Shown: in pieces, positions 1-64,000 of the stretch
Layout of the letters: each line of letters begins with the position of its first letter
How positions within the stretch are numbered: the stretch's first letter is position 1
Assembly (NCBI GenBank): GCA_963795855.1
Contig: CAWCIZ010000001.1
Coordinates: forward strand, 480,001 to 544,000
Direction of reading: 5' to 3'
Length of the DNA stretch: 64,000 nt
Source of the DNA: Vulcanimicrobiota bacterium
Lineage (GTDB): Bacteria; Vulcanimicrobiota; Vulcanimicrobiia; Vulcanimicrobiales; Vulcanimicrobiaceae
Notes under the pieces: generated by a model
Databases searched by the model: none
What the model saw: the letters and a program-made list of their open reading frames with translations, nothing else
What the model was told of the DNA's origin: nothing
Made by a program: the position numbers and the translations under genes

Positions 1-1033
1 CGCAATCATTTCAACCGTCGTCATGACGTTCATCTTGCTGTTGTTCGGCGAGATTATTCCGAAGACGGTGGCCGTTTCCGACAACGAACGGTGGGCGCTG
101 CGTTTGGCGCCGACGATGCGCCGCGCCGCTTGGCTTCTGACGCCGCTCGTATATTTGTTTCAGTTTCTGACGAATTGGATTCTGCGCCCGTTCGGAATCA
201 AGCACACGCATCCGATATTCGTGACCGAAGAAGACATCCGCGCCATCGTCAACGTGGGCGCCGAACAGAACGTGCTCGAGGAGCAGGAGCGCGAGATGAT
301 CCATTCGGTCATCGAGTTCGGCGACACGATCGTGCGCGAAGTGATGACGCCGCGCCCGAACGTCGTGGCCGTTGCAATCGACGATTCGCCGCGCCGCGCG
401 CTCGACGTCGTGATCGCCGAAGGCTACTCTAAACTCCCCGTGTATCAAGAATCCAAAGACGACATCGTCGGCGTCGTGCACGATCGCGAACTGCTGATCA
501 GCCTTGCGGACGGTACGATCAGTTCGACGCCGATTCGCTCGCTGATGCGTGCCGTCACGCACGTTCCGGAGAACAAGAAAATCGCGGAACTGCTGCGCGA
601 GATGCAGCGCGACAAATTTTCGATGGCGATCGTCGTGGACGAATACGGCGGAACGGCGGGGCTGGTGACAATGGAGGATCTGCTCGAAGAGATCGTCGGC
701 GAGATTCGCGACGAACACGACGAAGGCGAAGAGGAGCCCGTGCGAATGGTGAACGAGCAGGAAGCAGTCGTGGATTCGGGCGTGAACATCGAGGACGTCA
801 ACGCGAAACTCGGCACGCATCTCCCGCACGAAGAATTCGAAACGATCGGCGGCTTTACGGTCGGACTCTTCGGGCGCTTACCGAGCGAAGGCGAGGAAGT
901 AGAAGCGGACGAGCACACCAGACTGAAAGTGGACCGGATGCGCGGGCGCCGCATCATGGCCGTGCGCGTTTACAGCAACGGTAAACTCGGCGCCACGAAC
1001 GGCGCGCCGCCCGCGGAGGAAAATGAATCCTGA
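1..1033 (+). CDS. HlyC/CorC family (CNNM-CBS-CorC) membrane protein, 5' end probably outside window
   Basis: FGEIIPK, VREVMTPR, VVDEYGGTAGLVTMEDLLEEIVGEIRDEHD motifs. Confidence 0.92.
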   Translation, partial: AIISTVVMTFILLLFGEIIPKTVAVSDNERWALRLAPTMRRAAWLLTPLVYLFQFLTNWILRPFGIKHTHPIFVTEEDIRAIVNVGAEQNVLEEQEREMIHSVIEFGDTIVREVMTPRPNVVAVAIDDSPRRALDVVIAEGYSKLPVYQESKDDIVGVVHDRELLISLADGTISSTPIRSLMRAVTHVPENKKIAELLREMQRDKFSMAIVVDEYGGTAGLVTMEDLLEEIVGEIRDEHDEGEEEPVRMVNEQEAVVDSGVNIEDVNAKLGTHLPHEEFETIGGFTVGLFGRLPSEGEEVEADEHTRLKVDRMRGRRIMAVRVYSNGKLGATNGAPPAEENES

Positions 1034-1412
1034 ATCGCTGGTAGCGCGCGCAAAGGAGATGCGCCAACGCGCGTACGCGCCGTATTCCGGCTTCACGGTG
1101 GGTGCGGCACTCGTTACGCAGGACGGCTCGGTGTTCGGCGGTGCGAATGTCGAAAACGCGAGCTACGGGGTCGGGATTTGCGCGGAGCGGACTGCCGCAG
1201 TGTGCGCAGTCGCAGCGGGGCACCGGGTTTTTCGAGCGATAGCCGTGGCTGGGCCTGAGTCGACCGTTGCGGCGCCGTGCGGCGCGTGCCGGCAGTTTCT
1301 GAACGAGTTCAATCCCCAACTCACCGTTATCTACACCGCCCCGAACGGTGTGCGTGAAACGACGTTGGATCGGCTGCTTCCGGACGCATTCGGTCCCAGC
1401 AACTTGCAATGA
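1023..1412 (+). CDS. cdd: cytidine deaminase
   Basis: AYAPYSGFTVGAAL, NVENASY, CAERTA, PCGACRQ zinc motifs. Confidence 0.95.
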   Translation: MNPESLVARAKEMRQRAYAPYSGFTVGAALVTQDGSVFGGANVENASYGVGICAERTAAVCAVAAGHRVFRAIAVAGPESTVAAPCGACRQFLNEFNPQLTVIYTAPNGVRETTLDRLLPDAFGPSNLQ

Positions 1413-2164
1413 GCGCGCCGCAGCGCTCGTACAAAACCGCGGCCGTCGTTCTGCGCGGACGCACGTACGGTGAAGCGGATCGCATTCTCACCTTGTACAC
1501 AAGCGAGCGCGGAAAAATCGATGCTATCGCCAAAGGCGCGCGCCGCACGAAAAGTCATCTGGCGGGACGCCTCGAGTTCGGAAACGAGGTGCAGCTCGGC
1601 ATGCATCGCGGACGCAACCTCGACGTCGTCGTATCCGCGGATATTCTGACCGCGCATTGGCAGCGCTTGGTGCAGCCCGAGCGTTTCGCGGCGGCAAATC
1701 TCGTCCTCGAACTCATCGATGCGTTTTGCGAACCGGATTTAGCGGCGCCGGACGTGTACGGGCTGCTGACCGCCGCACTGCGCGCGATCGGACAGAGCGA
1801 CGAGCCGCTCGCGCTGCTGCCGCGATTTTCGATGCGCTTGTTGGATGCGCTCGGTCTGGCTCCGCCGGTCGACGTGTGCGTGCACTGCGGCAAGGCGTTC
1901 GAAAGCGGAACGGCGTGGCTTGATGCCGAGCAGGGCGGCTTCGGATGCGAGAACTGTCGAGCGAGCTGGCGCGATGCGCCGAGGCTGAGCATCGAAGACG
2001 TGCGCAACCTCCAGGCCATAGCCGCAGCGCCGGGATCGGCGGTCGCTCCGGCTCTTCGCGCAAATCGTGCCGTCGCACAGGCGATCGAAGCATTGGTGAA
2101 CCATCATCTCGGCCGCCGGCCGAAAGCGGGAGTGCACGCGCTGGAGTTCGTAAGGGGCTCCTAA
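1409..2164 (+). CDS. recO: DNA repair protein RecO
   Basis: YGEADRILTLYT..GKIDAIAKGARR N-terminus, CxxC..CxxC zinc finger; follows cdd. Confidence 0.93.
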   Translation: MSAPQRSYKTAAVVLRGRTYGEADRILTLYTSERGKIDAIAKGARRTKSHLAGRLEFGNEVQLGMHRGRNLDVVVSADILTAHWQRLVQPERFAAANLVLELIDAFCEPDLAAPDVYGLLTAALRAIGQSDEPLALLPRFSMRLLDALGLAPPVDVCVHCGKAFESGTAWLDAEQGGFGCENCRASWRDAPRLSIEDVRNLQAIAAAPGSAVAPALRANRAVAQAIEALVNHHLGRRPKAGVHALEFVRGS

Positions 2165-2589
2165 TGTCTCTGTTGGCCCTCGACGTCGGAAGCAAACGCA
2201 TCGGCGTCGCCGTTGCCGATCCCACCGGCACTTTCGCATTACCCGTCACCGTCATAGAACGGACCAATCTCAAAGCGGACTTGGAGCGCATCACCGAACT
2301 CGCGCGCGAGTACGGCGCGCAGGAGCTCGTCATCGGCGATCCGGTTACGCTCGCCGGCGCCCGCGGCCTCGCGGCGGAAAAGATCGATCGCTTCGTCGAG
2401 CAATTGCAGCGCGTCTTCACGGGCGGCATTCATCGCGTGGACGAGCGGATGACGACGGCGCAAGCGACGAAGAGCTTGATCGCGGCCGACGTCCGCCGCG
2501 CGAAACGCAAAACGGTCGTCGACAAGATGGCGGCGGCGCTGATCTTAGAGACGTTTCTCGCCCGCCGGCGCGGCGGCGCATCGTTGTGA
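2164..2589 (+). CDS. ruvX: YqgF/RuvX family nuclease
   Basis: ATG at 2164 overlaps recO stop (TAATG); LALDVGSKRIGVAV, VDERMTT, VDKMAAALIL. Confidence 0.93.
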   Translation: MSLLALDVGSKRIGVAVADPTGTFALPVTVIERTNLKADLERITELAREYGAQELVIGDPVTLAGARGLAAEKIDRFVEQLQRVFTGGIHRVDERMTTAQATKSLIAADVRRAKRKTVVDKMAAALILETFLARRRGGASL

Positions 2590-3575
2590 GGCGCGCATTC
2601 AGGATCGGCGGCGCGGCGATCGCCGTCATCGTTCTTGCGCTTTTTGTGGTCTTCGCCTATGCCATTTGGGGCGATGCCTCGCATCCGTCCGTTACGCGCC
2701 AAGTGATAGTCCCTCGCGGGTCGACGTTTCACGACATTGCGGGCCAACTCGCGAGCGCGGGCGTCATCGGCAATGAAACGGCGTTTCGCATCTACGCCAA
2801 GGTAACGCATGCCGACACCGAGGCGCACGCCGGCGCGTTTCGTTTTCCGCCGCATCAGACGCCCGCGCAAGTCCTGCAGCAACTGGAGAGCGGCGGCGCG
2901 CAGGTTGCGAAATGGATTACCATTCCCGAAGGCTTCACCGCCAAGCAGATCGCGCAGCGCCTTGCTTACGAAGGGTTCGGAAGCGCCGCTTCGTTCCAGA
3001 CCGCCTTTCTGCACGATTCGATCGTCGTAGGCGGCGCGCGCACGAAGAATCTGGAAGGTTTTCTATTTCCAAGCACTTACCTGATTCCGAACGGCGCCTC
3101 CCCGAAGACGGTTGTGGATATTCTAACGGCGCAGTTCCGCAAAGAGCTGCCGCCCGGTGCCGCACGAAAAGCGCGGCAGCATGGCCTTACGGTGCCGCAG
3201 GTCGTCACCCTGGCCTCGCTCATCGAACGCGAAGCGAAGGCAGACGACGAGCGCCCGCTCATGGCGGGGGTGTATTACAACCGCCTCCGGCTGGGCATGC
3301 CGCTTGAAGTGGATGCGACGATAGAATACGCTCTTCCCGAACACCACGACGTCATTACGTACGGGGACCTGAAAATCGACTCGCCGTATAACTCGTATCT
3401 GCATACGGGTTTGCCGCCGACGCCGATTGCCAACCCGGGCGCCGCGTCGCTTCGGGCGGCGTTCGATCCGCGGCCGTCGCAATACCTGTATTACGTGTAC
3501 AAAGGAAACGGGCACCACGCGTTCGCGCGAACCCTCGCCGAGCAGCACGCGAACACCGCAAAGTATTTGAAGTAG
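2586..3575 (+). CDS. mltG: endolytic transglycosylase MltG
   Basis: N-terminal TM, TIPEG, LEGFLFPSTY, LASLIERE, SPYNSY..GLPPTPIANPG. Confidence 0.95.
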   Translation: MRRAFRIGGAAIAVIVLALFVVFAYAIWGDASHPSVTRQVIVPRGSTFHDIAGQLASAGVIGNETAFRIYAKVTHADTEAHAGAFRFPPHQTPAQVLQQLESGGAQVAKWITIPEGFTAKQIAQRLAYEGFGSAASFQTAFLHDSIVVGGARTKNLEGFLFPSTYLIPNGASPKTVVDILTAQFRKELPPGAARKARQHGLTVPQVVTLASLIEREAKADDERPLMAGVYYNRLRLGMPLEVDATIEYALPEHHDVITYGDLKIDSPYNSYLHTGLPPTPIANPGAASLRAAFDPRPSQYLYYVYKGNGHHAFARTLAEQHANTAKYLK

Positions 3576-3583
3576 GAGAACTC

Positions 3584-3865
3584 ATGCCAACAAACGGCGA
3601 CGCCGGCAAACCGCAAACCCTGGAACTGCGCGACGTGCTCGTGATTCAAACGACCGACGAAAAGAAACTCGAATTCGAAGTCGTCGGCTTGGTTGAAGAC
3701 GAAGAAAACAACACGTACGCGGTACTCTATTGCGAGCAGGAGGACGAGTTCGTCGTCACGGACGCGAAGGGCGATCTGCTCGAGGATGACGAGTTGGCGC
3801 AGGAAATACTCGACGACTTTTTCGTGCTGGCGGAAGAGTCGGGCAGCGAGGGGAGCACCGAGTAA
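3584..3865 (+). CDS. DUF1292-like acidic small protein
   Basis: Highly acidic 93 aa, AGGAG RBS, usual ruvX/mltG neighbourhood. Confidence 0.7.
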   Translation: MPTNGDAGKPQTLELRDVLVIQTTDEKKLEFEVVGLVEDEENNTYAVLYCEQEDEFVVTDAKGDLLEDDELAQEILDDFFVLAEESGSEGSTE

Positions 3866-5007
3866 TTCGCGCGCTGTTCTTGTCGGCGAACGTCGGCGTC
3901 GGTCACACATCGGCCGCGAACGCGCTGCGTGGGGCACTCGCGGGCGGCGAGCCGCCAATCGACGCAACGATCGTCGACTCGTACAAATACGCGGCGTCGG
4001 TCGTTTCACGCGTCGTATCGCAGGGCTATCTGGGCATGGTCAAGACCATTCCGCAGATGTACCGGTTTCTGTACAATCGGGCCGAGCGCGCTACCGAAGT
4101 AGGCCCGTTTCGCGCGTGGGTCCACCAATTCACCGCAACGAATCTTCGCCCGCTGCTGCAAGAGTTGCGCCCTGACGTCGTGATCTGCACGCACGCATTT
4201 CCGTGCGGCGTCATGGCCGAATACAAAAAACAGTTCGCGGACGCTCCGCCGGTCATGGGCGTCGTGACCGATTTCGTCGTTCACGCCTTTTGGATTCACA
4301 ACAACATCGAAGGGTACGCGGTCGCAACGCCGGAAATGCGCGCGACGCTCATCGCGCGAGGCGTTGCGCGCGATCGCATTATCGTTTCCGGCATACCGGT
4401 GCGTGCAGACTTCGCGCAGCCGTGCGGCGACCGCGATACGCTTCGCGAGCGGCTCGGCTTGCCGCTCGACCGCAGCACGGTGCTTTTGATGGGCGGCGGT
4501 TTGGGCATAGGTCCGCTTGAAACGATGATGCAGGCGCTCGACCGCGTCGATACGCCGCTTTGCGCGCTCGCCATCGTCGGGCGAAGCACGCGCAGCGAAC
4601 AGCGCGTGCTGGAATACGCTCACCGCGTCGGCTATCCCGTGCGCGTGGTTCGCTTCGTGAACAACGTGCATGAGTACATGCACGCGAGCGACGTTCTCAT
4701 TACGAAGCCGGGCGGTCTGACGTCCGCCGAGGCGCTGGTCGCGCAGGTCCCGATGGTACTGTTCAAACCGCTGCCCGGTCAGGAAGAGCGCAACACGCGC
4801 TATTTGGTGCAGCGCCGCGCGGCGTTGCGCGCGAAATCGGGCGCGGATCTCACCCGAACGGTGCAGTCGCTTTTGGAATCGGAAGAGAAACGCAACGTGA
4901 TGCGCGCCGCTATGATGAGGCTCGGAAAACCTGAAGCGGCAGCGGAGATCGCCGAGGCGATTCGCGGCCTCGCGTCCGGCGTCGCTCGAGGAGAACAAAT
5001 CGCATGA
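3865..5007 (+). CDS. MGDG synthase/UgtP-like diacylglycerol glycosyltransferase (GT28)
   Basis: RALFLSANVGVGH, VICTHAFP, VVTDF, LITKPGGLT, PGQEERN; start either ATT 3865 or TTG 3880. Confidence 0.88.
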   Translation: MRALFLSANVGVGHTSAANALRGALAGGEPPIDATIVDSYKYAASVVSRVVSQGYLGMVKTIPQMYRFLYNRAERATEVGPFRAWVHQFTATNLRPLLQELRPDVVICTHAFPCGVMAEYKKQFADAPPVMGVVTDFVVHAFWIHNNIEGYAVATPEMRATLIARGVARDRIIVSGIPVRADFAQPCGDRDTLRERLGLPLDRSTVLLMGGGLGIGPLETMMQALDRVDTPLCALAIVGRSTRSEQRVLEYAHRVGYPVRVVRFVNNVHEYMHASDVLITKPGGLTSAEALVAQVPMVLFKPLPGQEERNTRYLVQRRAALRAKSGADLTRTVQSLLESEEKRNVMRAAMMRLGKPEAAAEIAEAIRGLASGVARGEQIA

Positions 5008-5536
5008 GAATGATGCCGTCACACTGGACGTACGCGGGATGGTTCACGGTTCTACGTGTGTACGCAGGTCTGTTCTGGCTCGCGCACGGCGTTCCGAAGT
5101 TTCTCAACTCGGCCGCTTTCATGCCGCCGTCCGGTTTCATGCCGCAAGCGGTGCAGCGCGGGATCATGTCGCAAACGGGCTTCTACCACGATTTTCTGCT
5201 CAACGTCGTCACGCCGAACATCGGACTTTTCGGGGATCTCGTTCGGCTCGGCGAAGTGCTCGTCGGCTGCAGTTTGCTGCTCGGCATATTCACGCGGTTC
5301 GGCGGTCTCGTCGGGTGTTTCTTGCGCTAAACTACATGGGGCTGCAAGGCGAATTCGCGAAATTGACGACGATTGGATCGCTCGACGCCGCGGCGTTCAT
5401 GCTCTCGTTCTCGATGCTTGTCGTGCCCGCGGGCCGCGTCGCCGGCGTTGACGCGTTTCTCGTCCGGCGGCCGGTACGTAAAGACGTCGTCGTGCCCGAG
5501 ATCGTCGAAGAGACGCCGCCGGTTCCGCCGCGTTGA
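5004..5536 (+). CDS. DoxX/TQO small-subunit family membrane protein, apparent frameshift near 5325
   Basis: LRVYAGLFWLAHGVPK..EVLVGCSLLLGIFTR continues in another frame as FLALNYM..AGRVAGVD. Confidence 0.75.
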
Positions 5537-5596
5537 CACCACGCGCTGACGCGCAGGCTCCCATAGTGCCGATGTGGTATAGTGGTCCGGTCCCAC

Positions 5597-5687
5597 GGAG
5601 AGGTGGGTGAGTGGCTGAAACCAGTCGTTTGCTAAATGACCGACGGTCAAAAACCGTCCGAGGGTTCGAATCCCTCCCTCTCCGCCA
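5597..5687 (+). tRNA. tRNA-Ser(GCT)
   Basis: Cloverleaf with long variable arm, GTCGT-TTGCTAA-ATGAC anticodon arm, encoded CCA. Confidence 0.96.
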
Positions 5688-5741
5688 CGAAATTCATCGT
5701 GGAGGGGAAACGAAAAACCGCGACGTATCAATCGCGGCCGT

Positions 5742-5816
5742 GCGGTCGTCAGCTCAATTGGATAGAGCAACAGGCTACGAACTTGTAGGTTGGGGGTTCG
5801 AGTCCCTCCGACCGCG
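5742..5816 (+). tRNA. tRNA-Arg(ACG), one extra base between acceptor and D stems
   Basis: GCGGTCG/CGACCGC acceptor, ACAGG-CTACGAA-CTTGT, GGTTCGAGTCC. Confidence 0.93.
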
Positions 5817-5826
5817 CATTTCGAGG

Positions 5827-5855
5827 AAGAGCCCGGATCGCCGCCGGGCTTTTCA
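5827..5855 (+). terminator. probable intrinsic terminator/hairpin after tRNA-Arg
   Basis: AAGAGCCCGG..CCGGGCTTTT inverted repeat. Confidence 0.55.
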
Positions 5856-5935
5856 CGTTTCATCGGTGTCGCCGGCCCTTGAAAAAAAGTGCCGGGGTTT
5901 GTTAAAGTAGAGCGTCGAACGGCGCGTTACCGTAC

Positions 5936-6006
5936 GGCTCGGTACTCAGCGGTAGAGCGGGGGACTCATAAGCCCTAGGTCGTAGGTTCAAATCCTACCC
6001 GAGTCA
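5936..6006 (+). tRNA. tRNA with CAT anticodon, most like elongator tRNA-Met; D stem one base short
   Basis: GGCTCGG/CCGAGTC acceptor, GGGGACTCATAAGCCCT anticodon arm, GGTTCAAATCC; TACTC instead of TAGCTC. Confidence 0.85.
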
Positions 6007-6013
6007 GTCGTGC

Positions 6014-6052
6014 GGAGTCCGGAGTGCTTGACGCTCCGGGCTTCCAGTTTTT
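6014..6052 (+). terminator. probable intrinsic terminator
   Basis: GGAGTCCGGAGTG..CGCTCCGGGCTTCC hairpin followed by a T run. Confidence 0.6.
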
Positions 6053-6114
6053 CGCCGATGTGAAACCTGAAGGGAATCCTCCGGGTCCGGTAGGATTGAG
6101 GCTGACTTACAACT

Positions 6115-6348
6115 ATGTCAACTATTCCGTGCGACTTTTGTCCGCATCCGGTGGACCGCAATCAAATGGAAGAGATCGAGATCTCCCATTACGTTCCCGA
6201 TAGTTCGGGCGACGATCTCGCGTATGCACGGACGTACTTTTTCGGCCATCCGGATTGTGTTCGCAAGTTTTACCGAGGACTCGTCGATCACAAACTCGAT
6301 TTGTTCAAGCATATCCCGAGCGCCGGCAATCCCGAAGGCCAGCGCTGA
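6115..6348 (+). CDS. hypothetical 77-aa protein with CxxC and HxxC motifs
   Basis: Fills gap between tRNAs, purine-rich leader (AGGATTGAGG), CDFC..HPDC. Confidence 0.6.
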   Translation: MSTIPCDFCPHPVDRNQMEEIEISHYVPDSSGDDLAYARTYFFGHPDCVRKFYRGLVDHKLDLFKHIPSAGNPEGQR

Positions 6349-6376
6349 CGATCCGGCGTTCCTACGCCGGAACCGT

Positions 6377-6453
6377 GTCCCCGTAGCTCAGTTGGATAGA
6401 GCGTTTGCCTCCGAAGCAAAAGGCCGGTGGTTCGAGTCCACAGGTCGGGGACG
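6377..6453 (+). tRNA. tRNA-Arg(CCG), 3 extra bases between T stem and acceptor
   Basis: GTCCCCG/CGGGGAC acceptor, TTTGC-CTCCGAA-GCAAA, GGTTCGAGTCC. Confidence 0.85.
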
Positions 6454-6887
6454 AATATTACATACGGCGTGCGATGGAACTGGCGGCGAAGGCGGCAGAC
6501 GCCGGCGACGTGCCGATCGGCGCGGTACTCGTGACGGGCGACTTGGTGCTCGAGGCCAAGAACGAAAAGGAGAGCCGGCCCGATGCTACAGCGCATGCTG
6601 AAATGCTGCTGCTGCAGCTCGCGGCGCGCGAATTGCACGCATGGCGTCTGCCGGATGCGACGGTATACGTCACCAAAGAACCGTGCGTGATGTGCGCGGG
6701 CGCGCTCGTTGCCGCACGAATTAAGCGCCTCGTCTTCGGATGCGCGGATCCCAAGGGCGGCGCCGCCGGAAGCGTGATCGACCTCGTACGCCATCCCTCG
6801 CTCAACCATCGCATGGAAGTGACGGCGGGTGTTCTGGAAAACGAAACCGCCGAACAGCTTCAAGAGTTTTTTCGCAAGCGCCGGTAG
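6405..6887 (+). CDS. tadA: tRNA adenosine(34) deaminase; start uncertain (TTG 6405 inside tRNA or ATG 6474)
   Basis: DVPIGAVLV, DATAHAE, YVTKEPCVMCAGA, DPKGGAAGS, FFRKRR. Confidence 0.92.
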   Translation: MPPKQKAGGSSPQVGDEYYIRRAMELAAKAADAGDVPIGAVLVTGDLVLEAKNEKESRPDATAHAEMLLLQLAARELHAWRLPDATVYVTKEPCVMCAGALVAARIKRLVFGCADPKGGAAGSVIDLVRHPSLNHRMEVTAGVLENETAEQLQEFFRKRR

Positions 6888-6943
6888 CAAGACTTTTGCG
6901 CGGACGCGCGAATCAGCGGTCCTTTGTCGGCCGTGCTGCACCT

Positions 6944-7031
6944 GGAGAGGTGGTCGAGTGGTTGAAGGCACCCGCCTCGAAAGCGGGCAGACGTGATGAG
7001 CGTCTCGAGAGTTCGAATCTCTCCCTCTCCG
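6944..7031 (+). tRNA. tRNA-Ser(CGA)
   Basis: GGAGAGG/CCTCTCC acceptor, CCCGC-CTCGAAA-GCGGG, long variable arm. Confidence 0.95.
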
Positions 7032-7071
7032 AAGTAAGAAAAGGACCCGCTTGCGGGTCCTTTTCTTACTT
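7032..7071. terminator. bidirectional intrinsic terminator
   Basis: Perfect 19-bp inverted repeat AAGTAAGAAAAGGACCCGC/GCGGGTCCTTTTCTTACTT between convergent genes. Confidence 0.85.
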
Positions 7072-7142
7072 TGCACATGAGAGATCGAACTCGTGAGGCG
7101 CGATAGTACAGCGTCTCGATAGCGACCAGGATGGGTGAGGCG

Positions 7143-9134
7143 CTACGAACCTTGCGCCGTGTACGTGTACACGTGCTGGCCGTCGCGAATGATAAGCTCG
7201 CGGCTGCCGTCCTTCGGCAAGACGAAATCGAAGCCGCCCCGTCCGGGACTGATGGTGAGGAATGAGATAGTACCGTCGGCATTCTTACGCGTGCCGACGT
7301 GGCTGCTCCAGAGTCCGAATTGGAACACCAAACCCTGCGCATCGTGGCTGACCGCGATGCGTCCGAGCGCGGGGCTCGTGTAGTATTGCGCGAGTTGCGC
7401 AGCGTATGCCGGCGATGCGGGAACGGTGATGAGCTTGCGCTGCACCGCTAACGCCTGGGCGTCGGTCTTCGCTGCGGAGGCAACGTCGGCGTCTGCTTCC
7501 GGCTTTCCGTTGTACAAGACTTCGAGCAGCTTGCGAAGGAACGGACCGCGCAGCTCCACGCCCGAATCCGAATTGGTGAGGATCACCGCGCCGACTTGCG
7601 CCGAAGGAATCGCAAACCAGTCGCTATGAAAGCCGATGAGATCGCCGCCGTGATGAACGACGCTTATACCGTACGTCTGGTCATCCATGAGCCCCATGCC
7701 GTACCACTCGTTCTCACCGAGCGGCACCGTGTGCAGGCGGCGCTGCAAAACATTTTTTGCGGAGATGAACCGCTTTCCGTTCGGCGCTACGCCGGGCGTG
7801 AGCTCGTCCTGCACGTATCTGATCATGTCATGCGGCGAGGACCACGCCTCGCCGGCAGGACGATACGGAATCGCGATATCGTTGATCGGCGAGTCCACGA
7901 CCTCGGTGACGCCGTCGACGGTCTGCCCGTGCGGGCTTGCGTGATCGCCCGCCTGCACGCGGCTCATGTCGAACGTCGTGTGCATCATGCCGAGCGGATC
8001 GAAAATCAGCGTCTGCATCGCCTTGTCGTACGCCGCGCCGATGGGAAGATTCGGATACTCCAAATGCCCGGCGATATATCCCGCGGCCGAAGCCATCGTG
8101 TTGCTGTATTGGAAGATCTGACCGTATTTGCTGGTCGGTTCCGTGTTGGCGAGTTGTACGAACGTTTCTTCCGGACCGGTTTTCGGCGTCGTTCCCAAGA
8201 TCCAGTCGAAGTCTTTGCGCGGGACGCCGGTGCACGCGCAGACGAGATCTTCGATTCGCACTTTGGCGGTCGTCGCGGGGCTGCCCAAGCGGAACGACGG
8301 GTACGCTTGCGTGACCGGTTCATCCCACCGCAGCTTTCGTTGGTCGACTAGGCGCGAGAGCAAGAGCGTCGTCAGACCTTTCGTATTCGACGCAATCATG
8401 AACAGCGTATTCGCGTCGACCGGCTGTGGTTTGCCGACCGTTCGAACACCGAGCCCGCCTTGATACACGACTTTGCCGTGGTCGATGATCGCAATGCCGA
8501 CGCCAGGTACGTGCAGTTCGCTCATACCGGTTTTTACGAACGCGAGAAGCGCCGCGACGCGCGCAGGCGTGAGGCGGTTTGCCGTTCGTCCGGCGAACGT
8601 CTCACGGACGTAGGCCGCAGGCTGTATACTCCCTGCAAGAAGCGCGACTGCGGCGTCTCGTTTTTCAAACGTCGACTCCGAGCCGTCGAAGAGAAACACG
8701 GTCCAGAGATCTTTGCTGCGCAGGGCAGTCGCAGCAAGGACGAGATGCTCCGCGGGGGTGGTGACATAATCAACTGCTTGGATTTCGTCCCAGCCTTCGC
8801 GCGGGGGCGCGGAAGACGTCATGAGCACCTTGCGATGAAAACCTGGTTGATATGCTTGCCATGCCTGCGCGACCGCACCTTGCGCGTTGGCGGCCTTACC
8901 GACGTTCGCGATGACGAGGTGCGCGTCGTTTTCCGGCGCCGTAACGATCACCAGCGAGCCCTTTTGCTGCTCGAGCCAGCCTTTCGGCACGGTGAATTTC
9001 ACGCCGTTAACCGTCTGCGGCGTGTCGGCGGCGGCCGGTCCGGGTGCGGGGTTTGCGGGAGCGGGGGTCTGCGCGGCGGCGGCCATAGGCGCCAGTAATG
9101 AAAAGACAGCGAGCAATGTAAGAACGCGCTTCAT
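7143..9134 (-). CDS. secreted serine hydrolase, beta-lactamase/AmpC-like family
   Basis: Signal peptide MKRVLTLLAV, SNTK (SxxK), YSN, HGG motifs; AGGAG RBS. Confidence 0.9.
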   Translation of the reverse strand: MKRVLTLLAVFSLLAPMAAAAQTPAPANPAPGPAAADTPQTVNGVKFTVPKGWLEQQKGSLVIVTAPENDAHLVIANVGKAANAQGAVAQAWQAYQPGFHRKVLMTSSAPPREGWDEIQAVDYVTTPAEHLVLAATALRSKDLWTVFLFDGSESTFEKRDAAVALLAGSIQPAAYVRETFAGRTANRLTPARVAALLAFVKTGMSELHVPGVGIAIIDHGKVVYQGGLGVRTVGKPQPVDANTLFMIASNTKGLTTLLLSRLVDQRKLRWDEPVTQAYPSFRLGSPATTAKVRIEDLVCACTGVPRKDFDWILGTTPKTGPEETFVQLANTEPTSKYGQIFQYSNTMASAAGYIAGHLEYPNLPIGAAYDKAMQTLIFDPLGMMHTTFDMSRVQAGDHASPHGQTVDGVTEVVDSPINDIAIPYRPAGEAWSSPHDMIRYVQDELTPGVAPNGKRFISAKNVLQRRLHTVPLGENEWYGMGLMDDQTYGISVVHHGGDLIGFHSDWFAIPSAQVGAVILTNSDSGVELRGPFLRKLLEVLYNGKPEADADVASAAKTDAQALAVQRKLITVPASPAYAAQLAQYYTSPALGRIAVSHDAQGLVFQFGLWSSHVGTRKNADGTISFLTISPGRGGFDFVLPKDGSRELIIRDGQHVYTYTAQGS

Positions 9135-9284
9135 CTGGACTCTCTCCTGTTCGTGCGGCGGCGCAAGGTCGGTACTGCTTGTACGGGACACGCCAGCGAA
9201 TTGTTTCCGCACCGTGCCGGGGCGCCCTCCGTTGCGCACGAAATTCGCCTCAGCCGCCGGTACTTCGCATGCGCTTTTCAGTCG

Positions 9285-9878
9285 TTACAGCAGCGGAACG
9301 CCCGGAGCGGCGGTGCGCGGATAAAGACCGACCAAACGCGGATCGTCGTGGATTTCGATTTGGCGTTTGTACGGGACGAAACCCGAGCGTCTGTAGAACG
9401 GCAAAGCGTTCGGATGATCGAGCGTGCACGTGTGCAGCCAAACGCGCTCGATGGGATGCGACCATGCTCTCGCGAGCGCGTAGTTCATGAGGCTGCGCCC
9501 CGCTCCCGTGCCGCGAAGGCGCTCGCTTACGCCGAACAAGCCGATTTCGCATTCGCCGCGCTCGCGAAAGTCGAGCAGCAGAATGCCCTCGTCCACGCCT
9601 TCGACGCGAAGCGTGTACAACTCGACGTTCGGGTCACGCATCATCTCGGCAAACTCTTCGTCGGTTACGCGGAGCGGTGATTGCCAGAGAAACGGCTCTC
9701 CGATACGCCGAACCAGCGAGCGATACCGCGCGGCATTCGGTTCGCGAAACGCTTCGATCTCCGCACCCGTAACGTGTGGTTCGGCGCGCGTCGCCGCCGG
9801 CGCGCGCATCTCCAGACAGGTGACGACGTTCGCGAGCTTTCCGGGCGGGAGGTCCGTGTAGCCGTCAGCGAGCGGCAT
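9285..9878 (-). CDS. GNAT family N-acetyltransferase
   Basis: RGTGAGRSL acetyl-CoA motif, VWLHTCTLDHPNALPFY. Confidence 0.9.
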   Translation of the reverse strand: MPLADGYTDLPPGKLANVVTCLEMRAPAATRAEPHVTGAEIEAFREPNAARYRSLVRRIGEPFLWQSPLRVTDEEFAEMMRDPNVELYTLRVEGVDEGILLLDFRERGECEIGLFGVSERLRGTGAGRSLMNYALARAWSHPIERVWLHTCTLDHPNALPFYRRSGFVPYKRQIEIHDDPRLVGLYPRTAAPGVPLL

Positions 9879-10098
9879 ACCGGTACTGGCCGGGCTGCCA
9901 TTCGCACACGCTCGCGTCGCGCATCACGAACGACTCGCAGCCGTCGACGTCGGGGTTGAAGTCCGCGTTGAGGCGTTTGGTCGCGTCCCAATCTACCGCC
10001 GGTTCTTGCCGCGCGGCGCCGCGCGCTTTCACATACGAAAATTGCGGATTTTTGATGAGCGTGTTGAGCGTCTTCGCCAAGCGTTGCGCATCCTTCAT
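9865..10098 (-). CDS. hypothetical protein
   Basis: 77-aa ORF, GAGGAAG RBS, overlaps GNAT start. Confidence 0.55.
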   Translation of the reverse strand: MKDAQRLAKTLNTLIKNPQFSYVKARGAARQEPAVDWDATKRLNADFNPDVDGCESFVMRDASVCEWQPGQYRYAAR

Positions 10099-10157
10099 GC
10101 TTGCTCTGCTTCCTCGCCCCCGAGGGGCTTCCCCGCAGCTAGGGAACTCACCAACTC

Positions 10158-10868
10158 ATGGCCTTGTCCCACCTCGTCATGCATTTCGCGCTTTGCAATG
10201 CTGCCGCGCGCCTTGGGGCGCAAGCGGAGCTGCCCGTGCGCGTGGTGATCACCGACAAAATCAACCGCGACGTCGTGGACCAGGCGGGAAAAGTCTCTCG
10301 CTACGAAGGCGATACGAGCTCGATGGAATTCGATATACCGTGGGGCCTGTACCGCGCCAGCGTCACGATGCGCGCCGGCAGTGCGAACTGCACGGGAGTT
10401 CAATACTTTTCCGTCTTAGCCGATCACGATCGAACGCTGACGATACACTTGCAGGACGGTCATGTGAATTCGCCGGTTCCGACGCTGATTCAGGGCAGCG
10501 CGCCGTTCTCGTTTTCTTACGTCGAGCCGACCGTCATGGTTTTCGGCGCCGACACGAAATGCAACGGGCCGGTAGGCAATCCAGTCGACGCGAACATCGA
10601 TCAGCAGAACGACGCCGACGGCTATTACGCGTCGGTCTTTCCCGGCCCCGGCATTTCCAGAACCACGCATCTCGTCGTAGCCGTGCGTCTGAAAGATTCG
10701 CACGGCGGATACAACTACATTCGCGTTCCCGGCGATTTCCTCGGCGGTTCGTACGGTTGGCCGTCGGTCGGGCAGTTCAACGTTACCGAAGACGTCGTTG
10801 ATTACGTCGCAGACAAACCGGAAGACACACTGCTCTGCCCGCGCATGTACAAGACGGAAGTGCACTAG
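10158..10868 (+). CDS. hypothetical beta-rich protein
   Basis: 236-aa ORF with protein-like composition; no motif recognised. Confidence 0.7.
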   Translation: MALSHLVMHFALCNAAARLGAQAELPVRVVITDKINRDVVDQAGKVSRYEGDTSSMEFDIPWGLYRASVTMRAGSANCTGVQYFSVLADHDRTLTIHLQDGHVNSPVPTLIQGSAPFSFSYVEPTVMVFGADTKCNGPVGNPVDANIDQQNDADGYYASVFPGPGISRTTHLVVAVRLKDSHGGYNYIRVPGDFLGGSYGWPSVGQFNVTEDVVDYVADKPEDTLLCPRMYKTEVH

Positions 10869-10883
10869 CCGCCGAATGAAGCG

Positions 10884-11621
10884 CTAATGCGTCGGCGAAG
10901 GCGCGGGCGTCCCTGCCAAGCGCGGATCGGGCGCTGCTGCGGGAAAGGTGATGTCGGAATACGTGGTGTCGGAAGATACGGTGAAGTTCATCGGTCCGAA
11001 GTGCTGGGGCGCGGTGTAGCGCGCGTGCGTTATCACCCAATGCCCGTCGATGGTTTGGTAATCCAGCGAAATGACGGTGGGATCGCCGACGAAGCGCACT
11101 TCGATATGCGCGGGCAACTGCGTTGCCGGATCGATGACGATGTCCGCGGGATAGAGATCGCCGTGCGGAAGGGAAGGCGTCGGCGCGGCCTGCAGATGCA
11201 CTCGCTGCGCGCTGGAGTCCGCTGCGTATGAGGGCGCCCAAAAACTGATATAGGGAACGACCTCGTTCACCGACGTATCGGGCGCCGGCAATTGCCAAAG
11301 TTGCGGAGCGACGCGCGTGAGATCGATGTCGACGTGCTTGAGGTTCGCGTACCAACTGTAACTGAAACCTGCGAGCGGATCGAAGTAGGGAATGATTGGA
11401 AACGCTTTTCCGGTACGCTGCGCGCCGTGCGGAAGATCTTGCATGACTGCGTAGTCGTCGGGCTGACGCACGGCCACGTACCGGTTGATGTCCTGCATGC
11501 GGCCGATGCTCGAGGTGACGTGCGTCAACTCGCGATACGTGATATACATCGGCGCGTTCTGAACGTAGGCGGTGGCCGTCCGGTTGATCAGCTGGACCAG
11601 CGCCAGGTCGGGTGGAATCAT
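10884..11621 (-). CDS. hypothetical protein, possible LolA-like fold
   Basis: ORF from MIPPDL; shares motifs with the protein starting at 33145. Confidence 0.65.
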
Positions 11622-11675
11622 CGCAGCGTTCTTCGGAGAAAGGTGTGTGGTTCTTTCCGGGAAAAGCGATGCCGC

Positions 11676-12858
11676 ATGACCGTCATCGTTCCGCCGGGCG
11701 AAGTGCGCGAGCGCGTAGTCGAACTGCGCCGCGCGATTCATCGGCACCCCGAACTCGGATTCGAAGAAGTACAGACGTGCGCCCTAGTCGAGAGTGAACT
11801 CGACGCGCTCGGCATCGAACATCGCCGCGTTGCGCAAACGGGCGTGGTGGGCGTCATACGAGGCGCGAAGGCCGGCCGTGTCGCCGGCTTGCGCGCCGAT
11901 ATGGACGCGCTGCCGATAACCGAGCGTTCCGGCGAACCGTTCTCGTCCGAAGTGCAGCGGGAAAATGCACGCGTGCGGGCACGACGCGCACACGGCCATG
12001 CTGCTGGGTGCGGCGCGCGTGCTGCAAGGCATGCGAGATGACTTGCACGGCAGCGTCGTGCTGCTGTTTCAGCCTGCGGAAGAAGGCCCCGGCGGCGCCG
12101 AGGTAATGATTGCGGAAGGCGCGCTGGACGAGCCGAAAGTGGACGCGATCGCGATGCTGCACGTGGACCACCGTTTGCACGCCGGAACGATCGGGGTCAC
12201 GCCGGGACCCGTGAACGCATCCGCCGATGAATTTCACGTGACGGTGCAGGGACGCGGGGGACACGGCGCTTATCCGCACACGGCTGCCGACGCGATTCCG
12301 GCGGCGTGCGCGATGGTGAGCGCGCTGCAAACGATCGCGTCGCGCGAAACGGATCCGCTCAAGAGCGTCGTGGTGACGGTCGGCACGATTAACGGCGGCT
12401 ATCGCAACAACGTCATCGCCGACGAAGTCAAAATGACGGGAACGCTTCGCGCGCACGATCCCGAAATTCGCAACGGACTCGAAGCGCGGCTGCGCCGCAT
12501 GCTCGAGGGCATTGCAGCCGGATATGGAGTGAAGGCACAGCTCGAGGTGCTCTACGGTTATCCGCCCGTCGTAAATAACGCCGCGCTCGCGGAAAGCTTT
12601 TCGCGCTACATGAAAGCGCATTCCGGCCTCAAAGTCGAGCGTCCCGCGCCGACAATGGGTGCTGAGGATTTTGCTTACTATGCGCAGCGCATTCCCGGCG
12701 TACACGTGCGGCTCGGAATCCGAAACGAAGAAACCGGCGCGATCCACTCGGGCCACAGTCCGCAATTTCGCATCGACGAGGCGGCGTTGCCGGTGGGGGT
12801 GCAAACGCTCGTAGCATTTGCCAGCAGCGTTTCAAGCGGCGAGGTGGTTTTCGAGTAG
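11676..12858 (+). CDS. M20 family amidohydrolase, apparent frameshift near 11957
   Basis: [22 protein letters not shown], then [26 protein letters not shown] in the next frame. Confidence 0.9.
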
Positions 12859-12932
12859 TCAAGCAAGCGCTACTACTGCTTGTGCACAACTAGTGAAGAG
12901 GCACTATATGTAGTATCGCAGAACGCTCGCCC

Positions 12933-13463
12933 ATGGCAATCTTGCGTCCTTCGACAGCCTCAGCCCAGGCTGCGGTTCCCCGTGCGGGGACACGGCTTCT
13001 CAGCGCCGCCGTCGACGTTCAGGCCGCAGCGGAAACCGCGTTTTCTCTGCTGTGCGCAGTCGAGAAGTGGCCGGTCTGGCTCTCGTTTCTGCGCAGCGCG
13101 CAAGCGCGCGACGCGTCGGCTCCGCTCGCCGCCGGCAGCGAAATCATCGTTCGTTCGGCGATTCCCGGCGAGGAAGAGCAGCTCTTCGAAGTCGACCATT
13201 TCATTACGAATCACCAGCTCTCGCTGGTCGGCGCTTACTCGATCCGGCGCCGAATCGACTTCCGGCTCGAGCGCAAAACGTCGCGCTGCAAGCTCCACGC
13301 TCGCCTCGAGTACCCGGCCTACGGTGGCCGGATCGGCGTGCTGTACGACACCCTCAACGCAGGGCGACGGCTGCCGGCGCAGCTCGAAGAGTCGCTGGTG
13401 CACTTCAAGCACTTGGCCGAGTACAACGCCGTCGAGAAAGACGAACTGCTCGCGGACTTCTGA
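12933..13463 (+). CDS. SRPBCC (START-like) family protein
   Basis: AFSLLCAVEKWPVW pattern, C-terminal helix LVHFKHLAE. Confidence 0.7.
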   Translation: MAILRPSTASAQAAVPRAGTRLLSAAVDVQAAAETAFSLLCAVEKWPVWLSFLRSAQARDASAPLAAGSEIIVRSAIPGEEEQLFEVDHFITNHQLSLVGAYSIRRRIDFRLERKTSRCKLHARLEYPAYGGRIGVLYDTLNAGRRLPAQLEESLVHFKHLAEYNAVEKDELLADF

Positions 13464-13520
13464 GTCGCGCGATCTTAGCAGTCGTTGACTGGGAGTGCTA
13501 GGCGCCGGTATACTTGCTTC

Positions 13521-13817
13521 ATGCCGCTGTACGATTATCAGTGTTCGAAATGCCAGCACGTCGTCGAGGTTCGCCACGGCTTCAACGACACGTACGCCGA
13601 AGCGTGCCCTGCCTGCGGAGGCGCGCTCAGGCGCGTGATTAATCCGGCGCCCGTGATTTTCAAAGGCTCCGGCTTTTACGTAACCGACTCGCGCAAACCG
13701 TCCGGCGACTCTTCGTCTTCGACCTCGCCCGCGTCGTCCGCGCCGTCCGCATCGCCTGCCTCGTCCGCATCGTCGCCCCCGTCCACCTCGTCTTCGTCCA
13801 AAGAGTCAGCCGCATAG
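13521..13817 (+). CDS. FmdB family zinc-ribbon protein
   Basis: MPLYDYQCSKC..CPACG..FKGSGFYVTD, Ser-rich tail. Confidence 0.92.
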   Translation: MPLYDYQCSKCQHVVEVRHGFNDTYAEACPACGGALRRVINPAPVIFKGSGFYVTDSRKPSGDSSSSTSPASSAPSASPASSASSPPSTSSSSKESAA

Positions 13818-13823
13818 GGGCGC

Positions 13824-14159
13824 ATGAGCACCTGGACGTGGGTGTTGACCGGCTGGTGCGTCGCCGGCGTGCTGCTTCCGCTCGTGCCGGCGTTCATGGT
13901 CGCGCGCCTTGTCTTACGCCTGCGCGCACGCGTTGCCGACCTTCGGCGCGCGCGGCTGTTCACGTCGATTGAATCGCTGCAACTGCAGCGCGCGCGGGCG
14001 GTGCACGTCGCGGCCGAAGCGCGCCCGTTGATCGCGCGCGGGCAAAGCGCCATTGCGGTCCTGCGCAAGAGTGCCGTGCAGACCGGTTACGTCGACGCGC
14101 GGGACTCGCTCGAAAACGCCGGCGCCCAAATCAGCGCGTTGGCGCAAGAACTTCGTTAA
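13824..14159 (+). CDS. hypothetical membrane-anchored protein
   Basis: N-terminal hydrophobic helix, follows FmdB gene closely. Confidence 0.6.
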   Translation: MSTWTWVLTGWCVAGVLLPLVPAFMVARLVLRLRARVADLRRARLFTSIESLQLQRARAVHVAAEARPLIARGQSAIAVLRKSAVQTGYVDARDSLENAGAQISALAQELR

Positions 14160-14173
14160 TCCGCCGTCCCCGC

Positions 14174-15278
14174 TTACGGTTTGGGCGGCTCCTCGTTTTC
14201 CGGCGGCTCCCAATGCCAGCCCGGCGCCGAAGACGGGGGCCCCGGCATCGGAGGCAGACCGAATGGCGACGCCGCGTCGCCGGCCGGGCTTTCGGTATTC
14301 GGAACGGCGAACGGCGCGCCGAACGGCATGCCCGGGTCGCTCGTCGCCGGCGGCGTTACTACGGGCGGTACGACCGGCGTGCTTGGCGCAGCCGGCGTCC
14401 ACGTCGACCAGCTAAGCGCGGGCGCGGGCGGCGCGGGCGGCGGTGGAGCGGGTGCGCTGCGTACCGGCGGTTCGGGGATCGGTTCGCGGCTTTGCGCCGC
14501 CTTCGCGACGCTCGGGCGTGGGCGTGGGTTCTTCGCGCGGAGTGAAGATCGGCTGCGGCAAATCGCCGACCGCCGCGCCGGTAATCACGTAACGCGCGGG
14601 CGGCAATATCATCGAATCGGAACGGCGCGCGAGCGCGCGCAACTCGTCGAGATCGCCTCGCGGCGCGTCTTCGACCGCCATCGTGTCGAGCAGCAACGCG
14701 ATCGTGTCGCGCAGGTACTCGCGCGGCGGAACTTTCGCAAAGGCAAAAACATGCTGTGAAACGTTTGCCTTCACTGCTTGCAACAATTTGCGCCAATACT
14801 CGAGCGGCTGATAATACTCGAACTGACCCAGTTCGCGTTTGGCTTGTGAATAGAGACGAGCGATGCGCTTGCCAATCTGATCGGCCGGAGGCCCCGGTTC
14901 GACGATTGCGACACGTTTTGCGACGCGTGCCAGTTCGGACACGATCTGCGCGTGAAAGAACGGATCTTGTTCGTGTAAATAATGGAACGCGATCGCACTC
15001 TCGAACGTGTCGGCTTTCGCGGGAATTACGGAGGTGCTGCCGCGCAAAAGTTTGGCGCCTGCGTCTTCGAACTTGCGAAAAAGTTGCTCGCGGTGCTCGA
15101 TCACCGTTACGTCGGCTCCGGCTTCGAGCGCGCGACGCACCCAGCGAGCGTCCTCGCCGTAGCCGCAGAAGAGCACGCGCTGCCCGGGCTCGATCACCAG
15201 AGCATCCCAGATCAGGTTCTCGATGTAGCGCGATTCGCGTTCGAACTCGTCGGCCGAATACCGTGGGGTGTCGTTCAC
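14174..15278 (-). CDS. methyltransferase-like domain protein with Pro-rich tail, apparent frameshift near 14515
   Basis: PGQRVLFCGYG, IPAKADTFE..FHYLHE; Pro-rich tail continues in another frame to TAA at 14174; GTGA overlap with aroA. Confidence 0.7.
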
Positions 15279-16551
15279 TCTTGCGCCTTCCGGAGCGTGG
15301 TGAGAAAGTCGGGAAACTCACGCCGATACCGCTTTCGTCGTCGATGCGCAGCGCTCCGGCGCCCGCCGCCAAACACCCCGCCGCCATCGCCGTCCGGTGA
15401 TCGCCGAAGGTCTCGAGCAAGCCGCCCTCACAGCTCGGGCGTCCGCCGCGAATCAGCAGTCCATTGGGAAGCAGTTCGACGCTCACGTCCGCAGCGTCCA
15501 GCAGCCGCAGAATTGCCGCCACGCGATCGGATTCTTTCGTACGCAAATCGTGAACCCCCGTGATGCGCGTTTCACCTTCCGCAAATGCGGCTGCTACGGC
15601 AAGGGCCAAGATTTCGTCGATCGCGCGAAGCGCAAGATCCGCGCCGATGGCGATGCCGCGCAAATCGGCCGATTCGACGACGATGTCGGCAACGGGCTCG
15701 CCGCAGCGCTCGCGCGGATTGCGCAGTTCGATATGCGCGCCCATTTGCAGCAGTGCGTCCAGCAGGCCCGTACGCGTTGGATTAACACCCACGCCGGGCA
15801 GCGTTATCGAGCTGCCGCGTGCGATCGTCGCCGCAACGATGAAAAACGCGGCTGCGGAGAAATCGCCGGGCACGTCGACGTCGGAGAAAGCGCGCGGCAT
15901 CGAGCGTAACTCCACGCGCGCTCGGTCGAACTCGACGTCGCAGCCGAAGTACCGCAGCAGCCGTTCCGTGTGATCGCGCGATCCTTTGTCAGCGAGCGTG
16001 GTGACCGGCGTGCCGGAGAAGACGCCCGCAAAGAGCAGCGCGGACTTTATTTGCGCGGACGGCGAAAGGAGAATGAAGCGGCGCGTTTGCGGTTGCGTTC
16101 GCCCGTTCAGAACAGCGGGAAGCGTGCCGCTCGCGGTTTCGATCCGCGCCCCGAACGCGCGCAGCTGCGCCGCGACAGGTTCCATCGGTCGGGTGCGAAG
16201 CGACGCATCGCCATCGAATCGCGCCCGCAGATCCGCTCCGGTGCAGGCGCCGAGCAGCATACGCGCGGTCGAGCCGGAGTTCATGCAGTCGATCGTCTCT
16301 GCGGCATCGTGCAGCGTACCGCCGCAGATACGCGCTGAGGTCCCGCTTAGATCGACGTGCGCGCCAATGGCAATCATGGCGCGTGCCGTGGCGCGCACGT
16401 CGCTTCCGGGATTCAGATTTCGAAGCTCGATCGGTTCCGGGCTTTGTGCGCCTAGAATGAGGGCGCGGTGCGAAATCGATTTATCGCCCGGAACGGCGAC
16501 GGTTCCGCGCAGCGGCCCGGCCGAAAACGTCGGATTTGTGCTGTGCATCAC
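15275..16551 (-). CDS. aroA: 3-phosphoshikimate 1-carboxyvinyltransferase, apparent frameshift near 15312
   Basis: PGDKSISHRA, SAQIKSALL, RDHTE, KESDR, DHRTAM; one added C restores SFPDFLTTLRKAQE*. Confidence 0.95.
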
Positions 16552-16565
16552 TGCGGAGCGGAATT

Positions 16566-16648
16566 TGGGGAAGGAGGGGGTCGAACCCTCATGGGTGTTT
16601 ACCCGGCCGCTTTTGAGGCGGCTGCGTCTGCCATTCCGCCACTTCCCC
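16566..16648 (-). tRNA. tRNA-Leu(CAA)
   Basis: GGGGAAG/CTTCCCC acceptor, GCCGC-CTCAAAA-GCGGC, long variable arm. Confidence 0.95.
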
Positions 16649-16656
16649 GCGCAGAA

Positions 16657-19600
16657 CTACGGCCGATTCGCGAGGCGCGTCAGCAGCGCCTGCGCTTGCG
16701 TGAAAGTTCCCGCCACGGCGGTGGTATAGCGCACTGCGGCGGCGCGTCCGGGTGAAAACGTCATCGTGAGTAGCGCGTCGGCAACATGTCGATCGACGCG
16801 CGCGCTTTCGACGGTGCCGCCAGGCCAAGTAATCGCGAGCAAGCGATGCTTCGACGAATTGAAGAAGCCGACGCCGTCCGTTCCGCGCAAGATCTGCGTT
16901 CGGCCGGAGATCGCGAACGAAGATAGTTGCTGGGCGCGCTGCGATGCCCCGTTCGGAAATCGCGTATCTAGCGTGACGGAGAACCCGTCGGAGTTTAGCG
17001 CAACCGATTTTATGAATGTCGCGCCATGCGGCGGCGCATCGGGGGCGGTGTAGGTGAACCTCGCCCTCGAGGATGCGGGCGAGATGCTCGCGGCGTAGCA
17101 GCGGTTGAACGTACCCGTCGCGATCGGGTGCGTGTATTTGGCGATGTAGTCGCGCGGCGAAGCCGGGCGCTGCTCGAGCCATGCGTCGCGCAATCCGCCT
17201 ACGGTTGTAAAAAGATTCTCGCCGCTGCGAAAATCTTCCAAGACGAATGCGCGCGCTCCGGCACACGGTGAAACGATTAGCCGCATCGTCGCATTTTCGA
17301 AGACGATCGCGGGGTAGCCGTCCCGATACACGTCGCTTCGGTAAACCATCGGGCGATGCGGCGCGGAAAGGTTTGTTGCGATCCAGCTGCCCGGCCGCAG
17401 CGGAAGTCTTCGCGCGCCGAGAAGACGATAAACTCGCAGGCGGTTGCTGTGGAGCTGCGTTGCGTAGGGACAGCGGGATCAACACTGCATCGCGAGGCGC
17501 GACCGTCAGTGCCGGCGCCCATGCGTGAAAGCGTCCGGCATGAACGAGCGCGGCGCGCGTATGCAGCGCAGCGCGGCCGTAATTTACGACGTCCAAGAAG
17601 CCGAAGCGCTCGTTGCGCGCAACCAGGAGCGCGGCGTTCGGTATTCCGCCCGCCGCAGGCTCGGAGATGCGCGCGGCGCGCGCGGTCGAAACGATTCGTC
17701 CGCCCGCTGCGCGATAGGCCGCAAGGGTGCGTCGTACCGCCGGTACGTACGGGGAGCGAACGCCGTTGGGCGGGAGAACCAGGACGCGGTACTGTGCGAG
17801 ATCGGCCGCTGAAGCGTAGCGCAGATCGACGAGCCGGCACGTGATGCGCATGATCCGGCAACCGCGCTGCGCGTCCATAGTCGCTTGTGCGACTTGCGCG
17901 ATCTGCTCGTTCGAAATACGCGAAGCGTCATACGCGCTCGTCAAATATGCGACGGCGGCGTCGGCCGCGGGGCGGCGTTTGCGCGATCAGGGTGCCGTAA
18001 CGAGCCATCAGCGAACCGAACCGCGCGGTCGGCGCATAGCGCGCCTGCGGCGTCAGCTGCACGGAGAGCGCCGCATCCCATGAATAAAACGCGTTCGTCC
18101 ACGGCGCTTCCCAGCCCGCCGGATTGAACGTATCTTGCACCGGGAAGTTCACCACGCCGTGTGCGCCCATCTGCAGCAGCGTGTGCAGCGCAAGCGTGGT
18201 GTTGGTGGGATCCGCCGGGCGCGGCGCGGGCTGATCGGCGTCTTGCAGCCAGCCGGCTTGAAACTCACTGATCATCACGGGGCGATCGCGTTGCGTTTGG
18301 AGCAGACCGGTGGAAAATTCGAGCTGCGTGCGATCGTGTTCGCCGATACTGTACGCGTCGCTCTGATACCAGTTTCCCCAGGCCCACGCGGGCGCATCCG
18401 CGGTCACCTTCATCTCGTACGTGTTCACGAACGTCGGTATACCGGGCGCGGCGGTCCGAACGATGGAGTCGAGATACGAAATGTACCGGTGGAAATGCGG
18501 CCCGGGCCACGTGTCGTTGTCGATATACGCACCTTGATCGTCGTCCAGCGCTATCGCAACGATAGCGTGTTTTCGCGGGACGACGGTCGCAAGCACTCGC
18601 CGCAGCCAGCGCGTCGCGTAACGCATGTGCAGCGGGTTGTTCATCCATTCCTCCGCCGCAGCGTCGGAATGCGCGTTTTGAAGCGTAGCGGTCGCCGGAT
18701 AGCGGCCTTCCAGCACGTCGGAAAGCGGCATACGATACGGCGCGCGTTCCAGCAGCCACGCAGGATAGCCGCCGTTGCGCCATTCATTCCGAATCACCGG
18801 TCCCGGCCGCAGCACGATTGCGAAGCCGTCGCGGTCGATCAAGCCAAGCAGCCCCACTAAGTCGCGCCGCGGATTCGTACGACCGGTGAAATCGAAATCA
18901 CCGTCACGCAGCTCGTGCCAATTCCACATCACGTAGAGGTCGATTGTGTTGATGCCCATCGCCTTATACCGTTGCAGTGCTTCCGCCCATTCTTCACGCG
19001 GCACGCGTTCGTAAAAGAACGTGGCGCCGTACAGGAAGAACGGCTTCTTCGTCTGGGCGTGCGCGATAGCGGGATGGGCGAGGAGCGCAAATGCCGCGGC
19101 GATCGCGAACGGCCATGCGCGCTGGGTGCGGGCCATGATGAGATACGCTGCGATCCCCACGACGAGCCAGCCGACGCCGGCGCCGATTGCCGTCGCGCCG
19201 GTATAGGCGAACGCATACAGCCATCCCGCGAGCGCTACGATTGCGGGAACCGGGAACAGCCACATGCGAAACGGCGCCCGTTCGCGCCGGGCGCGCAGCA
19301 CGAAGAGCGCGACGATTTGGGCGACGCTTTGGATGAGCACGATCCCTGCCGTGAGAATCGCGATCACCGTGTCCAAACTGAAGAAACATGCCGCCAGCGA
19401 CGCGGCGCCTATCACGAGCAGCGAAACGTGGGGAAACTGTCCGCGCGGATGAAGAAGCGCGAACGCGCGGAAGAATTCACCGTCGCGCGCGGCGGCAAAG
19501 GGGATGCGCGCGAAGCCGGCGAGGTTGCCGAACAACGACGCGAACGCAGTAACGAGGATCAGCACGGTGATTCCGCGCGCCGCCCAGACGCCCCAGGCGA

Positions 19601-20441
19601 CGGCAACGGCGGTTGCAGCGACGAACTGTGCCTGCGGCGTTTGCGTTCCATCCGGGCCGACGAGCGTGCGCCACGGTATCACGCCGAGTATGCCGACTTG
19701 CAGTAAAATATACAGCACCGCGACGATGACGATCGAAAGGACGACGGCTTTCGGGATCGTCCGGTGCGGATCGCGCACTTCGTCGCTCATCAGCGCTGCG
19801 TCGCTATAGCCGACATAGTCGTACAGCGTGATGTAAAGCGCGCCGCCCAAACCGGCGAAAAAGCCGGTTCCCAGCGAAACCGGTTTCGAAAGCGCGAATG
19901 CTTCGTGAAAATGCGCGTGCGTGAACGAAGCGGCGATGATGAGCAGCAGCGTGCCGACGGCGGCGACGGCGAGCGCCGTACCGAGCGCGGCAACGGCAGT
20001 GATGCGCCGATACAGCATTGCAATCACGACCACGCCGACGAGCACGGAAGCGCCGACGTGAAGCGCCGCATGCTGCGCGACCGCCGGCACCAAATATCCC
20101 AGGTAGTCGGTGAACCCGATGTATCCGCTCGCAAGAAGAAACGGCGCGTACAAGAGAAACTGCCAATTGAAGAGAAACGCGAGCAGTCGTCCCCACCGCT
20201 TCGAGCCGAACGTTTCGCGCAAGTAAACGTACGTGCCGCCGGAACCGGGATAGCGTGAACCCAGTTCCGCCCACACCAATCCGTCGCACAGCGCGACGAG
20301 CGCGCCCGCAATCCATCCGGCGAGCGCTAGCGGTCCCGCGAGCTGCGCGAGGACGAGCGGAATCGTCACGAGCGGGCCGATGCCGATCATCGTGATGACG
20401 TTGAGCGCAACGGCGCCGCGCAGGTTGATGCCGCGGATCAT
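16657..20441 (-). CDS. APC-family permease fused to GH35-type glycoside hydrolase plus C-terminal domains; apparent frameshifts near 17975 and 17420-17460
   Basis: NVITMIGIGP..AELGSRYPGSGGTYVYL permease, then in frame YVMWNWHE..FDFTG..RPGPVIRNEWRNGGYPAWL and MISEFQAGW. Confidence 0.8.
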
Positions 20442-20493
20442 CTTCGCGCCGTTCTCTGTAGTGACGGCCGACCCTGGCGGCGAAGAGCGCCGC

Positions 20494-21538
20494 ATGACGG
20501 ATCGGCAAAGCGCGCTTTCGCGTCTGCTCAGACTGCAGGGCGATGTGCGGTTGGATTTTATTACCAGCGCAGCGCTCGAGGGCAATGCGCTCGGGGATCC
20601 CGCGCAACGGCCGGTCGCGGTGTACGTGCCGCCGCATTACGATCCGGAAGGCTCGCGAGCGTACCCGGTGCTGTACTGTCTGCATGGATATACCGGCGAC
20701 GTTGCCGCGCTGATCAGCGCGCGCCCATGGGAGCAGAACGTCCTGCAACGGATGGACCGTCTCATCACCGAGCAGCAGATGCCGCCCGCGCTTCTGGTTC
20801 TGGTCGATGGTTTTACGCGATTGGGCGGTTCGCAGTACGTCGACTCGATTCACAACGGAGATTACGCCACGTACGTGGTGCGAGACGTCGTGCGTCACGT
20901 CGACGAGTCGTATCGCACGGTCGCGGAAGAAGGCGGCAGAGCAGTGCTGGGCAAGTCGTCGGGCGGCTTCGGTGCGCTGCACTTGTGCATGCAGCACCCC
21001 GGTGTCTTCGCCGCGCTCGCCTCGCACAGCGGTGACGCGTATTTTCGGTACGCGCATCCGCCCGCATTCGTGAAAGTGCAGCGCACGCTCGAGAAATTCG
21101 GTTTCGATATCGGCAAGTTCGTCGACCACTTCGAGAATGCGCAACAAACGCCCGCAAACGGACTACGAAACGATGGAGATGCTCGGGTATGCTGCCGCGT
21201 ATTCACCGCGAACCGCAACGGCGTTCGATCTCGATCTGCCGTTCGACCGAAAAACCGGGGAGCTGCGTGAGGACGTGTTTGCGCGCTGGCTCGCGTTCGA
21301 CCCGGTCGAGATGTGCCTGGGCAAGCAAGCGGAACTGGGACGCCTGCGTTTGCGTTATCTAGATTGCGGCCGGCGCGACGAATACGCTTTGGACATCGGA
21401 GCGCGCGTGCTTGCGTCTCGTATGCGCGAAATGGGACTCGACGTGCGTCACGAAGAGTTCGATGACGATCATCGAAACGTCGGGTACCGTTACGACGTAT
21501 CGCTGCCGGCGTTGTCCGGCGTCTTGGAGAGAACATGA
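20494..21538 (+). CDS. putative esterase (alpha/beta hydrolase), apparent frameshift near 21145
   Basis: VYVPPHY..YPVLYCLHGY, GKSSGG nucleophile elbow, C-terminal half in another frame. Confidence 0.85.
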
Positions 21539-22113
21539 ACCGGTTCGTCCTTGCCCTCGTCCTTTGCGCAGCGGCGGCGTGTGCCGTGCCCGCTCTTGCG
21601 CAGGACGCTCCGCAAGTGTACGCCGGCCCGACCGCCGCGCCGAATCAGTTCACCGATCCGGCCATGACGTTTACGGTTGGTCCCGGTTACGTGAAGGCGC
21701 CCATACCGCCGCACGATCCCACGCAATTCGAGGAGCCGACGCTCGTTGCGGCCTTTGCGGGCAACACGAAAGCCACCGCGGGCCGCGCAATCACGATTCA
21801 GATGGAAAATTTCGACGGAAACTTGGCCGGCTTCGAAACGGTCACGGAAAACGAATTGCGTAATCAGATGGACGGCGTGTTCGTGAAGAAGCACGAATTA
21901 ACGACGCTGTCCAACGGCATGCCGGCGTACTGGCAAGACATCACTGTCGGCAGCGGTTTCAACGAAGAGAAGCGCTATGAATACGTTTGGGTCGACGGCG
22001 TGCGCGGCATCGTCCTCGCAGTCAGCGCCCGCTACGGAACGATCACCGAAGACGAGGCGAAGAAAGCGCTAGCGAACGCCAGCAGCGTCGCTTATCCGAA
22101 CGGACGCCCGTAG
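21535..22113 (+). CDS. hypothetical secreted protein
   Basis: Signal peptide ending ALA-Q; ATGA overlap with esterase. Confidence 0.75.
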   Translation: MNRFVLALVLCAAAACAVPALAQDAPQVYAGPTAAPNQFTDPAMTFTVGPGYVKAPIPPHDPTQFEEPTLVAAFAGNTKATAGRAITIQMENFDGNLAGFETVTENELRNQMDGVFVKKHELTTLSNGMPAYWQDITVGSGFNEEKRYEYVWVDGVRGIVLAVSARYGTITEDEAKKALANASSVAYPNGRP

Positions 22114-23247
22114 CGCCTGATCCAAGTCGCCGATCAGATCGTCGACGTCTTCGATACCGACCGAAAGACGAAGTAAACCGTCGGTCACCCCGCGCTTCTC
22201 GCGTTCCTCTTTGGGAATCGATCCGTGCGTCATGCGTGCCGGATGACAGATCAGCGATTCAACACCGCCCAAACTTTCCGCTAAACTGAAAAACTGCATG
22301 CGATTGGCGAAGTCGATCGCCCGCTGCTCGGGTCCTTTGAGCGTGAACGAGACCATCCCCCCGAATCCGCTCATCTGGCGTTTGGCAAGCTCGTGCTGGG
22401 GATGCGACGGCAGGCCGGGATAGTACACCCGGTCGACTTCCGGGTGAGCCGACAGGAATTCCGCGATCGCTTGGGCATTTTTCGCATGTTCGCGCATGCG
22501 GATCGCGAGCGTTTTCGCGCCGCGCATGGTGAGCCACGCATCGTGCGGGCCGGGTACGCCGCCGACGGCGTTTTGGTGAAATTTGATGACGTCGTAAAAC
22601 TCTTTGCTGCTCGTCAGCGCCGCGCCGCCGACGACGTCGCTATGACCGCCGATGTATTTCGTCGTCGAATGCACGACGATGTCCGCACCGAGCGTGAGCG
22701 GCTGCTGAAAAAACGGCGAAGCGAATGTATTGTCGACGACGACCACGGCCTTCTCGCGGTGTGTCTGTGCGATGCCCGCGATAGCGCGGATGTCGATCAG
22801 TTTAAGCAGTGGATTCGTCGGCGTTTCGACCCAGAACATCTTCGTGTTCGGCTTGGCTGCCGCGCGCACGGCGTCCAGGTCCGCCATGTCCACGTACGTG
22901 AACTCCAGACCGTAGCGCGAAAGCACACGGGAGAAGAGCCGGTACGTTCCGCCGTAAAGATCGTCGGTCACGACGACGTGATCGCCGGCGGAAAGCAGAT
23001 TCAGCACCGCCGACGTCGCGGCCATGCCGCTCGCAAACGCGCTGCCGTAGTCGGCGTTTTCGAGGGCGGCGAGTTGCGCCTCCAGCGCGACGCGGGTGGG
23101 GTTCACCGTGCGGCTGTAATCGAAACCCTTGTGCTCGCCGACTGCTTCCTGCGTGTACGTGGACGTCTGATAGATCGGAACGATCGTCGCGCCGGTCGCC
23201 GGATCCGCGCCTTGTCCGACGTGGATGGCTTTGGTGGAGAATTTCAT
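22069..23247 (-). CDS. cystathionine gamma-lyase/gamma-synthase (Cys/Met metabolism PLP enzyme)
   Basis: YSRTVNPT, ETPTNP, VDNTF, HSTTKYIGGHSD, SLGGVESL; downstream of CBS. Confidence 0.95.
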   Translation of the reverse strand: MKFSTKAIHVGQGADPATGATIVPIYQTSTYTQEAVGEHKGFDYSRTVNPTRVALEAQLAALENADYGSAFASGMAATSAVLNLLSAGDHVVVTDDLYGGTYRLFSRVLSRYGLEFTYVDMADLDAVRAAAKPNTKMFWVETPTNPLLKLIDIRAIAGIAQTHREKAVVVVDNTFASPFFQQPLTLGADIVVHSTTKYIGGHSDVVGGAALTSSKEFYDVIKFHQNAVGGVPGPHDAWLTMRGAKTLAIRMREHAKNAQAIAEFLSAHPEVDRVYYPGLPSHPQHELAKRQMSGFGGMVSFTLKGPEQRAIDFANRMQFFSLAESLGGVESLICHPARMTHGSIPKEEREKRGVTDGLLRLSVGIEDVDDLIGDLDQALRASVRISDAAGVR

Positions 23248-23518
23248 TTTAAAAGGCGCTCCAGCCGAGCTTCCGCGCCCCCCACAAAGTGGGGCCCCCG
23301 ATGGGATCGATAGGCGGAAGGAATTGCCGCGTTACGACGCAGCAATTCCATGCTTGCAAAAGGCTTTGTACAAAGGCGCTCCAGCCGAGCTTCCGCGCCC
23401 CCCACAAAGTGGGGCCCCCGATGGGATCGATAGGCGGAAGGAATTGCCGCGTTACGACGCAGCAATTCCATGCTTGCAAAAGGTTTGGTACAAAGGCGCT
23501 CCAGCCGACCCACAAAGG
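23248..23518 (-). repeat. tandem repeat, 120-bp period, about 2.2 copies, containing hairpins
   Basis: AAAGGCGCTCCAGCCGA at 23252, 23372 and 23492; near-identical units. Confidence 0.97.
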
Positions 23519-23524
23519 ATTTCA

Positions 23525-24928
23525 TCAGTGGCGCACCTTCGGGTCGCTGGAAGCGGACAGATAACTGATGATGTCCTGGCGCGTCAGGACGCCGATGGGT
23601 TCGTCTTCATCGGTGACGACCACGGCGTGGTTCGCGAGCGTCAGAAGTTTGTAGGCGAGTTCGATTTCTTCGCTTTGATCGAGCACCGGGAACGGCCGGC
23701 CCATTACTTCGCTTACGGGCTGATGAATGATGTCGGCGCGGTCGAATACCGCCTGCATCACCGCAATGTCGTTGATGCTGCCGATTTGTTCCGTTCCGCG
23801 CATCACGGGAATTTGCGATATTTCGTACTGCCGAAGGAGATCCAGCGCAGTTCGCACCGCATCCGTATCCTTCACCGTGATGAGCGGCGGCAGCGGGCGT
23901 TTGCTGCGCAGTACGTCGCCGACGGTTGCGCGCCGCTTGCCTTCCGAGAGGAAGCCGTTCGCGATCATCCACTCGTCGTTGAATATCTTCGACATATAGC
24001 CGCGGCCGGAATCGGGAAACAGCACAACCAGCACGGCGTCCGCCGGAAGCGTTTTTGCCAGTTTCATCGCGGCGACGGCTGCGGTGCCGGACGATCCCCC
24101 AACGAGCAAACCCTCTTCCCGCGTGATGCGGCGCGCGGTCAGAAACGACTCGCGATCCGAAACGCGTACCATCTCGTCGATCACCTTCATGTCGACCGTT
24201 TCGGGCAGATACGACATGCCGATGCCTTCAACTGCGTACGACTTCGGCGTGTCCCCCGAGTAAATCGAGCCTTCGGGGTCCGCGCCGATCACGTGAATCT
24301 TCGGGTTTTGCTCTTTCAAATAGCGCGCTGTTCCGGAAATCGTTCCGCCGGTGCCGATTCCGGCCACGAAATGCGTGATGCGTCCGGCGGTCTGCGTCCA
24401 GATCTCGGGGCCGGTCGAGTGATAGTGCGCTTCCGGATTGTGATGATTGTGAAATTGATTCGGTTGAAATGCGCCGGGAATCTCGGACGCCAGGCGATTC
24501 GCCACGCCGTAATAGGATTCGGGCGAATCGTTCGGCACGTTCGTCGGCGTGACGACCACTTCGGCGCCGTACGCGCGAAGCAGATCGACTTTTTCCTTGG
24601 CCATCTTGTCGGGCATGACGAGGATGCAGCGATAGCGCCGAATCGCCGCCGCCATTGCAAGCCCCGATCCGGTGTTGCCGCTCGTCGGCTCGACGATCGT
24701 TCCGCCGGGCTTGAGCAGACCCGCACGTTCGGCGGCGTCGAGCATTGCGACCGCAGGGCGATCTTTCACGCTGCCGCCCGGATTCATGTATTCGACCTTG
24801 GCGAGCACCAAACACTGCGCGCCGTCCGTTACCTTATTCAGCCGTACGAGCGGGGTGTTTCCGATGGCTGCGAGCGCATCGTCGAAATACTGCATGCCGG
24901 AACGCGTGTCCGACGCGGTGGTCGTCAA
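23525..24928 (-). CDS. cystathionine beta-synthase with C-terminal CBS domains
   Basis: NPGGSVKDR, EPTSGNTG, GIGTGGT, DSGRGYMSK; GGAGG RBS before TTG. Confidence 0.93.
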   Translation of the reverse strand: MTTTASDTRSGMQYFDDALAAIGNTPLVRLNKVTDGAQCLVLAKVEYMNPGGSVKDRPAVAMLDAAERAGLLKPGGTIVEPTSGNTGSGLAMAAAIRRYRCILVMPDKMAKEKVDLLRAYGAEVVVTPTNVPNDSPESYYGVANRLASEIPGAFQPNQFHNHHNPEAHYHSTGPEIWTQTAGRITHFVAGIGTGGTISGTARYLKEQNPKIHVIGADPEGSIYSGDTPKSYAVEGIGMSYLPETVDMKVIDEMVRVSDRESFLTARRITREEGLLVGGSSGTAAVAAMKLAKTLPADAVLVVLFPDSGRGYMSKIFNDEWMIANGFLSEGKRRATVGDVLRSKRPLPPLITVKDTDAVRTALDLLRQYEISQIPVMRGTEQIGSINDIAVMQAVFDRADIIHQPVSEVMGRPFPVLDQSEEIELAYKLLTLANHAVVVTDEDEPIGVLTRQDIISYLSASSDPKVRH

Positions 24929-25032
24929 GGTCTTCGCCTCCAGGGAAGATGGGGTGAACGCGCCTTCCGCGCTCTCGCGGGATGGCCCTGCGGTCGTAGG
25001 CCGGGTATGATAAAGAGAAGAAAGGGAGCCTT

Positions 25033-25377
25033 ATGAAACGCGCACGAGCCCTCGGGCTACTTCTCGCATTCGTCGGCGTTTTTGCATTGGCCGCTTGCGA
25101 CGACTCGGCGCTCCCGCCGGGCGGAACGTATCAGAGCGTTTCCGGCGTCGTACTCGATGCGGCGACGAATCGGCCCGTCTCCGGAGCGGCGGTAACGATC
25201 GACACCGTGCTTACGGCGACGACGGATGCTGCCGGAAAATTCTCGTTTGCGAAAGTACCCGTCGGCGACATCGACTATCAGGTAAGCACGCCGGACGGCA
25301 CGTACAAGGCCTATACCAGCAGCGCGCACTTGGCGCCGGACAAACCGCTGGCGCTCACTATAACGCTTTCGCACTAA
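25033..25377 (+). CDS. lipoprotein with carboxypeptidase-regulatory-like domain
   Basis: Lipobox LAAC, SGVVLDAATNRPVSGAAVTI..TDAAGKFSF. Confidence 0.8.
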   Translation: MKRARALGLLLAFVGVFALAACDDSALPPGGTYQSVSGVVLDAATNRPVSGAAVTIDTVLTATTDAAGKFSFAKVPVGDIDYQVSTPDGTYKAYTSSAHLAPDKPLALTITLSH

Positions 25378-26471
25378 TGGCGCCGGCGATGCGCGTGGTC
25401 ATCGCTCCGGACAAATTCAAGGGACGTTTGACCGCCGCGCAAGCCGCGGATAAAATCGAACGCGGCATGCGTGCGGTGCTGCGCGATGCGGAATTCGTCG
25501 TTGCGCCCATGGCGGACGGCGGTGAAGGAACGGTCGATGCATTCGTGCGCGCCGGCGCTCGAAGACTCAGCGCGCAAGTCGCGGGCCCGCTCGGCGAATC
25601 GATCGATGCGGGGTTCGCGGTGCTCGGCGGTACCGCAATTATCGAGATGTCCGCCGCTTCGGGCTTGCAGCTCGTGCCGGAGGATCGCCGCGACGTGCTG
25701 CGTGCGGACACGTACGGCACCGGTCAACTCGTGCGTGCCGCGCTGGACGCCGGCGCGAGTCGAATCATTATCGGGCTCGGGGGAAGCGCAACCAACGATG
25801 CGGGAACGGGCATGCTGCGCGCGCTTGGCGCCGTATTTATCGATGAAACAGGTGAGACGCTGGACCGCGCGATCGCGCGTTACCGCAGGCTCGATGAAAT
25901 CGACATGTCGGGGTTCGATGCGCGCGCGCTGCGCATTCCGGTACTTGCTGCAAGCGACGTCGACAACCCGCTATGCGGTCCGCACGGCGCGTCTCGCGTC
26001 TACGGGCGGCAAAAGGGCGCAAACGCCGCGCAGGTTACGCTGCTCGATTCGGCGCTCGAACGCATCGCGGACGTTGCCGCACGCGCGTGCCGGCGCGACG
26101 AACGCGATACGCCGGGCGCCGGCGCTGCCGGCGGCCTCGGGTACGCACTGCTGCAGTTTTTGAACGCGGAGGTGAAACGCGGCGTCGACGTCATGGCCGG
26201 CGAACTCGCGCTGCAGCGCGCGCTGCATGGCGCGTCGCTGTGCGTTACCGGCGAGGGAAAGATCGACGATCAGACGCTGCGCGGCAAAACCGTCAGCGGC
26301 GTAGCAGAACTTGCGGCATCCGAGCACGTTCCGGTGGTGGCCTTCGCGGGCCTGGTCGAGCCGCACGCGCGGCAAGAACTCGAGGACCGCGGCATCACGG
26401 TGCGGCAGGCGGATTCGACCGCTCTGGAAAGCGCAGCGCGAGAATTCGCGAGTCAGTTTGCGCAGCGGTGA
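25377..26471 (+). CDS. glycerate kinase
   Basis: APDKFKG, MADGGEGT, GLGGSATND, GAAGGLG, TGEG. Confidence 0.93.
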   Translation: MAPAMRVVIAPDKFKGRLTAAQAADKIERGMRAVLRDAEFVVAPMADGGEGTVDAFVRAGARRLSAQVAGPLGESIDAGFAVLGGTAIIEMSAASGLQLVPEDRRDVLRADTYGTGQLVRAALDAGASRIIIGLGGSATNDAGTGMLRALGAVFIDETGETLDRAIARYRRLDEIDMSGFDARALRIPVLAASDVDNPLCGPHGASRVYGRQKGANAAQVTLLDSALERIADVAARACRRDERDTPGAGAAGGLGYALLQFLNAEVKRGVDVMAGELALQRALHGASLCVTGEGKIDDQTLRGKTVSGVAELAASEHVPVVAFAGLVEPHARQELEDRGITVRQADSTALESAAREFASQFAQR

Positions 26472-26763
26472 CGGTTATCGTCGCCTTCATTCCCGGATGG
26501 TACGTGCACACGTATGCGAACGTGCCTTCCTTGGTAAACGTGTACTTCCACGATTTGCCGCCGTCGATGTCTGCGGACTGAAAAGCGTCGCTGCTGACGT
26601 TGTGCGTGACCGGATCGTCGTTTTGGAATACGACGCTGTCCCCGGTGTGCACGGTGAGCGCGGCAGGCTTAAAGGCGAAATCGACGATATGGACGGTCGT
26701 CGTTGCGGGCGCGCCGGCGCCGAGCGTCAGCGCCGCGAGCAAAGTGAAAACGCCGGTCTTCAT
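26395..26763 (-). CDS. secreted cupredoxin (plastocyanin/amicyanin-like)
   Basis: Signal peptide, HNV and CTYHPGM type-1 copper ligands. Confidence 0.9.
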   Translation of the reverse strand: MKTGVFTLLAALTLGAGAPATTTVHIVDFAFKPAALTVHTGDSVVFQNDDPVTHNVSSDAFQSADIDGGKSWKYTFTKEGTFAYVCTYHPGMKATITVTAAQTDSRILALRFPERSNPPAAP

Positions 26764-26806
26764 CCCGCCAGCGTGGCGGACAAATATGAAAGATTTCTGA
26801 AGGACG

Positions 26807-28153
26807 CTACGCGGGGGAGTTCGAGCGCTGTTCGTAGACTTGCGCCGGGCGCATGTACGACGCGCGCTGCGCGATGGCGCGATCGATGACGCCCATGACG
26901 ATGTGAGCGAGTTTTTCAGGATCGTGACGCACGGTCACGGTTTCGCTGATGACGTGCGCGTGAACCGGTGTGAGCCCCAGCGCGCGAATGCGTTCGAGAT
27001 CGGGCGCGACCGGAATCTGCCCTTCCTCCGCGTACGCCTCGAGCAGTTTGGAAGGCGGCTCGTCGTTGACCACGACGTAATCGCAAACGCGCGCCCCCGC
27101 ATTTTCCATCAGCGCTTCCACGTGGTCGGCGGCGCTCATCGCATCGGTTTCGCCAGGCTGCGTCATGACGTTGCAGACGTACATCTTCACGGCTGAAGAC
27201 GCGGCGACCTCACGCGCGATGCGATCCACCAAAAAGTTCGGCAGAATCGAGGTGAACAGGCTGCCCGGTCCGAGCACGATCGCGTCGGCCTCGCGAATTG
27301 CGGCGATCGCTTCCGTAAGCGGCGCCGCGTACGGCGGATCGAAGAAAACTTGCTTGATTCGCTTGTGGGATTTCGAGATGTTGGTCTCACCCTCGATCAC
27401 GGTGCCGTCGTCCAGACGCGCGCACAAGTGCGCGATGCCGAGCGTCGCCGGCAGCACGCGCCCTTTGATGTTCAGCACGCGGCTCGATTCTTTGATCGCG
27501 CGATCGAAGTTGCCCGTGATGCCGGTCATCGCGGCCAAAAACAGATTCCCGAACGAGTGCCCCGTCAGGCCTTCCCCTTCGTGAAAGCGATAACGAAACA
27601 GATCGGTGACCATGGCCTCGTCGTCCGCTAGCGCCACCAGGCAGTTTCTCACGTCGCCCGGCGGGAGCACGCCGAGCTCTTTTTGCAGGCGTCCGGAACT
27701 GCCGCCGTCGTCGCTTACCGTGACGATCGCCGTGAGATTAGTGGTTTTGCTTTTCAAACCGCGCAGCAGCGTGGAAAGACCCGTGCCGCCGCCGATCGCG
27801 ACGATTTTGTAACCGTGACGTAAGCGCATGGAGTAGAGCGTGTCGAGGATATGCTCGTTGCCGCCCATCGCGCCGGCGCGCAGAATCGCGAGCAGCCATT
27901 GACGGATGCCCAGAAAGATCAGCGCGACGCCGACGATGATGGAGATCCACGCCAAGTATCCCGGTGGAAAATAATCGGTGACGAAGCTGTCCACCAGTTC
28001 GTTCGCATGCAAATCGAAGCCAATCGCGACGAGGTACCGATCGATCCCATTCACGAGCAGCAAAATACCGGCGATTGCGACGATGAGCCAGCGTTTGATG
28101 CCCAGGCCGGGGTACGCCCAGCGCAGAACCGGCGGCACGCGGTTGAGCGTCAT
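26807..28153 (-). CDS. yvcK: YvcK/GlmR family protein with N-terminal TM segments
   Basis: IGGGTGLS, DDGGSSGRL, PPGDVRNC, GHSFGNL, GPGSLFTS. Confidence 0.93.
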   Translation of the reverse strand: MTLNRVPPVLRWAYPGLGIKRWLIVAIAGILLLVNGIDRYLVAIGFDLHANELVDSFVTDYFPPGYLAWISIIVGVALIFLGIRQWLLAILRAGAMGGNEHILDTLYSMRLRHGYKIVAIGGGTGLSTLLRGLKSKTTNLTAIVTVSDDGGSSGRLQKELGVLPPGDVRNCLVALADDEAMVTDLFRYRFHEGEGLTGHSFGNLFLAAMTGITGNFDRAIKESSRVLNIKGRVLPATLGIAHLCARLDDGTVIEGETNISKSHKRIKQVFFDPPYAAPLTEAIAAIREADAIVLGPGSLFTSILPNFLVDRIAREVAASSAVKMYVCNVMTQPGETDAMSAADHVEALMENAGARVCDYVVVNDEPPSKLLEAYAEEGQIPVAPDLERIRALGLTPVHAHVISETVTVRHDPEKLAHIVMGVIDRAIAQRASYMRPAQVYEQRSNSPA

Positions 28154-29007
28154 CGGCTCTCGTCCCGTGTGTCGAGATAGACGTCGGCGAGCGCCTGGCG
28201 CTCCAAATGATCGAACAAGCGGCGGCCGATGTAAATCGACCGGTGGCGCCCACCGGTGCACCCGATGCCGATCGTGAGTTGCGATTTGCCTTCGGCCAAA
28301 AAGCGCGGCATCAAGAAGTCCATCATGTCGAACAGCCTATCCAGAAACGGCGCGAGGGCGGCATCCGTTTCGATGTATTCGGCGACCGCCGGGTCGGCGC
28401 CCGTGAGCGGCCGCAGGCCTTCCACGTAGTTCGGATTATGCAGAAAGCGGACGTCGAAGAGCATGTCGAGATCGAGCGGTATCCCGTACTTGAACCCAAA
28501 GGCGACGAGCGTGACCGAAAGCGCGCGTTCGGATTCGACTAGGAACGTCGCAGACAGCCGTTCTTTGAGATCCGCGTGCGTGATGTTGGTCGTATCGATG
28601 ACTTGGGTCGCAAGTGCGCGCAGCGGCGCGAGCGCGGTTCGCTCGACCGCGATCGCCTCGCGCACCGAACCGACCGATGCGAACGGGTGGCGGCGCCGCG
28701 TTTCGCTGTAACGCCGCACGAGCACGTCGTCGCGCGCATCCAGAAAGAGCAGCTGCGGGCGGTGTCCGTCGGAGGAAATTCGGCTGATCAGCGGCACCGC
28801 TTCCCCGAGCGTACCGCCGCTGCGCACATCGAGTGCCAAAGCGACCTCGCGCACCTGTGCGTCCTTAAGGAGCGAGAGGGTTTGCGGAACGAGCTTCGGA
28901 GGAAGGTTATCTACACAGTAAAAGCCCAAGTCTTCAAGCGTCTTCATCGCCTGACTCTTCCCGGCGCCCGAGAGTCCGGTCACGAAGACGAGCCGTTCTA
29001 GAGCCAT
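28150..29007 (-). CDS. rapZ: RNase adapter RapZ (YvcJ)
   Basis: TGLSGAGKS, VDNLPP, RYSETRRRHP, FGFKYG, GCTGGRHRS. Confidence 0.96.
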   Translation of the reverse strand: MALERLVFVTGLSGAGKSQAMKTLEDLGFYCVDNLPPKLVPQTLSLLKDAQVREVALALDVRSGGTLGEAVPLISRISSDGHRPQLLFLDARDDVLVRRYSETRRRHPFASVGSVREAIAVERTALAPLRALATQVIDTTNITHADLKERLSATFLVESERALSVTLVAFGFKYGIPLDLDMLFDVRFLHNPNYVEGLRPLTGADPAVAEYIETDAALAPFLDRLFDMMDFLMPRFLAEGKSQLTIGIGCTGGRHRSIYIGRRLFDHLERQALADVYLDTRDESR

Positions 29008-29034
29008 CCGACGCACCCGGAGCGTGCACACGTC

Positions 29035-29430
29035 ATGAAACTGTTTTCGCCCGAAAAGGCCAACGCCCTCATCCCGAAGGTCGCCCCGCTCGTCGAGGAG
29101 TTGTGGGCAAAGCGCCGGGACTTGGCGATTCGCCTGCTCGAGAGCGATCCGGTGCTGCGCGGAACCGAACCCACCCCGTATTCGCGTATGGCCACGCCGC
29201 GCTCGCCCTTCACGCCGGGCCGCTTTAGCGAACAGAAGGCGGAGATCGTGCGCATCATCAACCGGATCGAAGCGTACGGGTGTCTCGTGAAAGACATCGA
29301 CCTCGGATTAATCGATTTTCCGTCGATGCGAGAGGGCCGCGCGGTGTATCTGTGCTGGAAAGCCGGAGAAGAACGCATCGCGCATTGGCACGGGATGGAC
29401 GAAGGCTTCTCCGAACGCAAAACGCTGTAA
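29035..29430 (+). CDS. DUF2203 domain protein
   Basis: FSPEKANALIP..VKDIDLGLIDFP..YLCWKAGE..HWH..GF. Confidence 0.85.
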   Translation: MKLFSPEKANALIPKVAPLVEELWAKRRDLAIRLLESDPVLRGTEPTPYSRMATPRSPFTPGRFSEQKAEIVRIINRIEAYGCLVKDIDLGLIDFPSMREGRAVYLCWKAGEERIAHWHGMDEGFSERKTL

Positions 29431-29434
29431 CGAG

Positions 29435-29460
29435 AAAAGGCCCGCTTCAGCGGGCCTTTT
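29435..29460. terminator. bidirectional intrinsic terminator
   Basis: AAAAGGCCCGCT-TC-AGCGGGCCTTTT between convergent genes. Confidence 0.85.
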
Positions 29461-29484
29461 GCTTTCTGCGATCCGGTTCGATTC

Positions 29485-29895
29485 TTACGGCGCGGTGACC
29501 GTAGCTTCGACCGGGATGAAATCTTCAGCCAAACCTTGCAGCCGCACTTCGCCGAACTCGGCGGTGTACGCGCCGGCTTCCGCGCTTCTGATTTCACCGA
29601 TCTCCGGAACGTTCGCAAGCTGCGGAATCTTGGAACGAATCTCGTCGGGAATGCGCACCTTGTCCCCGACCGCGAGCTTGCCCTGATCCCAAAGCGCGTT
29701 CAGGCTCTCGAGCAACATCGGTAGTGGAATACCGTAATCTTCGCTGACGGCGCCGATGGTGTGCGACTCGCTGATCGCACAGTTCGAACAGCCTCCCAAG
29801 TGGAATCGCGCGAAGACGCGACGCGCACCGGCGTGGAGTTTGAACGCCTGGTCGACGGTCATTTCGGGGGTGAAACGTTGCTCGGTCATACTCAT
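29485..29895 (-). CDS. DUF1858-like redox (CxxC) domain protein
   Basis: FTPEMTV..VFARFHLGGCSNCAISESHTI..YGI. Confidence 0.65.
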   Translation of the reverse strand: MSMTEQRFTPEMTVDQAFKLHAGARRVFARFHLGGCSNCAISESHTIGAVSEDYGIPLPMLLESLNALWDQGKLAVGDKVRIPDEIRSKIPQLANVPEIGEIRSAEAGAYTAEFGEVRLQGLAEDFIPVEATVTAP

Positions 29896-29904
29896 ATCCT
29901 TCGC

Positions 29905-31595
29905 CTAGAACGCCTGGTGGCTCCCGCCGGTTGCAGTTAGCAGCTCCAAACGCCGCCGCAGGTCGCGAATCGCAATCGTATCGATGGCGTGGCCGACGGC
30001 GGTAGCGAGGGAAGCAAGCGCGTCCTGCTCGTCCGGTGCGTACGTCTCGTCGTCGACCTTGGGGCCGCATACCAGTATGCCCAGTACGTCGCCGCGCACG
30101 ATCATGGGAACCGCCAGCGTCCCGGGCAGCGCGGAGCCGGATTCGCGCACGTGCACGGTAACGCGGCGAGCGCGCATCGCGACGATCGCGGGATCGTTTT
30201 CGTCGACGGTGGGCGCGAGGGCAAACGTCGTAGCAGCAGCACGGTACGTCACGCCCTCCGCAATCCATACGCCTGCGCCGCGCGCGCGAGCGTATCGTTC
30301 CACGGTGTTCACGCAGCGTGAAAGCAGAACTTCGGCGTCGGTAATATACGCCGCGTCTTCTGCGAAGTCGCGTATTGCGGCTTCGGCAAGATGGCGCTCG
30401 CGGAAGAGGACGCTGTCGACGAACAGATCGACGCGCGCATGCACGTAGCGAATCGAAAAGCCCAGCGCCAACGCAACGGCGAGCTGCACGGCGACGCTCG
30501 TGACGTGGCTCGTGTTCTCGACGTATTTCGCAAGCAGCGTTTCGACGACGACGAAAACGCCGACGACCACGAGCGACACGCCCGTGTACACCACCGCGCG
30601 ATTGAGGACGAAACCGACGTCGATGACGCGATGACGCAAGATGACGTAGGCCAGGCCAATCGGAAGCACCGCCAATGAAAGCAGCGTAGCTGGTCCACCA
30701 GCGGACTGAAGCCGAAGATGCCGCTGACGGCGACGTCGACGAGCGGACCCGACAATCCAACGCCCAGAATCACGAATACCCAGCGCCGCCTCTGCCGCTC
30801 GTCCGGCGCGCCTTGCACGTACGCTGCGATGAGCGTCGCGACCACGAGCAGGCTGATGAGCACGAACGAAAACAGAAACGCCGCGGAGAGTACGGAAAGC
30901 GTACTCGCGGAGTGAGGCAGCCATTCGCCGATCGAAAGGCCGCCGGCGGCGGCGATTGAGAGAACGAGTGCAATGCGAGAAAGCGTGCCGGGAAGCGGAT
31001 GTGCTCGCCCTGACGGAAACAAGGCTGCGAACTGCGCCGCTGCGGCAACTCCAAGCAAGAGAAGTCCCAGATCCACGACCTGCATCACGATCAGCGAGAG
31101 CAGCGGGCTCGGGAGTACGCCGTTCGAGAGCGCGATGGCAAGTCCGTAACACCACAGAAACGCGACCAGTGCCCGCCCGGCACGATCGTCGGGTCTGCGC
31201 CACGCCAACAGCGCGGCTACGACCAGAAACGCGAGTCTGAGCATCGTCACGGCCCAGAGCGTTTCCATGCGCGCAAAAGGCTTGGCGGTGAACGAAACGC
31301 GCCGCGTGCCGTTTACCAGGACTGTAACGCGCGAACCGGGCGTCGCATACAAGACGCGCGCGCGGTCCAGTGCGGTATCGCCGTACCAGATCGTGTCGCC
31401 GGCGCGAATGCCGGCGCGCGCCGCGGCCGAGCCGCTATCGACGCCCGTCACCTGGACGACGCCCGCATTCCGGGGCGGCACCCGCAAGTGCAGTCCGAAT
31501 TCGTCGCGGTCCGGCAACGTCAACTGGTAGCCGACGAACGCAACCGCCGCTGTAATGAACAACAGTGCGAGGGTGCGCCACACCGCAGGCCTCAT
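29905..31595 (-). CDS. PDZ + multi-TM + GAF membrane protein, apparent frameshift near 30685
   Basis: VDSGSAAARAGIRAGD (PDZ), several TM helices, YVILRHRVIDV, LAVPMIVRGDVLGILVCG (GAF). Confidence 0.8.
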
Positions 31596-31615
31596 GGCGG
31601 AAGAATTACGGAAAT

Positions 31616-31632
31616 TGCGGAGTACGCCTGTA
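31616..31632. repeat. 17-bp direct repeat of the rnpB 3' end (att-like site)
   Basis: TGCGGAGTACGCCTGTA identical to 32264-32280. Confidence 0.85.
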
Positions 31633-31657
31633 GGCGGGCGGGGCGGGAAGGCGTCAG

Positions 31658-31666
31658 TGCTATAAT
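31658..31666 (+). promoter_or_regulatory. extended -10 promoter element
   Basis: TGCTATAAT 9 nt before ATG 31676. Confidence 0.55.
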
Positions 31667-31675
31667 TTAAACACT

Positions 31676-32260
31676 ATGAAACGTTTGCTCGCCTGCGCAG
31701 CGTGGGGTGCTGTTGCGCTATTGCCGGTGGCCGCAGGTGCCGTACCGACTACCGTCATTACGCAAACCGCTGCCCCCGTGCAGATCAAGTCGTGTTCCGC
31801 CACAGTAGCGCTATCTGTCCCCGGGTGGTCGAACAATGGCGCGTCCTATGGCCAGTCCGGGTCCGGTGTCGCGGGAATGTCCACCAACGGCCACAGCGTC
31901 TCTTATGGGTCGGGCGATTATTCGGACCATGAAGGTTACCTTTTGGGTCCGTTTTCCGGCGGAACGGACGTCTACGCAACGGCACAGTCCGAAAATCAAT
32001 CCCAAAAAATAGTCACCGGCGTTGTCTACGAATTCAATGTACTGAAAGCGGGCAGCAGCGATCCGCTCGCGATTTTCTACGGCGGCGAAACCGGCAGTTT
32101 TGGAGAAAACGTCGTCATCTCACCGGCGAGCCGGGAAAATCCATCATGGAGCACTAGTCTCGGCGAGACACGCGTCGGCTCCATCGCCTGTTTTATAGCA
32201 TACGTGCGCTTCAGCGACGGCAGCGATTGGACTTCTCCGCTGGCTGTTGTCACGAAGTAG
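31676..32260 (+). CDS. hypothetical secreted protein
   Basis: Signal peptide, two Cys, C-terminal YVRFSDGSDW; more A/T-ending codons than neighbours. Confidence 0.75.
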   Translation: MKRLLACAAWGAVALLPVAAGAVPTTVITQTAAPVQIKSCSATVALSVPGWSNNGASYGQSGSGVAGMSTNGHSVSYGSGDYSDHEGYLLGPFSGGTDVYATAQSENQSQKIVTGVVYEFNVLKAGSSDPLAIFYGGETGSFGENVVISPASRENPSWSTSLGETRVGSIACFIAYVRFSDGSDWTSPLAVVTK

Positions 32261-32264
32261 AACT

Positions 32265-32745
32265 GCGGAGTACGCCTGTAAGCCGGATTCTGTCCCCCGG
32301 CGTGTCGCCGGAGTGACGGCCATCTCTCTTGGCCGCGCGTTGCCGCGAGGCTCGATGCGACGTAGCTCGTTCGGACGGGCAGTCCGCTCCCTCGCCGAAG
32401 CGGTGGAGATATCGAGCGGTCTTGCTTCAGGTGGGGTTTACCCGAGCGCACGTCACCGTGCGGCTCCGTGAGCTCTTACCTCACGATTTCACCCTTACCC
32501 CAAATTGCTAGCGCAATTTGGGACCCCCGTCAGTTTAACAGGCACTCCGGTGCAAGCACCTGCGTGCCCCCCACACGCAAAGCGCGTGGGTCCCCCAGCG
32601 GTCCCAAAAAAACGTTTAGCATTTGGGGCGGTATGTTTCTGTGGCACTTTCCTTCGAGTTTCCCCGACAGGACGTTATCCTGCACCCTGCCCTGTGAAGC
32701 CCGGACTTTCCTCGCCTTGCGGCGCGGCCGTCCGGCGTACTCCGC
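32265..32745 (-). ncRNA. rnpB: RNase P RNA (type A) with enlarged P12
   Basis: GAGGAAAGTCCGGGCT, AGTGCCACAGAAA, GGGTGAAA, GGTAAACCCC, ACAGAATCCGGCTTA; P1 pairing GCGGAGTACGCC/GGCGTACTCCGC. Confidence 0.97.
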
Positions 32746-32819
32746 GACGCGAGTGTACCACGCGGTGGCGTAAAAGCGAATGGCCCCGGATGCAACGCGG
32801 CCATTCAATGTTCTGAATT

Positions 32820-32895
32820 TGGTGGAGGCAAGGAGACTCGAACTCCTGACCCTTACGCTGCCAGCGTAATGCTCTACCAACTGAGCTATGCCCCC
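32820..32895 (-). tRNA. tRNA-Ala(GGC)
   Basis: Canonical cloverleaf, G3:U70, TTACG-CTGGCAG-CGTAA, encoded CCA. Confidence 0.96.
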
Positions 32896-32935
32896 GAAGC
32901 GACCCGCCATGCTTCCCGGCGGGTGCGCAACATCC

Positions 32936-33009
32936 TGGAGATGAGGGGATTCGAACCCCTGACTTCCTGCTTGCAAAGCAGGCGCTCTACCAACTGAGCT
33001 GACATCCCC
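32936..33009 (-). tRNA. tRNA-Ala(TGC), one extra base between acceptor and D stems
   Basis: GGGGATG/CATCTCC with G3:U70, CCTGC-TTTGCAA-GCAGG. Confidence 0.94.
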
Positions 33010-33144
33010 GTTTCTTCGACCGCCGCACGTTCGCAAGGTACCGGTTTCGCACCTGCAAACGTCGAACGGCCCAACGCTAAGATTCGCGTCATGCCTTGCG
33101 CGCCGCCCGCCAAAAAGCCGATACTAAAGATGGAGGCGAAGACG

Positions 33145-33987
33145 ATGATCCATGCGCTGCTTTTGGCCGCTCTGGGTGCCGTTCCGCCGTGTTGGGACGT
33201 CTTCGATGCTGCGCTGCGTCACAACGCAAACGGTGCGCATCCGCCGTACGTAACGTATAGCGAACGAATATCCGTAACTGAAGATCGCACTCCGCTCGTT
33301 TCGAGTATCGCGTATGTGGACTACCGCGACGACGGCGTTGCGCGCGTCATGGACGAGCGATTCAACTACGAACCATTCGTGACGCGTCATGCCGAACCGG
33401 GGCCGCCGGAATTGGGTCCGTATGGAACCAGGCGCGAAATGTGGCTGCCGGATGCCGGCGGCCTGCCGATCATCGCGCAGGTGCGAACGATGGGGGACGT
33501 GACGTGCACGATTGCCGATGAAGAGCCGTACAAGTCACACGAGACGTATCACTTGCATTTCAGCGGCGGACCGGCCACGCGGCCGTCGCTCAAAGACTTA
33601 TGGGTCGACACGAGAACGCGGGACATCTGGAAGCTCGAGATCACCGGTCCCGTCACGTTTTGGAGCGAAGGCAATCGCGATAACGAACTCGCGGAATTTC
33701 AAGTAGAGCTCGGCTATACCGGTCCATACCTGCTCGTGAATCATGTCGTGTGGGCGTACAGCCGCAGAGAGTATTCGCAGCGCGTCGACTATTTCGGCGA
33801 ATACACGTTCAGCGATTACGAATTTCCGGCGAAGATGCCGGCGTCGTTTTTCGGCAACGTGGCCGCAGCTTCCGATCTAGTTGCGAGCGGCCGTAAAAAA
33901 GCAGCCCCGCTTTCGCGGGGCTGCGGTATTGGTGGGCCATCCAAGGCTCGAACTTGGGACCTCATGCTTATCAAGCATGCGCTCTAA
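33145..33987 (+). CDS. hypothetical exported protein, possible LolA-like fold; 3' end doubtful because it reads through a terminator into tRNA-Ile
   Basis: GGAGG RBS before MIHALLLAALG; motifs shared with 10884-11621. Confidence 0.7.
   Translation: MIHALLLAALGAVPPCWDVFDAALRHNANGAHPPYVTYSERISVTEDRTPLVSSIAYVDYRDDGVARVMDERFNYEPFVTRHAEPGPPELGPYGTRREMWLPDAGGLPIIAQVRTMGDVTCTIADEEPYKSHETYHLHFSGGPATRPSLKDLWVDTRTRDIWKLEITGPVTFWSEGNRDNELAEFQVELGYTGPYLLVNHVVWAYSRREYSQRVDYFGEYTFSDYEFPAKMPASFFGNVAAASDLVASGRKKAAPLSRGCGIGGPSKARTWDLMLIKHAL
33895..33924 (-). terminator. intrinsic terminator after tRNA-Ile
   Basis: GCAGCCCCGC..GCGGGGCTGC hairpin with A6 on + strand. Confidence 0.85.
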
Positions 33988-34006
33988 CCAACTGAGCTAA
34001 TGGCCC
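33930..34006 (-). tRNA. tRNA-Ile(GAT)
   Basis: GGGCCAT/ATGGCCC acceptor, CATGC-TTGATAA-GCATG, encoded CCA. Confidence 0.96.
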
Positions 34007-34060
34007 GAACAAGTCCTAATCTTACCACACGGTGCAAGGCGCCCCTGCCGGCTCGGCCGA

Positions 34061-34273
34061 CTAGATCATAGCGATGTACTTCTTGAGCGCTTCGTCGTCG
34101 TCTTTGAGCTGGGCGAGCATCATGTCGCGCAGCACGTTGGCTTCGCGCTCGAGTTCCGCGCGTTCTTCCATCTCTCGATCGAACGTCGCTTGTTGCGCCG
34201 TGACGGCATCGTCGGCAGCCGGTTTGGCAGCACGCGCGGGCGTACGCGCTGCCATTTTCGTGCGATCGATCAC
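34061..34273 (-). CDS. small helical hypothetical protein
   Basis: GTGA overlap with upstream gene; C-terminus paralogous to that gene. Confidence 0.75.
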   Translation of the reverse strand: MIDRTKMAARTPARAAKPAADDAVTAQQATFDREMEERAELEREANVLRDMMLAQLKDDDEALKKYIAMI

Positions 34274-34647
34274 TCGGTAATCGACTCGATGAATTTCTTG
34301 GTAATGGCGTCGTCGGCTTTGCGCTGCGCCATCTGAACGTCGCGAAGCGTGTTCACCTCGCGCATCTGCTCCGACTTCTCGTCCATCATCTCGTCAAACG
34401 CCTCGGATTGCACTTGCATCTGCTCTTGGTGCTGAATTTGCTCGGTGTACATGTAGAGTTGGAAGGCTTCGTCGCCGGCGTTAATCGCTCCGAGGCCGCC
34501 GTTTCCCAGCGCACCGGTCAAGTTTCCGGCCGTCGTGCCGCCCATCACGCCTCCGGCGAGCGCGCCGATGCCGGCCAGCAGCGGATTTCCCGTCATCGCG
34601 TACGTCTGCGCACCCATACCCAGCGCGGAACCGATATTCATTTGCAT
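34270..34647 (-). CDS. hypothetical protein, Gly-rich hydrophobic N-terminus and coiled-coil-like C-terminus
   Basis: 125-aa ORF, M/Q/E-rich helix, operon-like spacing. Confidence 0.8.
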   Translation of the reverse strand: MQMNIGSALGMGAQTYAMTGNPLLAGIGALAGGVMGGTTAGNLTGALGNGGLGAINAGDEAFQLYMYTEQIQHQEQMQVQSEAFDEMMDEKSEQMREVNTLRDVQMAQRKADDAITKKFIESITE

Positions 34648-34656
34648 GGTGCGCGC

Positions 34657-34908
34657 CTATGCAGCGATCAGATCCGCATACGACGAGAGCGCGTTCACGT
34701 TCTGCTGCGCCGTCGGATTTTCGGCGCTGAGTTCGTCGAGAAGAGGGCTGAACGTGGGCACCGGCGTCGTTCCGCCCGACTGTGCGGACGAATTCGATAG
34801 CAACGCCATCGCGCCGGCGCCGGCTGCAACGACCGGGTTTGCCGTTTCGGCAAGGGTGAGAAGGCCGGTCGTCACGCCTTTGACGATGCCTCCGAGACTC
34901 AGGTGCAT
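34657..34908 (-). CDS. small hypothetical protein (83 aa)
   Basis: AAGGAG RBS before MHLSLGG; shares modules with both neighbours. Confidence 0.75.
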   Translation of the reverse strand: MHLSLGGIVKGVTTGLLTLAETANPVVAAGAGAMALLSNSSAQSGGTTPVPTFSPLLDELSAENPTAQQNVNALSSYADLIAA

Positions 34909-34957
34909 ACGGTAACTCCTTAAAGTGAGATGCGCAGCGCTATCACGCCCGGCCGCG

Positions 34958-35620
34958 CTAGTTGCTAGATCCGTCCTGCGCAAAAACGATCGATCCGAAG
35001 TCCGGACTATTGTCGCGCGGACGGTTCGGATACGACTGCGGCAGTTCGCTCGGGCAAAGTGCGGGCGCAGGCACCTGAAGCGATGCAAATGACGAGAGTG
35101 CATTGACTGAGGCTTGTTCGTCTTGGCTATCCGCCGACAGCGCCTGCGTCAAAGTTTCCGGCGTGTCGCCTTGGAGGTCGGCGTAATGGCGAAGGACCGA
35201 GTCGGCGTAGCCGAGTCGTCGCCCGTCTTGCCACGACGTGATGGTCCCCGAGGCGTTCGGGTCGCCGGCATTGTACGCCGAAAGCGCCCTATGAACGTCG
35301 CCGCCGTAGCGTTTGAGTAGACCCGAGATCATCCCGGCGGCGTAGTCCGCATTCGATTGCGGATCCATTGCTGCCGCAGTAGTGGCGAAGGAATGGTAGC
35401 GATCGTCGATTTGGAAGATGCCGCGGCCATGGCCGCCGTCTCCGACGACGTTGCGGCCGGCATTGCTTCCCGGACCGCCGGTTTCTTGGGCGGCTACTGC
35501 CGCCAGGAGGGCCGGGTCTACGTGATACTTCCCTGCCGCGCTGGCGATTTCGGGCGCAAAGGCCACCCCGTGGAGCGCGAGCGAGCGGGCGGTCTGCGGG
35601 ATGCTCGTGACGATACTCAT
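34958..35620 (-). CDS. lytic transglycosylase (SLT domain)
   Basis: VDPALLAAVAAQE catalytic Glu, GIFQI, ALSAYNAG. Confidence 0.88.
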   Translation of the reverse strand: MSIVTSIPQTARSLALHGVAFAPEIASAAGKYHVDPALLAAVAAQETGGPGSNAGRNVVGDGGHGRGIFQIDDRYHSFATTAAAMDPQSNADYAAGMISGLLKRYGGDVHRALSAYNAGDPNASGTITSWQDGRRLGYADSVLRHYADLQGDTPETLTQALSADSQDEQASVNALSSFASLQVPAPALCPSELPQSYPNRPRDNSPDFGSIVFAQDGSSN

Positions 35621-35650
35621 GGTGCGGTACCGTCACGACGACAACGCCGT

Positions 35651-35680
35651 TTGACAATCCGCTTCCGGGGGGTCTACAAT
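35651..35680 (+). promoter_or_regulatory. sigma70-type promoter for yceD-rpmF-fab operon
   Basis: TTGACA-18 nt-TACAAT. Confidence 0.7.
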
Positions 35681-35729
35681 GTCTCGAGTTTAGAAGGCCC
35701 CCCAAAGCCGGGCGGCCTTCCTCTATGTT

Positions 35730-36206
35730 ATGGCTTCTTCGCACAAGGTCGATATCGGTGCTCTGCTCGCGGGTGGACGTCAGCGTCTCTCCGTCGATCA
35801 GCAAGTGGCTCTGGAGCCGTTCGAGGGAATCACCTTTCCCGAACCGGCGCGCGTGCATTTGGACATGCACTCCACCGGAGACATGCTCGAGATTGCCGGA
35901 ACGATCGATGTCGGGGTCCATAGCGAATGCAATAGATGTTTGGGCGAGGTCGATCGCGCGATGCACGTCGACGTCGACGAGCAGCTTTCGACGGATGGTG
36001 AGGCGCAAACCGATCCCTTCGCCGAGAGCAACGTTCTGACGGGTGACCGTTTGAACGTCGACGATCTAACAACGCAGTTGGTGTGCAGCGCCGTCCCGCT
36101 CGGCATGCTGTGCGCGGAAGACTGCAAGGGCATCTGTCCGGCTTGCGGCGAGAACAAAAACACGGGCGCGTGCACGTGCGCACCCGACGGGGACCAGCCC
36201 GCGTAA
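35730..36206 (+). CDS. DUF177/YceD family protein
   Basis: ECNRCL, LCAEDCKGICPACGENKNTGACTC; precedes rpmF. Confidence 0.92.
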   Translation: MASSHKVDIGALLAGGRQRLSVDQQVALEPFEGITFPEPARVHLDMHSTGDMLEIAGTIDVGVHSECNRCLGEVDRAMHVDVDEQLSTDGEAQTDPFAESNVLTGDRLNVDDLTTQLVCSAVPLGMLCAEDCKGICPACGENKNTGACTCAPDGDQPA

Positions 36207-36228
36207 GGGCAAACGGAGAACGAAAACA

Positions 36229-36435
36229 GTGGCGAACCTGAAGTGGAAAACTCCGCGCAGCAAGACGCGCAGCCGTCGCGCGGCCAATTGGAAATTGAAC
36301 GCGGTGACGACGGTCGAGTGTCCGCAGTGTCACGCGCCCAAGCGCCCGCACTTCGTATGCGAGCATTGCGGAACGTATGCTGGCCGGCAGGTCATTGAGG
36401 TTAAGGACGAGCACGCCGGGCATTCACACGGCTAA
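36229..36435 (+). CDS. rpmF: 50S ribosomal protein L32
   Basis: KWKTPRSKTRSRRA..CPQC..PHFVCEHCGTY. Confidence 0.95.
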   Translation: MANLKWKTPRSKTRSRRAANWKLNAVTTVECPQCHAPKRPHFVCEHCGTYAGRQVIEVKDEHAGHSHG

Positions 36436-36438
36436 ACG

Positions 36439-37428
36439 TTGAATTCGACCGGCGTCAGGATCCTCGCCGTGGGGCATCACGCGCCGCCGGGGATTCTCAC
36501 CAATGAGGATCTGGAAAAGGTGCTCGACACCTCGGACGAGTGGATTACCACGCGCACCGGAATGAAGCGCCGTCACGTTTCCGCGCCGGAACAGGCGACC
36601 AGCGATCTCGCGATATACGCGGCGCGCGCCGCACTCGAAAGCGCCGGGCTTCAGCCTCCGGACATCGACTGTTACATCGTGGCCACCGTGACGCCGGACT
36701 TCCCGTTTCCCGCGACCGCGTGCATTTTGGCTTCGAAACTCGGCGCCGCCGGCAAAGCCGCGTTCGACATCGAGATCGCGTGCAGCGGCTTCATCTACGG
36801 CCTTACGGTTGCGTCGAGTTTGATTCGATCCGGCGTATACAAACGCGTGATGCTCGTCGGTGCGGAAACTCTGACGAAGATCGTCAACCGCATGGACCGT
36901 TCCACCGCCGTGCTTTTCGGCGACGGCGCCGGCGCGGTGATTCTCGAGGCGTCGGCCGTGGACTCGTTTCTCTCGAGCGAACTGGGCTCGGACGGAAGCC
37001 GGCCGGAAGTGTTGCGCGTGCCCGCGGGCGGATCGCGCAAGCCGCTCACGCCTTCGGGTTATGAAGCCGGCGAGCAATACATCTATATGGAAGGCCGCGA
37101 AGTCTTCAAATTCGCCGTGACGAAGATGATCGAAGCGACCGACAGCGCGCTCAAAAAAGCGAACTTGGACAAGAGCGACGTCGACTGGCTGATACCGCAT
37201 CAAGCCAATAAGCGGATCATCGATTCGGCGGCAAAATATCTGCAGATGCCGGAAGATAAAGTCGTCATCAATATTCACGAGTACGGCAATACGTCCGCCG
37301 CGTCAATCCCGATCGCGCTTTCGGAAGCGGTGCAGTCAGGGAAGATCAAGAACGGCGACGTGATCGTGTTCGTCGGTTTCGGCGGTGGTCTTTCGTGGGG
37401 CGCGGTCACTTGGAGATGGGCGGCATGA
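36439..37428 (+). CDS. fabH: beta-ketoacyl-ACP synthase III
   Basis: DTSDEWITTRTG, ACSGF, PHQAN, GNTSAAS, GFGGGLSWG. Confidence 0.96.
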   Translation: MNSTGVRILAVGHHAPPGILTNEDLEKVLDTSDEWITTRTGMKRRHVSAPEQATSDLAIYAARAALESAGLQPPDIDCYIVATVTPDFPFPATACILASKLGAAGKAAFDIEIACSGFIYGLTVASSLIRSGVYKRVMLVGAETLTKIVNRMDRSTAVLFGDGAGAVILEASAVDSFLSSELGSDGSRPEVLRVPAGGSRKPLTPSGYEAGEQYIYMEGREVFKFAVTKMIEATDSALKKANLDKSDVDWLIPHQANKRIIDSAAKYLQMPEDKVVINIHEYGNTSAASIPIALSEAVQSGKIKNGDVIVFVGFGGGLSWGAVTWRWAA

Positions 37429-38372
37429 TGCGCGTCGCCGCGATTTTTCCCGGCCAGGGCTCGCAAGTCGTTGGAATGGGCATCGATGCAGCGAACCGCT
37501 CGCGGGCCGCGCGCGGCGTGTTCGACCGCGCGAGCGACATTCTGGGGTACGACGTGCTCGAATTGCAGCGCAACGGTCCGGAAGAAAAACTGCGCGAGAC
37601 GGAGTTCAGTCAACCCGCTATTTTTACGACCAACGTTGCGCTGTACTACGCCGTCGGTGAGGTCCTGCGCCCGGTCGTGAGCGCGGGACACTCGTTCGGC
37701 GAGATCTGCAGTTTGACGATTGCGAACGCGCTCTCGTTCGACGAAGCGCTGCGCATCGTGGACGAGCGCGGTAAAGCGATGCAGTTTGCGGCGCAGCAGG
37801 CGCCGGGCGGTATGTCCGCAGTGCTCGGAATGGATGCGCCGGCGATTCGCGACGTCGTCGCGCGCGTGAAGGCGCAGACCGGCGCGCGCGTTCAGCTCGC
37901 GAACTTCAACTCGCCCGCACAGATCGTCATCAGCGGGGATTTCACTGCGGTGCAAGCCGCCGGCGATGCGCTGCTCGAAGCGGGCGCGAAACGGGTCGTG
38001 CCGCTCAATGTTTCGGGTGCGTGGCACAGCGAGCTGATGCTGCCGGCCGTGTCGCGGTTCGCGCAGGCTGTGACGGCGGCGCAATTCCGTATTCCGGAAT
38101 TCGACGTCGTGTCGAACGTGGACGCGCAAGCGTATCGCGACGTCGACGCGATCAAACGGAATCTCGTCAAATCGATTACCGATGAAGTGCGCTGGCACGA
38201 TTGCGCGCTGCAACTGCTTACGTACGATTTGGAGCTCGTCGTCGAATTCGGCGCTTCACCGGTTTTATCGCCGATGTTCAAACGCTTGCCCGGCGCGCCG
38301 CCGGTGATAAACGTGAGCGATTTTTCCGGCGTGGAAAAGCTGCGCGCCGTGCTCGACGTGATCGATGTTTAG
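37425..38372 (+). CDS. fabD: malonyl-CoA:ACP transacylase
   Basis: FPGQGSQ, GHSFGE, NFNSPAQIVISG, VSGAWHS. Confidence 0.96.
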   Translation: MMRVAAIFPGQGSQVVGMGIDAANRSRAARGVFDRASDILGYDVLELQRNGPEEKLRETEFSQPAIFTTNVALYYAVGEVLRPVVSAGHSFGEICSLTIANALSFDEALRIVDERGKAMQFAAQQAPGGMSAVLGMDAPAIRDVVARVKAQTGARVQLANFNSPAQIVISGDFTAVQAAGDALLEAGAKRVVPLNVSGAWHSELMLPAVSRFAQAVTAAQFRIPEFDVVSNVDAQAYRDVDAIKRNLVKSITDEVRWHDCALQLLTYDLELVVEFGASPVLSPMFKRLPGAPPVINVSDFSGVEKLRAVLDVIDV

Positions 38373-39108
38373 CGGGAAAACGGCGCTCATCACGGGCGCA
38401 AGCCGCGGCATCGGCCGCGCTATTGCCGTGGACCTGGTTAAGAACGGGGCCGGCGTCGCGCTGGTGGGACGCGATTCGGGCGCGCTCCAGGAAACCGTTT
38501 CCGCATGTACGGCGGCGCGCGCGGATGCAAAATGTCTGGTTTTAACCGGCGATGCCGCCGATCAAGCGGCCGTCGACGGATTCGTCGCGCAGACGGTGTC
38601 GGAGTTCGGGCGCGTGGATTTTGCGATCGCAAATGCGGGCCAGTCCATCGACGCACTTCTGCTGCGCCTCAAACCGGAAGCAATCGATCAAATGCTTTCG
38701 GTGAATCTAAAATCCGCCTTTTATTTGTGCGGTGCGGTTGCCCGGCCGATGATGAAGCAGCGCAGCGGCTCCATCGTGCTGATGTCGAGCATCGTCGGCG
38801 TGATGGGAAATGCCGGTCAGGCGGCCTACGCGGCATCCAAAGCCGGCCTGCTTGGGCTGGCCAAGTCGTTAGCGAAGGAATTGGGTTCGAGGAACATAAG
38901 AGTCAACGCCGTCGCGCCGGGGCTCATCGAAACGGCGATGACCGAAAAGATGCCGGACGAGGCGCGCGAGTATCTCCTCAAACAGGCGGCGCTCGGCCGG
39001 GCCGGAAAGCCGGAAGACGTCAGCGGAGTAGTCACTTTTCTCTGTTCGGAAGCTGCCGGGTACATTACGGGACAAACCCTAGTGGTCGACGGCGGCGTTT
39101 TAATGTAA
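38365..39108 (+). CDS. fabG: 3-oxoacyl-ACP reductase
   Basis: TGASRGIG, YAASK, in fab operon. Confidence 0.95.
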   Translation: MFSGKTALITGASRGIGRAIAVDLVKNGAGVALVGRDSGALQETVSACTAARADAKCLVLTGDAADQAAVDGFVAQTVSEFGRVDFAIANAGQSIDALLLRLKPEAIDQMLSVNLKSAFYLCGAVARPMMKQRSGSIVLMSSIVGVMGNAGQAAYAASKAGLLGLAKSLAKELGSRNIRVNAVAPGLIETAMTEKMPDEAREYLLKQAALGRAGKPEDVSGVVTFLCSEAAGYITGQTLVVDGGVLM

Positions 39109-39150
39109 CTGTCCCCGCCGCGCACGCGCGCAGGGGTGTGAAGGAGATGT

Positions 39151-39393
39151 ATGTCCACCACGTTCGATAAAGTCAAGAAGATCATCGTCGAGCAGCTCGG
39201 CGTTGACGAGTCGGAAGTGACGCCGGAAGCTTCGATCACGGATGATCTCGGCGCCGACTCACTCGACCAGGTCGAGCTCGTGATGGCCTTCGAGACGGAG
39301 TTCAACATCGATATTCCGGACGAAGAGGCGGAGAAAATCAAGACCGTCGGCGATGCGGTCAAGCGCGTCGAGGAAGCGACCGCAAAGGAATAA
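39151..39393 (+). CDS. acpP: acyl carrier protein
   Basis: [14 protein letters not shown]. Confidence 0.97.
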
Positions 39394-39707
39394 TCTGTGC
39401 GGCGCCCACGGGGAATGTCTAAGAAAGCAGAGGGTTTAGGCGCCGTGAGTTCTGGGGGCCCCAGCGCGAGTGGGGGGCGCGGAGCTCGGAGAAATCTGTG
39501 CGGCGCCCACGGGGAATGTCTAAGAAAGCAGAGGGTTTAGGCGCCGTGAGTTCTGGGGGCCCCAGCGCGAGTGGGGGGCGCGGAGCTCGGAGAAATCTGT
39601 GCGGCGCCCACGGGGAATGTCTAAGAAAGCAGAGGGTTTAGGCGCCGTGAGTTCTGGGGGCCCCAGCGCGAGCTGGGGGGCGCGGAGTTAGGCGGAGCGC
39701 CTTTTAA
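39392..39707 (+). repeat. tandem repeat, 101-bp period, about 3 copies
   Basis: AATCTGTGCGGCGCCC unit starts at 39392, 39493 and 39594. Confidence 0.97.
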
Positions 39708-41039
39708 ATGTTCGATCAACTTTCGGATCGGTTGAACGCGATCTTCTCGCGTTTGACCGGTCGAGGACGGCTAAGCGAGAGTGACGTCAACGAAGTGATG
39801 CGCGAAGTGCGCATCGCTTTGCTTGAGGCCGACGTTTCGCTTTCCGCCGCCAAAGAATTCGTCAACCGCGTCAAGGAGAAGGCGGTTGGAGCGGACGTCA
39901 TGGCCTCGCTTTCGCCCGCGCAGACGATCGTCAAGATCGTACACGAAGAACTCGTCGACTTGCTGGGCGGCGCGGAAGCTCGTCTGCAGTTTTCCGACGC
40001 GCCTCCCTCGATTATCATGCTCGTCGGTCTGCAGGGTTCCGGTAAGACCACGCATGCCGGCAAGCTCGCGCTGCGTTTGAAAGAGCAAGGCCGCCGCAGC
40101 ATGCTCGTCGCCGCGGACGTCTACCGCCCGGCCGCGATCGCGCAATTGCAGACTTTGGGCAAACAAATCGATCTGCCGGTTTTCGAGCAAGGTCAGGGCG
40201 ATCCGGTGAAGATCGCGCGCAACGGCGTCGCTGAAGCCAAACGTCTGGGCATCTCCACGGTGATCGTCGACACGGCGGGCCGACTCCAAATCGACGAAGA
40301 TCTCATGGCCGAACTCGAGCGCATCAAAGCGGCGTTGAATCCAAAAGAAGTGTTGTTCGTTGCCGACGCGATGACGGGACAGGAAGCCACGAACGTCGCC
40401 AAGGGCTTCAACGATCGGCTCGGCGTCACGGGCGTTATTCTCACGAAGCTCGACGGCGATACGCGCGGCGGCGCGGCGCTCTCGATACATAAGGTGACGG
40501 GCGCGCCGATCAAATTCATCGGCGTCGGCGAAAAACTCTCCGCGCTCGAACCCTTCCATCCCGACCGGCTCGCGTCGCGCATTCTCGGAATGGGCGACGT
40601 CCTCACGCTCATCGAACGAACGCAAAACCTGTACTCCGCGGAGCAGGCCAAAGAACTCGAGCAGAAGATGCTAAAACAGCGCTTCACGCTCGACGACTTC
40701 TTGGATCAGATGCGTCAAATCCGCAAGATGGGGTCGATGACGGACATCCTGAAGATGATTCCCGGCGTCTCGCGAGCGCTGCCGAAAGATTTTGAAATTC
40801 CTGATGCCGACGTCAAGCGCATCGAAGCGATCATCTGCTCGATGACGCGCCGCGAGCGGCAGAATCCGGACGTACTGAACGGTTCTCGCCGCAAGCGCAT
40901 CGCGCAAGGGAGTGGGACGCAAGTGGCCGACGTGAACCGTCTGGTCAAGCGTTTCGAAGAAGCCCGCAAGATGATGAAGCAGATGGGCTTCGGCGGCAAA
41001 AGACGCCCGCGCATTCCGCTCGGAATCCGCGGCCGATAA
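39708..41039 (+). CDS. ffh: signal recognition particle protein
   Basis: GLQGSGKTT, DTAGR, TKLDGD, M domain SRRKRIAQGSG. Confidence 0.97.
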   Translation: MFDQLSDRLNAIFSRLTGRGRLSESDVNEVMREVRIALLEADVSLSAAKEFVNRVKEKAVGADVMASLSPAQTIVKIVHEELVDLLGGAEARLQFSDAPPSIIMLVGLQGSGKTTHAGKLALRLKEQGRRSMLVAADVYRPAAIAQLQTLGKQIDLPVFEQGQGDPVKIARNGVAEAKRLGISTVIVDTAGRLQIDEDLMAELERIKAALNPKEVLFVADAMTGQEATNVAKGFNDRLGVTGVILTKLDGDTRGGAALSIHKVTGAPIKFIGVGEKLSALEPFHPDRLASRILGMGDVLTLIERTQNLYSAEQAKELEQKMLKQRFTLDDFLDQMRQIRKMGSMTDILKMIPGVSRALPKDFEIPDADVKRIEAIICSMTRRERQNPDVLNGSRRKRIAQGSGTQVADVNRLVKRFEEARKMMKQMGFGGKRRPRIPLGIRGR

Positions 41040-41075
41040 AGATTTAGCACAACACGAAGCTGATTTGGGGTTATC

Positions 41076-41372
41076 ATGGTTAAGATCAGGCTGCGCCGCA
41101 TGGGCGCAAAAAAACAACCGACGTATCGTTTTGTAGTGGCGGACGCCCGTTCGCCGCGCGACGGCCGTTTCATCGAAATTCTCGGTCATTACAATCCGCG
41201 CGTCGAACCGCGCGAAATCGTCGTGAACGAAGAGAAGGCCAAGGCGTGGCTCGCCAAAGGCGCGCAGCCGTCGGATACGGTGCGACGTCTTTTCGCGGAA
41301 AAAGGCATCATGGAGCGCGGAGCCATTCCCGAGACCAAGCGCAAACCGAAATCGCAGGAAGGCGCCGGATAA
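41076..41372 (+). CDS. rpsP: 30S ribosomal protein S16
   Basis: [25 protein letters not shown]. Confidence 0.97.
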
Positions 41373-41947
41373 TGAGCTCCTTCGATGACGAATTCGGCCT
41401 GTTCGGTGAAGGCGCCGAAGAGGGCGAACGTCGTTCGACGTTAGGCGCGCGCAAGATCGCCTCGAGCGAGACGATCATCGACGATATCGAGCCGGAAGAC
41501 GACGCGCCGCGTAAACGTACCGGAGAGCGCGGACCTCGCTTCGCCAAAGGCGGCGGCGGGAGGCCGCGTCAGGCCGGTGCGCATCGTGAGCCGGCCGATC
41601 CCGAAGCAGCGCGCGAACGTGCCGGACGTCTGCTGCAGTTCTTGGCGAAGAAGCTCGTCGCGAAACCCGACGTTGTGACGGTCGATTACTTTCCGCCGGA
41701 AAACGGCGAGAGCGCTGTAATCGAGCTCGTCGTGGATCCGGACGATATCGGAAAGGTGATCGGGCGAAACGGGCGCGTGGCGCAGGCGTTGCGCACCATC
41801 GTACGCGCGACTGCCGAAGGGCGCGTTTCCGTCGAAATCTTCGATTCGAGCGAACTCGAAGCGGAAGAAGGCGAATCGGAGGACGATGCCGAGCTCGAAT
41901 CAGCTCCCCGTCGGGCGCATCGCCGGACTTTTCGGAATACGCGGTGA
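41372..41947 (+). CDS. khpA: KH-domain RNA-binding protein (KhpA-like) with long N-terminal extension
   Basis: DIGKVIGRNGRVAQALRTIV; between rpsP and rimM; TAATG overlap. Confidence 0.85.
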   Translation: MSSFDDEFGLFGEGAEEGERRSTLGARKIASSETIIDDIEPEDDAPRKRTGERGPRFAKGGGGRPRQAGAHREPADPEAARERAGRLLQFLAKKLVAKPDVVTVDYFPPENGESAVIELVVDPDDIGKVIGRNGRVAQALRTIVRATAEGRVSVEIFDSSELEAEEGESEDDAELESAPRRAHRRTFRNTR

Positions 41948-42407
41948 ACTCAAGTGCGACCCGACAAGTGCGGGTCGCACGCTTTTTTCGGCGGGCGAAC
42001 GCTTCCACTTGTGCCTCTCGAATGGGGCATGGGAAGACGCGGAAGTTACCGCAGTGCGAGAACACAAAGGCCGATTGTTGATCCGTCTGCAAGGGGTGCT
42101 TACCGCAACGGATGGCGAGCGGTATGCGGGCGCGACGTTCTATGCCGATCGTGAACGCATCGAATTGCAGAGCGGCGAGTACCTCGACGTCGATTTGGTT
42201 GGGTGCATGCTTTACGACCCGCAAGGAAAACCGCTGGGCAAAGTCACTGCCGTGGAGCACTATCCCAGTTCCGACATGCTTGTCGTAAACGGCAAGCTCG
42301 TGCCGATGGTCGCCGCATTCATGCAGTCGATCGATCTCGCCGACAAGCGCATTGTCACGGACCTGCCGCCGGGACTGCTGGACGACGAAAATGCCGACGA
42401 GGCTTAA
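41886..42407 (+). CDS. rimM: ribosome maturation factor RimM
   Basis: VGRIAGLFGIRGELK, EYLDVDLVGC, LPPGLL. Confidence 0.93.
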   Translation: MPSSNQLPVGRIAGLFGIRGELKCDPTSAGRTLFSAGERFHLCLSNGAWEDAEVTAVREHKGRLLIRLQGVLTATDGERYAGATFYADRERIELQSGEYLDVDLVGCMLYDPQGKPLGKVTAVEHYPSSDMLVVNGKLVPMVAAFMQSIDLADKRIVTDLPPGLLDDENADEA

Positions 42408-42416
42408 GGGGAGCGC

Positions 42417-43457
42417 CTAGGCGTTTTCCGGATGCGCTGCGGCATACGCCTGCACGGCGCTGCCGACTGCATCTTTCAGCGAACCGGACGTTGCCGTTTG
42501 CGTCGCCAGCTTCGCGCCCCAGCACGTGTACACGTCCAAATTGAACGTCCACTGGGTGCGCGAGCCGAGGCCGTGGTGCGTGGTCGCCGCGCTCAGCGTT
42601 CCCGTCGCGATCGTGTTGTTGCGGTTCGTGCCGCACAGCGCGTCGGCTTCTTTCGTGAGGTTCATGCCCGACGATGCGGTCATGTGCGCGTAGTAGCGTT
42701 GGTTCAGCGCCGCATACAACTGCGAGGTCGCGGAAGACAGATCGTTCGCCGGAACGGTTCCGTTCACGCGTGCGACGAGTACGCCTTTACTCGGTTTGAC
42801 GACTTTCGGCGCGGCCGCCGTCGATTTGCCCTTGTGTTTGAACAGGCCGGCTATGTCGGCGAGTCCCTTACCGATGTTCGCTTGATTGTTGGCCATCGGC
42901 GTTGCGGTCGCGGTTGCTTGCGCTTGTTCGTATTGCTCCTGCAGGCCGCGTTCTTGCGCGATGATACTGTCGTGAATCGCAATCGCTTGGGAGGATGCAT
43001 CGGCGAACGTTTGAATCTGCGCCGTCTGCCCGAACTCCATGGTTCCGCTTCGCGTCGAAACCACTTGCTCGACGAGTGAGACGCCGTTGCCGAGCGGCGT
43101 CATATAGCCGCTCACGTAGTAATCGGCGTTCACGCTTTTGGCGTATTTCAGGTAGTCGCTTTCCTTGACGGTGGACGGCGCGCCGATCGTGTCGATTCCG
43201 CCCGCCGCGTTCATCTGCTCGACGAAGAGATTCGCGGCTTTCTCGCCGTTGCCGGCCGCGATGTCGGTGCTCGTGCCGAACGGAAAGACGACGACGATCG
43301 GCAAGCTCTGCACCGGCGTTGCAGCGGGTACCGGAACCGGCGTTGCCGTCGGCTTGGGCGTTGGACGCGGCGGTGCGGCGCCGGTCAGCGCTACACTCAA
43401 ACAAAGCAAGAACACTGCGGAAAAGCGACGCACGAACATCCTCTCGAAGCCGATCAT
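42417..43457 (-). CDS. hypothetical secreted protein
   Basis: Signal peptide, Pro/Thr linker, ATGA overlap with upstream hydrolase. Confidence 0.75.
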   Translation of the reverse strand: MIGFERMFVRRFSAVFLLCLSVALTGAAPPRPTPKPTATPVPVPAATPVQSLPIVVVFPFGTSTDIAAGNGEKAANLFVEQMNAAGGIDTIGAPSTVKESDYLKYAKSVNADYYVSGYMTPLGNGVSLVEQVVSTRSGTMEFGQTAQIQTFADASSQAIAIHDSIIAQERGLQEQYEQAQATATATPMANNQANIGKGLADIAGLFKHKGKSTAAAPKVVKPSKGVLVARVNGTVPANDLSSATSQLYAALNQRYYAHMTASSGMNLTKEADALCGTNRNNTIATGTLSAATTHHGLGSRTQWTFNLDVYTCWGAKLATQTATSGSLKDAVGSAVQAYAAAHPENA

Positions 43458-44138
43458 TGTAACCCACTTACAAACGCCGCGATCGCTGCGTTCGTTTCCG
43501 CGGGACGCTCGACCATCACGAAGTGGCCGGCGTCCCGGATCATTCGCGCCTGAGCGCCGCGAACCCGGCCGGCGAGCGCGGCCGCATGCTTGGCCGGCGC
43601 CAGCTTGTCCGCTTCTCCCGTAAGCGCGAGCACCGGCAGGCGTATCCGATCGACACGGTCCAGCGCATCGAAGGCATCGCAAGCGCGAAAATCGCGAACC
43701 GTTTGTGCTTGACCGACGGCCAGCATCATTCCGACTGCCGCGTCCACGCGGTCCCGGCGTCGCGTCGGCGAAAAAGTATGACGCGATCGTGCGCGCACCG
43801 CTCTCGAAGTCTCGTTCACACTCGTCGATGAATGCGGGCGCGACGCGCATACGAGCGCCGCCGCCCAGAAGCACCACGCCAACGAGCCATGACGGCGCGC
43901 GGAGCGCGAGATCGATCGCGATCGCCGCGCCCATCGAATGTCCGCAAACGACGAGCGGATGCGTATCGTGCTCCTCCGCAATCGAGCAAACGGCATCGGC
44001 AAATTCCGCTACGGAGGCGGCGGAGCCGGCCTGCAGATGTCCGGGCAAGTTCGGCGCGATCGATCCGCGAAATGCAGGCAGCTGCGCGTCGAACACTGCT
44101 CCGGTGCAGCCGGCGCCATGTACGAACAGCAGCGTCAC
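43454..44138 (-). CDS. alpha/beta hydrolase, apparent frameshift near 43755
   Basis: LLFVHGAG, GHSMG, then GEADKL..AGHFVMVERP in another frame. Confidence 0.88.
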
Positions 44139-45010
44139 GACGCTGCTTTGCCTTCCGTTTCCAAGACCGCTCCTTCGGCGTCGCACACCGGATCGACGAG
44201 CGGTGCCACGCGTTCGGTGCCTTTGAGATGCGCCCAGCCCGCCGACAACTCGGCGCCGAACAAAAATATCACGCCGATCAGGTAGAACCATAGCAAAAGA
44301 ACGAGGGGAGCGGAAAGTGCGCCGTAGACGCGAGTGAAGTCGACGTGCACCGTGTAGAACGCGAACGCAAACTGTACCGCGGGCCACATCAGCGCGACGA
44401 AGGACGCGCCCGGTACCGCGAAGCGCCAGCGCACGCTCCGATTCGGGAGAAACGTGTACAGGAAGATCACGGTGACGAACACGAGTGCCATCGAGATGCC
44501 GTACGCGAGAAGTTCGGAGACGTTGCGCGGGTCGATCACATGCGCGTATGCGAACACGACTGAAACGGCTACCGGCATGCCGATTGCCAGAATCATGATG
44601 ATCCCCGTGATGGGCAGCATGACCAGCGAGAGCGCCATGTCGTGCAGCAGCGGCCGGCTCTTCGGCACCGCAAGGGCGCGATTGAGCGCGTACGCCAGGC
44701 CCATGAAGAGATTTTTGGCAGCCCATACGACGACGACGAACGCGATCGCGCTTGAGACGCCTCGCCCGTACACGTACGTGCGAAGATTCGCTGCCACGGT
44801 ATCGTGCAGCGCCGGCGCAAACGTGTCGAAAAAATTGAGGACTTGCTTATCGGCGTTCGGAAAGATCAGCGAGGCGGCGGTCAAGACCAGAACGAGCAGC
44901 GGGAAGATTGCAAACAGCGCGTTGAATGCGATGGCCTGTGACAAGAACGCGCAGCCGTCGCGGGAGAACCGCATGCCGGCTTCCCGAAATGCTAAGATGA
45001 GCCGCATCAC
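44135..45010 (-). CDS. YihY/BrkB family membrane protein
   Basis: AIAFNALFAIFPLL, YTFLPNR, YGALSA..LLWFYL..LFGAE. Confidence 0.92.
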   Translation of the reverse strand: MMRLILAFREAGMRFSRDGCAFLSQAIAFNALFAIFPLLVLVLTAASLIFPNADKQVLNFFDTFAPALHDTVAANLRTYVYGRGVSSAIAFVVVVWAAKNLFMGLAYALNRALAVPKSRPLLHDMALSLVMLPITGIIMILAIGMPVAVSVVFAYAHVIDPRNVSELLAYGISMALVFVTVIFLYTFLPNRSVRWRFAVPGASFVALMWPAVQFAFAFYTVHVDFTRVYGALSAPLVLLLWFYLIGVIFLFGAELSAGWAHLKGTERVAPLVDPVCDAEGAVLETEGKAAS

Positions 45011-45034
45011 CTGCGGTATTATCGCGGTCCGGAC

Positions 45035-45545
45035 GTGATTTTCCCACTAGCCGCGGCGGCCCTTACGGTCCTGCTCGACGGCGTCCCGCTGCGTTCGTAC
45101 AACAAGCCGTACATTGCAGGCGGCCATGTCATGGCGCCGCTGGAACCGTACGTAACCGCGCTTGCCGCAAGCATTGAATTCGACGGCCGCGCGCTGATCG
45201 TGCGGCGAGGCGATATCTTCGCGCAGCTGCCGATGAGCGCCGCGCCGGATCCCGAGCGTTACGAGTCGACGTACGTCGAATTCGCACCGCTCGCGCGAAC
45301 GCTGGGGCTTCGCGTACGCTTCGACGCGCGCACGCGAACGCTGTACGTTCACACGCCGCGCGCAGCGTTCGCGACGCCGACGCCGTTCAATCCGGCGGTG
45401 CCGCACGTGCTGCCGAGCGCGGTGTTCACGCCAACGCCTGCGGTAACGCGCGCGGCCGAAGGTCAGCGGGACGCCGCTCCCGCGCCGGACTCCGCTGCCT
45501 GCGCAATCGCCGCCAAGTCCCGCTCCCCGAGACCGCGTTCGCTAG
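45035..45545 (+). CDS. copper amine oxidase N-terminal (stalk)-like domain protein, apparent frameshift near 45450
   Basis: TVLLDG..PYIAGGHVMAPL..LARTLGLRVRFD; shifted tail RPKVSGTPLPRRTP ends TAG 45545. Confidence 0.65.
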
Positions 45546-46332
45546 CGGCGCGCAGCGCGCTTTCAACCGCAGCGATCACGGGCAGTTCGAGCTTTCCGGC
45601 GGAACGCAGCATCAACTCGGCATCCTTACGCGCCATGTCGAGCGTCCAAGTCGGTTCGTAATCGCCTTGCGCCATGCGCTTCCCGCGGCCGCCGATTTGC
45701 CCGCAGGGGTCGTACTGCTGGAAAAGGGTGTACGCGGTCTCGCGATCCACGCCGTTGGCCTGTGCGATCGAGAACATGTCGTTCATGCCGCCGACTACAG
45801 CCAGAATCATCGCGTTGCCCATCAGTTTGAAAACCGCTGCGAGATCGCTGCGTTCGCCTACATGCCACAGGGAGCCGGTCATGGGCTCGAGTGCGGGACG
45901 GACGCTTTCGAAGATGCTTTTGTCTCCCGAGGCCAGCATCAAGCCGGTCGCCGCCGCCGCGTTCGGCGGCCCCATGAACACCGGCGCGTGTTGAAACGGG
46001 ATGCCGCAGCCGGACAGGCGCCGGCGGCGCGGTTCGACGTTTTGAGGCAGAACAGTCGTGTGATCGATCACGGGAGTTCCGCGCGCGATGCCCTCGAGTG
46101 CAGCGTCCAGCGTCGAGTCGACCGACTCGTCGCTGCGCAAGCAGAGATGCACGCGCTGCGCACCGCGCGCCGCTTCAGCCGGCGAAGCAACGGCCCGTGC
46201 GCCGAAAGCCTCTAGCGCCTGCGCTTTTTCGAACGTGCGGTTCCAAACGCGTACGGTGATGCCGCGCCGCGAAAGAGCTCGAACGAAACCGGAGCCGAGC
46301 ATGCCGGCTCCGAAAAACGCGACCGTTTCCAT
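45463..46332 (-). CDS. NAD(P)-dependent oxidoreductase, beta-hydroxyacid dehydrogenase family
   Basis: FFGAGMLG, VWNRT, APVFMG, FKLMGN. Confidence 0.9.
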   Translation of the reverse strand: METVAFFGAGMLGSGFVRALSRRGITVRVWNRTFEKAQALEAFGARAVASPAEAARGAQRVHLCLRSDESVDSTLDAALEGIARGTPVIDHTTVLPQNVEPRRRRLSGCGIPFQHAPVFMGPPNAAAATGLMLASGDKSIFESVRPALEPMTGSLWHVGERSDLAAVFKLMGNAMILAVVGGMNDMFSIAQANGVDRETAYTLFQQYDPCGQIGGRGKRMAQGDYEPTWTLDMARKDAELMLRSAGKLELPVIAAVESALRAASERGLGERDLAAIAQAAESGAGAASR

Positions 46333-46334
46333 CT

Positions 46335-48047
46335 TTACGCCATACCCAGAACGCTCGCTGCGCGTTGCGCGACCTCGCGCAGAACGCCCGGATCGAATGG
46401 CGATCGCAACCCCGCCGTGCGAACCAGCGCCGGAAACGGAAGCGTTCCCCCACGCGCGCACAACGTGCGATAGTCCGAAACGGCGCCGTCGAAGTCGTCG
46501 AGCGACTTCGACCAAAACTGCAGCGCGCAGCACATCGCGAGCGTGTAGTCGATGTAGTAGAACGGCATTTGGTAGACGTGGCGCTGCAACTGCCAGAAGC
46601 CGCCGCGCTCCAAGTGTTCGATGCCGCCGTATCTGCGCCAGGGAAGATACGTCGCTTCGAGCTGCTTCCAGAACGAATTGCGTTCCTGCGGCGACGCATC
46701 CGGGTTCTCGTACACGAAATGCTGGAAGTGATCGACCGCCGCACCGTACGGCAGAAAAATGATCGACGACTTGAGGTGCTGCTGCCGGTACCGCTGCGCG
46801 TCTTCGCCGAAGAAGCGCTCGAGCTGCGGCCACGTCAAGAACTCCATCGACATCGAATGCACTTCGCATGCTTCGTACGTCGGCCACACGTAATCGGAGA
46901 CCGGCAAGTCTCGGCTCGAATAGTTCTGGAAAGCGTGGCCCATCTCGTGGACGAGCACGTTGACGTCGTGCGTCGTGCCGTTGAAGTTTGCAAAGATGTA
47001 AGGAAGGCCGTAGGTCGGAAAGCTCGTGCAGAAACCGCCGCCCGCTTTGCGATCGCGGGAACGCAGGTCGAGCAGGTCGCGATCGATCATCAGCGCTGCG
47101 AAGTCGCCGATTTCCGGGCCCAGTGCCTTGAACGCTTCGCGTGCGCGCCCCAGCATGCGGTCGTAATCCTGCGGCGGTTCGGGCGCGCCGTCGACGTCGA
47201 AGATCGCCTCGTCCCAAATCATGATCTCGTCAATCCCGAGATCGCGCGCTTGCTGCTCCCGAATGCGTTGCGCGAGCGGGACGATTTCGCGCACGATCTC
47301 TTCACGATAACGCGCGACGTCGGCCGCTCCGTAGTCGGTGCGCGTGAGACGGCGGTACGCCAGCTCCGTAAAGTTGTGATATTCGAGTTCGCGCGCCATC
47401 TCCGTGCGCACGTGAACGAGCGCGTCGTAAATGCGGTCGAGCTGCTCCCGATTGCGCGAGAAGAACTCCCACTTTACGATTGCAGCCTCTCGACGCACGT
47501 CGCGGTCGCGGTTTTCTGCGAACTTGCCCATCTTGGGCAGATTCAATTTTTCGCCGCGGAAGTCGAATTCGGCTTTGGCGAGCAGCTCGGTGTACTGGTC
47601 CTGAAGCTGCGCTTCTTTGACGGCGAACGGCTCGACGACGGGATCGTATGCGGTTACCTCGGTTTCCCACCGCGCGAACAGGTACTCGCCGAGCGTGCTT
47701 TCCAGCTCGCGCCGCAAAGGCGAGCCTAGAAACTTTTTCTTCACGGAGACTTCGAGGCCGGTGATCTTCGGACGCAACTCGTTGAGTGCGTCGGACTCCG
47801 CTTTGTATTGCGCGTTGCCCGTGTCTTGTTCGAAATGCAGATCGACGAGCGCGGACCAACTCATGAATTCGCGGCGCGCGTTTTCCCAGCGCTCGAGCAC
47901 GGAGAGCGCTTGGGCTACGCTGCTTGCGCGGTCCAGATCGGCGATGAGCTGATCGTAGAGGGCGCGCATGCCTTCGAAGTCGGGCGGCTGAGCGGTAACG
48001 TCGGCGAAGCGGCGGGCGGGTTTAAACGTCGGCGGTGCAGTCAGCAT
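46335..48047 (-). CDS. M3 family oligoendopeptidase
   Basis: KAGGGFCT, ANFNGT, HEMGHAFQ, PFYYIDY. Confidence 0.94.
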   Translation of the reverse strand: MLTAPPTFKPARRFADVTAQPPDFEGMRALYDQLIADLDRASSVAQALSVLERWENARREFMSWSALVDLHFEQDTGNAQYKAESDALNELRPKITGLEVSVKKKFLGSPLRRELESTLGEYLFARWETEVTAYDPVVEPFAVKEAQLQDQYTELLAKAEFDFRGEKLNLPKMGKFAENRDRDVRREAAIVKWEFFSRNREQLDRIYDALVHVRTEMARELEYHNFTELAYRRLTRTDYGAADVARYREEIVREIVPLAQRIREQQARDLGIDEIMIWDEAIFDVDGAPEPPQDYDRMLGRAREAFKALGPEIGDFAALMIDRDLLDLRSRDRKAGGGFCTSFPTYGLPYIFANFNGTTHDVNVLVHEMGHAFQNYSSRDLPVSDYVWPTYEACEVHSMSMEFLTWPQLERFFGEDAQRYRQQHLKSSIIFLPYGAAVDHFQHFVYENPDASPQERNSFWKQLEATYLPWRRYGGIEHLERGGFWQLQRHVYQMPFYYIDYTLAMCCALQFWSKSLDDFDGAVSDYRTLCARGGTLPFPALVRTAGLRSPFDPGVLREVAQRAASVLGMA

Positions 48048-48119
48048 GCGCTACGCTACACCGCCGGCGCCGCCGCACCTGCGCTTGTGAACGTTACTTA
48101 CTTATGATAGCCTTGATGC

Positions 48120-48482
48120 GTGGGAGAACCGACAACGAGCAGTCACGCGGCACAGGCGCCGGCCGGGCACGCCGAACTGTGTCCGCGGTACCATCAGGCG
48201 GTGGAATTGATCGGCAAGCGCTGGACGGGCGCGATCGTTCGAACGCTGCTGAGCGGTCCGCGCCGCTTCAACGAATTGCTGGGAGCGATTCCGGGAATCT
48301 CCGACCGGCTGCTCACGGAACGGCTGCGCGAACTCGAAGCGGAAGGGATCGCGCGGCGTGAGGTGGTCCCCGAATCGCCGGTTCGCGTCATGTACGAACT
48401 CACGCAGTCCGGCACCGAGCTCGGGCCCGCGCTCGACGAAATTGCGCGGTGGGCTGAACGCTGGATCGAGCCGCCCGAGTAA
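48120..48482 (+). CDS. HxlR family winged-helix regulator
   Basis: CP..LIGKRW..RRFNEL..ISDRLLTERLRELE..YELT. Confidence 0.92.
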   Translation: MGEPTTSSHAAQAPAGHAELCPRYHQAVELIGKRWTGAIVRTLLSGPRRFNELLGAIPGISDRLLTERLRELEAEGIARREVVPESPVRVMYELTQSGTELGPALDEIARWAERWIEPPE

Positions 48483-48538
48483 CGTCGCGGTTCGCGGCGC
48501 GAAGGCTCCGCGCAGCGCATTTTTGAAAAGCCCGAAGC

Positions 48539-51500
48539 GTGAAAGCCTTGCTTGTTGCGCTCATCGCGCTTGCAGTCACCGGTTCGGCCGCTGCTGCAGC
48601 ACAATTCGGAGATCTCGCGTATCGCTGGGTTGGGCCGGCCGTGATGGGCGGCCGTCTCGACGCGGTTGCCGGTATTCCCGGAGACCCCAAGACGATTTAC
48701 CTGGGGCATGCCTCGGGCGGATTGTGGAAGTCGACCGACGGCGGCCTCACGTTCGAATCGTCGTTCGAAGCCGGAAGCAGCAGCGCAATCGGCGCGATCG
48801 CGATCGATCCGCGCAACCCGAACCGCGTCTACGTCGGCACGGGCGAGGGCTTTCCGCGAAACACCGCGGATTACGGCGACGGCATTTGGGCGAGCGACGA
48901 CGCGGGTAGGCGGTGGCGAACGCTTGGCCTCGCGGATAGCGGAAGCATCGCGAAACTCGCGATCGATCCGGCCGACTCGCGCATCGTCTTGGCCGCGGCG
49001 ATGGGTCACGAATTCGCGCCGGGCGGCGAGCGCGGAATCTACCGCAGCACGGACGCAGGCGCGCACTGGACGCGCGTGCTGTTCGTCAACGCGACGACGG
49101 GCGGCAGCGATCTCGCATTCGATCCGAAGCATCCCAGCGTCGTGTACGCAGGTACGTTCGATTACTTGCGGCGTCCGTGGACGCTGCGCAGCGGCGGTCC
49201 GGGAAGCGGGTTGTACAAATCCCGCGATGCCGGAAAAACGTGGGTGCGCCTAACCGACCCGCGCTTGCACAACGGTTTGCCCGACGGCCCGATCAATCGC
49301 GTCGGCGTGAGCGTGTGCCGCAGCAATCCAAGCGTCGTTTACGCGTTCGTTCCCGTCAAAAACGGCCTGCTGTATCGTTCTCTGGATGCCGGCGCGCACT
49401 GGCAGATGCGTAATGCGAGCCAAGGCGTCGATTTTCGGCCGTTTTACTTTTCGCAAGTGCGCTGCGATCCGTCGAATCCGCGAAAAGTGTACGCCATCGC
49501 AGGCGGTTTACTCGTTTCAACGGACGGCGGGAAAAAATTTCGCGACGCCGGCGGCGGCGGCGACAATCACGATCTCTGGATCGATCCGATCGATCCGCAG
49601 CGTCTGCTCAACGGCAGCGATATGGGCTTTCACTATTCACTGAACGGCGGCAAGACGTGGAGCTACGACGACGTCGTGCCGTTCGCGCAGGTGTACCGCG
49701 TCGGGTATGACTATGACACGCCGTATCACGTCATGGGCGGCCTGCAGGACCACGAAGTGTGGCGCGGTCCGAACGAACTGCTCAGCCAGCGCGACGGACC
49801 GAGCAACGGCGACTGGCTGAATATCTCGGATTGGGGTGACGGGCAGTACGCGATGGCGGATCCTCGCGACGCATCCGTCATCTACGAAGACACGCATTTC
49901 GGCGATCTTGGTTCGCGCGAATCTGCGAACGGGCGAGCGCCGCTACATTTCGCCGCAGCCGATCATCGGGTTCGGAACGGGCGCGGGAACGTATCCGTAC
50001 CGTTTCAATTGGAGCGCACCGCTGCTGATCTCGCACTTCAATCCCGACGTCATCTACTACGGCGCAAACGTGCTGTTCCGCTCGGCGGATCGAGGCACGT
50101 CGTGGCAGATCGCCGCTCCCGATCTGACGCATTGCGATCCGTCGCAGCTCGGCCGCAGCGGCGGACCGATCACTTTCGACAACACGAACGCGGAGTCGTA
50201 CTGCACCATCTACAGCATCGGTGAGGACGCGAAAGATTCGCGGACCATTTGGTACGGAACCGATAACGGGCACCTCGAGATTACGCGCGATGACGGAAGA
50301 ACCTGGAGCGACGTCATCCGGAACGTGGGCGTGCCGCTTCCGGCTCGCGTGGCGTCCATCTCGCCCTCCGGTGTCACACCGGGCACCGCCTATGCGGCGT
50401 TCGACCGCCACCAGTGGAACGACTACGCATCCTACGCGTACGTGACGCGCGACTATGGCGCGCATTGGCGGCAGATCTCCGGTGGATTAGAAAGTTACGT
50501 GCACGTCGTGCGCGAGGACGCGCGCAATCCCGCGCTCCTTTTCGCCGGAACCGAGCGGGGTGTCTTCATCTCGTTCGATAGCGGTGCGCACTGGACGGAT
50601 TTTCGTCTGGGTTTACCGCACGTCCCGGTGTACGATTTGCAGATCCACCCGCGCGACGACGATCTGATCCTCGGCACGCACGGGCGCGGCTTCTACGTCC
50701 TGGACGATTTAACGCCGCTGGAACATTGGGCGAACGCCGTCGGCGCGCAGCCGGCGCTCTTCGCGCCGATGCCTGCGATTCGCTTCACGGAAGCGTACTA
50801 TCACGAGCACGGGCGCGGCGCGTTCGTTTCGGAAAACAAACCATATGGCGCGCTGCTCACACTATATTTGCCGGCGGCGCCGAAGCCGTCATCGCCGAAC
50901 GGCAAGCCGGTCGTGCACGTGAGGATCGTCGATGCAACCGGCGCGCAGATCGCGTCATTCGATCCCAAAGTGCATGCCGGCGTAAACCGCTTCGCTTGGG
51001 ACCTGACCACGCAACTGCCGCAAGGTGCGCCCAGTGCGCAGGACCGGCGTCCGTACTACATTTTCTACCCGATGTCGATTGCTGGCCCCGAAGCGCTGCC
51101 CGGGACGTATACCGCGCACATCGACGTCTTCGGACGGCGCTTGTCGGCGCCGGTCGTCGTGGTGCAAGACCCGCACGATCCCGCGCCGGCGCAAGACTTG
51201 CGTGCGCAGTACGATGCGTTGCAGACGCTCGGCACGACGCAGGCGCACGTCGAGGCCTTGATCGCGCGCCTGCTGACGAAACCACGCTGTGCCGGCGCTG
51301 CCGGTTTGCTCGACCGGCTGCGCAACGACGAGCCGAGCGGGTATCGTTCGCCGGCTCGCCTCTCCGAACAGATCGCGTATTTGCGATACATCATTGAGCA
51401 ATACGCCGGTCCGCCCACCCAACCGCAGAATGCGCTCACGGCAAAATACGCCGCGCAAACCGCACAGATCGAAAAGGAGGCGGCGCAGGCGTGTCCGTAG
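48539..51500 (+). CDS. secreted VPS10/BNR-repeat beta-propeller protein (glycosyl hydrolase-like), apparent frameshift near 49910
   Basis: Signal peptide, many S-x-D-x-G-x-x-W Asp boxes, GGLQD, RFNWSAP, GTHGRG. Confidence 0.88.
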
Positions 51501-53848
51501 CCGAGGGCCGCTACAGTACGCGGCAATCGCTGCTGCTCAATGCGTTTTGGGTGCCGCTGCACTTTCAAGACACGGCGTTGATCGCCATTTCCGTGCCCGC
51601 GGCGCTCCTGACGCTCGCTCCGGGAGATCACGTGCGCATCTTCGCGGTCGTTGCGGCGCTGGTTTCGTTCGTGTCGATGTTGGTGCCGCCGGTCGCCGGC
51701 GCCATTTCGGATGGAATGCGTTCGCGCGGCGTCCCGAGACGCGTGCCGATACTTGCAGGCGCCGCGCTCGACGTCGCGTGTCTGCTGATGATGGCGGAAG
51801 TGCACACGCTCGGATTGTTCATCACGTTCTTACTTCTGGCAACGGTCGGTGCCAACGTCAGTTTGGCGGCGTACCAGGCGCTGATTCCGGACGTGGTGCC
51901 GCAGCCGGCATGGGGAATGGTTTCGGGAGTCCGCAGCGTCGCGATGGTCGCGGGCACGGTAGTCGGCATCGGCGTCGCAGCGGGGACGTATCCCGCGAGC
52001 ACCTTCATCGGCATCGCGGTCGGCATCGGTCTGGGCGCGCTCACGCTTTTCGCGGTGAGCGAACATCGCATCCCAAATCAGCCTCAGGAGCACGCGCACA
52101 TCAGCGATTGGCACGACTTCACGGTCGTCTTCGCCGCACGCGCATTTTTGGCGTTCGGCCTCGCGCTCCTGATGACGTTCATCCTGTATTTTTTCCGCGA
52201 CATACTGCACGCCAGCAATCCGTCGGCGAACACGGGCATCGTCGCGGCGGCGTCTCTCCTCGGCGCGATCGGTTCCGGAGTATTTTTAGGATGGCTCTCC
52301 GATCGGGTGCCGCGGAAAGTCGTCGTCGCGCTCTGTGGCCTACCGATGGCGCTGGCGGCGGCCGGATTCGGACTGGTACCGCAGCAGCAGTGGATGTTCG
52401 TGTTCGCGGCGCTCTTCGGCGTCGGCTTCGGCGGCATCATGTCGACGGGATGGGCGCTCGCCATGGATTCGGTCCCGCAACTGCGCGACGTAGCGCGCGA
52501 TCTCGGCATTTGGGGGATCGCGCAGAACTTTCCGTCGGTCATCGCGCCGCTCGCCGGCGGATGGATTCTCGCAGCCTACGGCGGTTCGCTGGGCGGGTAC
52601 CGCGTGCTGTTTTTCACCGCTGCGGTCAGTTTCTTGTTGGGGTCGCTCGTCGTGCTCGGCGTGGGAAAACGGTCGTCCATTCCGTGGTGGGGCATACCGC
52701 TGCGCATTGCAGCCGCCATCTGCGTTTCTACGTACGTGCGTACGACGTATCGCATCCGGTCATGGGGATGGCTCCCACCGGGACGCGGCCCGACATTACT
52801 GATCTCGAATCATCAAATCGAACTCGATCTGATGGGCCCGATCAGCGCGCTTACGCTGCACGGCGCCTGGCACAAACCGGTGCTCGCGGCGTGCGCGAAA
52901 TTGATGTACGAGCCGGGCTTCATGGCGGTGCGGATTCCGTGGCTCTGGCGAAGTATGAAAAACGTCAACTTCGGCTGGCTCTTCGAAGGCATCGGGTTTC
53001 TCCCGCTCGAGAACGAGTTGCAGTCGCGATCGATCGCTCGGTGGGCGTGGGGCGCGCAGCGCCGGCACGGCGTGCTCGCACTCCAGGAACTCTTCAAACC
53101 GCGCACGCTCGAGGCGAGCGGCTTCCAGGGTTTGACGACGGAAGATCTTTTCTCCACGCGCTATTTCAAGAAAGCGCAAGTGACGTACGTGCGTCTCTCC
53201 GATCTCAACGTGCGCTACCGGAAAGAAGCGTTCGACGACATGAAGGCGGGCGTCGAGCGCGATCTGCAGCGCATCGAAGACGAACTTCGGCGCGGTGCGA
53301 CGTTCTACGTTACTCCGGAAGGTGAGTACACGAAAACGGGGCTTATGCTGCCGTTCCGCGGCATCTGGGAGCGAATGCTGCCGCACGTCGATCACGTCTA
53401 TCTTGCCGGGATTAGTTACGATCCGTTCGTGGGACGCCGCCTTTCGCAGTACTATCGCGTCGTCGAGGCGCGCGACAAGGCGACTGCAAAAGAAGAACTG
53501 AAGGCTTCGCGTCCGGTAACCACGAGCGCGCTGATGGCAGAGTGGCTCATCTCGCGCAGCGGATCGTTCACGCTGGAAGAAGCCGGGGCAGCGATTTCCG
53601 CCCGCGTTACCTCGCTGCCCCGCGAGTTGTTCGTCGAGCCGTCGCTGGCACGGGCGCCGGCGAAGATGACCGCGCGCGCGGTGCGCAGGTTGACCGAGCT
53701 CGGCATCCTTCAGCAGTCCGGCAATCGGTACACGCTCGGGGAGCGGCGCGTGCACCCGAGCTTCGAAGACGTCGAGGACATCGTGGCTTTTCAAGCACGC
53801 TTCCTAGGCGAAACGCTCGCCGGGCTGCAAGCGCGCGCGTCGGCTTAG
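51491..53848 (+). CDS. MFS transporter fused to PlsC-like acyltransferase domain
   Basis: About 12 TM helices with GAISD/GWLSDRVPRK motifs, then SNHQIELD and TPEGEYT. Confidence 0.82.
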   Translation: MSVAEGRYSTRQSLLLNAFWVPLHFQDTALIAISVPAALLTLAPGDHVRIFAVVAALVSFVSMLVPPVAGAISDGMRSRGVPRRVPILAGAALDVACLLMMAEVHTLGLFITFLLLATVGANVSLAAYQALIPDVVPQPAWGMVSGVRSVAMVAGTVVGIGVAAGTYPASTFIGIAVGIGLGALTLFAVSEHRIPNQPQEHAHISDWHDFTVVFAARAFLAFGLALLMTFILYFFRDILHASNPSANTGIVAAASLLGAIGSGVFLGWLSDRVPRKVVVALCGLPMALAAAGFGLVPQQQWMFVFAALFGVGFGGIMSTGWALAMDSVPQLRDVARDLGIWGIAQNFPSVIAPLAGGWILAAYGGSLGGYRVLFFTAAVSFLLGSLVVLGVGKRSSIPWWGIPLRIAAAICVSTYVRTTYRIRSWGWLPPGRGPTLLISNHQIELDLMGPISALTLHGAWHKPVLAACAKLMYEPGFMAVRIPWLWRSMKNVNFGWLFEGIGFLPLENELQSRSIARWAWGAQRRHGVLALQELFKPRTLEASGFQGLTTEDLFSTRYFKKAQVTYVRLSDLNVRYRKEAFDDMKAGVERDLQRIEDELRRGATFYVTPEGEYTKTGLMLPFRGIWERMLPHVDHVYLAGISYDPFVGRRLSQYYRVVEARDKATAKEELKASRPVTTSALMAEWLISRSGSFTLEEAGAAISARVTSLPRELFVEPSLARAPAKMTARAVRRLTELGILQQSGNRYTLGERRVHPSFEDVEDIVAFQARFLGETLAGLQARASA

Positions 53849-53929
53849 GAACCAATCGGTAAGGACCATCGGCTCCGTGCGCCCTGCACGAGCGAGGGTA
53901 AGGTACAGCGTTGCCGGGAGGAGCACGCC

Positions 53930-54364
53930 GTGTCGCTTGGTTTCGATATCGGAGGCGCAATCCTCGTCGCATTGGCAGTAGCCGCGACGACGCTGTTTTT
54001 TGCTCGCAAACGCGAGCGGAAGTCTCAGGAGCCGGCGCGAGCAATCACAGGCGAAGCGCAGTTCACCCGTCCCGATCCGGGAACCGTCGAAGGGCTCGAG
54101 ATCCGCTACGGTTCGGACGCGCTCGTGCGTTCGGTGCGCGTCGGCGCGATGAACTGCGAACACAAGGAACTACTGCTCACGATGGACGCGGTCCAGTGGA
54201 ACAGTTTGCAGAACGCGCAAAAGCAAGAAGTGCTCGCCGCAGCGCGCAGCACGTGGGCCTCGAAGATGTGCGCGGCCGGCCCGGACATCGCCTACGTCGT
54301 CGTAAAGACCGACCAAGGGCGCATCGTCGGGCGCGCCGATCCGCATTCCGTTACGGTTCTGTAG
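53930..54364 (+). CDS. hypothetical membrane-anchored protein
   Basis: GGAGGAG RBS, N-terminal TM. Confidence 0.7.
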   Translation: MSLGFDIGGAILVALAVAATTLFFARKRERKSQEPARAITGEAQFTRPDPGTVEGLEIRYGSDALVRSVRVGAMNCEHKELLLTMDAVQWNSLQNAQKQEVLAAARSTWASKMCAAGPDIAYVVVKTDQGRIVGRADPHSVTVL

Positions 54365-55679
54365 TCAGCGGCACCGCCGCGCGGCGCGTCCACAGATAGT
54401 AGATCGGCGCGCCCGAAAGCAAGATCGCAAAACCGATCGCCGTTTCACGCGGCGCGGTATAGAACGCTTCAGCGACGACGGCAAAACTCACGGCGATAAA
54501 CGTGTACGTGGTCCACGGATCGCCCGGAACGGTTACGCCTTCCCGCGGTGCGCCGGCGTCTCGTCTCCGAAAGATCAGCAACCCGATCCCGCAAACCGCG
54601 AGGAAGAAGAAGTCCATGCTGACCACGTACTGCAATATTTGATCGTACCGTCCGGAAAGGGTGATGACGATCGTAACGACGCATTGCAGTGCCAGACCGT
54701 AAAGCGGCACCGCAGTCTTCGGATGCAGCCATGCGAACTGTTTGAAGAATAAGCCGTCCTGCGCCATCGCGTAGTAGATCCGCGGCGAAGTGAGAACGGA
54801 GTTGCTCAGAAATCCGAGCGTTGAAATCGAGATGCCGATTGCGACGATGCGTTCGCCCATCGGGCCTGCGAACAGACGCATCATGTCGCTGGCGGGGGTA
54901 GTGCTTGCCGCTAGACCCGCCGCCCCGAGCATGTGAAGCGCGGCGCCGGTAATGAGCACGTAAAGCGCGACGACGCCGAGCACGCCGAAAACCAACGCGC
55001 GCGGCAGCGATTTACGCGGCTCTTTCAATTCACCGTCGAGATATGCTGCGGTTTGCCATCCGTCGTAAGAGAACAGCACCGAGATGAGCGCCGCTCCGAA
55101 CAGTGCAAGCGCGGTGAACCGGCCGGGCGGCTGCGGCAACAGCGCGTGCGACGCGCCGTGCGGGCCGAAAAATCCGGCCACGACGATCGCGGCGATCGCT
55201 GCGGCTTTGAGCAGCGTCAAGATGTTTTGCGTCGTGCTGCCTTCGCGAACGCCCAGTCCGTTTATGGCGTTGAGAATGACGATCGCACCGATCGCGACGT
55301 ACGCGGGCGGAACGTGCCAGCCCGTGAGCGGTGTGAAATAGACGGCAAACGTTACCGCGCTCGCAGCCATCCCGCCCGTTTGCGTCACCAGCAGCGCGGT
55401 CCACCCGGACATGAAGGCCAGCATCGGGTGAAACGCATCCCGGAGATAGCCGTACATGCCGCGGACGTCGCAGCGCCGCCAAGCAAGTTCGGCGAAAACG
55501 AAGCCGCCCGCCAGTGCGATCGCTCCACCGGCCAGCCATGCACCCAAAATCAGCGGAGCAGTGCGCGCAGCCGCCGCCACGACTGCAGGCGTCATGAAAA
55601 TGCCCGAGCCGATGATTCCGCCCATGACGATTAGCGTGGCATCGAACGTTCCGAGTTTTCTGGCGAGTTTAGTGGCCAT
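54351..55679 (-). CDS. APC family amino acid permease
   Basis: IIGSGIF, FSYDGWQ, PRIYYAMAQDGLFF. Confidence 0.93.
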   Translation of the reverse strand: MATKLARKLGTFDATLIVMGGIIGSGIFMTPAVVAAAARTAPLILGAWLAGGAIALAGGFVFAELAWRRCDVRGMYGYLRDAFHPMLAFMSGWTALLVTQTGGMAASAVTFAVYFTPLTGWHVPPAYVAIGAIVILNAINGLGVREGSTTQNILTLLKAAAIAAIVVAGFFGPHGASHALLPQPPGRFTALALFGAALISVLFSYDGWQTAAYLDGELKEPRKSLPRALVFGVLGVVALYVLITGAALHMLGAAGLAASTTPASDMMRLFAGPMGERIVAIGISISTLGFLSNSVLTSPRIYYAMAQDGLFFKQFAWLHPKTAVPLYGLALQCVVTIVITLSGRYDQILQYVVSMDFFFLAVCGIGLLIFRRRDAGAPREGVTVPGDPWTTYTFIAVSFAVVAEAFYTAPRETAIGFAILLSGAPIYYLWTRRAAVPLTTEP

Positions 55680-56790
55680 CGTGCGCGCTCATCATCCGCA
55701 CGTAATGCCGATCGAACGCGTGCAGCAAGCCTTCCTGCTGGCTGTACGGTCCCGGCGCATATGCACGCGACTCGATACCGAGTTGCGTGAGTTCGTTGAC
55801 GCGCCAGTCCTGCAAATTGGTCGTATCCCAGAAATCCACCGCGTCGGACGGATCGAACGACGGTTCTCGCATGGCGTGATCGTCGAAGAGCCATTCGCAA
55901 ACGATGCGCGTGTGCGCCGCATCGACCGGCGTGACGTAGTGCGCCATGACGTAGTCCGGATGCAGGCTGAGCAGCAGCGACGGAAATACCGTGTAGTAAT
56001 ACACCCGCGCGGCGTTTTCCGATCCTATTCCGGACAGGGGCGGGCGCTTGGTGCGTCCCGACGTCGTGAGACTCGTTTCCGCGGTTCGCAGCGTCGAATA
56101 TCCGCCGAGAAACGCGCCGTCGGTGAGGTCGTTGAGTCCGCTATCCGACGGGGAAAGGCGCTCGAGTTGCGGATGAATGACCGGACAGTGATAGCATTCG
56201 GAATAGTTCTGAAAGACGAGTTTCCAGTTGCAGGCAACGTCGTACGCGATGCGCTTTGCGGCGCGCAAACGGTCGATACTCCAGGCGTCGAATCTGCCGC
56301 GCAACGGAGCGAACGCGCTTTCGAACGGCTCATCCGGTTCGAGCGCGACGAAAAGAAAGCCGTAGAGTTCCCGAAGGTGCGCTTGCTGCAGCGGATACTC
56401 GCCGTAATCGAAACCGGGCGCGCCTTCCATGTTGCGCGCCGTCAGCAGCGATCCGTCGAGCGCATACGTCCACGCGTGATACGGGCATTGAATGCTGCCC
56501 TTGAACCGTCCGGCGTCCTCCGTGCACATGCGCGTTCCGCGGTGACGGCAGACGTTGTAGAACGCGTGCGCGGTGCCGGTTTGGTCGCGTGTGAGAATCA
56601 AACTTTCGCCGGCGACGCGGACGGTGATAAAGCATCCGGTATACGCGATCTGCTCTGCGCGTCCCGCGCATATCCACGACCGAGAAAAAATCTGCGCGCG
56701 CTCCCGTTCAAACGTGTCTGGGGAGCGGTACCAGTGCGCGTCAAGGGTGCGCGCCGCCGGCGGCGTTGAGACCTTCACGAAAGACCGCAT
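55669..56790 (-). CDS. Rieske non-heme iron oxygenase alpha subunit (GbcA/choline monooxygenase-like)
   Basis: CRHRG..CPYHAW Rieske motif, NWK..ECYHCPVIH iron site. Confidence 0.9.
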   Translation of the reverse strand: MRSFVKVSTPPAARTLDAHWYRSPDTFERERAQIFSRSWICAGRAEQIAYTGCFITVRVAGESLILTRDQTGTAHAFYNVCRHRGTRMCTEDAGRFKGSIQCPYHAWTYALDGSLLTARNMEGAPGFDYGEYPLQQAHLRELYGFLFVALEPDEPFESAFAPLRGRFDAWSIDRLRAAKRIAYDVACNWKLVFQNYSECYHCPVIHPQLERLSPSDSGLNDLTDGAFLGGYSTLRTAETSLTTSGRTKRPPLSGIGSENAARVYYYTVFPSLLLSLHPDYVMAHYVTPVDAAHTRIVCEWLFDDHAMREPSFDPSDAVDFWDTTNLQDWRVNELTQLGIESRAYAPGPYSQQEGLLHAFDRHYVRMMSAHDGH

Positions 56791-56826
56791 CCGGCTCTCT
56801 TCAGCCGCGCGCCCGCCACCTTCCTC

Positions 56827-57438
56827 TCAGTGCCGCAGCAACCCCGGAAACCGCTGACGAAGTTGTGCGAGTTTCGGCTTGTCGTTTATTACTACGTACG
56901 CATTGTCGGGATTGTGCGCTACGAAATCTTGGTGGTATTGTTCGGCGGGATAAAAGGCGGGAAGCGGCGCGACCTTCGTGACGATGGGCGAGGGGTACGT
57001 GTGTTCGGCCTCGAGCCGCGCGATATATGCTTTTGCCGCGTCACGCTGCGCAGGGGTGGTGAAGAAAATCTCCGAGCGGTATTGCGTTCCTTCGTCCGGA
57101 CCTTGCCGGTTGAGTTCCGTGGGATCGTGCGCGACGAGGAAATAGACGTCGAGGATCTGGCGGAACGTGATGCGCGCCGGATCGTAGGTGATTTGGACGG
57201 ATTCCGCATGTCCGGTGTCGCCCGTGCTCACGATGTCGTAATGTGCCGTCTGCTCGCGGCCGCCGGCATATCCGGCAACCACCGTATCGACGCCGCGCAG
57301 CTCTTCGAAAACCGCTTGCATTCCCCAAAAGCAGCCGCCGGCGAGAACCACGCGCTCCTTCGGCGCCGGAGCTGCCGCCAGCAGAGCGAGTATCGCAAGA
57401 GCCGGTGCCGCCAAACGAATGAAAGATTTCATGACCAT
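56827..57438 (-). CDS. msrA: peptide-methionine (S)-S-oxide reductase with signal peptide
   Basis: GGCFWG, GHAE, RQGPDEGTQYRS, AEQYHQD. Confidence 0.95.
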   Translation of the reverse strand: MVMKSFIRLAAPALAILALLAAAPAPKERVVLAGGCFWGMQAVFEELRGVDTVVAGYAGGREQTAHYDIVSTGDTGHAESVQITYDPARITFRQILDVYFLVAHDPTELNRQGPDEGTQYRSEIFFTTPAQRDAAKAYIARLEAEHTYPSPIVTKVAPLPAFYPAEQYHQDFVAHNPDNAYVVINDKPKLAQLRQRFPGLLRH

Positions 57439-57504
57439 ACTACGCTCCTGCGCCCTGGTTGGATGTACCCGGGAAGCTGCGGCGCAAGCGAGTACACACG
57501 GCGG

Positions 57505-58584
57505 ATGCATCTTTTCGAACCTTTGGAGATACGCGGCATCACGTTGCGTAACCGCATCGCTGTTTCGCCCATGTGCGAATACTCGAGCGAGGACGGCTTC
57601 GCGAATCGCTGGCATTTCGTGCATTTGGGCAGCCGCGCGGTCGGCGGGGCCGGATTGGTGTTTACGGAAGCGGCGGCGGTCTCGCCGGAAGGGCGAATAT
57701 CTCCGGCCGACCTCGGAATTTATCGCGACGAGCACGTCGGCAAATTGCGCGAGATCGTCGAGTTCATTCACGAACACGGCGCTGCTGCAGGCATCCAATT
57801 GGCGCATGCAGGGTTCAAAGCGAGCACTGCGGCCCCGTGGGATGGCGGCGAGCCGGTCGCGCCGAGCGCCGGCGGATGGACGCGCGTTCTGGCGCCGAGC
57901 GCGGTGCCGTTCAAACCGGGATGGATCGTGCCGCATGCACTGGAGGCTGCCGAGATCGCGACTGTCGTCGACCAATTTTCGGCTGCCGCGGCAAGAGCAA
58001 TCACGGCTGGGTTTCGCGTCATCGAAATTCATGCCGCGCACGGCTATCTGCTGCACGAGTTTCTTTCCCCAATCACAAATCGCCGCGACGACGCGTACGG
58101 CGGTTCGTTCGAAAATCGCACGCGCTTCCTGCGCGAGGTCGTGCAAGCCGTCCGTGGCCGCATTCCCTCCGCCGTTCCGCTCTTCGTACGAATCTCGGCG
58201 AGCGACTGGGTCGATGAAGGGTGGAACGTCGAAGATTCCGCCGCGCTCGCGCGCGAACTCAAACCGCTCGGCGTCGATCTCATCGATGCGTCGTCCGGCG
58301 GTATCGTTTCCAACGCGAAAATCGCGCTTGGACCGGGCTATCAAGTTCCTTTCGCCCGGCACATACGCGCAGAGGCGCAGATTCTAACCGGCGCGGTTGG
58401 ACTGATTACGCAAGCGCAGCAGGCAAACGAGATCGTCTCGTCCGGAAGCGCGGATATCGTGCTGCTCGCTCGCGAACTGCTGCGTCAGCCCTACTGGCCG
58501 CTGCTCGCGGCATCGGAGCTGGGCATCGATCCGCAGTATTGGCCGAAACAGTATCAGCGCGCGAAACCGCGCAGAGGAGCATAG
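57505..58584 (+). CDS. NADH:flavin oxidoreductase (Old Yellow Enzyme, YqjM/NamA-like)
   Basis: SPMCEYS, HAAHGYLLHEFLSP, YGGSFENR, PKQYQR. Confidence 0.93.
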   Translation: MHLFEPLEIRGITLRNRIAVSPMCEYSSEDGFANRWHFVHLGSRAVGGAGLVFTEAAAVSPEGRISPADLGIYRDEHVGKLREIVEFIHEHGAAAGIQLAHAGFKASTAAPWDGGEPVAPSAGGWTRVLAPSAVPFKPGWIVPHALEAAEIATVVDQFSAAAARAITAGFRVIEIHAAHGYLLHEFLSPITNRRDDAYGGSFENRTRFLREVVQAVRGRIPSAVPLFVRISASDWVDEGWNVEDSAALARELKPLGVDLIDASSGGIVSNAKIALGPGYQVPFARHIRAEAQILTGAVGLITQAQQANEIVSSGSADIVLLARELLRQPYWPLLAASELGIDPQYWPKQYQRAKPRRGA

Positions 58585-58585
58585 A

Positions 58586-59251
58586 ATGATCGCAGCACTC
58601 ATCGCCGGCATTCTGCTCGGCGTGCAGACACCCGTGACGGCGACCGGCATTCCGCTCGACGCGCCTTGGAAAGTGACGATCTATCACCTCGCGCAAACGA
58701 CGTTCGTTCATCCCGCGTGGGGCTGGCAGCACTCAGAACGCAATTACGACGTAGCGATGCGGCTTGCAAAGGAGGATGGGTTGAAAATCGATACCGACGT
58801 GCTGTTCGCCGCTTCGTTTCTGCACGACATGGCGGCCTTCAAACCGTGCGCGGATACGAAAATGGAACACGGCGATTGCGCCGCGCTCGAGAGCGGGAGC
58901 ATTCTGCGCGATGCCGGATTTCCGATGGACAAGCTTCGCGCGGTTCAGGCTGCCGAGCGCGGGCACATGTACTATCGCCATCCGGGTCCCCTGCCGGAGG
59001 CGATCGTGCTGCACGATGCCGATTCGCTCGATTTTCTCGGTGACGTCGGCGCGGCGCGAATGATTTCGCTAACCGGTGAAAAGGCCGGCTCGTTCGCCGC
59101 GGCCGTAAAAACGCTGCGTTCGTTTCTAAAAGACATTCCTGCGGCGCTCGTCACGAACGCCGCGCGCCGAATCGGCGCGCAGCGCGCAGCGGAGCTGCGG
59201 TCGTTTCTCGACGCGCTCGACGGTGAAACGTTCGGCGAAAAGGCGATGTAG
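58586..59251 (+). CDS. HD domain protein with hydrophobic N-terminus
   Basis: HSER..FLHD..HDADSLD. Confidence 0.85.
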   Translation: MIAALIAGILLGVQTPVTATGIPLDAPWKVTIYHLAQTTFVHPAWGWQHSERNYDVAMRLAKEDGLKIDTDVLFAASFLHDMAAFKPCADTKMEHGDCAALESGSILRDAGFPMDKLRAVQAAERGHMYYRHPGPLPEAIVLHDADSLDFLGDVGAARMISLTGEKAGSFAAAVKTLRSFLKDIPAALVTNAARRIGAQRAAELRSFLDALDGETFGEKAM

Positions 59252-59257
59252 CGCGCG

Positions 59258-59752
59258 CTACGGCGTGGCCGAGCTTTGCGGTTCGAACATCGGCCGCTGG
59301 GACGGCGATCCGATGGGAGTCGGAGTCGTATAATAAGGCGTCGGCATCGGCTGGTTCGTGGCATGCACCATCGGCTGATAAACGCCCGTGCCCGGAGGCG
59401 CGGTGTAGGTTGTGTAAATTGGGCGCCACTGCGTCGACCCGGCCTGATCGTGTTCGACATGCACGTCTTGCCACTGGTCAGGCTGCGCACTCCCATCGGG
59501 TGAGGGACTCGCTTCAGCCACCCCTGCCGCGGGCGTCGCAGTGCAATTTGGATCCGGCGACGGCGTCGACGAGAAGGTGTCGAGCGCGGGCGCGGGGGTT
59601 GGGCAGTTCGGCTGCACGCCCATCACGCGCGTGTGCGTACCGTTCACGCGCCAGCCGCCCGCGGAACCCGTGTCGTTACCCGAACCGCCTCCGCACGCTG
59701 CCAGCGACGCCGTTAGACAGAGCGCCGCGGCCGCGCCCGAAAGTCTTCGCAC
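59258..59752 (-). CDS. hypothetical Pro/Thr-rich lipoprotein
   Basis: Lipobox LAAC followed by GGGSG. Confidence 0.65.
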   Translation of the reverse strand: MRRLSGAAAALCLTASLAACGGGSGNDTGSAGGWRVNGTHTRVMGVQPNCPTPAPALDTFSSTPSPDPNCTATPAAGVAEASPSPDGSAQPDQWQDVHVEHDQAGSTQWRPIYTTYTAPPGTGVYQPMVHATNQPMPTPYYTTPTPIGSPSQRPMFEPQSSATP

Positions 59753-59818
59753 TCGACAAGTGTATCGGGAAACGGGAAACGTTCCCCACCGACCGAAGGC
59801 CCTGAGCCATTAGTCCAT

Positions 59819-61000
59819 ATGACCGCACTCGCTTCGATTAGCCGCGCGCAGGCTCGGCGGATAGCGCTCGCGGCGCAGCGCTTTTCGTCGCGCGTGCCGG
59901 AAACGATCTCGCCGGCACGTTTGCGCCGCCTCATTGGTGACCTAGGTGCCATACAAATCGATTCCGTGAACGTGCTCGTACGTTCGCAGTATCTTCCGGC
60001 GTTCTCGCGTTTCGGTGCTTACGATCGTGCCCTGTTCGAGAGCGTTGCGTACAAGCGTCCGCGGCGGGTTTTCGAGTATTGGGGACACGAAGCGTCGTAC
60101 TTGCCGGTCGAAACGTTTCCGCTGATGCGATGGCGCATGGAGCGTTCGCGCGCGGGCACGGGAGTTTGGAAAAACGTCGCGCGCGTCGGCCGGGAACGGC
60201 GAGATCTCGTCGCGCAAGTGCGTGAAACGATCGCGGAGCGCGGTCCCATGTGCGCATCGGATTTCGAAACGCCGGCCGATGCGCGCAAAGCGGGACGCAG
60301 CGGCGGCTGGTGGAGCTGGGACGACACCAAGCGCGCGGTGGAGTACTTGTTTTGGTGCGGCGAAATTACGCCGGTAAAACGCCGCAGCAGTTTCGAACGC
60401 GAATACGATTTGACCGAGCGCGTCATTCAGCGGGACATTTACGATGCGCGAGTCGACGACGATTGCGCGCAGGCACGCTTGATGGAGATCGCGGCGCGCG
60501 CATGCGGCGTCGCCGTCGAAGCGGACTTGCGCGACTATTTCCGCTTGCCCGTCGCCGCGTCGAAAGCGGCGATAGCACAACTGATCGAACGCGGACGTCT
60601 GATTCCGGTAAACGTTGAAGGCTGGCGGCAGCAGGCATATCTGCACGCGGAGGCGCGAGTTCCGCGTGCCGTCGAAATCAGCGCGCTGCTCTCGCCGTTC
60701 GACTCGCTTGTTTGGAATCGTGACCGCGCGAAGCGCCTATTCGACTTTCACTATCGGATTGAAATCTACACGCCGGTGCACAAGCGGGTGCATGGGTACT
60801 ACGTTTTGCCGTATCTGCTCGATGAGGCGATCGCCGCTCGAGTTGATTTGAAGGCCGATAGGCGCGGCGGCACGTTGATGGTGCATGCGGTTCATTACGA
60901 ACCGCATGCGGATCGGCGAAAGGTGCGAGCGCGGCTGGTTGAGGATCTGGAAAAGATGAGGGGCTGGCTCGAACTCGATCGGGTGAAGATGCCGCGCTAG
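59819..61000 (+). CDS. YcaQ/AlkZ-like winged-helix DNA crosslink repair glycosylase
   Basis: IQIDSVNV, FEYWGHEAS, LLSPFDSL, YRIEIYTP..GYYVLP. Confidence 0.9.
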   Translation: MTALASISRAQARRIALAAQRFSSRVPETISPARLRRLIGDLGAIQIDSVNVLVRSQYLPAFSRFGAYDRALFESVAYKRPRRVFEYWGHEASYLPVETFPLMRWRMERSRAGTGVWKNVARVGRERRDLVAQVRETIAERGPMCASDFETPADARKAGRSGGWWSWDDTKRAVEYLFWCGEITPVKRRSSFEREYDLTERVIQRDIYDARVDDDCAQARLMEIAARACGVAVEADLRDYFRLPVAASKAAIAQLIERGRLIPVNVEGWRQQAYLHAEARVPRAVEISALLSPFDSLVWNRDRAKRLFDFHYRIEIYTPVHKRVHGYYVLPYLLDEAIAARVDLKADRRGGTLMVHAVHYEPHADRRKVRARLVEDLEKMRGWLELDRVKMPR

Positions 61001-61116
61001 GTGCTCATCCGGGGGCCCCAACCGGCGAAGATTACCGCTGGGCTAGCGGGCTGGAGGGCTACGGTCGGACGCCGGATTTCGGCTGGAGCCGGGGCGGAAA
61101 AGGGCTTGAATCGCAT
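60997..61116 (-). CDS. candidate 39-aa small protein
   Basis: GAGGAGA RBS, ATG at 61116, TAG at 60997; promoter directly upstream. Confidence 0.5.
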   Translation of the reverse strand: MRFKPFSAPAPAEIRRPTVALQPASPAVIFAGWGPRMST

Positions 61117-61144
61117 GGGTTCTCCTCGCTCGGGGACTGGCTAC

Positions 61145-61202
61145 AACTAATTTACTAGTAGTCTACGCCAATGTTTCAGCGAGGTCAACTAAAAAAATAG
61201 TT
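61145..61202 (-). promoter_or_regulatory. sigma70 promoter flanked by two palindromic operator-like sites
   Basis: TTGACC-17 nt-TAGACT on minus strand; AACTA-N6-TAGT(T/A) at 61145 and 61187. Confidence 0.65.
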
Positions 61203-61271
61203 AGAACCAGCTCCGGCCTCTCCGGGGCCGGCCTACCCGCCGGGCCGGCGCCCTAAGGGATGCGAGATTCC

Positions 61272-61880
61272 CTAGTTCATCTGCGTCGCGTAGAATACGC
61301 CGTTCTGCCAGTAACCGTATGCGGTCACGTAACGGCCCGTTTCCACCCGGCCGGACGTGCGGTTGTCCAGCGCCGGCTGATCGTCGATCGTAATCGTTTG
61401 GCCGTAACCGTTGTTGTAACCGCCGTTGTTGTAACCGCCGTTGTTGTAGCCGCCGTTGTTGTAGCCGCCGTTGTTATAGCCGCCGTTGTTATAGCCGCCG
61501 TTTTGCCGGCGGATCGTCACTTGATTGCCGTTGACTGCAACGATCTGCCCGGTAATGACGGAATTTCCGCGCGCCTGACCGGCGCAATTGCCGTAACCAC
61601 CGTACTGACCGTTTTGTCCGTACTGGCGGTTTTGACCGTACTGACCGTTTTGCCCGTATTGTCCGTATCCGCCGTTGTTGTAGCGGCCGTTATCGTCGTT
61701 GTCGCTATCGTTGTCGCCGCGCTGGCGGCCGTACTGCCCCGGAGCGCACTGGTTGTTCTGCCGGCGATTTTGATGGTGATGTCCGTACTGATGTCCGGAA
61801 TTCTCTTGCGCGCCTGCGACGCTCCATGCGGAAGCGGCCGTCATGAGAGCGGCAAGCAGCGTTACTCCGACCTTGTTCAT
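61272..61880 (-). CDS. secreted G/N/Q/Y-rich repeat protein
   Basis: Signal peptide ending AGA-Q; GQYGQN and GGYNN repeats. Confidence 0.8.
   Translation of the reverse strand: MNKVGVTLLAALMTAASAWSVAGAQENSGHQYGHHHQNRRQNNQCAPGQYGRQRGDNDSDNDDNGRYNNGGYGQYGQNGQYGQNRQYGQNGQYGGYGNCAGQARGNSVITGQIVAVNGNQVTIRRQNGGYNNGGYNNGGYNNGGYNNGGYNNGGYNNGYGQTITIDDQPALDNRTSGRVETGRYVTAYGYWQNGVFYATQMN
61407..61500. repeat. 15-bp coding tandem repeat (GGYNN x6)
   Basis: CCGCCGTTGTT(G/A)TA(A/G) units with synonymous variation. Confidence 0.9.
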
Positions 61881-62022
61881 GTGAGGCACCCCTTTCGGTG
61901 CTCGGATAACGTCGCCGCGGAACGGCGCAGTTCCGAGAATTTCCTGAGAAAGGCTGGTCACATCGTTCGAGGGCGCGCGCGTTATGTGCGCATGCGGTAC
62001 CCAAGCGCTTGTCGAGCACGTC

Positions 62023-62519
62023 ATGATTGCGCCGCCTGCGCCGGCGCAAACGCCCCAAATCGCGCGGACCGGCACGCTGAGCCTGTACGTTCAGAACGTC
62101 GACAGGGCCATAAGCGACTTGTCGCGCGCCGCGCGAACCAACGGCGGCGACGTGTTTTCCTCGAACGTCGAGAACGGCGATTCGTCGTGACGGGCGACAT
62201 CACGGATTCGGATGCGCGGCTACGCAATCTGCGTCAAACCGAAGCGGACATTCGCCGCATCATGGACCGGTCCGGCAATATTTCGCAAATAATGGATGCG
62301 GAGAACCAGCTTTCGCGCGTGCGCGAGGAAATCGAAACGCTCGAGTCGGACATCAAGTGGATGCGCGGTCGCGTTGCGTACGCCAACATCTTTGTGAACC
62401 TCGCGGCAGAAGCGACGAACCCGGCGGTGCAGCCGACGGCGGCATCCCAACTCACGCGGCGCGCTCGTCTGGTTTGCTTCCACACGGCGACGCCGCCCGC
62501 CGCAGTAATCGTGCCGTGA
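62023..62519 (+). pseudogene. DUF4349-like gene fragment, broken near 62190
   Basis: QIARTGTLSLYV..GGDVFSS stops, resumes in another frame at VTGDITDSDARLRNLR..EEIETLE; intervening segment seems missing. Confidence 0.65.
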
Positions 62520-63352
62520 ACCAAGCGGAAAAAGGCGCGCGCTTTCGAGCGCTGCACGAGCGCGCGGGCGCGTTCGTCATCCCAAATCCGTGGGATGCGG
62601 GCACGGCGCGAATACTGACGGAGTTGGGCTTCGAAGCGCTTACGACGACGAGCGCCGGATTGGCGTTTTCGCTCGGCCGGCGCGACGGCTTCGGGCTCGT
62701 GACGCGGCACGAAACGCTTGCAAATGCGAAGGCGATCGTCGAGGCGACGGAGTTGCCCGTCGCTGCCGATTTGGAAAACGGTTTCGGCGACGAACCCGAG
62801 GCAGTTGCCGAAACGGTGCGTCTTGCAGCCGAAGTTGGCTTGGTAGGCGCATCGATCGAAGACACGACGGGCCACCCCTCGCGGCCGATTTACGCATTCA
62901 ATCATTCCGTCGAGCGAATCGCGGCGGCGGCAGAAGCCGCGCGTGCGCTGCCCGTTCCGTTCGTGCTGGTCGCCCGCGCGGAAAACTTTCTGCACGGACG
63001 GCGCGATCTCGACGATACGATTTGCCGGCTGCAAGCCTTTGAGCGGGCCGGCGCCGACGCGTTGTACGCACCGGGTCTGACGAACGCCGAACACATTCGA
63101 ACCGTCTGCCAAAGCGTCAGCAAACCGGTGAACGCGATTGTGGGCCTGCGCGGCGCTGCGTTTTCAGTGGAGGAACTCGCAGCACTCGGCGTACGGAGAA
63201 TCAGCGTCGGGTCCGCTCTGAGCCGAGCGGCCTTGGGCGCGTTCGTTCGTGCTGCGCGCGAGATGCGCGACCGCGGCACGTTCGAGTTCGCACTCGATGC
63301 GATTCCGTACGCCGATGCGCAGGAGTTGTTTCTACGGCCACCCCTTCATTGA
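62516..63352 (+). CDS. isocitrate lyase/PEP mutase family protein
   Basis: PNPWDAGTA, TTSAG, ADLENGFG, SIED, GVRRISVGS. Confidence 0.92.
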   Translation: MNQAEKGARFRALHERAGAFVIPNPWDAGTARILTELGFEALTTTSAGLAFSLGRRDGFGLVTRHETLANAKAIVEATELPVAADLENGFGDEPEAVAETVRLAAEVGLVGASIEDTTGHPSRPIYAFNHSVERIAAAAEAARALPVPFVLVARAENFLHGRRDLDDTICRLQAFERAGADALYAPGLTNAEHIRTVCQSVSKPVNAIVGLRGAAFSVEELAALGVRRISVGSALSRAALGAFVRAAREMRDRGTFEFALDAIPYADAQELFLRPPLH

Positions 63353-64000
63353 GGTTGCGAACGGCGGCAGTTTGAACGTCGCAGTGCACTTGTCGACGTC
63401 CAATCCCTTCGCGGAGCGTTGCCGGATGAATTGCAGCATGATCGCGTTGGTGCAAGCGGTGTCTGCTCCGTGACCGCCGCCTTTCACGAGCACCGCCTTG
63501 CCGTTCGGGAGGTAGCGCAGCGCCCGTTCTCCGTATTGCGGAGGCGTAGCGGGGTCGTCCGAGCCCAGAATCATCAGCACCGGCGCGGTGCTTCGAACGG
63601 CATCGTTGAAGGCGCGCGGCATCGCCGGCACGTTCCACGTCGCGCACGCCTGCCGCTGCGCCCGAATTCGCAAGTCGCCGGCGAACGAGTGCGCCCTGGC
63701 GTTGGCGACGTCGGCGGGCGAAAGAAACGGCATCCAATCCGCGCAGGTGTACGAGAGAAACGCGCCCATGTTGAGATCGCCGGCGAAGCCGAGCGAGACG
63801 GTTTGAATCATGTTTCCGAGCGGCGCGTAATCGCTGCGATACGCGCGCTCGATGATGTACGGTAAAAAGGCCGACGCGATCGGGACGTACAGCACATGCC
63901 GAACTTGATCGACGAAGACTTCCTTCGAAAGCGTTACCATTTGCGGGCGTTTCGTGACCGGATTTTGGACCGGTACGCGAAGCCCGGCGCCCACCCGCCG
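63332..64000 (-). CDS. alpha/beta hydrolase (TAP-like C-terminal domain), 5' end outside window
   Basis: PVLMILGSDDPATP, GGGHG, C-terminal Cys pattern. Confidence 0.8.
   Translation of the reverse strand, partial: RRVGAGLRVPVQNPVTKRPQMVTLSKEVFVDQVRHVLYVPIASAFLPYIIERAYRSDYAPLGNMIQTVSLGFAGDLNMGAFLSYTCADWMPFLSPADVANARAHSFAGDLRIRAQRQACATWNVPAMPRAFNDAVRSTAPVLMILGSDDPATPPQYGERALRYLPNGKAVLVKGGGHGADTACTNAIMLQFIRQRSAKGLDVDKCTATFKLPPFATSMKGWP

Follow-up and report, generated by a model that had tools for sequence, protein, structure and literature searches.

The source study on MIRU is said to be that of Supply in 1997. For MIRU, the mycobacterial interspersed repetitive units (PMC12548453, PMC3184786), mobility and translational coupling have, in the account of PMC12548453, stood as a proposal only since 1997. 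REP and BIME sequences, as characterized in PMC3733652, are found close to the 3' ends of upstream genes and in convergent gaps and are described together with GTAG/CGTC tags and RAYT, and Neisseria REP2 and Borrelia IR-A/IR-B, as presented in PMC3184786, are located at operon starts, where they provide both a promoter and an ATG. Here, a repeat from the Eremiobacterota is described which appears to work like mycobacterial MIRU, the likeness being one of described features and implying no shared ancestry.

Results

An earlier note on the window (the whole stretch of 64,000 nucleotides analyzed) had described a two-hairpin element at three loci, and these read as it had stated: before metB on the minus strand, with a further copy at 23372-23419 and a partial one at 23492-23512, before ffh on the plus strand (39656-39710) and inside rnpB on the minus strand (32596-32534). 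What the three loci have in common forms the 3' half of a repeat of about 105-120 nt, i.e., a unit about twice the length first described, and the additional part is a 5' module that is interchangeable across copies, one alternative being a long-hairpin module (Table 1). The dispersal then proposed is borne out by 65 matches by HMM and 58 by CM at 44 loci of the source genome (G000), and since the reversed genome gave 0 HMM matches the motif is not due to chance. Tandem arrays occur at 13 of the 44 loci. The 5' ends are variable and bear no relation to the tail, terminal inverted repeats and a target duplication of fixed length were not found, some copies carry deletions between internal GCGCC repeats, and a palindromic GGGG(C/T)CCCC flanks both sides only in the 'closed' subtype. 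No Rfam family covered the copies at gathering score (window and 20 loci), in line with the earlier impression that no named family was involved; at loose thresholds eight loci gave matches, all of them sub-threshold or tRNA-driven and with E values reaching 5, and no Rfam ribozyme matched the repeat. The repeat is a dispersed, structured and uncatalogued family.

Table 1. Coordinates of repeat copies and neighboring genes at the three loci of the window.
Locus	Feature	Position	Strand	Basis or detail
cbs-metB	metB, cystathionine gamma-synthase-family, downstream gene	22069..23247	-	NCBIfam NF005871 above cut-off
cbs-metB	93-codon bridging ORF, from cbs stop to ATGA overlap with metB	23244..23525	-	ORF reading
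cbs-metB	core of last copy, made up of the G-run, hairpin 1, the GGCGC/GCGCC stem closed by a GNA/GNA loop, and the T/A tail	23245..23299	-	CM E 9e-14
cbs-metB	two tandem 120-nt full units, 98% identical	23252..23491	-	alternative long-hairpin 5' module at 23300-23371
cbs-metB	partial 3' hairpin and left copy of duplicated start ATGAAAT	23492..23525	-	sequence reading
cbs-metB	cbs, cystathionine beta-synthase, upstream gene	23525..24928	-	TIGR01137 above cut-off
rnpB	rnpB, RNase P RNA class A	32263..32743	-	RF00010 (RNaseP_bact_a), 250.8 bits
rnpB	extended P12 with 'closed' repeat subtype	32497..32630	-	Rfam match; fold z -5.3
acpP-ffh	acpP, upstream gene	39151..39393	+	adjoins the array
acpP-ffh	three tandem 101-nt units	39387..39707	+	5' module GGCGCCCACGGGGA at 39401, 39502, 39603
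acpP-ffh	short-ORF chain: 39397-39540, 39546-39641, 39647-39691	39397..39691	+	ends 16 nt before ffh
acpP-ffh	ffh (SRP54), downstream gene	39708..41039	+	TIGR00959

Covariation, previously ascribed to the second stem, resides mainly in the pair of distal hairpins (the whole structure has 52 both-sides cells versus 13.6 after shuffling), whereas the GGCGC/GCGCC stem is near-invariant, with one both-sides change in 40 rows, that of the RNase P copy, and three G-U changes. Single short copies did not fold better than shuffles (z -0.90, -0.33 and +0.19), and RNAalifold on a MAFFT alignment did not recover the stem of the 5' module, which was assigned by eye alone. The sense strand was the better folder in 25 of 25 units, and DNA parameters gave the same strand preference. 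Among 174 hairpin-1 loops there were 73 GNA triloops, 16 reverse complements of GNA, two GNRA and one UNCG, and the 3' GNA position was occupied by all four bases among copies. As the GNA triloop is a motif stable in DNA according to PMC13037366, these loops point to single-stranded DNA; of the two forms named earlier, RNA or ssDNA, the loop types favor the latter as the selected one.

A strand bias and a fixed distance to starts, both at issue in the earlier note, were observed: between co-directional genes of the source genome 36 of the 44 loci are sense and three antisense, and independent new copies from metagenomes were sense in 69 cases and antisense in 16. Convergent gaps hold none of the 44 loci as compared to 77 of 827 background gaps. 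Copies terminate with a sharp peak 5-9 nt before start codons, about half of all copies have no abutting start, and 10 of 83 start-abutting copies precede GTG or TTG. The antisense copy at rpsG-fusA likewise occupies its junction, with the stop of rpsG on one side and the start of fusA on the other. The repeat is present in 127 of 206 genomes of the same family of soil bacteria and barely beyond it, with 0 to about 40 copies per genome; no matches were found in viral contigs and only short, chance-level ones in plasmids. Occupied junctions in the ribosomal-protein and atp operons differ between congeners, and the genes downstream belong to no common pathway and form different sets in different congeners.

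Empty alleles are abutting stop/start pairs with 0-15 nt between the genes. Sites with known empty alleles show direct repeats of 3-7 nt that begin at the ATG, the start being repeated as ATGAAAT at metB, ATGCAAT at rpsE, ATGAT at rplN and ATGA at rpmC. A general test for such duplication was weak, with at least 5 nt in 8 of 59 cases versus 4.2 after shuffling (p = 0.03, overstated like the other p-values here since repeat copies share kinship) and no excess when all repeats of at least 3 nt were counted. The start codon is GTG at empty ffh and metB sites (3/3 each) and ATG at filled ones (4/4 for ffh, 2/2 for metB), the source genome having ATG at ffh. Between cbs and metB, the core terminates at the metB ATG and the two ATGAAAT copies lie at 23525-23519, where the left one overlaps the cbs stop as TGATG, and at 23247-23241; this junction is filled in two of five congeners and empty in G001, G002 and G005. 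The acpP-ffh array consists of two truncated cores (near 39454 and 39555) and a complete last one (39656-39707, plus strand), and the junction is filled in four of seven congeners, in one of them by a remnant.

An ORF bridging the upstream stop and the downstream start was present at 21 of 29 junctions in the source genome, as compared to 8/28 and 6/28 after +1 and +2 shifts, and in the independent metagenome copies at 40 of 47, as compared to 9 and 8; the frameshift nulls across both sets amounted to 17-29%. The strict rule failed at 8 of the 29 junctions, including ffh, prfA and glmS, and the short-ORF chain before ffh, read post hoc, is a possible relay. Of 83 start-abutting copies, 82 have either a tail stop or an overlap of the NTGA type, NTGA following 29 of 30 stop-less tails as compared to 23 of 53 others. 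As for the ribosome-binding site which the element was earlier held able to supply, GGAG lies where it had been placed, 11 nt before the metB ATG (23262-23259) and 10 nt before that of ffh (39694-39697), and GGAG/GGA is kept in 77/83 start-abutting copies versus 56/91 others, but the difference was weaker and below significance in the replication set (58/65 versus 47/60, p = 0.14) and the SD, at -5.6 to -5.8 kcal/mol, is a weak one that lies hidden within the hairpin. Eroded remnants at rplF, rpsE and rpmC retain CGGAG(C/T)GCC together with the reading frame. Judged from these sequence patterns, the best-supported effect of the repeat would be a frame that bridges the junction, more than the SD by itself, and the repeat likely keeps the next gene translated via a short bridging ORF and its own ribosome-binding motif.

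In the P12 of rnpB the core is followed by GGGGTCCC and a third hairpin. The repeat was found in P12 of 5 of 54 RNase P RNA genes, at positions scattered on a weakly supported tree, and in G003 the core is inverted, i.e., its orientation is not conserved among the RNase P copies. The 'closed' subtype is also inserted at tRNA loci. Insertions of STRR and RPE are known from rnpB. Likewise, P12 expansion segments are known in bacterial RNase P RNA, as in Thermodesulfatator indicus (PMC9945441), and the present case resembles those described there in that long P12 insertions are tolerated, whereas the sequence inserted in the present case belongs to a repeat dispersed through the genome and turns up in several lineages, oriented either way. 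With 5 of the 54 genes carrying it, one of them in flipped form, the RNase P copy is probably a tolerated passenger, and on the same grounds its reading as a conserved RNA domain with a function in RNase P was rejected. The copies in P12 and beside tRNAs may represent tolerated insertions into peripheral helices.

A RAYT/IS200-type or reverse transcriptase gene flanked by copies, as suggested earlier, was not found in the genomes searched. Y1 transposases were detected in none of eight genomes of the genus and in 9 of 201 of the family, with no full element at the 21 Y1 loci, and RVT_1 (RT), IS110, DUF559 and Y1 were all absent from the source genome (86% complete). Its two GIY-YIG matches, a UvrC-like N-terminus and a small stand-alone gene, had no element within the 1.2 kb shown around each. 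Pfam analysis of the 38 + 65 = 103 flanking ORFs without a homolog in the source genome (289 and 417 others have one) recognized no transposase.

Discussion

We propose that the repeat is an intra-operon stop/start element of about 110 nt, probably non-autonomous and moved in trans as folded ssDNA, which probably persists because ribosomes are relayed to the downstream gene. Following this, a putative trans-acting enzyme would move the folded single-stranded form, and a ribosome finishing the upstream gene would restart at the left-hand one of the two start-codon copies, translate an ORF of 15-90 codons across the element and thereby open the hairpin that conceals GGAG, terminate in the T/A tail or NTGA overlap and, in the last step, restart on the downstream gene, aided by GGAG 10-11 nt upstream. 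Selection after insertion would retain frame and GGAG while the remainder of the element erodes.

The sharp peak at 5-9 nt and the near absence of copies from neutral convergent gaps could also mean that the integration machinery itself recognizes NTG(A) start/stop junctions, survival after insertion being secondary, with a break perhaps between N and TG and the A-rich tail supplying the A of ATG. The GTG of empty and the ATG of filled ffh and metB sites, as well as the stop/start junction occupied by the antisense rpsG-fusA copy, would fit this reading, which we nevertheless regard as unlikely: filled GTG/TTG starts occur, roughly half of the copies do not abut a start, the closed subtype entered rnpB and tRNA loci, and the shift from GTG to ATG may reflect later selection. 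Its fuller version, a mobile element that recognizes start junctions, cuts inside the start codon and installs an adaptor made of new ATG, relay ORF and SD, is equally doubtful. If true, such an element could enter essential operons harmlessly and leave permanent ribosome-binding sites, would form with MIRU a general class of start-codon-targeting elements, and its enzyme could be traced by contrasting genomes of a single family that are rich in the element with those that lack it.

Across four genomes, the core at atpA is 93-100% identical over its full length as compared to 56-66% at fourfold sites, and since this conservation spans more than the SD the relay alone does not explain it. Together with the better folding of the sense strand, the GGA motifs and the AYGGAY-type loops of some copies, this core conserved in place would suit a domesticated RNA control element whose mRNA core binds a protein and controls initiation; such a protein might be, for instance, CsrA, contacting GGA, or a ribosomal protein, contacting the GNA/GNA loop. 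We consider this improbable, as the downstream genes lack a common pathway and differ between congeners, cores are eroded at many sites, the loops are of DNA type with all four bases at the 3' GNA position, and the strand preference holds under DNA parameters too. Least probable is spread that needs no enzyme of its own, palindromic repeats serving as sites of template switching or gene conversion: the tandem arrays, the deletions between internal GCGCC repeats, the inverted core in P12 and the searches that returned no mobilizer are compatible with it, but new sites share no homology with a donor and empty junctions measure only 0-15 nt. As regards movement in trans, the spread in copy number from 0 to about 40 makes a search for the mobilizing gene feasible.

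Compared with MIRU as described in PMC12548453 and PMC3184786, the repeat is likewise short and GC-rich, has about 40-50 copies per genome within operons, would insert at start codons with an internal ORF coupled to the next gene, and shows tandem amplification with no known transposase; short direct repeats that set occupied sites apart from empty ones may be a further shared feature. The direct repeat of MIRU is a tetranucleotide, whereas here it comprises 3-7 nt from the ATG and the general duplication test was weak. Further differences from the MIRU described are the phylum, the length (105-120 nt versus 40-100), the terminal hairpin, whose GGAG keeps a fixed distance, coupling that is not limited to -4 but also uses NTGA, TAATG or a tail stop, and the interchangeable 5' modules, with one subtype entering RNase P RNA and tRNA loci. 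With the REP/BIME of PMC3733652 the repeat shares small palindromes, DNA-type loops, intergenic location and many copies. The earlier classification as REP/MITE-like is nonetheless not upheld: terminal inverted repeats were not found, GTAG and CGTC stand at the hairpin foot in only 3 and 4 of 299 copies, RAYT is absent from the genus (0/8 genomes), and the repeat keeps to the starts of downstream genes and stays out of convergent gaps. The Neisseria REP2 and Borrelia IR-A/IR-B repeats, as portrayed in PMC3184786, are similar in that they immediately precede genes and contain two stem-loops and a ribosome-binding site, whereas the present repeat is intra-operonic and has a relay ORF. A literature search with few subscription papers found no paper linking 'Eremiobacter' with REP.

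The repeat would represent a second MIRU-type system, this one not from pathogens. It offers hundreds of copies, among them a series at different stages of erosion, and alleles both occupied and empty, and the prediction that the reading frame is kept passes a null test here. This suggests a route by which selfish repeats may rewrite operon junctions and donate ribosome-binding sites.

Four genomes are labeled as other phyla. G227 has one atypical match, and G225, whose ffh is 51% identical to that of the source genome, has two copies beside flagellins, the CM finding the repeat in none of 150 other genomes of its phylum (34 candidates scored in each). G226 and G228, with ffh 73-79% identical to that of the source genome, look like mislabeled relatives.

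Occurrence, Anatomy and Host Range

The dispersed element is a real, uncatalogued and family-restricted repeat that resembles the mycobacterial interspersed repetitive units (MIRU). Sequences and positions of its three window loci were as first recorded, the motif described then being the 3' half (core) of a unit of approximately 105-120 nt, and the expected further genomic copies are present: an iterated HMM gave 65 matches in the 3.06-Mb genome of the window (G000), 56 of them at E <0.001, and none in the reversed genome, while a covariance model gave 58. The 65 matches form 44 loci, 13 of which are tandem.

Repeat loci in the window, selected copies elsewhere in G000 and short-period tandem repeats of the window
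Feature	Strand	Coordinates	Context
Repeat copies	minus	window 23245-23525	between cystathionine beta-synthase (cbs) and metB; 2x120-nt array
Third window locus of the repeat	minus	window 32497-32630	inside P12 of RNase P RNA
Repeat copies	plus	window 39387-39707	between acpP and ffh; 3x101-nt array
Antisense copies		G000 C2:147312-147429, C2:44590-44681, C4:263780-263852	rpsG-fusA junction; sdhA-sdhB junction; between two regulator genes
Copies with nested inserts of ~55 nt		G000 C3:401429-401545, C4:173642-173758, C6:61564-61680, C4:259932-260150	insert within either hairpin 1 or hairpin 2
Short-period tandem repeats (15 nt, 9 nt)		window 61386-61729	Gly/Asn/Tyr-rich reading frame

From 5' to 3', the unit comprises a variable 5' module, GGGGGCCCC-hairpin 1-GGGG, GGCGC-GSA-hairpin 2-GNA-GCGCC and a T/A tail of 5-9 nt; the commonest 5' module is GGCGC-CCWCGGGGA-variable loop-GCGCC, and at least two other types exist. 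Some copies with nested inserts carry AYGGAY-like words, which suggests hybrids with a TwoAYGGAY-type repeat. Across 40 cores, pairing was kept in 98% of cells, and covariation is real (52 changes on both sides vs 13.6 in shuffled data), but nearly all of it falls within the distal hairpins; the GGCGC stem, where the earlier note placed it, shows a single such change. Lone short copies folded no better than shuffles, and full units reached a mean folding z of only -1.1 (RNA) or -1.4 (DNA). Among 174 hairpin-1 loops, 73 were GNA triloops, 16 the reverse complement of GNA, 15 TT, two GNRA and one UNCG, and each of the two strands of the internal loop is likewise covered by GCGNAGC (194 and 189 of 299 copies, respectively). 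GCGNAGC is described in PMC13037366 as a very stable DNA mini-hairpin with much weaker RNA versions; we infer that the repeat is recognised as single-stranded DNA.

The hosts are recorded as Eremiobacterota (Vulcanimicrobiaceae, Baltobacteraceae). A strict pattern occurred in 22/36 same-family genomes vs 0/24 others, and a looser one in 127/206 vs 3/94, the three outsiders having one match each, close to control level; copies per genome by the looser pattern ranged from 0 to ~40. Genomes flagged as unpublished were counted in these tallies only. Viral sequences searched gave no match, and none of the 150 genomes taken as a sample of a different phylum gave a covariance-model match. Two antisense copies follow flagellin genes in a genome labelled Acidimicrobiaceae (G225:C8; L170, L171), whose ffh is 51% identical; they may reflect a chimeric contig or horizontal transfer.

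Genomic Sites and Relation to Known Repeats

Of the 44 loci, 36 lie in sense between co-directional genes, four stand before a gene whose upstream neighbour was called on the opposite strand (wrongly so in one case), three are antisense and one is in rnpB; none lies between convergent genes, vs 77/827 background gaps. The downstream genes presumably include, from their N-terminal sequences, argR, prfA, glmS, rpsS, rpmJ, atpA, atpC, accB, smc and gmd. Filled junctions differ among congeners (rpsS in G000, rplN in G003 and G007, rpmC in G005, rpsE in G003), empty alleles being overlapping or abutting stop/start pairs, and filled sites often carry a left-hand repeat of the start (ATGAT at rplN, ATGA at rpmC, ATGCAAT at rpsE). 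The cbs-metB junction is filled in G000 and G004, with ATGAAAT duplicated in the window, and empty in G001, G002 and G005; acpP-ffh is filled in four congeners (one a remnant) and empty in three. At metB and ffh (window 23247, 39708; L062, L410-L413, L416-L420) the start codon is GTG in 6/6 empty and ATG in 6/6 filled alleles. A blind target-duplication test on 59 copies was weak, and duplication is thus evident only at sites with empty alleles. Because occupancy is patchy, the repeat is probably mobile; a search for a mobilising enzyme found none. An unrelated palindromic repeat, which we take to be a CGTC-type REP, precedes rpsH, rpmJ and rpsM in the ribosomal-protein operon of G003 and also occurs in rnpB (L218, L219, L261).

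The earlier assignment to a REP/MITE-like family holds as regards a dispersed repeat, but REP tag and RAYT tests, following the criteria in PMC3733652, both failed, and MITE ends are absent. The earlier note recognised no named family in it, and neither a match in Rfam nor a description in the literature searched was found. The repeat works like MIRU as these are portrayed in PMC12548453 and PMC3184786.

Proposed Coupling to Downstream Starts

Cores ending 5-9 nt before a start numbered 83 of 174 distinct ones, and 65/125 among new metagenome cores. Among the 83 start-abutting copies, 82 had either a stop codon within the tail or an NTGA overlap (replication, 61/65), with NTGA after 29/30 stop-less tails vs 23/53 other tails (14/18 vs 25/47). 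Short ORFs bridging the upstream stop and downstream start through the repeat were seen at 32/49 evaluable loci in an initial screen whose upstream calls were noisy and from which 12 further loci were dropped for want of such a call. By G000 gene calls, 21/29 junctions were bridged vs 8/28 and 6/28 after one- and two-base shifts (4/33 had no upstream gene and ~3 resemble chance motif matches), and an independent set gave 40/47 vs 9 and 8. The cbs stop and the metB start in the window are linked by an ORF of 93 codons, its frame kept by the 120-nt unit; at acpP-ffh a three-ORF chain leaves a gap of 16 nt before the start and does not pass the strict bridging rule. Frame and CGGAG(C/T)GCC are kept in eroded remnants at rplF, rpsE and rpmC, and this motif preceded 33 starts vs a median of 2 across 25 permuted motifs. 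Apparent frameshifts in infB and its neighbours (G000:C6:63357-64480, C4:309400-311600) suggest uncorrected long-read assembly errors.

The ribosome-binding site proposed for the repeat is partly supported: GGA is retained in 77/83 start-abutting vs 56/91 other copies, but replication gave only 58/65 vs 47/60 (p=0.14) and the Shine-Dalgarno (SD) sequence is weak. GGAG pairs with the canonical 16S tail at -5.6 to -5.8 kcal/mol (native acpP, -11.5), is hidden within a hairpin of -11 to -14 kcal/mol and is spaced from the start at the long end of the G000 range (peak 5-8 nt). We read GGAG as a weak SD that a translating ribosome would expose by opening the hairpin. This reading leaves unexplained the atpA copy, whose whole core is 41-44/44 identical in four genomes vs 56-66% at fourfold sites (one locus).

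The Copy in RNase P RNA

P12 carries the repeat in 5/54 rnpB genes, which do not cluster together on a tree of weak support; the copy is absent from 6/8 congeners and inverted in G003. P12 is known to carry expansions (PMC9945441). The best interpretation is that the copy is a passenger. The rnpB copies are of a 'closed' subtype with an additional GGGG(T/C)CCCC and a third hairpin. This subtype also stands beside or within tRNA genes and before infB (L039, L094, L102, L021, L025, L131, L181, L184; G000:C6:64594-64667); at L102 the tRNA 3' half is repeated, and the last GGGG of the subtype can be the 5' end of the tRNA itself.

Follow-up and report, generated by a model that had tools for sequence, protein, structure and literature searches.

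A conserved operon of candidate pilin-like helical proteins and a goose-type-lysozyme-like enzyme, and a second flagellum-derived exporter, in Vulcanimicrobiota

Hrp pilins are small, nearly all-helical proteins of 63-113 aa that combine a variable N-terminus with a conserved C-terminal helix and have no Sec signal, as described in the available part of PMC3973906. In the accepted account, as given in the accessible sections of PMC3459982, the injectisome arose once from the flagellum via a non-motile intermediate that kept a needle-like filament. The same sections characterize non-flagellar type III secretion systems (T3SS) by an export gate of the SctV clade, the lack of FlgB, FlgC and FliE, and the secretin SctC. 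They also describe in Myxococcales a T3SS without secretin or needle, in which the export gate, ATPase and ring are kept and the motility genes are missing. A comparable state, with gate, ATPase and ring kept and motility genes missing, is reported in the available part of PMC8109811 for the flagellar basal bodies of Buchnera. We compare here with these systems a four-gene locus of the Vulcanimicrobiota (Eremiobacterota) and a second type III exporter encoded in the same genome.

The window, that is the whole 64,000-nt stretch that was analysed (G000:C1:480001-544000), belongs to a 3.06-Mb genome (G000) that is 86% complete. As the initial annotation noted, four co-oriented and tightly packed genes are present at 34061..35620, all on the minus strand. 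ORF1 (34958-35620, 220 aa) is separated by 49 nt from ORF2 (34657-34908, 83 aa), whose ATG start is preceded by an AAGGAG site; ORF3 (34270-34647, 125 aa) follows after 9 nt and overlaps ORF4 (34061-34273, 70 aa) by 4 nt. The four genes are bounded by a tRNA-Ile gene (33930..34006, minus strand), which lies directly downstream of ORF4 and is context outside the system, and by a divergent yceD-fabH-fabD-fabG-acpP-ffh run, the names of which were read from translations. A conserved TTGTCAA/ATTGTAG upstream of the operon is the divergent yceD promoter, and no promoter common to the operon and the export cluster described below was evident by eye. The absence of a clear Sec signal also agreed with our reading by eye: the first ten residues of ORF1, ORF2 and ORF3 hold 0-1 K/R, and the best 19-residue hydropathy values are 0.99, 1.27, 1.32 and -0.05 for ORF1 to ORF4, respectively.

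Each gene had been proposed to share a module with the next, and all three neighbour links hold. When pairwise protein scores were judged against 2000 shuffles, the similarity was significant for ORF1/ORF2 (p=0.0005), ORF2/ORF3 (p=0.003) and ORF3/ORF4 (0/2000 shuffles), and the three non-neighbour pairs gave p=0.09, 0.32 and 0.60. At the DNA level, ORF3/ORF4 (0/500 shuffles) and ORF2/ORF3 (p=0.008) remained similar, and ORF1/ORF2 was not distinct from shuffles (p=0.72). Moreover, family profiles built without G000 rows place ORF2 second of the 42,163 reading frames of G000, both with the ORF1 tail (E 0.0048) and with the ORF3 N-terminus (E 0.0012). The similarities are real, but the three links use three different, unrelated modules and do not form one chain. 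ORF2 joins an ORF3-like N-terminus to a copy of the ORF1 tail module (ORF1 residues 151-181; 35078..35170, minus strand), which is conserved among ORF1 orthologues. A hybrid of this form was found in 5 of the 63 loci examined, some genomes being counted twice (G000, G160, G115, G169 and G136, from genera g1 and g21); in G136 it is fused to ORF1. Genus g4 accounts for another 15 loci, in which a different small gene carries the tail module after an unrelated low-complexity start, and neither type of gene occurs in the remaining loci. ORF2 probably arose by a tandem duplication that took in the ORF1 tail and the beginning of ORF3, which would yield the order ORF1, hybrid, ORF3, exactly as seen. 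ORF2 is a dispensable accessory gene and no conserved member of the cluster, and because it is patchy and hybrid, we reject the idea that the shared modules act as assembly or targeting tags; duplications created the false impression of a chain of tags.

ORF3 and ORF4 are paralogues with a common C-terminal helix some 55 residues long, and ORF3 retrieves ORF4 at E 2.2e-6. ORF3 starts with a Gly-rich helical hairpin and ORF4 with a Pro/Ala-rich stretch; the model of ORF3 (pLDDT 69) has helices at residues 5-19, 22-34 and 40-124. Among 218 ORF3 homologues, the final 50 C-terminal residues are nearly invariant. The source names of the homologues (Ca. Baltobacteraceae, Vulcanimicrobiaceae, Ca. Rubrimentiphilum), together with the Atlas taxa, assign G000 to the Vulcanimicrobiota. 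Searching 1.84 billion representatives with a profile yielded 99 matches, and the 51 inspected were all of ORF3 or ORF4 type, a few being fused or frameshifted. In relatives, the 3' end of ORF3 is a recurrent integration site of mobile, prophage-like elements; the QRKAD codons at this site (34312..34326, minus strand) are intact in G000.

The distribution of the genes was studied in 200 genomes plus G000, a sample whose related genomes are not independent. With the ORF3/4 profile, 127 of 131 genomes of the class give a match (109/113 in the own family, 3/3 and 15/15 in the two others), against none of 69 genomes from other classes; three marginal matches that a single-protein search had given in those classes were unconfirmed. 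Most genomes of families f1 and f2 have a second match. In family f3, for which our tallies include the unpublished genome G128 with no claim resting on it alone, the ORF3-type gene is the sole family member in 14 of 15 genomes, has no N-terminal hairpin, and lies near rpmE-prfA without ORF1 in 7/7 loci. No further paralogue of the module was found in G000 or inside the export clusters of the class. ORF1 occurs in 103 of 113 own-family genomes and in none of 87 others (E 1e-20); the two remaining families of the class, with 18 genomes, lack it altogether. Both of those families possess ORF3-type genes in the absence of ORF1, so that the helix family predates its association with the enzyme, and ORF1 is a family-level addition to it. 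The cluster is conserved as ORF1-ORF3-ORF4, ORF2 excepted.

ORF3 and ORF4 share with Hrp pilins (HrpA, HrpE, HrpY, NopA) and SctF needles a small size, a helical nature, a variable N-terminus, a conserved C-terminal helix and the lack of an evident signal peptide. The nearest named ESM clusters are likewise Hrp pilins: the sole named look-alikes of ORF3 are HrpA (0.87) and HrpE-like (0.83), both under the tool's 0.9 line, and the recognition value of ORF3 is low, below the tool's trust line. The differences are that ORF3 is longer, that there are two paralogues, and that no profile matches above cut-off (PF09589, PF09392). Indeed, Pfam and NCBIfam scans of ORF2, ORF3 and ORF4 gave nothing above cut-off, the profiles of SctF, SctI, HrpA and WXG100 did not match ORF3/4, and PF09589 found nothing in G000 at E up to 10. 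Solved-structure searches with alignments A1, A2 (joint ORF3/ORF4) and A3 gave no match under E 0.2. The monomer models are single long helices with no needle hairpin; for the two models searched there was no Foldseek match and fold searches returned only generic coiled coils with Z under 8, or nothing, which excludes nothing. Flagellar axial proteins (FlgB/C/F/G, FlgK, flagellin D0) likewise have an amphipathic helix at the very C-terminus, but ORF3 and ORF4 have no Flg_bbr_C or flagellin match, no N-terminal D0 helix and no D1 domain.

ORF1 is predicted to be a GH23 peptidoglycan-cleaving enzyme with a long disordered tail. It matches Pfam SLT (E 3e-11) and SLT_3, and four of its five solved-structure matches are g-type lysozymes. 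Its Glu46, Asp61 and Asp72 align with the goose-type lysozymes 3mgw and 4g9s and are conserved in 52, 50 and 52, respectively, of 53 orthologous frames, so that ORF1 has the catalytic Glu and both aspartates of the GD..G.GxxQ.D motif. These two aspartates are catalytic in g-type lysozymes and mark hydrolysis. The initial annotation had likened ORF1 to the dedicated transglycosylases of T3SS loci (EtgA/IagB/IpgF). ORF1 does share the catalytic Glu and the GH23 fold motifs with these enzymes, with g-type lysozymes and with GH23 family 1 transglycosylases. Unlike EtgA/IagB/IpgF, it keeps both g-type aspartates, has no evident signal peptide, carries the long tail and is encoded outside the export cluster, which has a separate SLT gene of its own; its IagB score is 30.8 bits against a cut-off of 208. 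Judged by these residues and scores, ORF1 is nearer to goose-type lysozyme than to EtgA/IagB. With that SLT gene in the export cluster, and ORF1 missing from the other families of the class, we do not regard ORF1 as the transglycosylase dedicated to the export machine. The two chemistries differ in their products, lysozyme yielding reducing ends and lytic transglycosylase 1,6-anhydro products, according to the accessible part of PMC12855814.

A type III machine co-occurring with the locus had also been anticipated, and one was found beside the flagellum, in G000 and in the class. G000, which itself has a flagellum, carries two FHIPEP and two FliP genes. The second export set lies at C3:817691-831882, on a contig other than that of the operon, between rplM and secD. 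It encodes FlgC, FliE, FliF with a FliG middle domain (FliG_M), FliH, FliI, its own SLT, a FlgF-like and a FliM-like protein, FliN, FliP, FliQ, FliR, FlhB and FlhA; its first gene, which has no profile match, is called FlgB-like by position. Neither hook, flagellin, stator nor secretin genes were found among the 14 cluster frames scanned. No L/P-ring gene was seen in the cluster either; with neither this nor a secretin gene there for passage through the outer membrane, a periplasmic structure is possible. The second FlhA scores 633 with the FlhA model versus 511 with HrcV; the ATPase and FlhB of this system score slightly higher with the SctN and SctU models. A quick FlhA tree of 39 rows, rooted at the midpoint and made without bootstrap, with long branches and a thin outgroup, unites the 28 FlhAs of the second system, drawn from every class sampled, in a single clade (SH-aLRT 99). 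This clade is sister to four flagellar FlhAs of the phylum (94), and four SctV stand apart. Thus, the second machine differs from non-flagellar T3SS in having FlgC and FliE, in having no secretin in the scanned frames and in its FlhA branching beside flagellar FlhA, and it differs from a flagellum in that those frames hold no hook, flagellin or stator beside the gate. Like the reduced exporters of Myxococcales and Buchnera, it keeps the export gate, ATPase and ring while motility genes are missing. The Myxococcales systems, however, lack FlgBC and FliE and are on the injectisome branch, according to the accessible part of PMC3459982, whereas the second system keeps FlgC, FliE and the FlgF-like protein. 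In contrast to both, it is phylum-wide, coexists with a true flagellum (42 flagellated genomes in the class) and apparently has its own pilin-like subunits.

A full-length, strong second FlhA was found in 112 of 131 class genomes (95/113, 3/3 and 14/15 by family). Strong flagellin was found in 42 of 131 (39/113, 3/3 and 0/15), a count that leaves out ten weak matches near E 1e-4, so that at least 70 of the 112 genomes with the second FlhA have no strong flagellin, even if all 42 flagellated genomes carry this FlhA. Within the class there is no linkage between the operon and the export cluster, and their class-level co-occurrence amounts to a single evolutionary event.

In other classes, the orthologous flhA is followed by genes for short helical proteins. 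This other-class family is present in 56 of 69 other-class genomes and in none of 132 class genomes, a distribution opposite to that of ORF3/4. By hand count among the matches listed, flhA is followed within 7 kb by family members in 26 of the 36 genomes with a listed position; five more genomes have no profile match for the flhA-linked family, which gives 26 of 41 overall, again among the matches listed. The candidate pilin genes lie outside the type III cluster in this class, and their putative relatives, for which homology is suggestive, lie inside it in those 26 of 41 genomes. Members often occur in tandem as short, medium (with a Pro-rich start, like ORF4) and long proteins sharing one C-terminal module, the last 21 residues of which align gap-free with ORF3/4 (K..D....K[FW]...I). 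Across five window sizes, C-terminus-anchored matrices from this family, with a window chosen after the match had been seen, rank ORF3 2nd-57th and ORF4 29th-175th of 42,163 frames; among 3,573 coding-like frames ORF3 is 1st-5th and ORF4 falls outside the filter. The reverse ORF3/4 matrix finds 14-19 other-class members in the top 20 of 2,233. Against composition shuffles the median z is 2.5-3.3, and register 0 is the best of 25 shifts. The C-termini of flagellin, FlgC, FlgG, FlgF and FlgK are co-top matches of the other-class matrix in G000. Profile methods were less favorable: hhalign gave a probability of 8.4% and a pairwise E of 0.004 for A2/A3 and nothing for A1/A3; with a broadened other-class family it gave a probability of 1% and P 0.054, the reversed control being about equal and 2 of 60 column shuffles as high. 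In HMMER, the other-class profile did not retrieve ORF3/4 from G000, and the small conserved gene following flhA in other classes has no homologue in this genome. The ESM look-alikes of an other-class member are HrpA (0.92, a family on 24% of cluster members), HrpE-like (0.88) and needle F (0.82). Below its cut-off of 25 bits, Pfam HrpA_pilin matches 12 of the 72 members of the other-class family, with a best score of 21.5 bits; two unrelated families match more of them. At four annotated T3SS loci, the anchored matrices rank reference pilins and needles 1-5 of 163-219 in most settings, not all, and a gene at the HrpA position ranks 19-31 with the ORF3/4 matrix; scores were low, registers shifted, one pilin was unscored and two labels were by position, and we do not count this result as support. 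Taken as sequence comparisons, these data make it likely but unproven that ORF3/4 are homologous to the flhA-linked proteins of other classes.

We lean slightly towards the explanation that ORF3 and ORF4 are pilin- or needle-like substrates of the second type III exporter, ORF3 being the candidate major and ORF4 a candidate minor subunit, and that ORF1 is an exported muramidase. The flagellar export genes would have been duplicated in the ancestor of the Vulcanimicrobiota, and the duplicate would then have lost its hook, filament and stator genes. By analogy with type III biology, subunits without a signal peptide would leave the cell unfolded through the FliPQR/FlhAB gate, and would polymerise by their conserved C-terminal helices into a thin, hollow thread that stands on a short rod of FliE/FlgC/FlgF-like proteins. 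These helices would line the channel, and the variable Gly- or Pro-rich N-termini would face outwards, as in Hrp pili. In this class, the subunit genes would have moved out of the export cluster, and in the own family ORF1 would have joined the operon, its product probably taking the same export route and opening peptidoglycan, either in the cell's own wall for assembly or in that of a neighbour. ORF2 would have been left by a duplication across the ORF1/ORF3 boundary. The initial idea of exported structural subunits or effectors thus gains from the co-occurring exporter and the Hrp-pilin look-alikes of ORF3; export itself stays a conjecture, and membership in a described SctF, SctI, HrpA or WXG100 family does not stand.

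Genomes that have lost the exporter speak against a strict dependence of the operon on it. Among 11 genomes examined with no or a fragmentary second FlhA, nine are deleted or decayed at the rplM-metF-secD site; the other two were left uncounted as losses. ORF1, ORF3 and ORF4 are apparently intact in four of the nine (G081, G107, G124, G182), and the other five have operon lesions (an ORF1 stop, a Leu-to-Pro change in the ORF3 helix, an interrupted ORF3/ORF4, or general decay). Three related loss genomes of genus g8 have a similar deletion, no flagellin and metF differing by 10-15%; their ORF3 genes show dN 0.011-0.046 and dS 0.86-1.32, in a dN/dS table without ORF3 rows of genus g4. ORF3 is also broken in several genomes with an intact second FlhA. 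Either the export-cluster deletion has recently spread or arisen repeatedly, or the operon serves a function that needs no export. It is because the operon is intact in loss genomes and ORF3 is broken despite an intact FlhA that we go no further than a slight leaning.

The latter possibility would make the operon, whatever its origin, a lysis or wall-remodelling unit without type III export, in which the ORF3 hairpin and ORF4 perturb the membrane or form an internal coiled-coil assembly, so that the signal-less ORF1 reaches peptidoglycan in a holin/endolysin-like manner, in cell separation or in vesicle release. In its favour, the operon is kept intact under purifying selection in genomes without any export gate, the helix genes are linked to a lysozyme-like enzyme in most own-family genomes, operon and export cluster are unlinked throughout the class, and the hhalign homology to the flhA-linked family is not significant. 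Against it, the helix family predates the ORF1 link and occurs without ORF1 in both other families of the class, the hairpin has no more than moderate hydrophobicity and the f3 form lacks it, five of the nine loss genomes do have operon lesions, and ORF3 resembles Hrp pilins. We consider it unlikely, if well short of negligible.

Export by the second system might instead serve a tip or translocator with its payload, the ORF3 hairpin inserting in a target membrane, ORF4 being a tip adaptor and ORF1 a contact-delivered antibacterial muramidase. Sub-threshold Pfam matches of ORF3 homologues (SctB2 9/77, T7 gp14 4/77, SipB 1/77) point this way, as do the other-class arrays of short, medium and long members and the g-type-like active site of ORF1. 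Those matches are outnumbered by matches to unrelated helical families, though, no SycD-type chaperone gene was seen beside ORF3, and ORF3 stands as sole family member in nearly all f3 genomes, as a major subunit would; this arrangement is quite improbable. Least credible of all, and rejected because of distribution and motif, is that the ordinary flagellum exports ORF3 and ORF4, or that they form a WXG100-like type VII pair: tandem helical paralogues of about 100 aa, the good scores of flagellar axial C-termini on a related matrix and the flagellum of G000 speak for it, but flagellin is found in 42 and the ORF3/4 family in 127 of 131 class genomes, which largely refutes the flagellar version, and PF06013 has no match in G000 at E up to 1, with no central WxG motif in the ORF3/4 alignments.

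Returning to ORF3/ORF4 as substrates of the second exporter, a broader version of this reading is possible though doubtful. The phylum would have an ancestral, vertically inherited flagellum exaptation, independent of injectisomes, that builds an Hrp-like pilus from proteins of this C-terminal-helix family; the own family would use it to deliver a goose-type lysozyme against other bacteria; and the pilus would be a phage receptor, which would account for prophage-like elements integrating into the ORF3 gene.

The second exporter of the phylum is apparently undescribed. Among the full texts searched, which leave out most subscription papers, none describes this locus or a further exporter of flagellar descent in the phylum. 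The available part of PMC9758169 reports type IV pili, no flagella, no flagellin and only fliN as listed gene for a cultured phylum member. An automated scan of a marine member gave 'T3SS_putative, no_decision' together with flagellar genes, in the accessible part of PMC9259500, and the phylum is not named in the main text of PMC13277936.

To conclude, the locus is real and conserved, and the idea of a secretion or filament system leads to a phylum-wide exporter. If true, a phylum-wide exporter duplicate that has pilin-like subunits and proximal-rod genes but no hook, filament or stator genes would represent a separate, living case of the flagellum-to-injectisome-type transition. Under our reading, two unknown core genes of an abundant soil class receive an identity that can be tested, and a cultured phylum member, described in the available part of PMC9758169, exists for work on the second exporter. 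The reading also implies that counting flagellar genes in these genomes can mislead when the result is taken as motility.

Mobile elements have repeatedly interrupted ORF3, and in one relative ORF4, the genes of the paralogous helical proteins of the minus-strand operon. The QRKxD codons of ORF3 (window 34312-34326) serve as the integration site, and they are the point of interruption in seven sampled relatives (G083, G109, G153, G183, G175, G192 and G160). A contig end falls at the same codons in G131, and ORF4 was struck at the equivalent position in G173. The element inside ORF3 of G160 measures about 19 kb; that of G177, 16 kb long and encoding a terminase, is inserted elsewhere than at the QRKxD site. 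The loci compared are L177, L178, L179, L181, L182, L183, L188, L123/L189, L187 and L057. In the G160 and G177 elements the junction carries a large serine recombinase, and a tyrosine integrase is encoded as well; several of the element ends have sequence in common. The interruptions would fit a putative inactivation of a receptor or a regulated excision.

When the profile of the tail (window 35078-35170) of ORF1, the GH23 enzyme, was searched against 3,705 frames, several ORF3 homologues gave faint matches (E 0.02-0.9) around their EQMREVNTL segment, the ORF3 region compared being window 34330-34430. Thus, judging from sequence, the ORF1 tail may itself have arisen as a copy of the helix module that has since decayed.

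Upstream of ORF1, a GTCG..GGAT-like box was recognized by eye in the source's own family (window 35621-35650). In f3, a family of the same class where the ORF3-type gene stands single without ORF1, a motif like CTAGAC-N13-15-CG(T/G)GA was likewise seen by eye upstream of this gene in six of seven loci (L038-L044). Judged by eye only, the motif and the box possibly represent a putative alternative-sigma promoter.

An uncharacterized protein of about 280 aa with a signal-like start (window 33091-33987, plus strand) gave no match in a Pfam scan; its gene adjoins the operon in some relatives too. We also noted a putative rnpB (RNase P RNA)-like sequence beside two tRNA-Ala genes (window 32247-32816 and 32820-33009).

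Other classes of the phylum carry up to 11 partial matches to FHIPEP, the FlhA family, per genome (e.g. G009); many of these are free FlhA-C domains, spanning the cytoplasmic domain alone. The 1.9-Mb genome G077, in which a flagellin search found no match, holds two divergent copies of FlhA (L075, L076) from the second system, a flagellum-derived type III export cluster apart from the flagellum. Behind the second flhA of the other classes lies a conserved uncharacterized gene of 80-115 aa (L073:8771-9043; L072:8586-8930; L074:738-977; L116:4956-5249; L119:7787-8113), possibly a candidate chaperone or gatekeeper; a search of the source genome, G000, found no homologue. In G050, about 30 N-terminal residues of the flhA-linked short protein also open several unrelated longer frames (L085-L094, L152, L153), as would be expected of a putative shared N-terminal export signal.

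In the source genome, the reduced flagellum-derived type III export cluster lies outside the window (G000:C3:817691-831882; L035, L032), flanked by rplM and secD. Its flhB is apparently split into two frames, and metF and an aspartyl-protease-like gene sit within it. Separate genera have repeatedly deleted the cluster, sparing these two genes (L159-L168, L176). This second, reduced export cluster is a finding in its own right.
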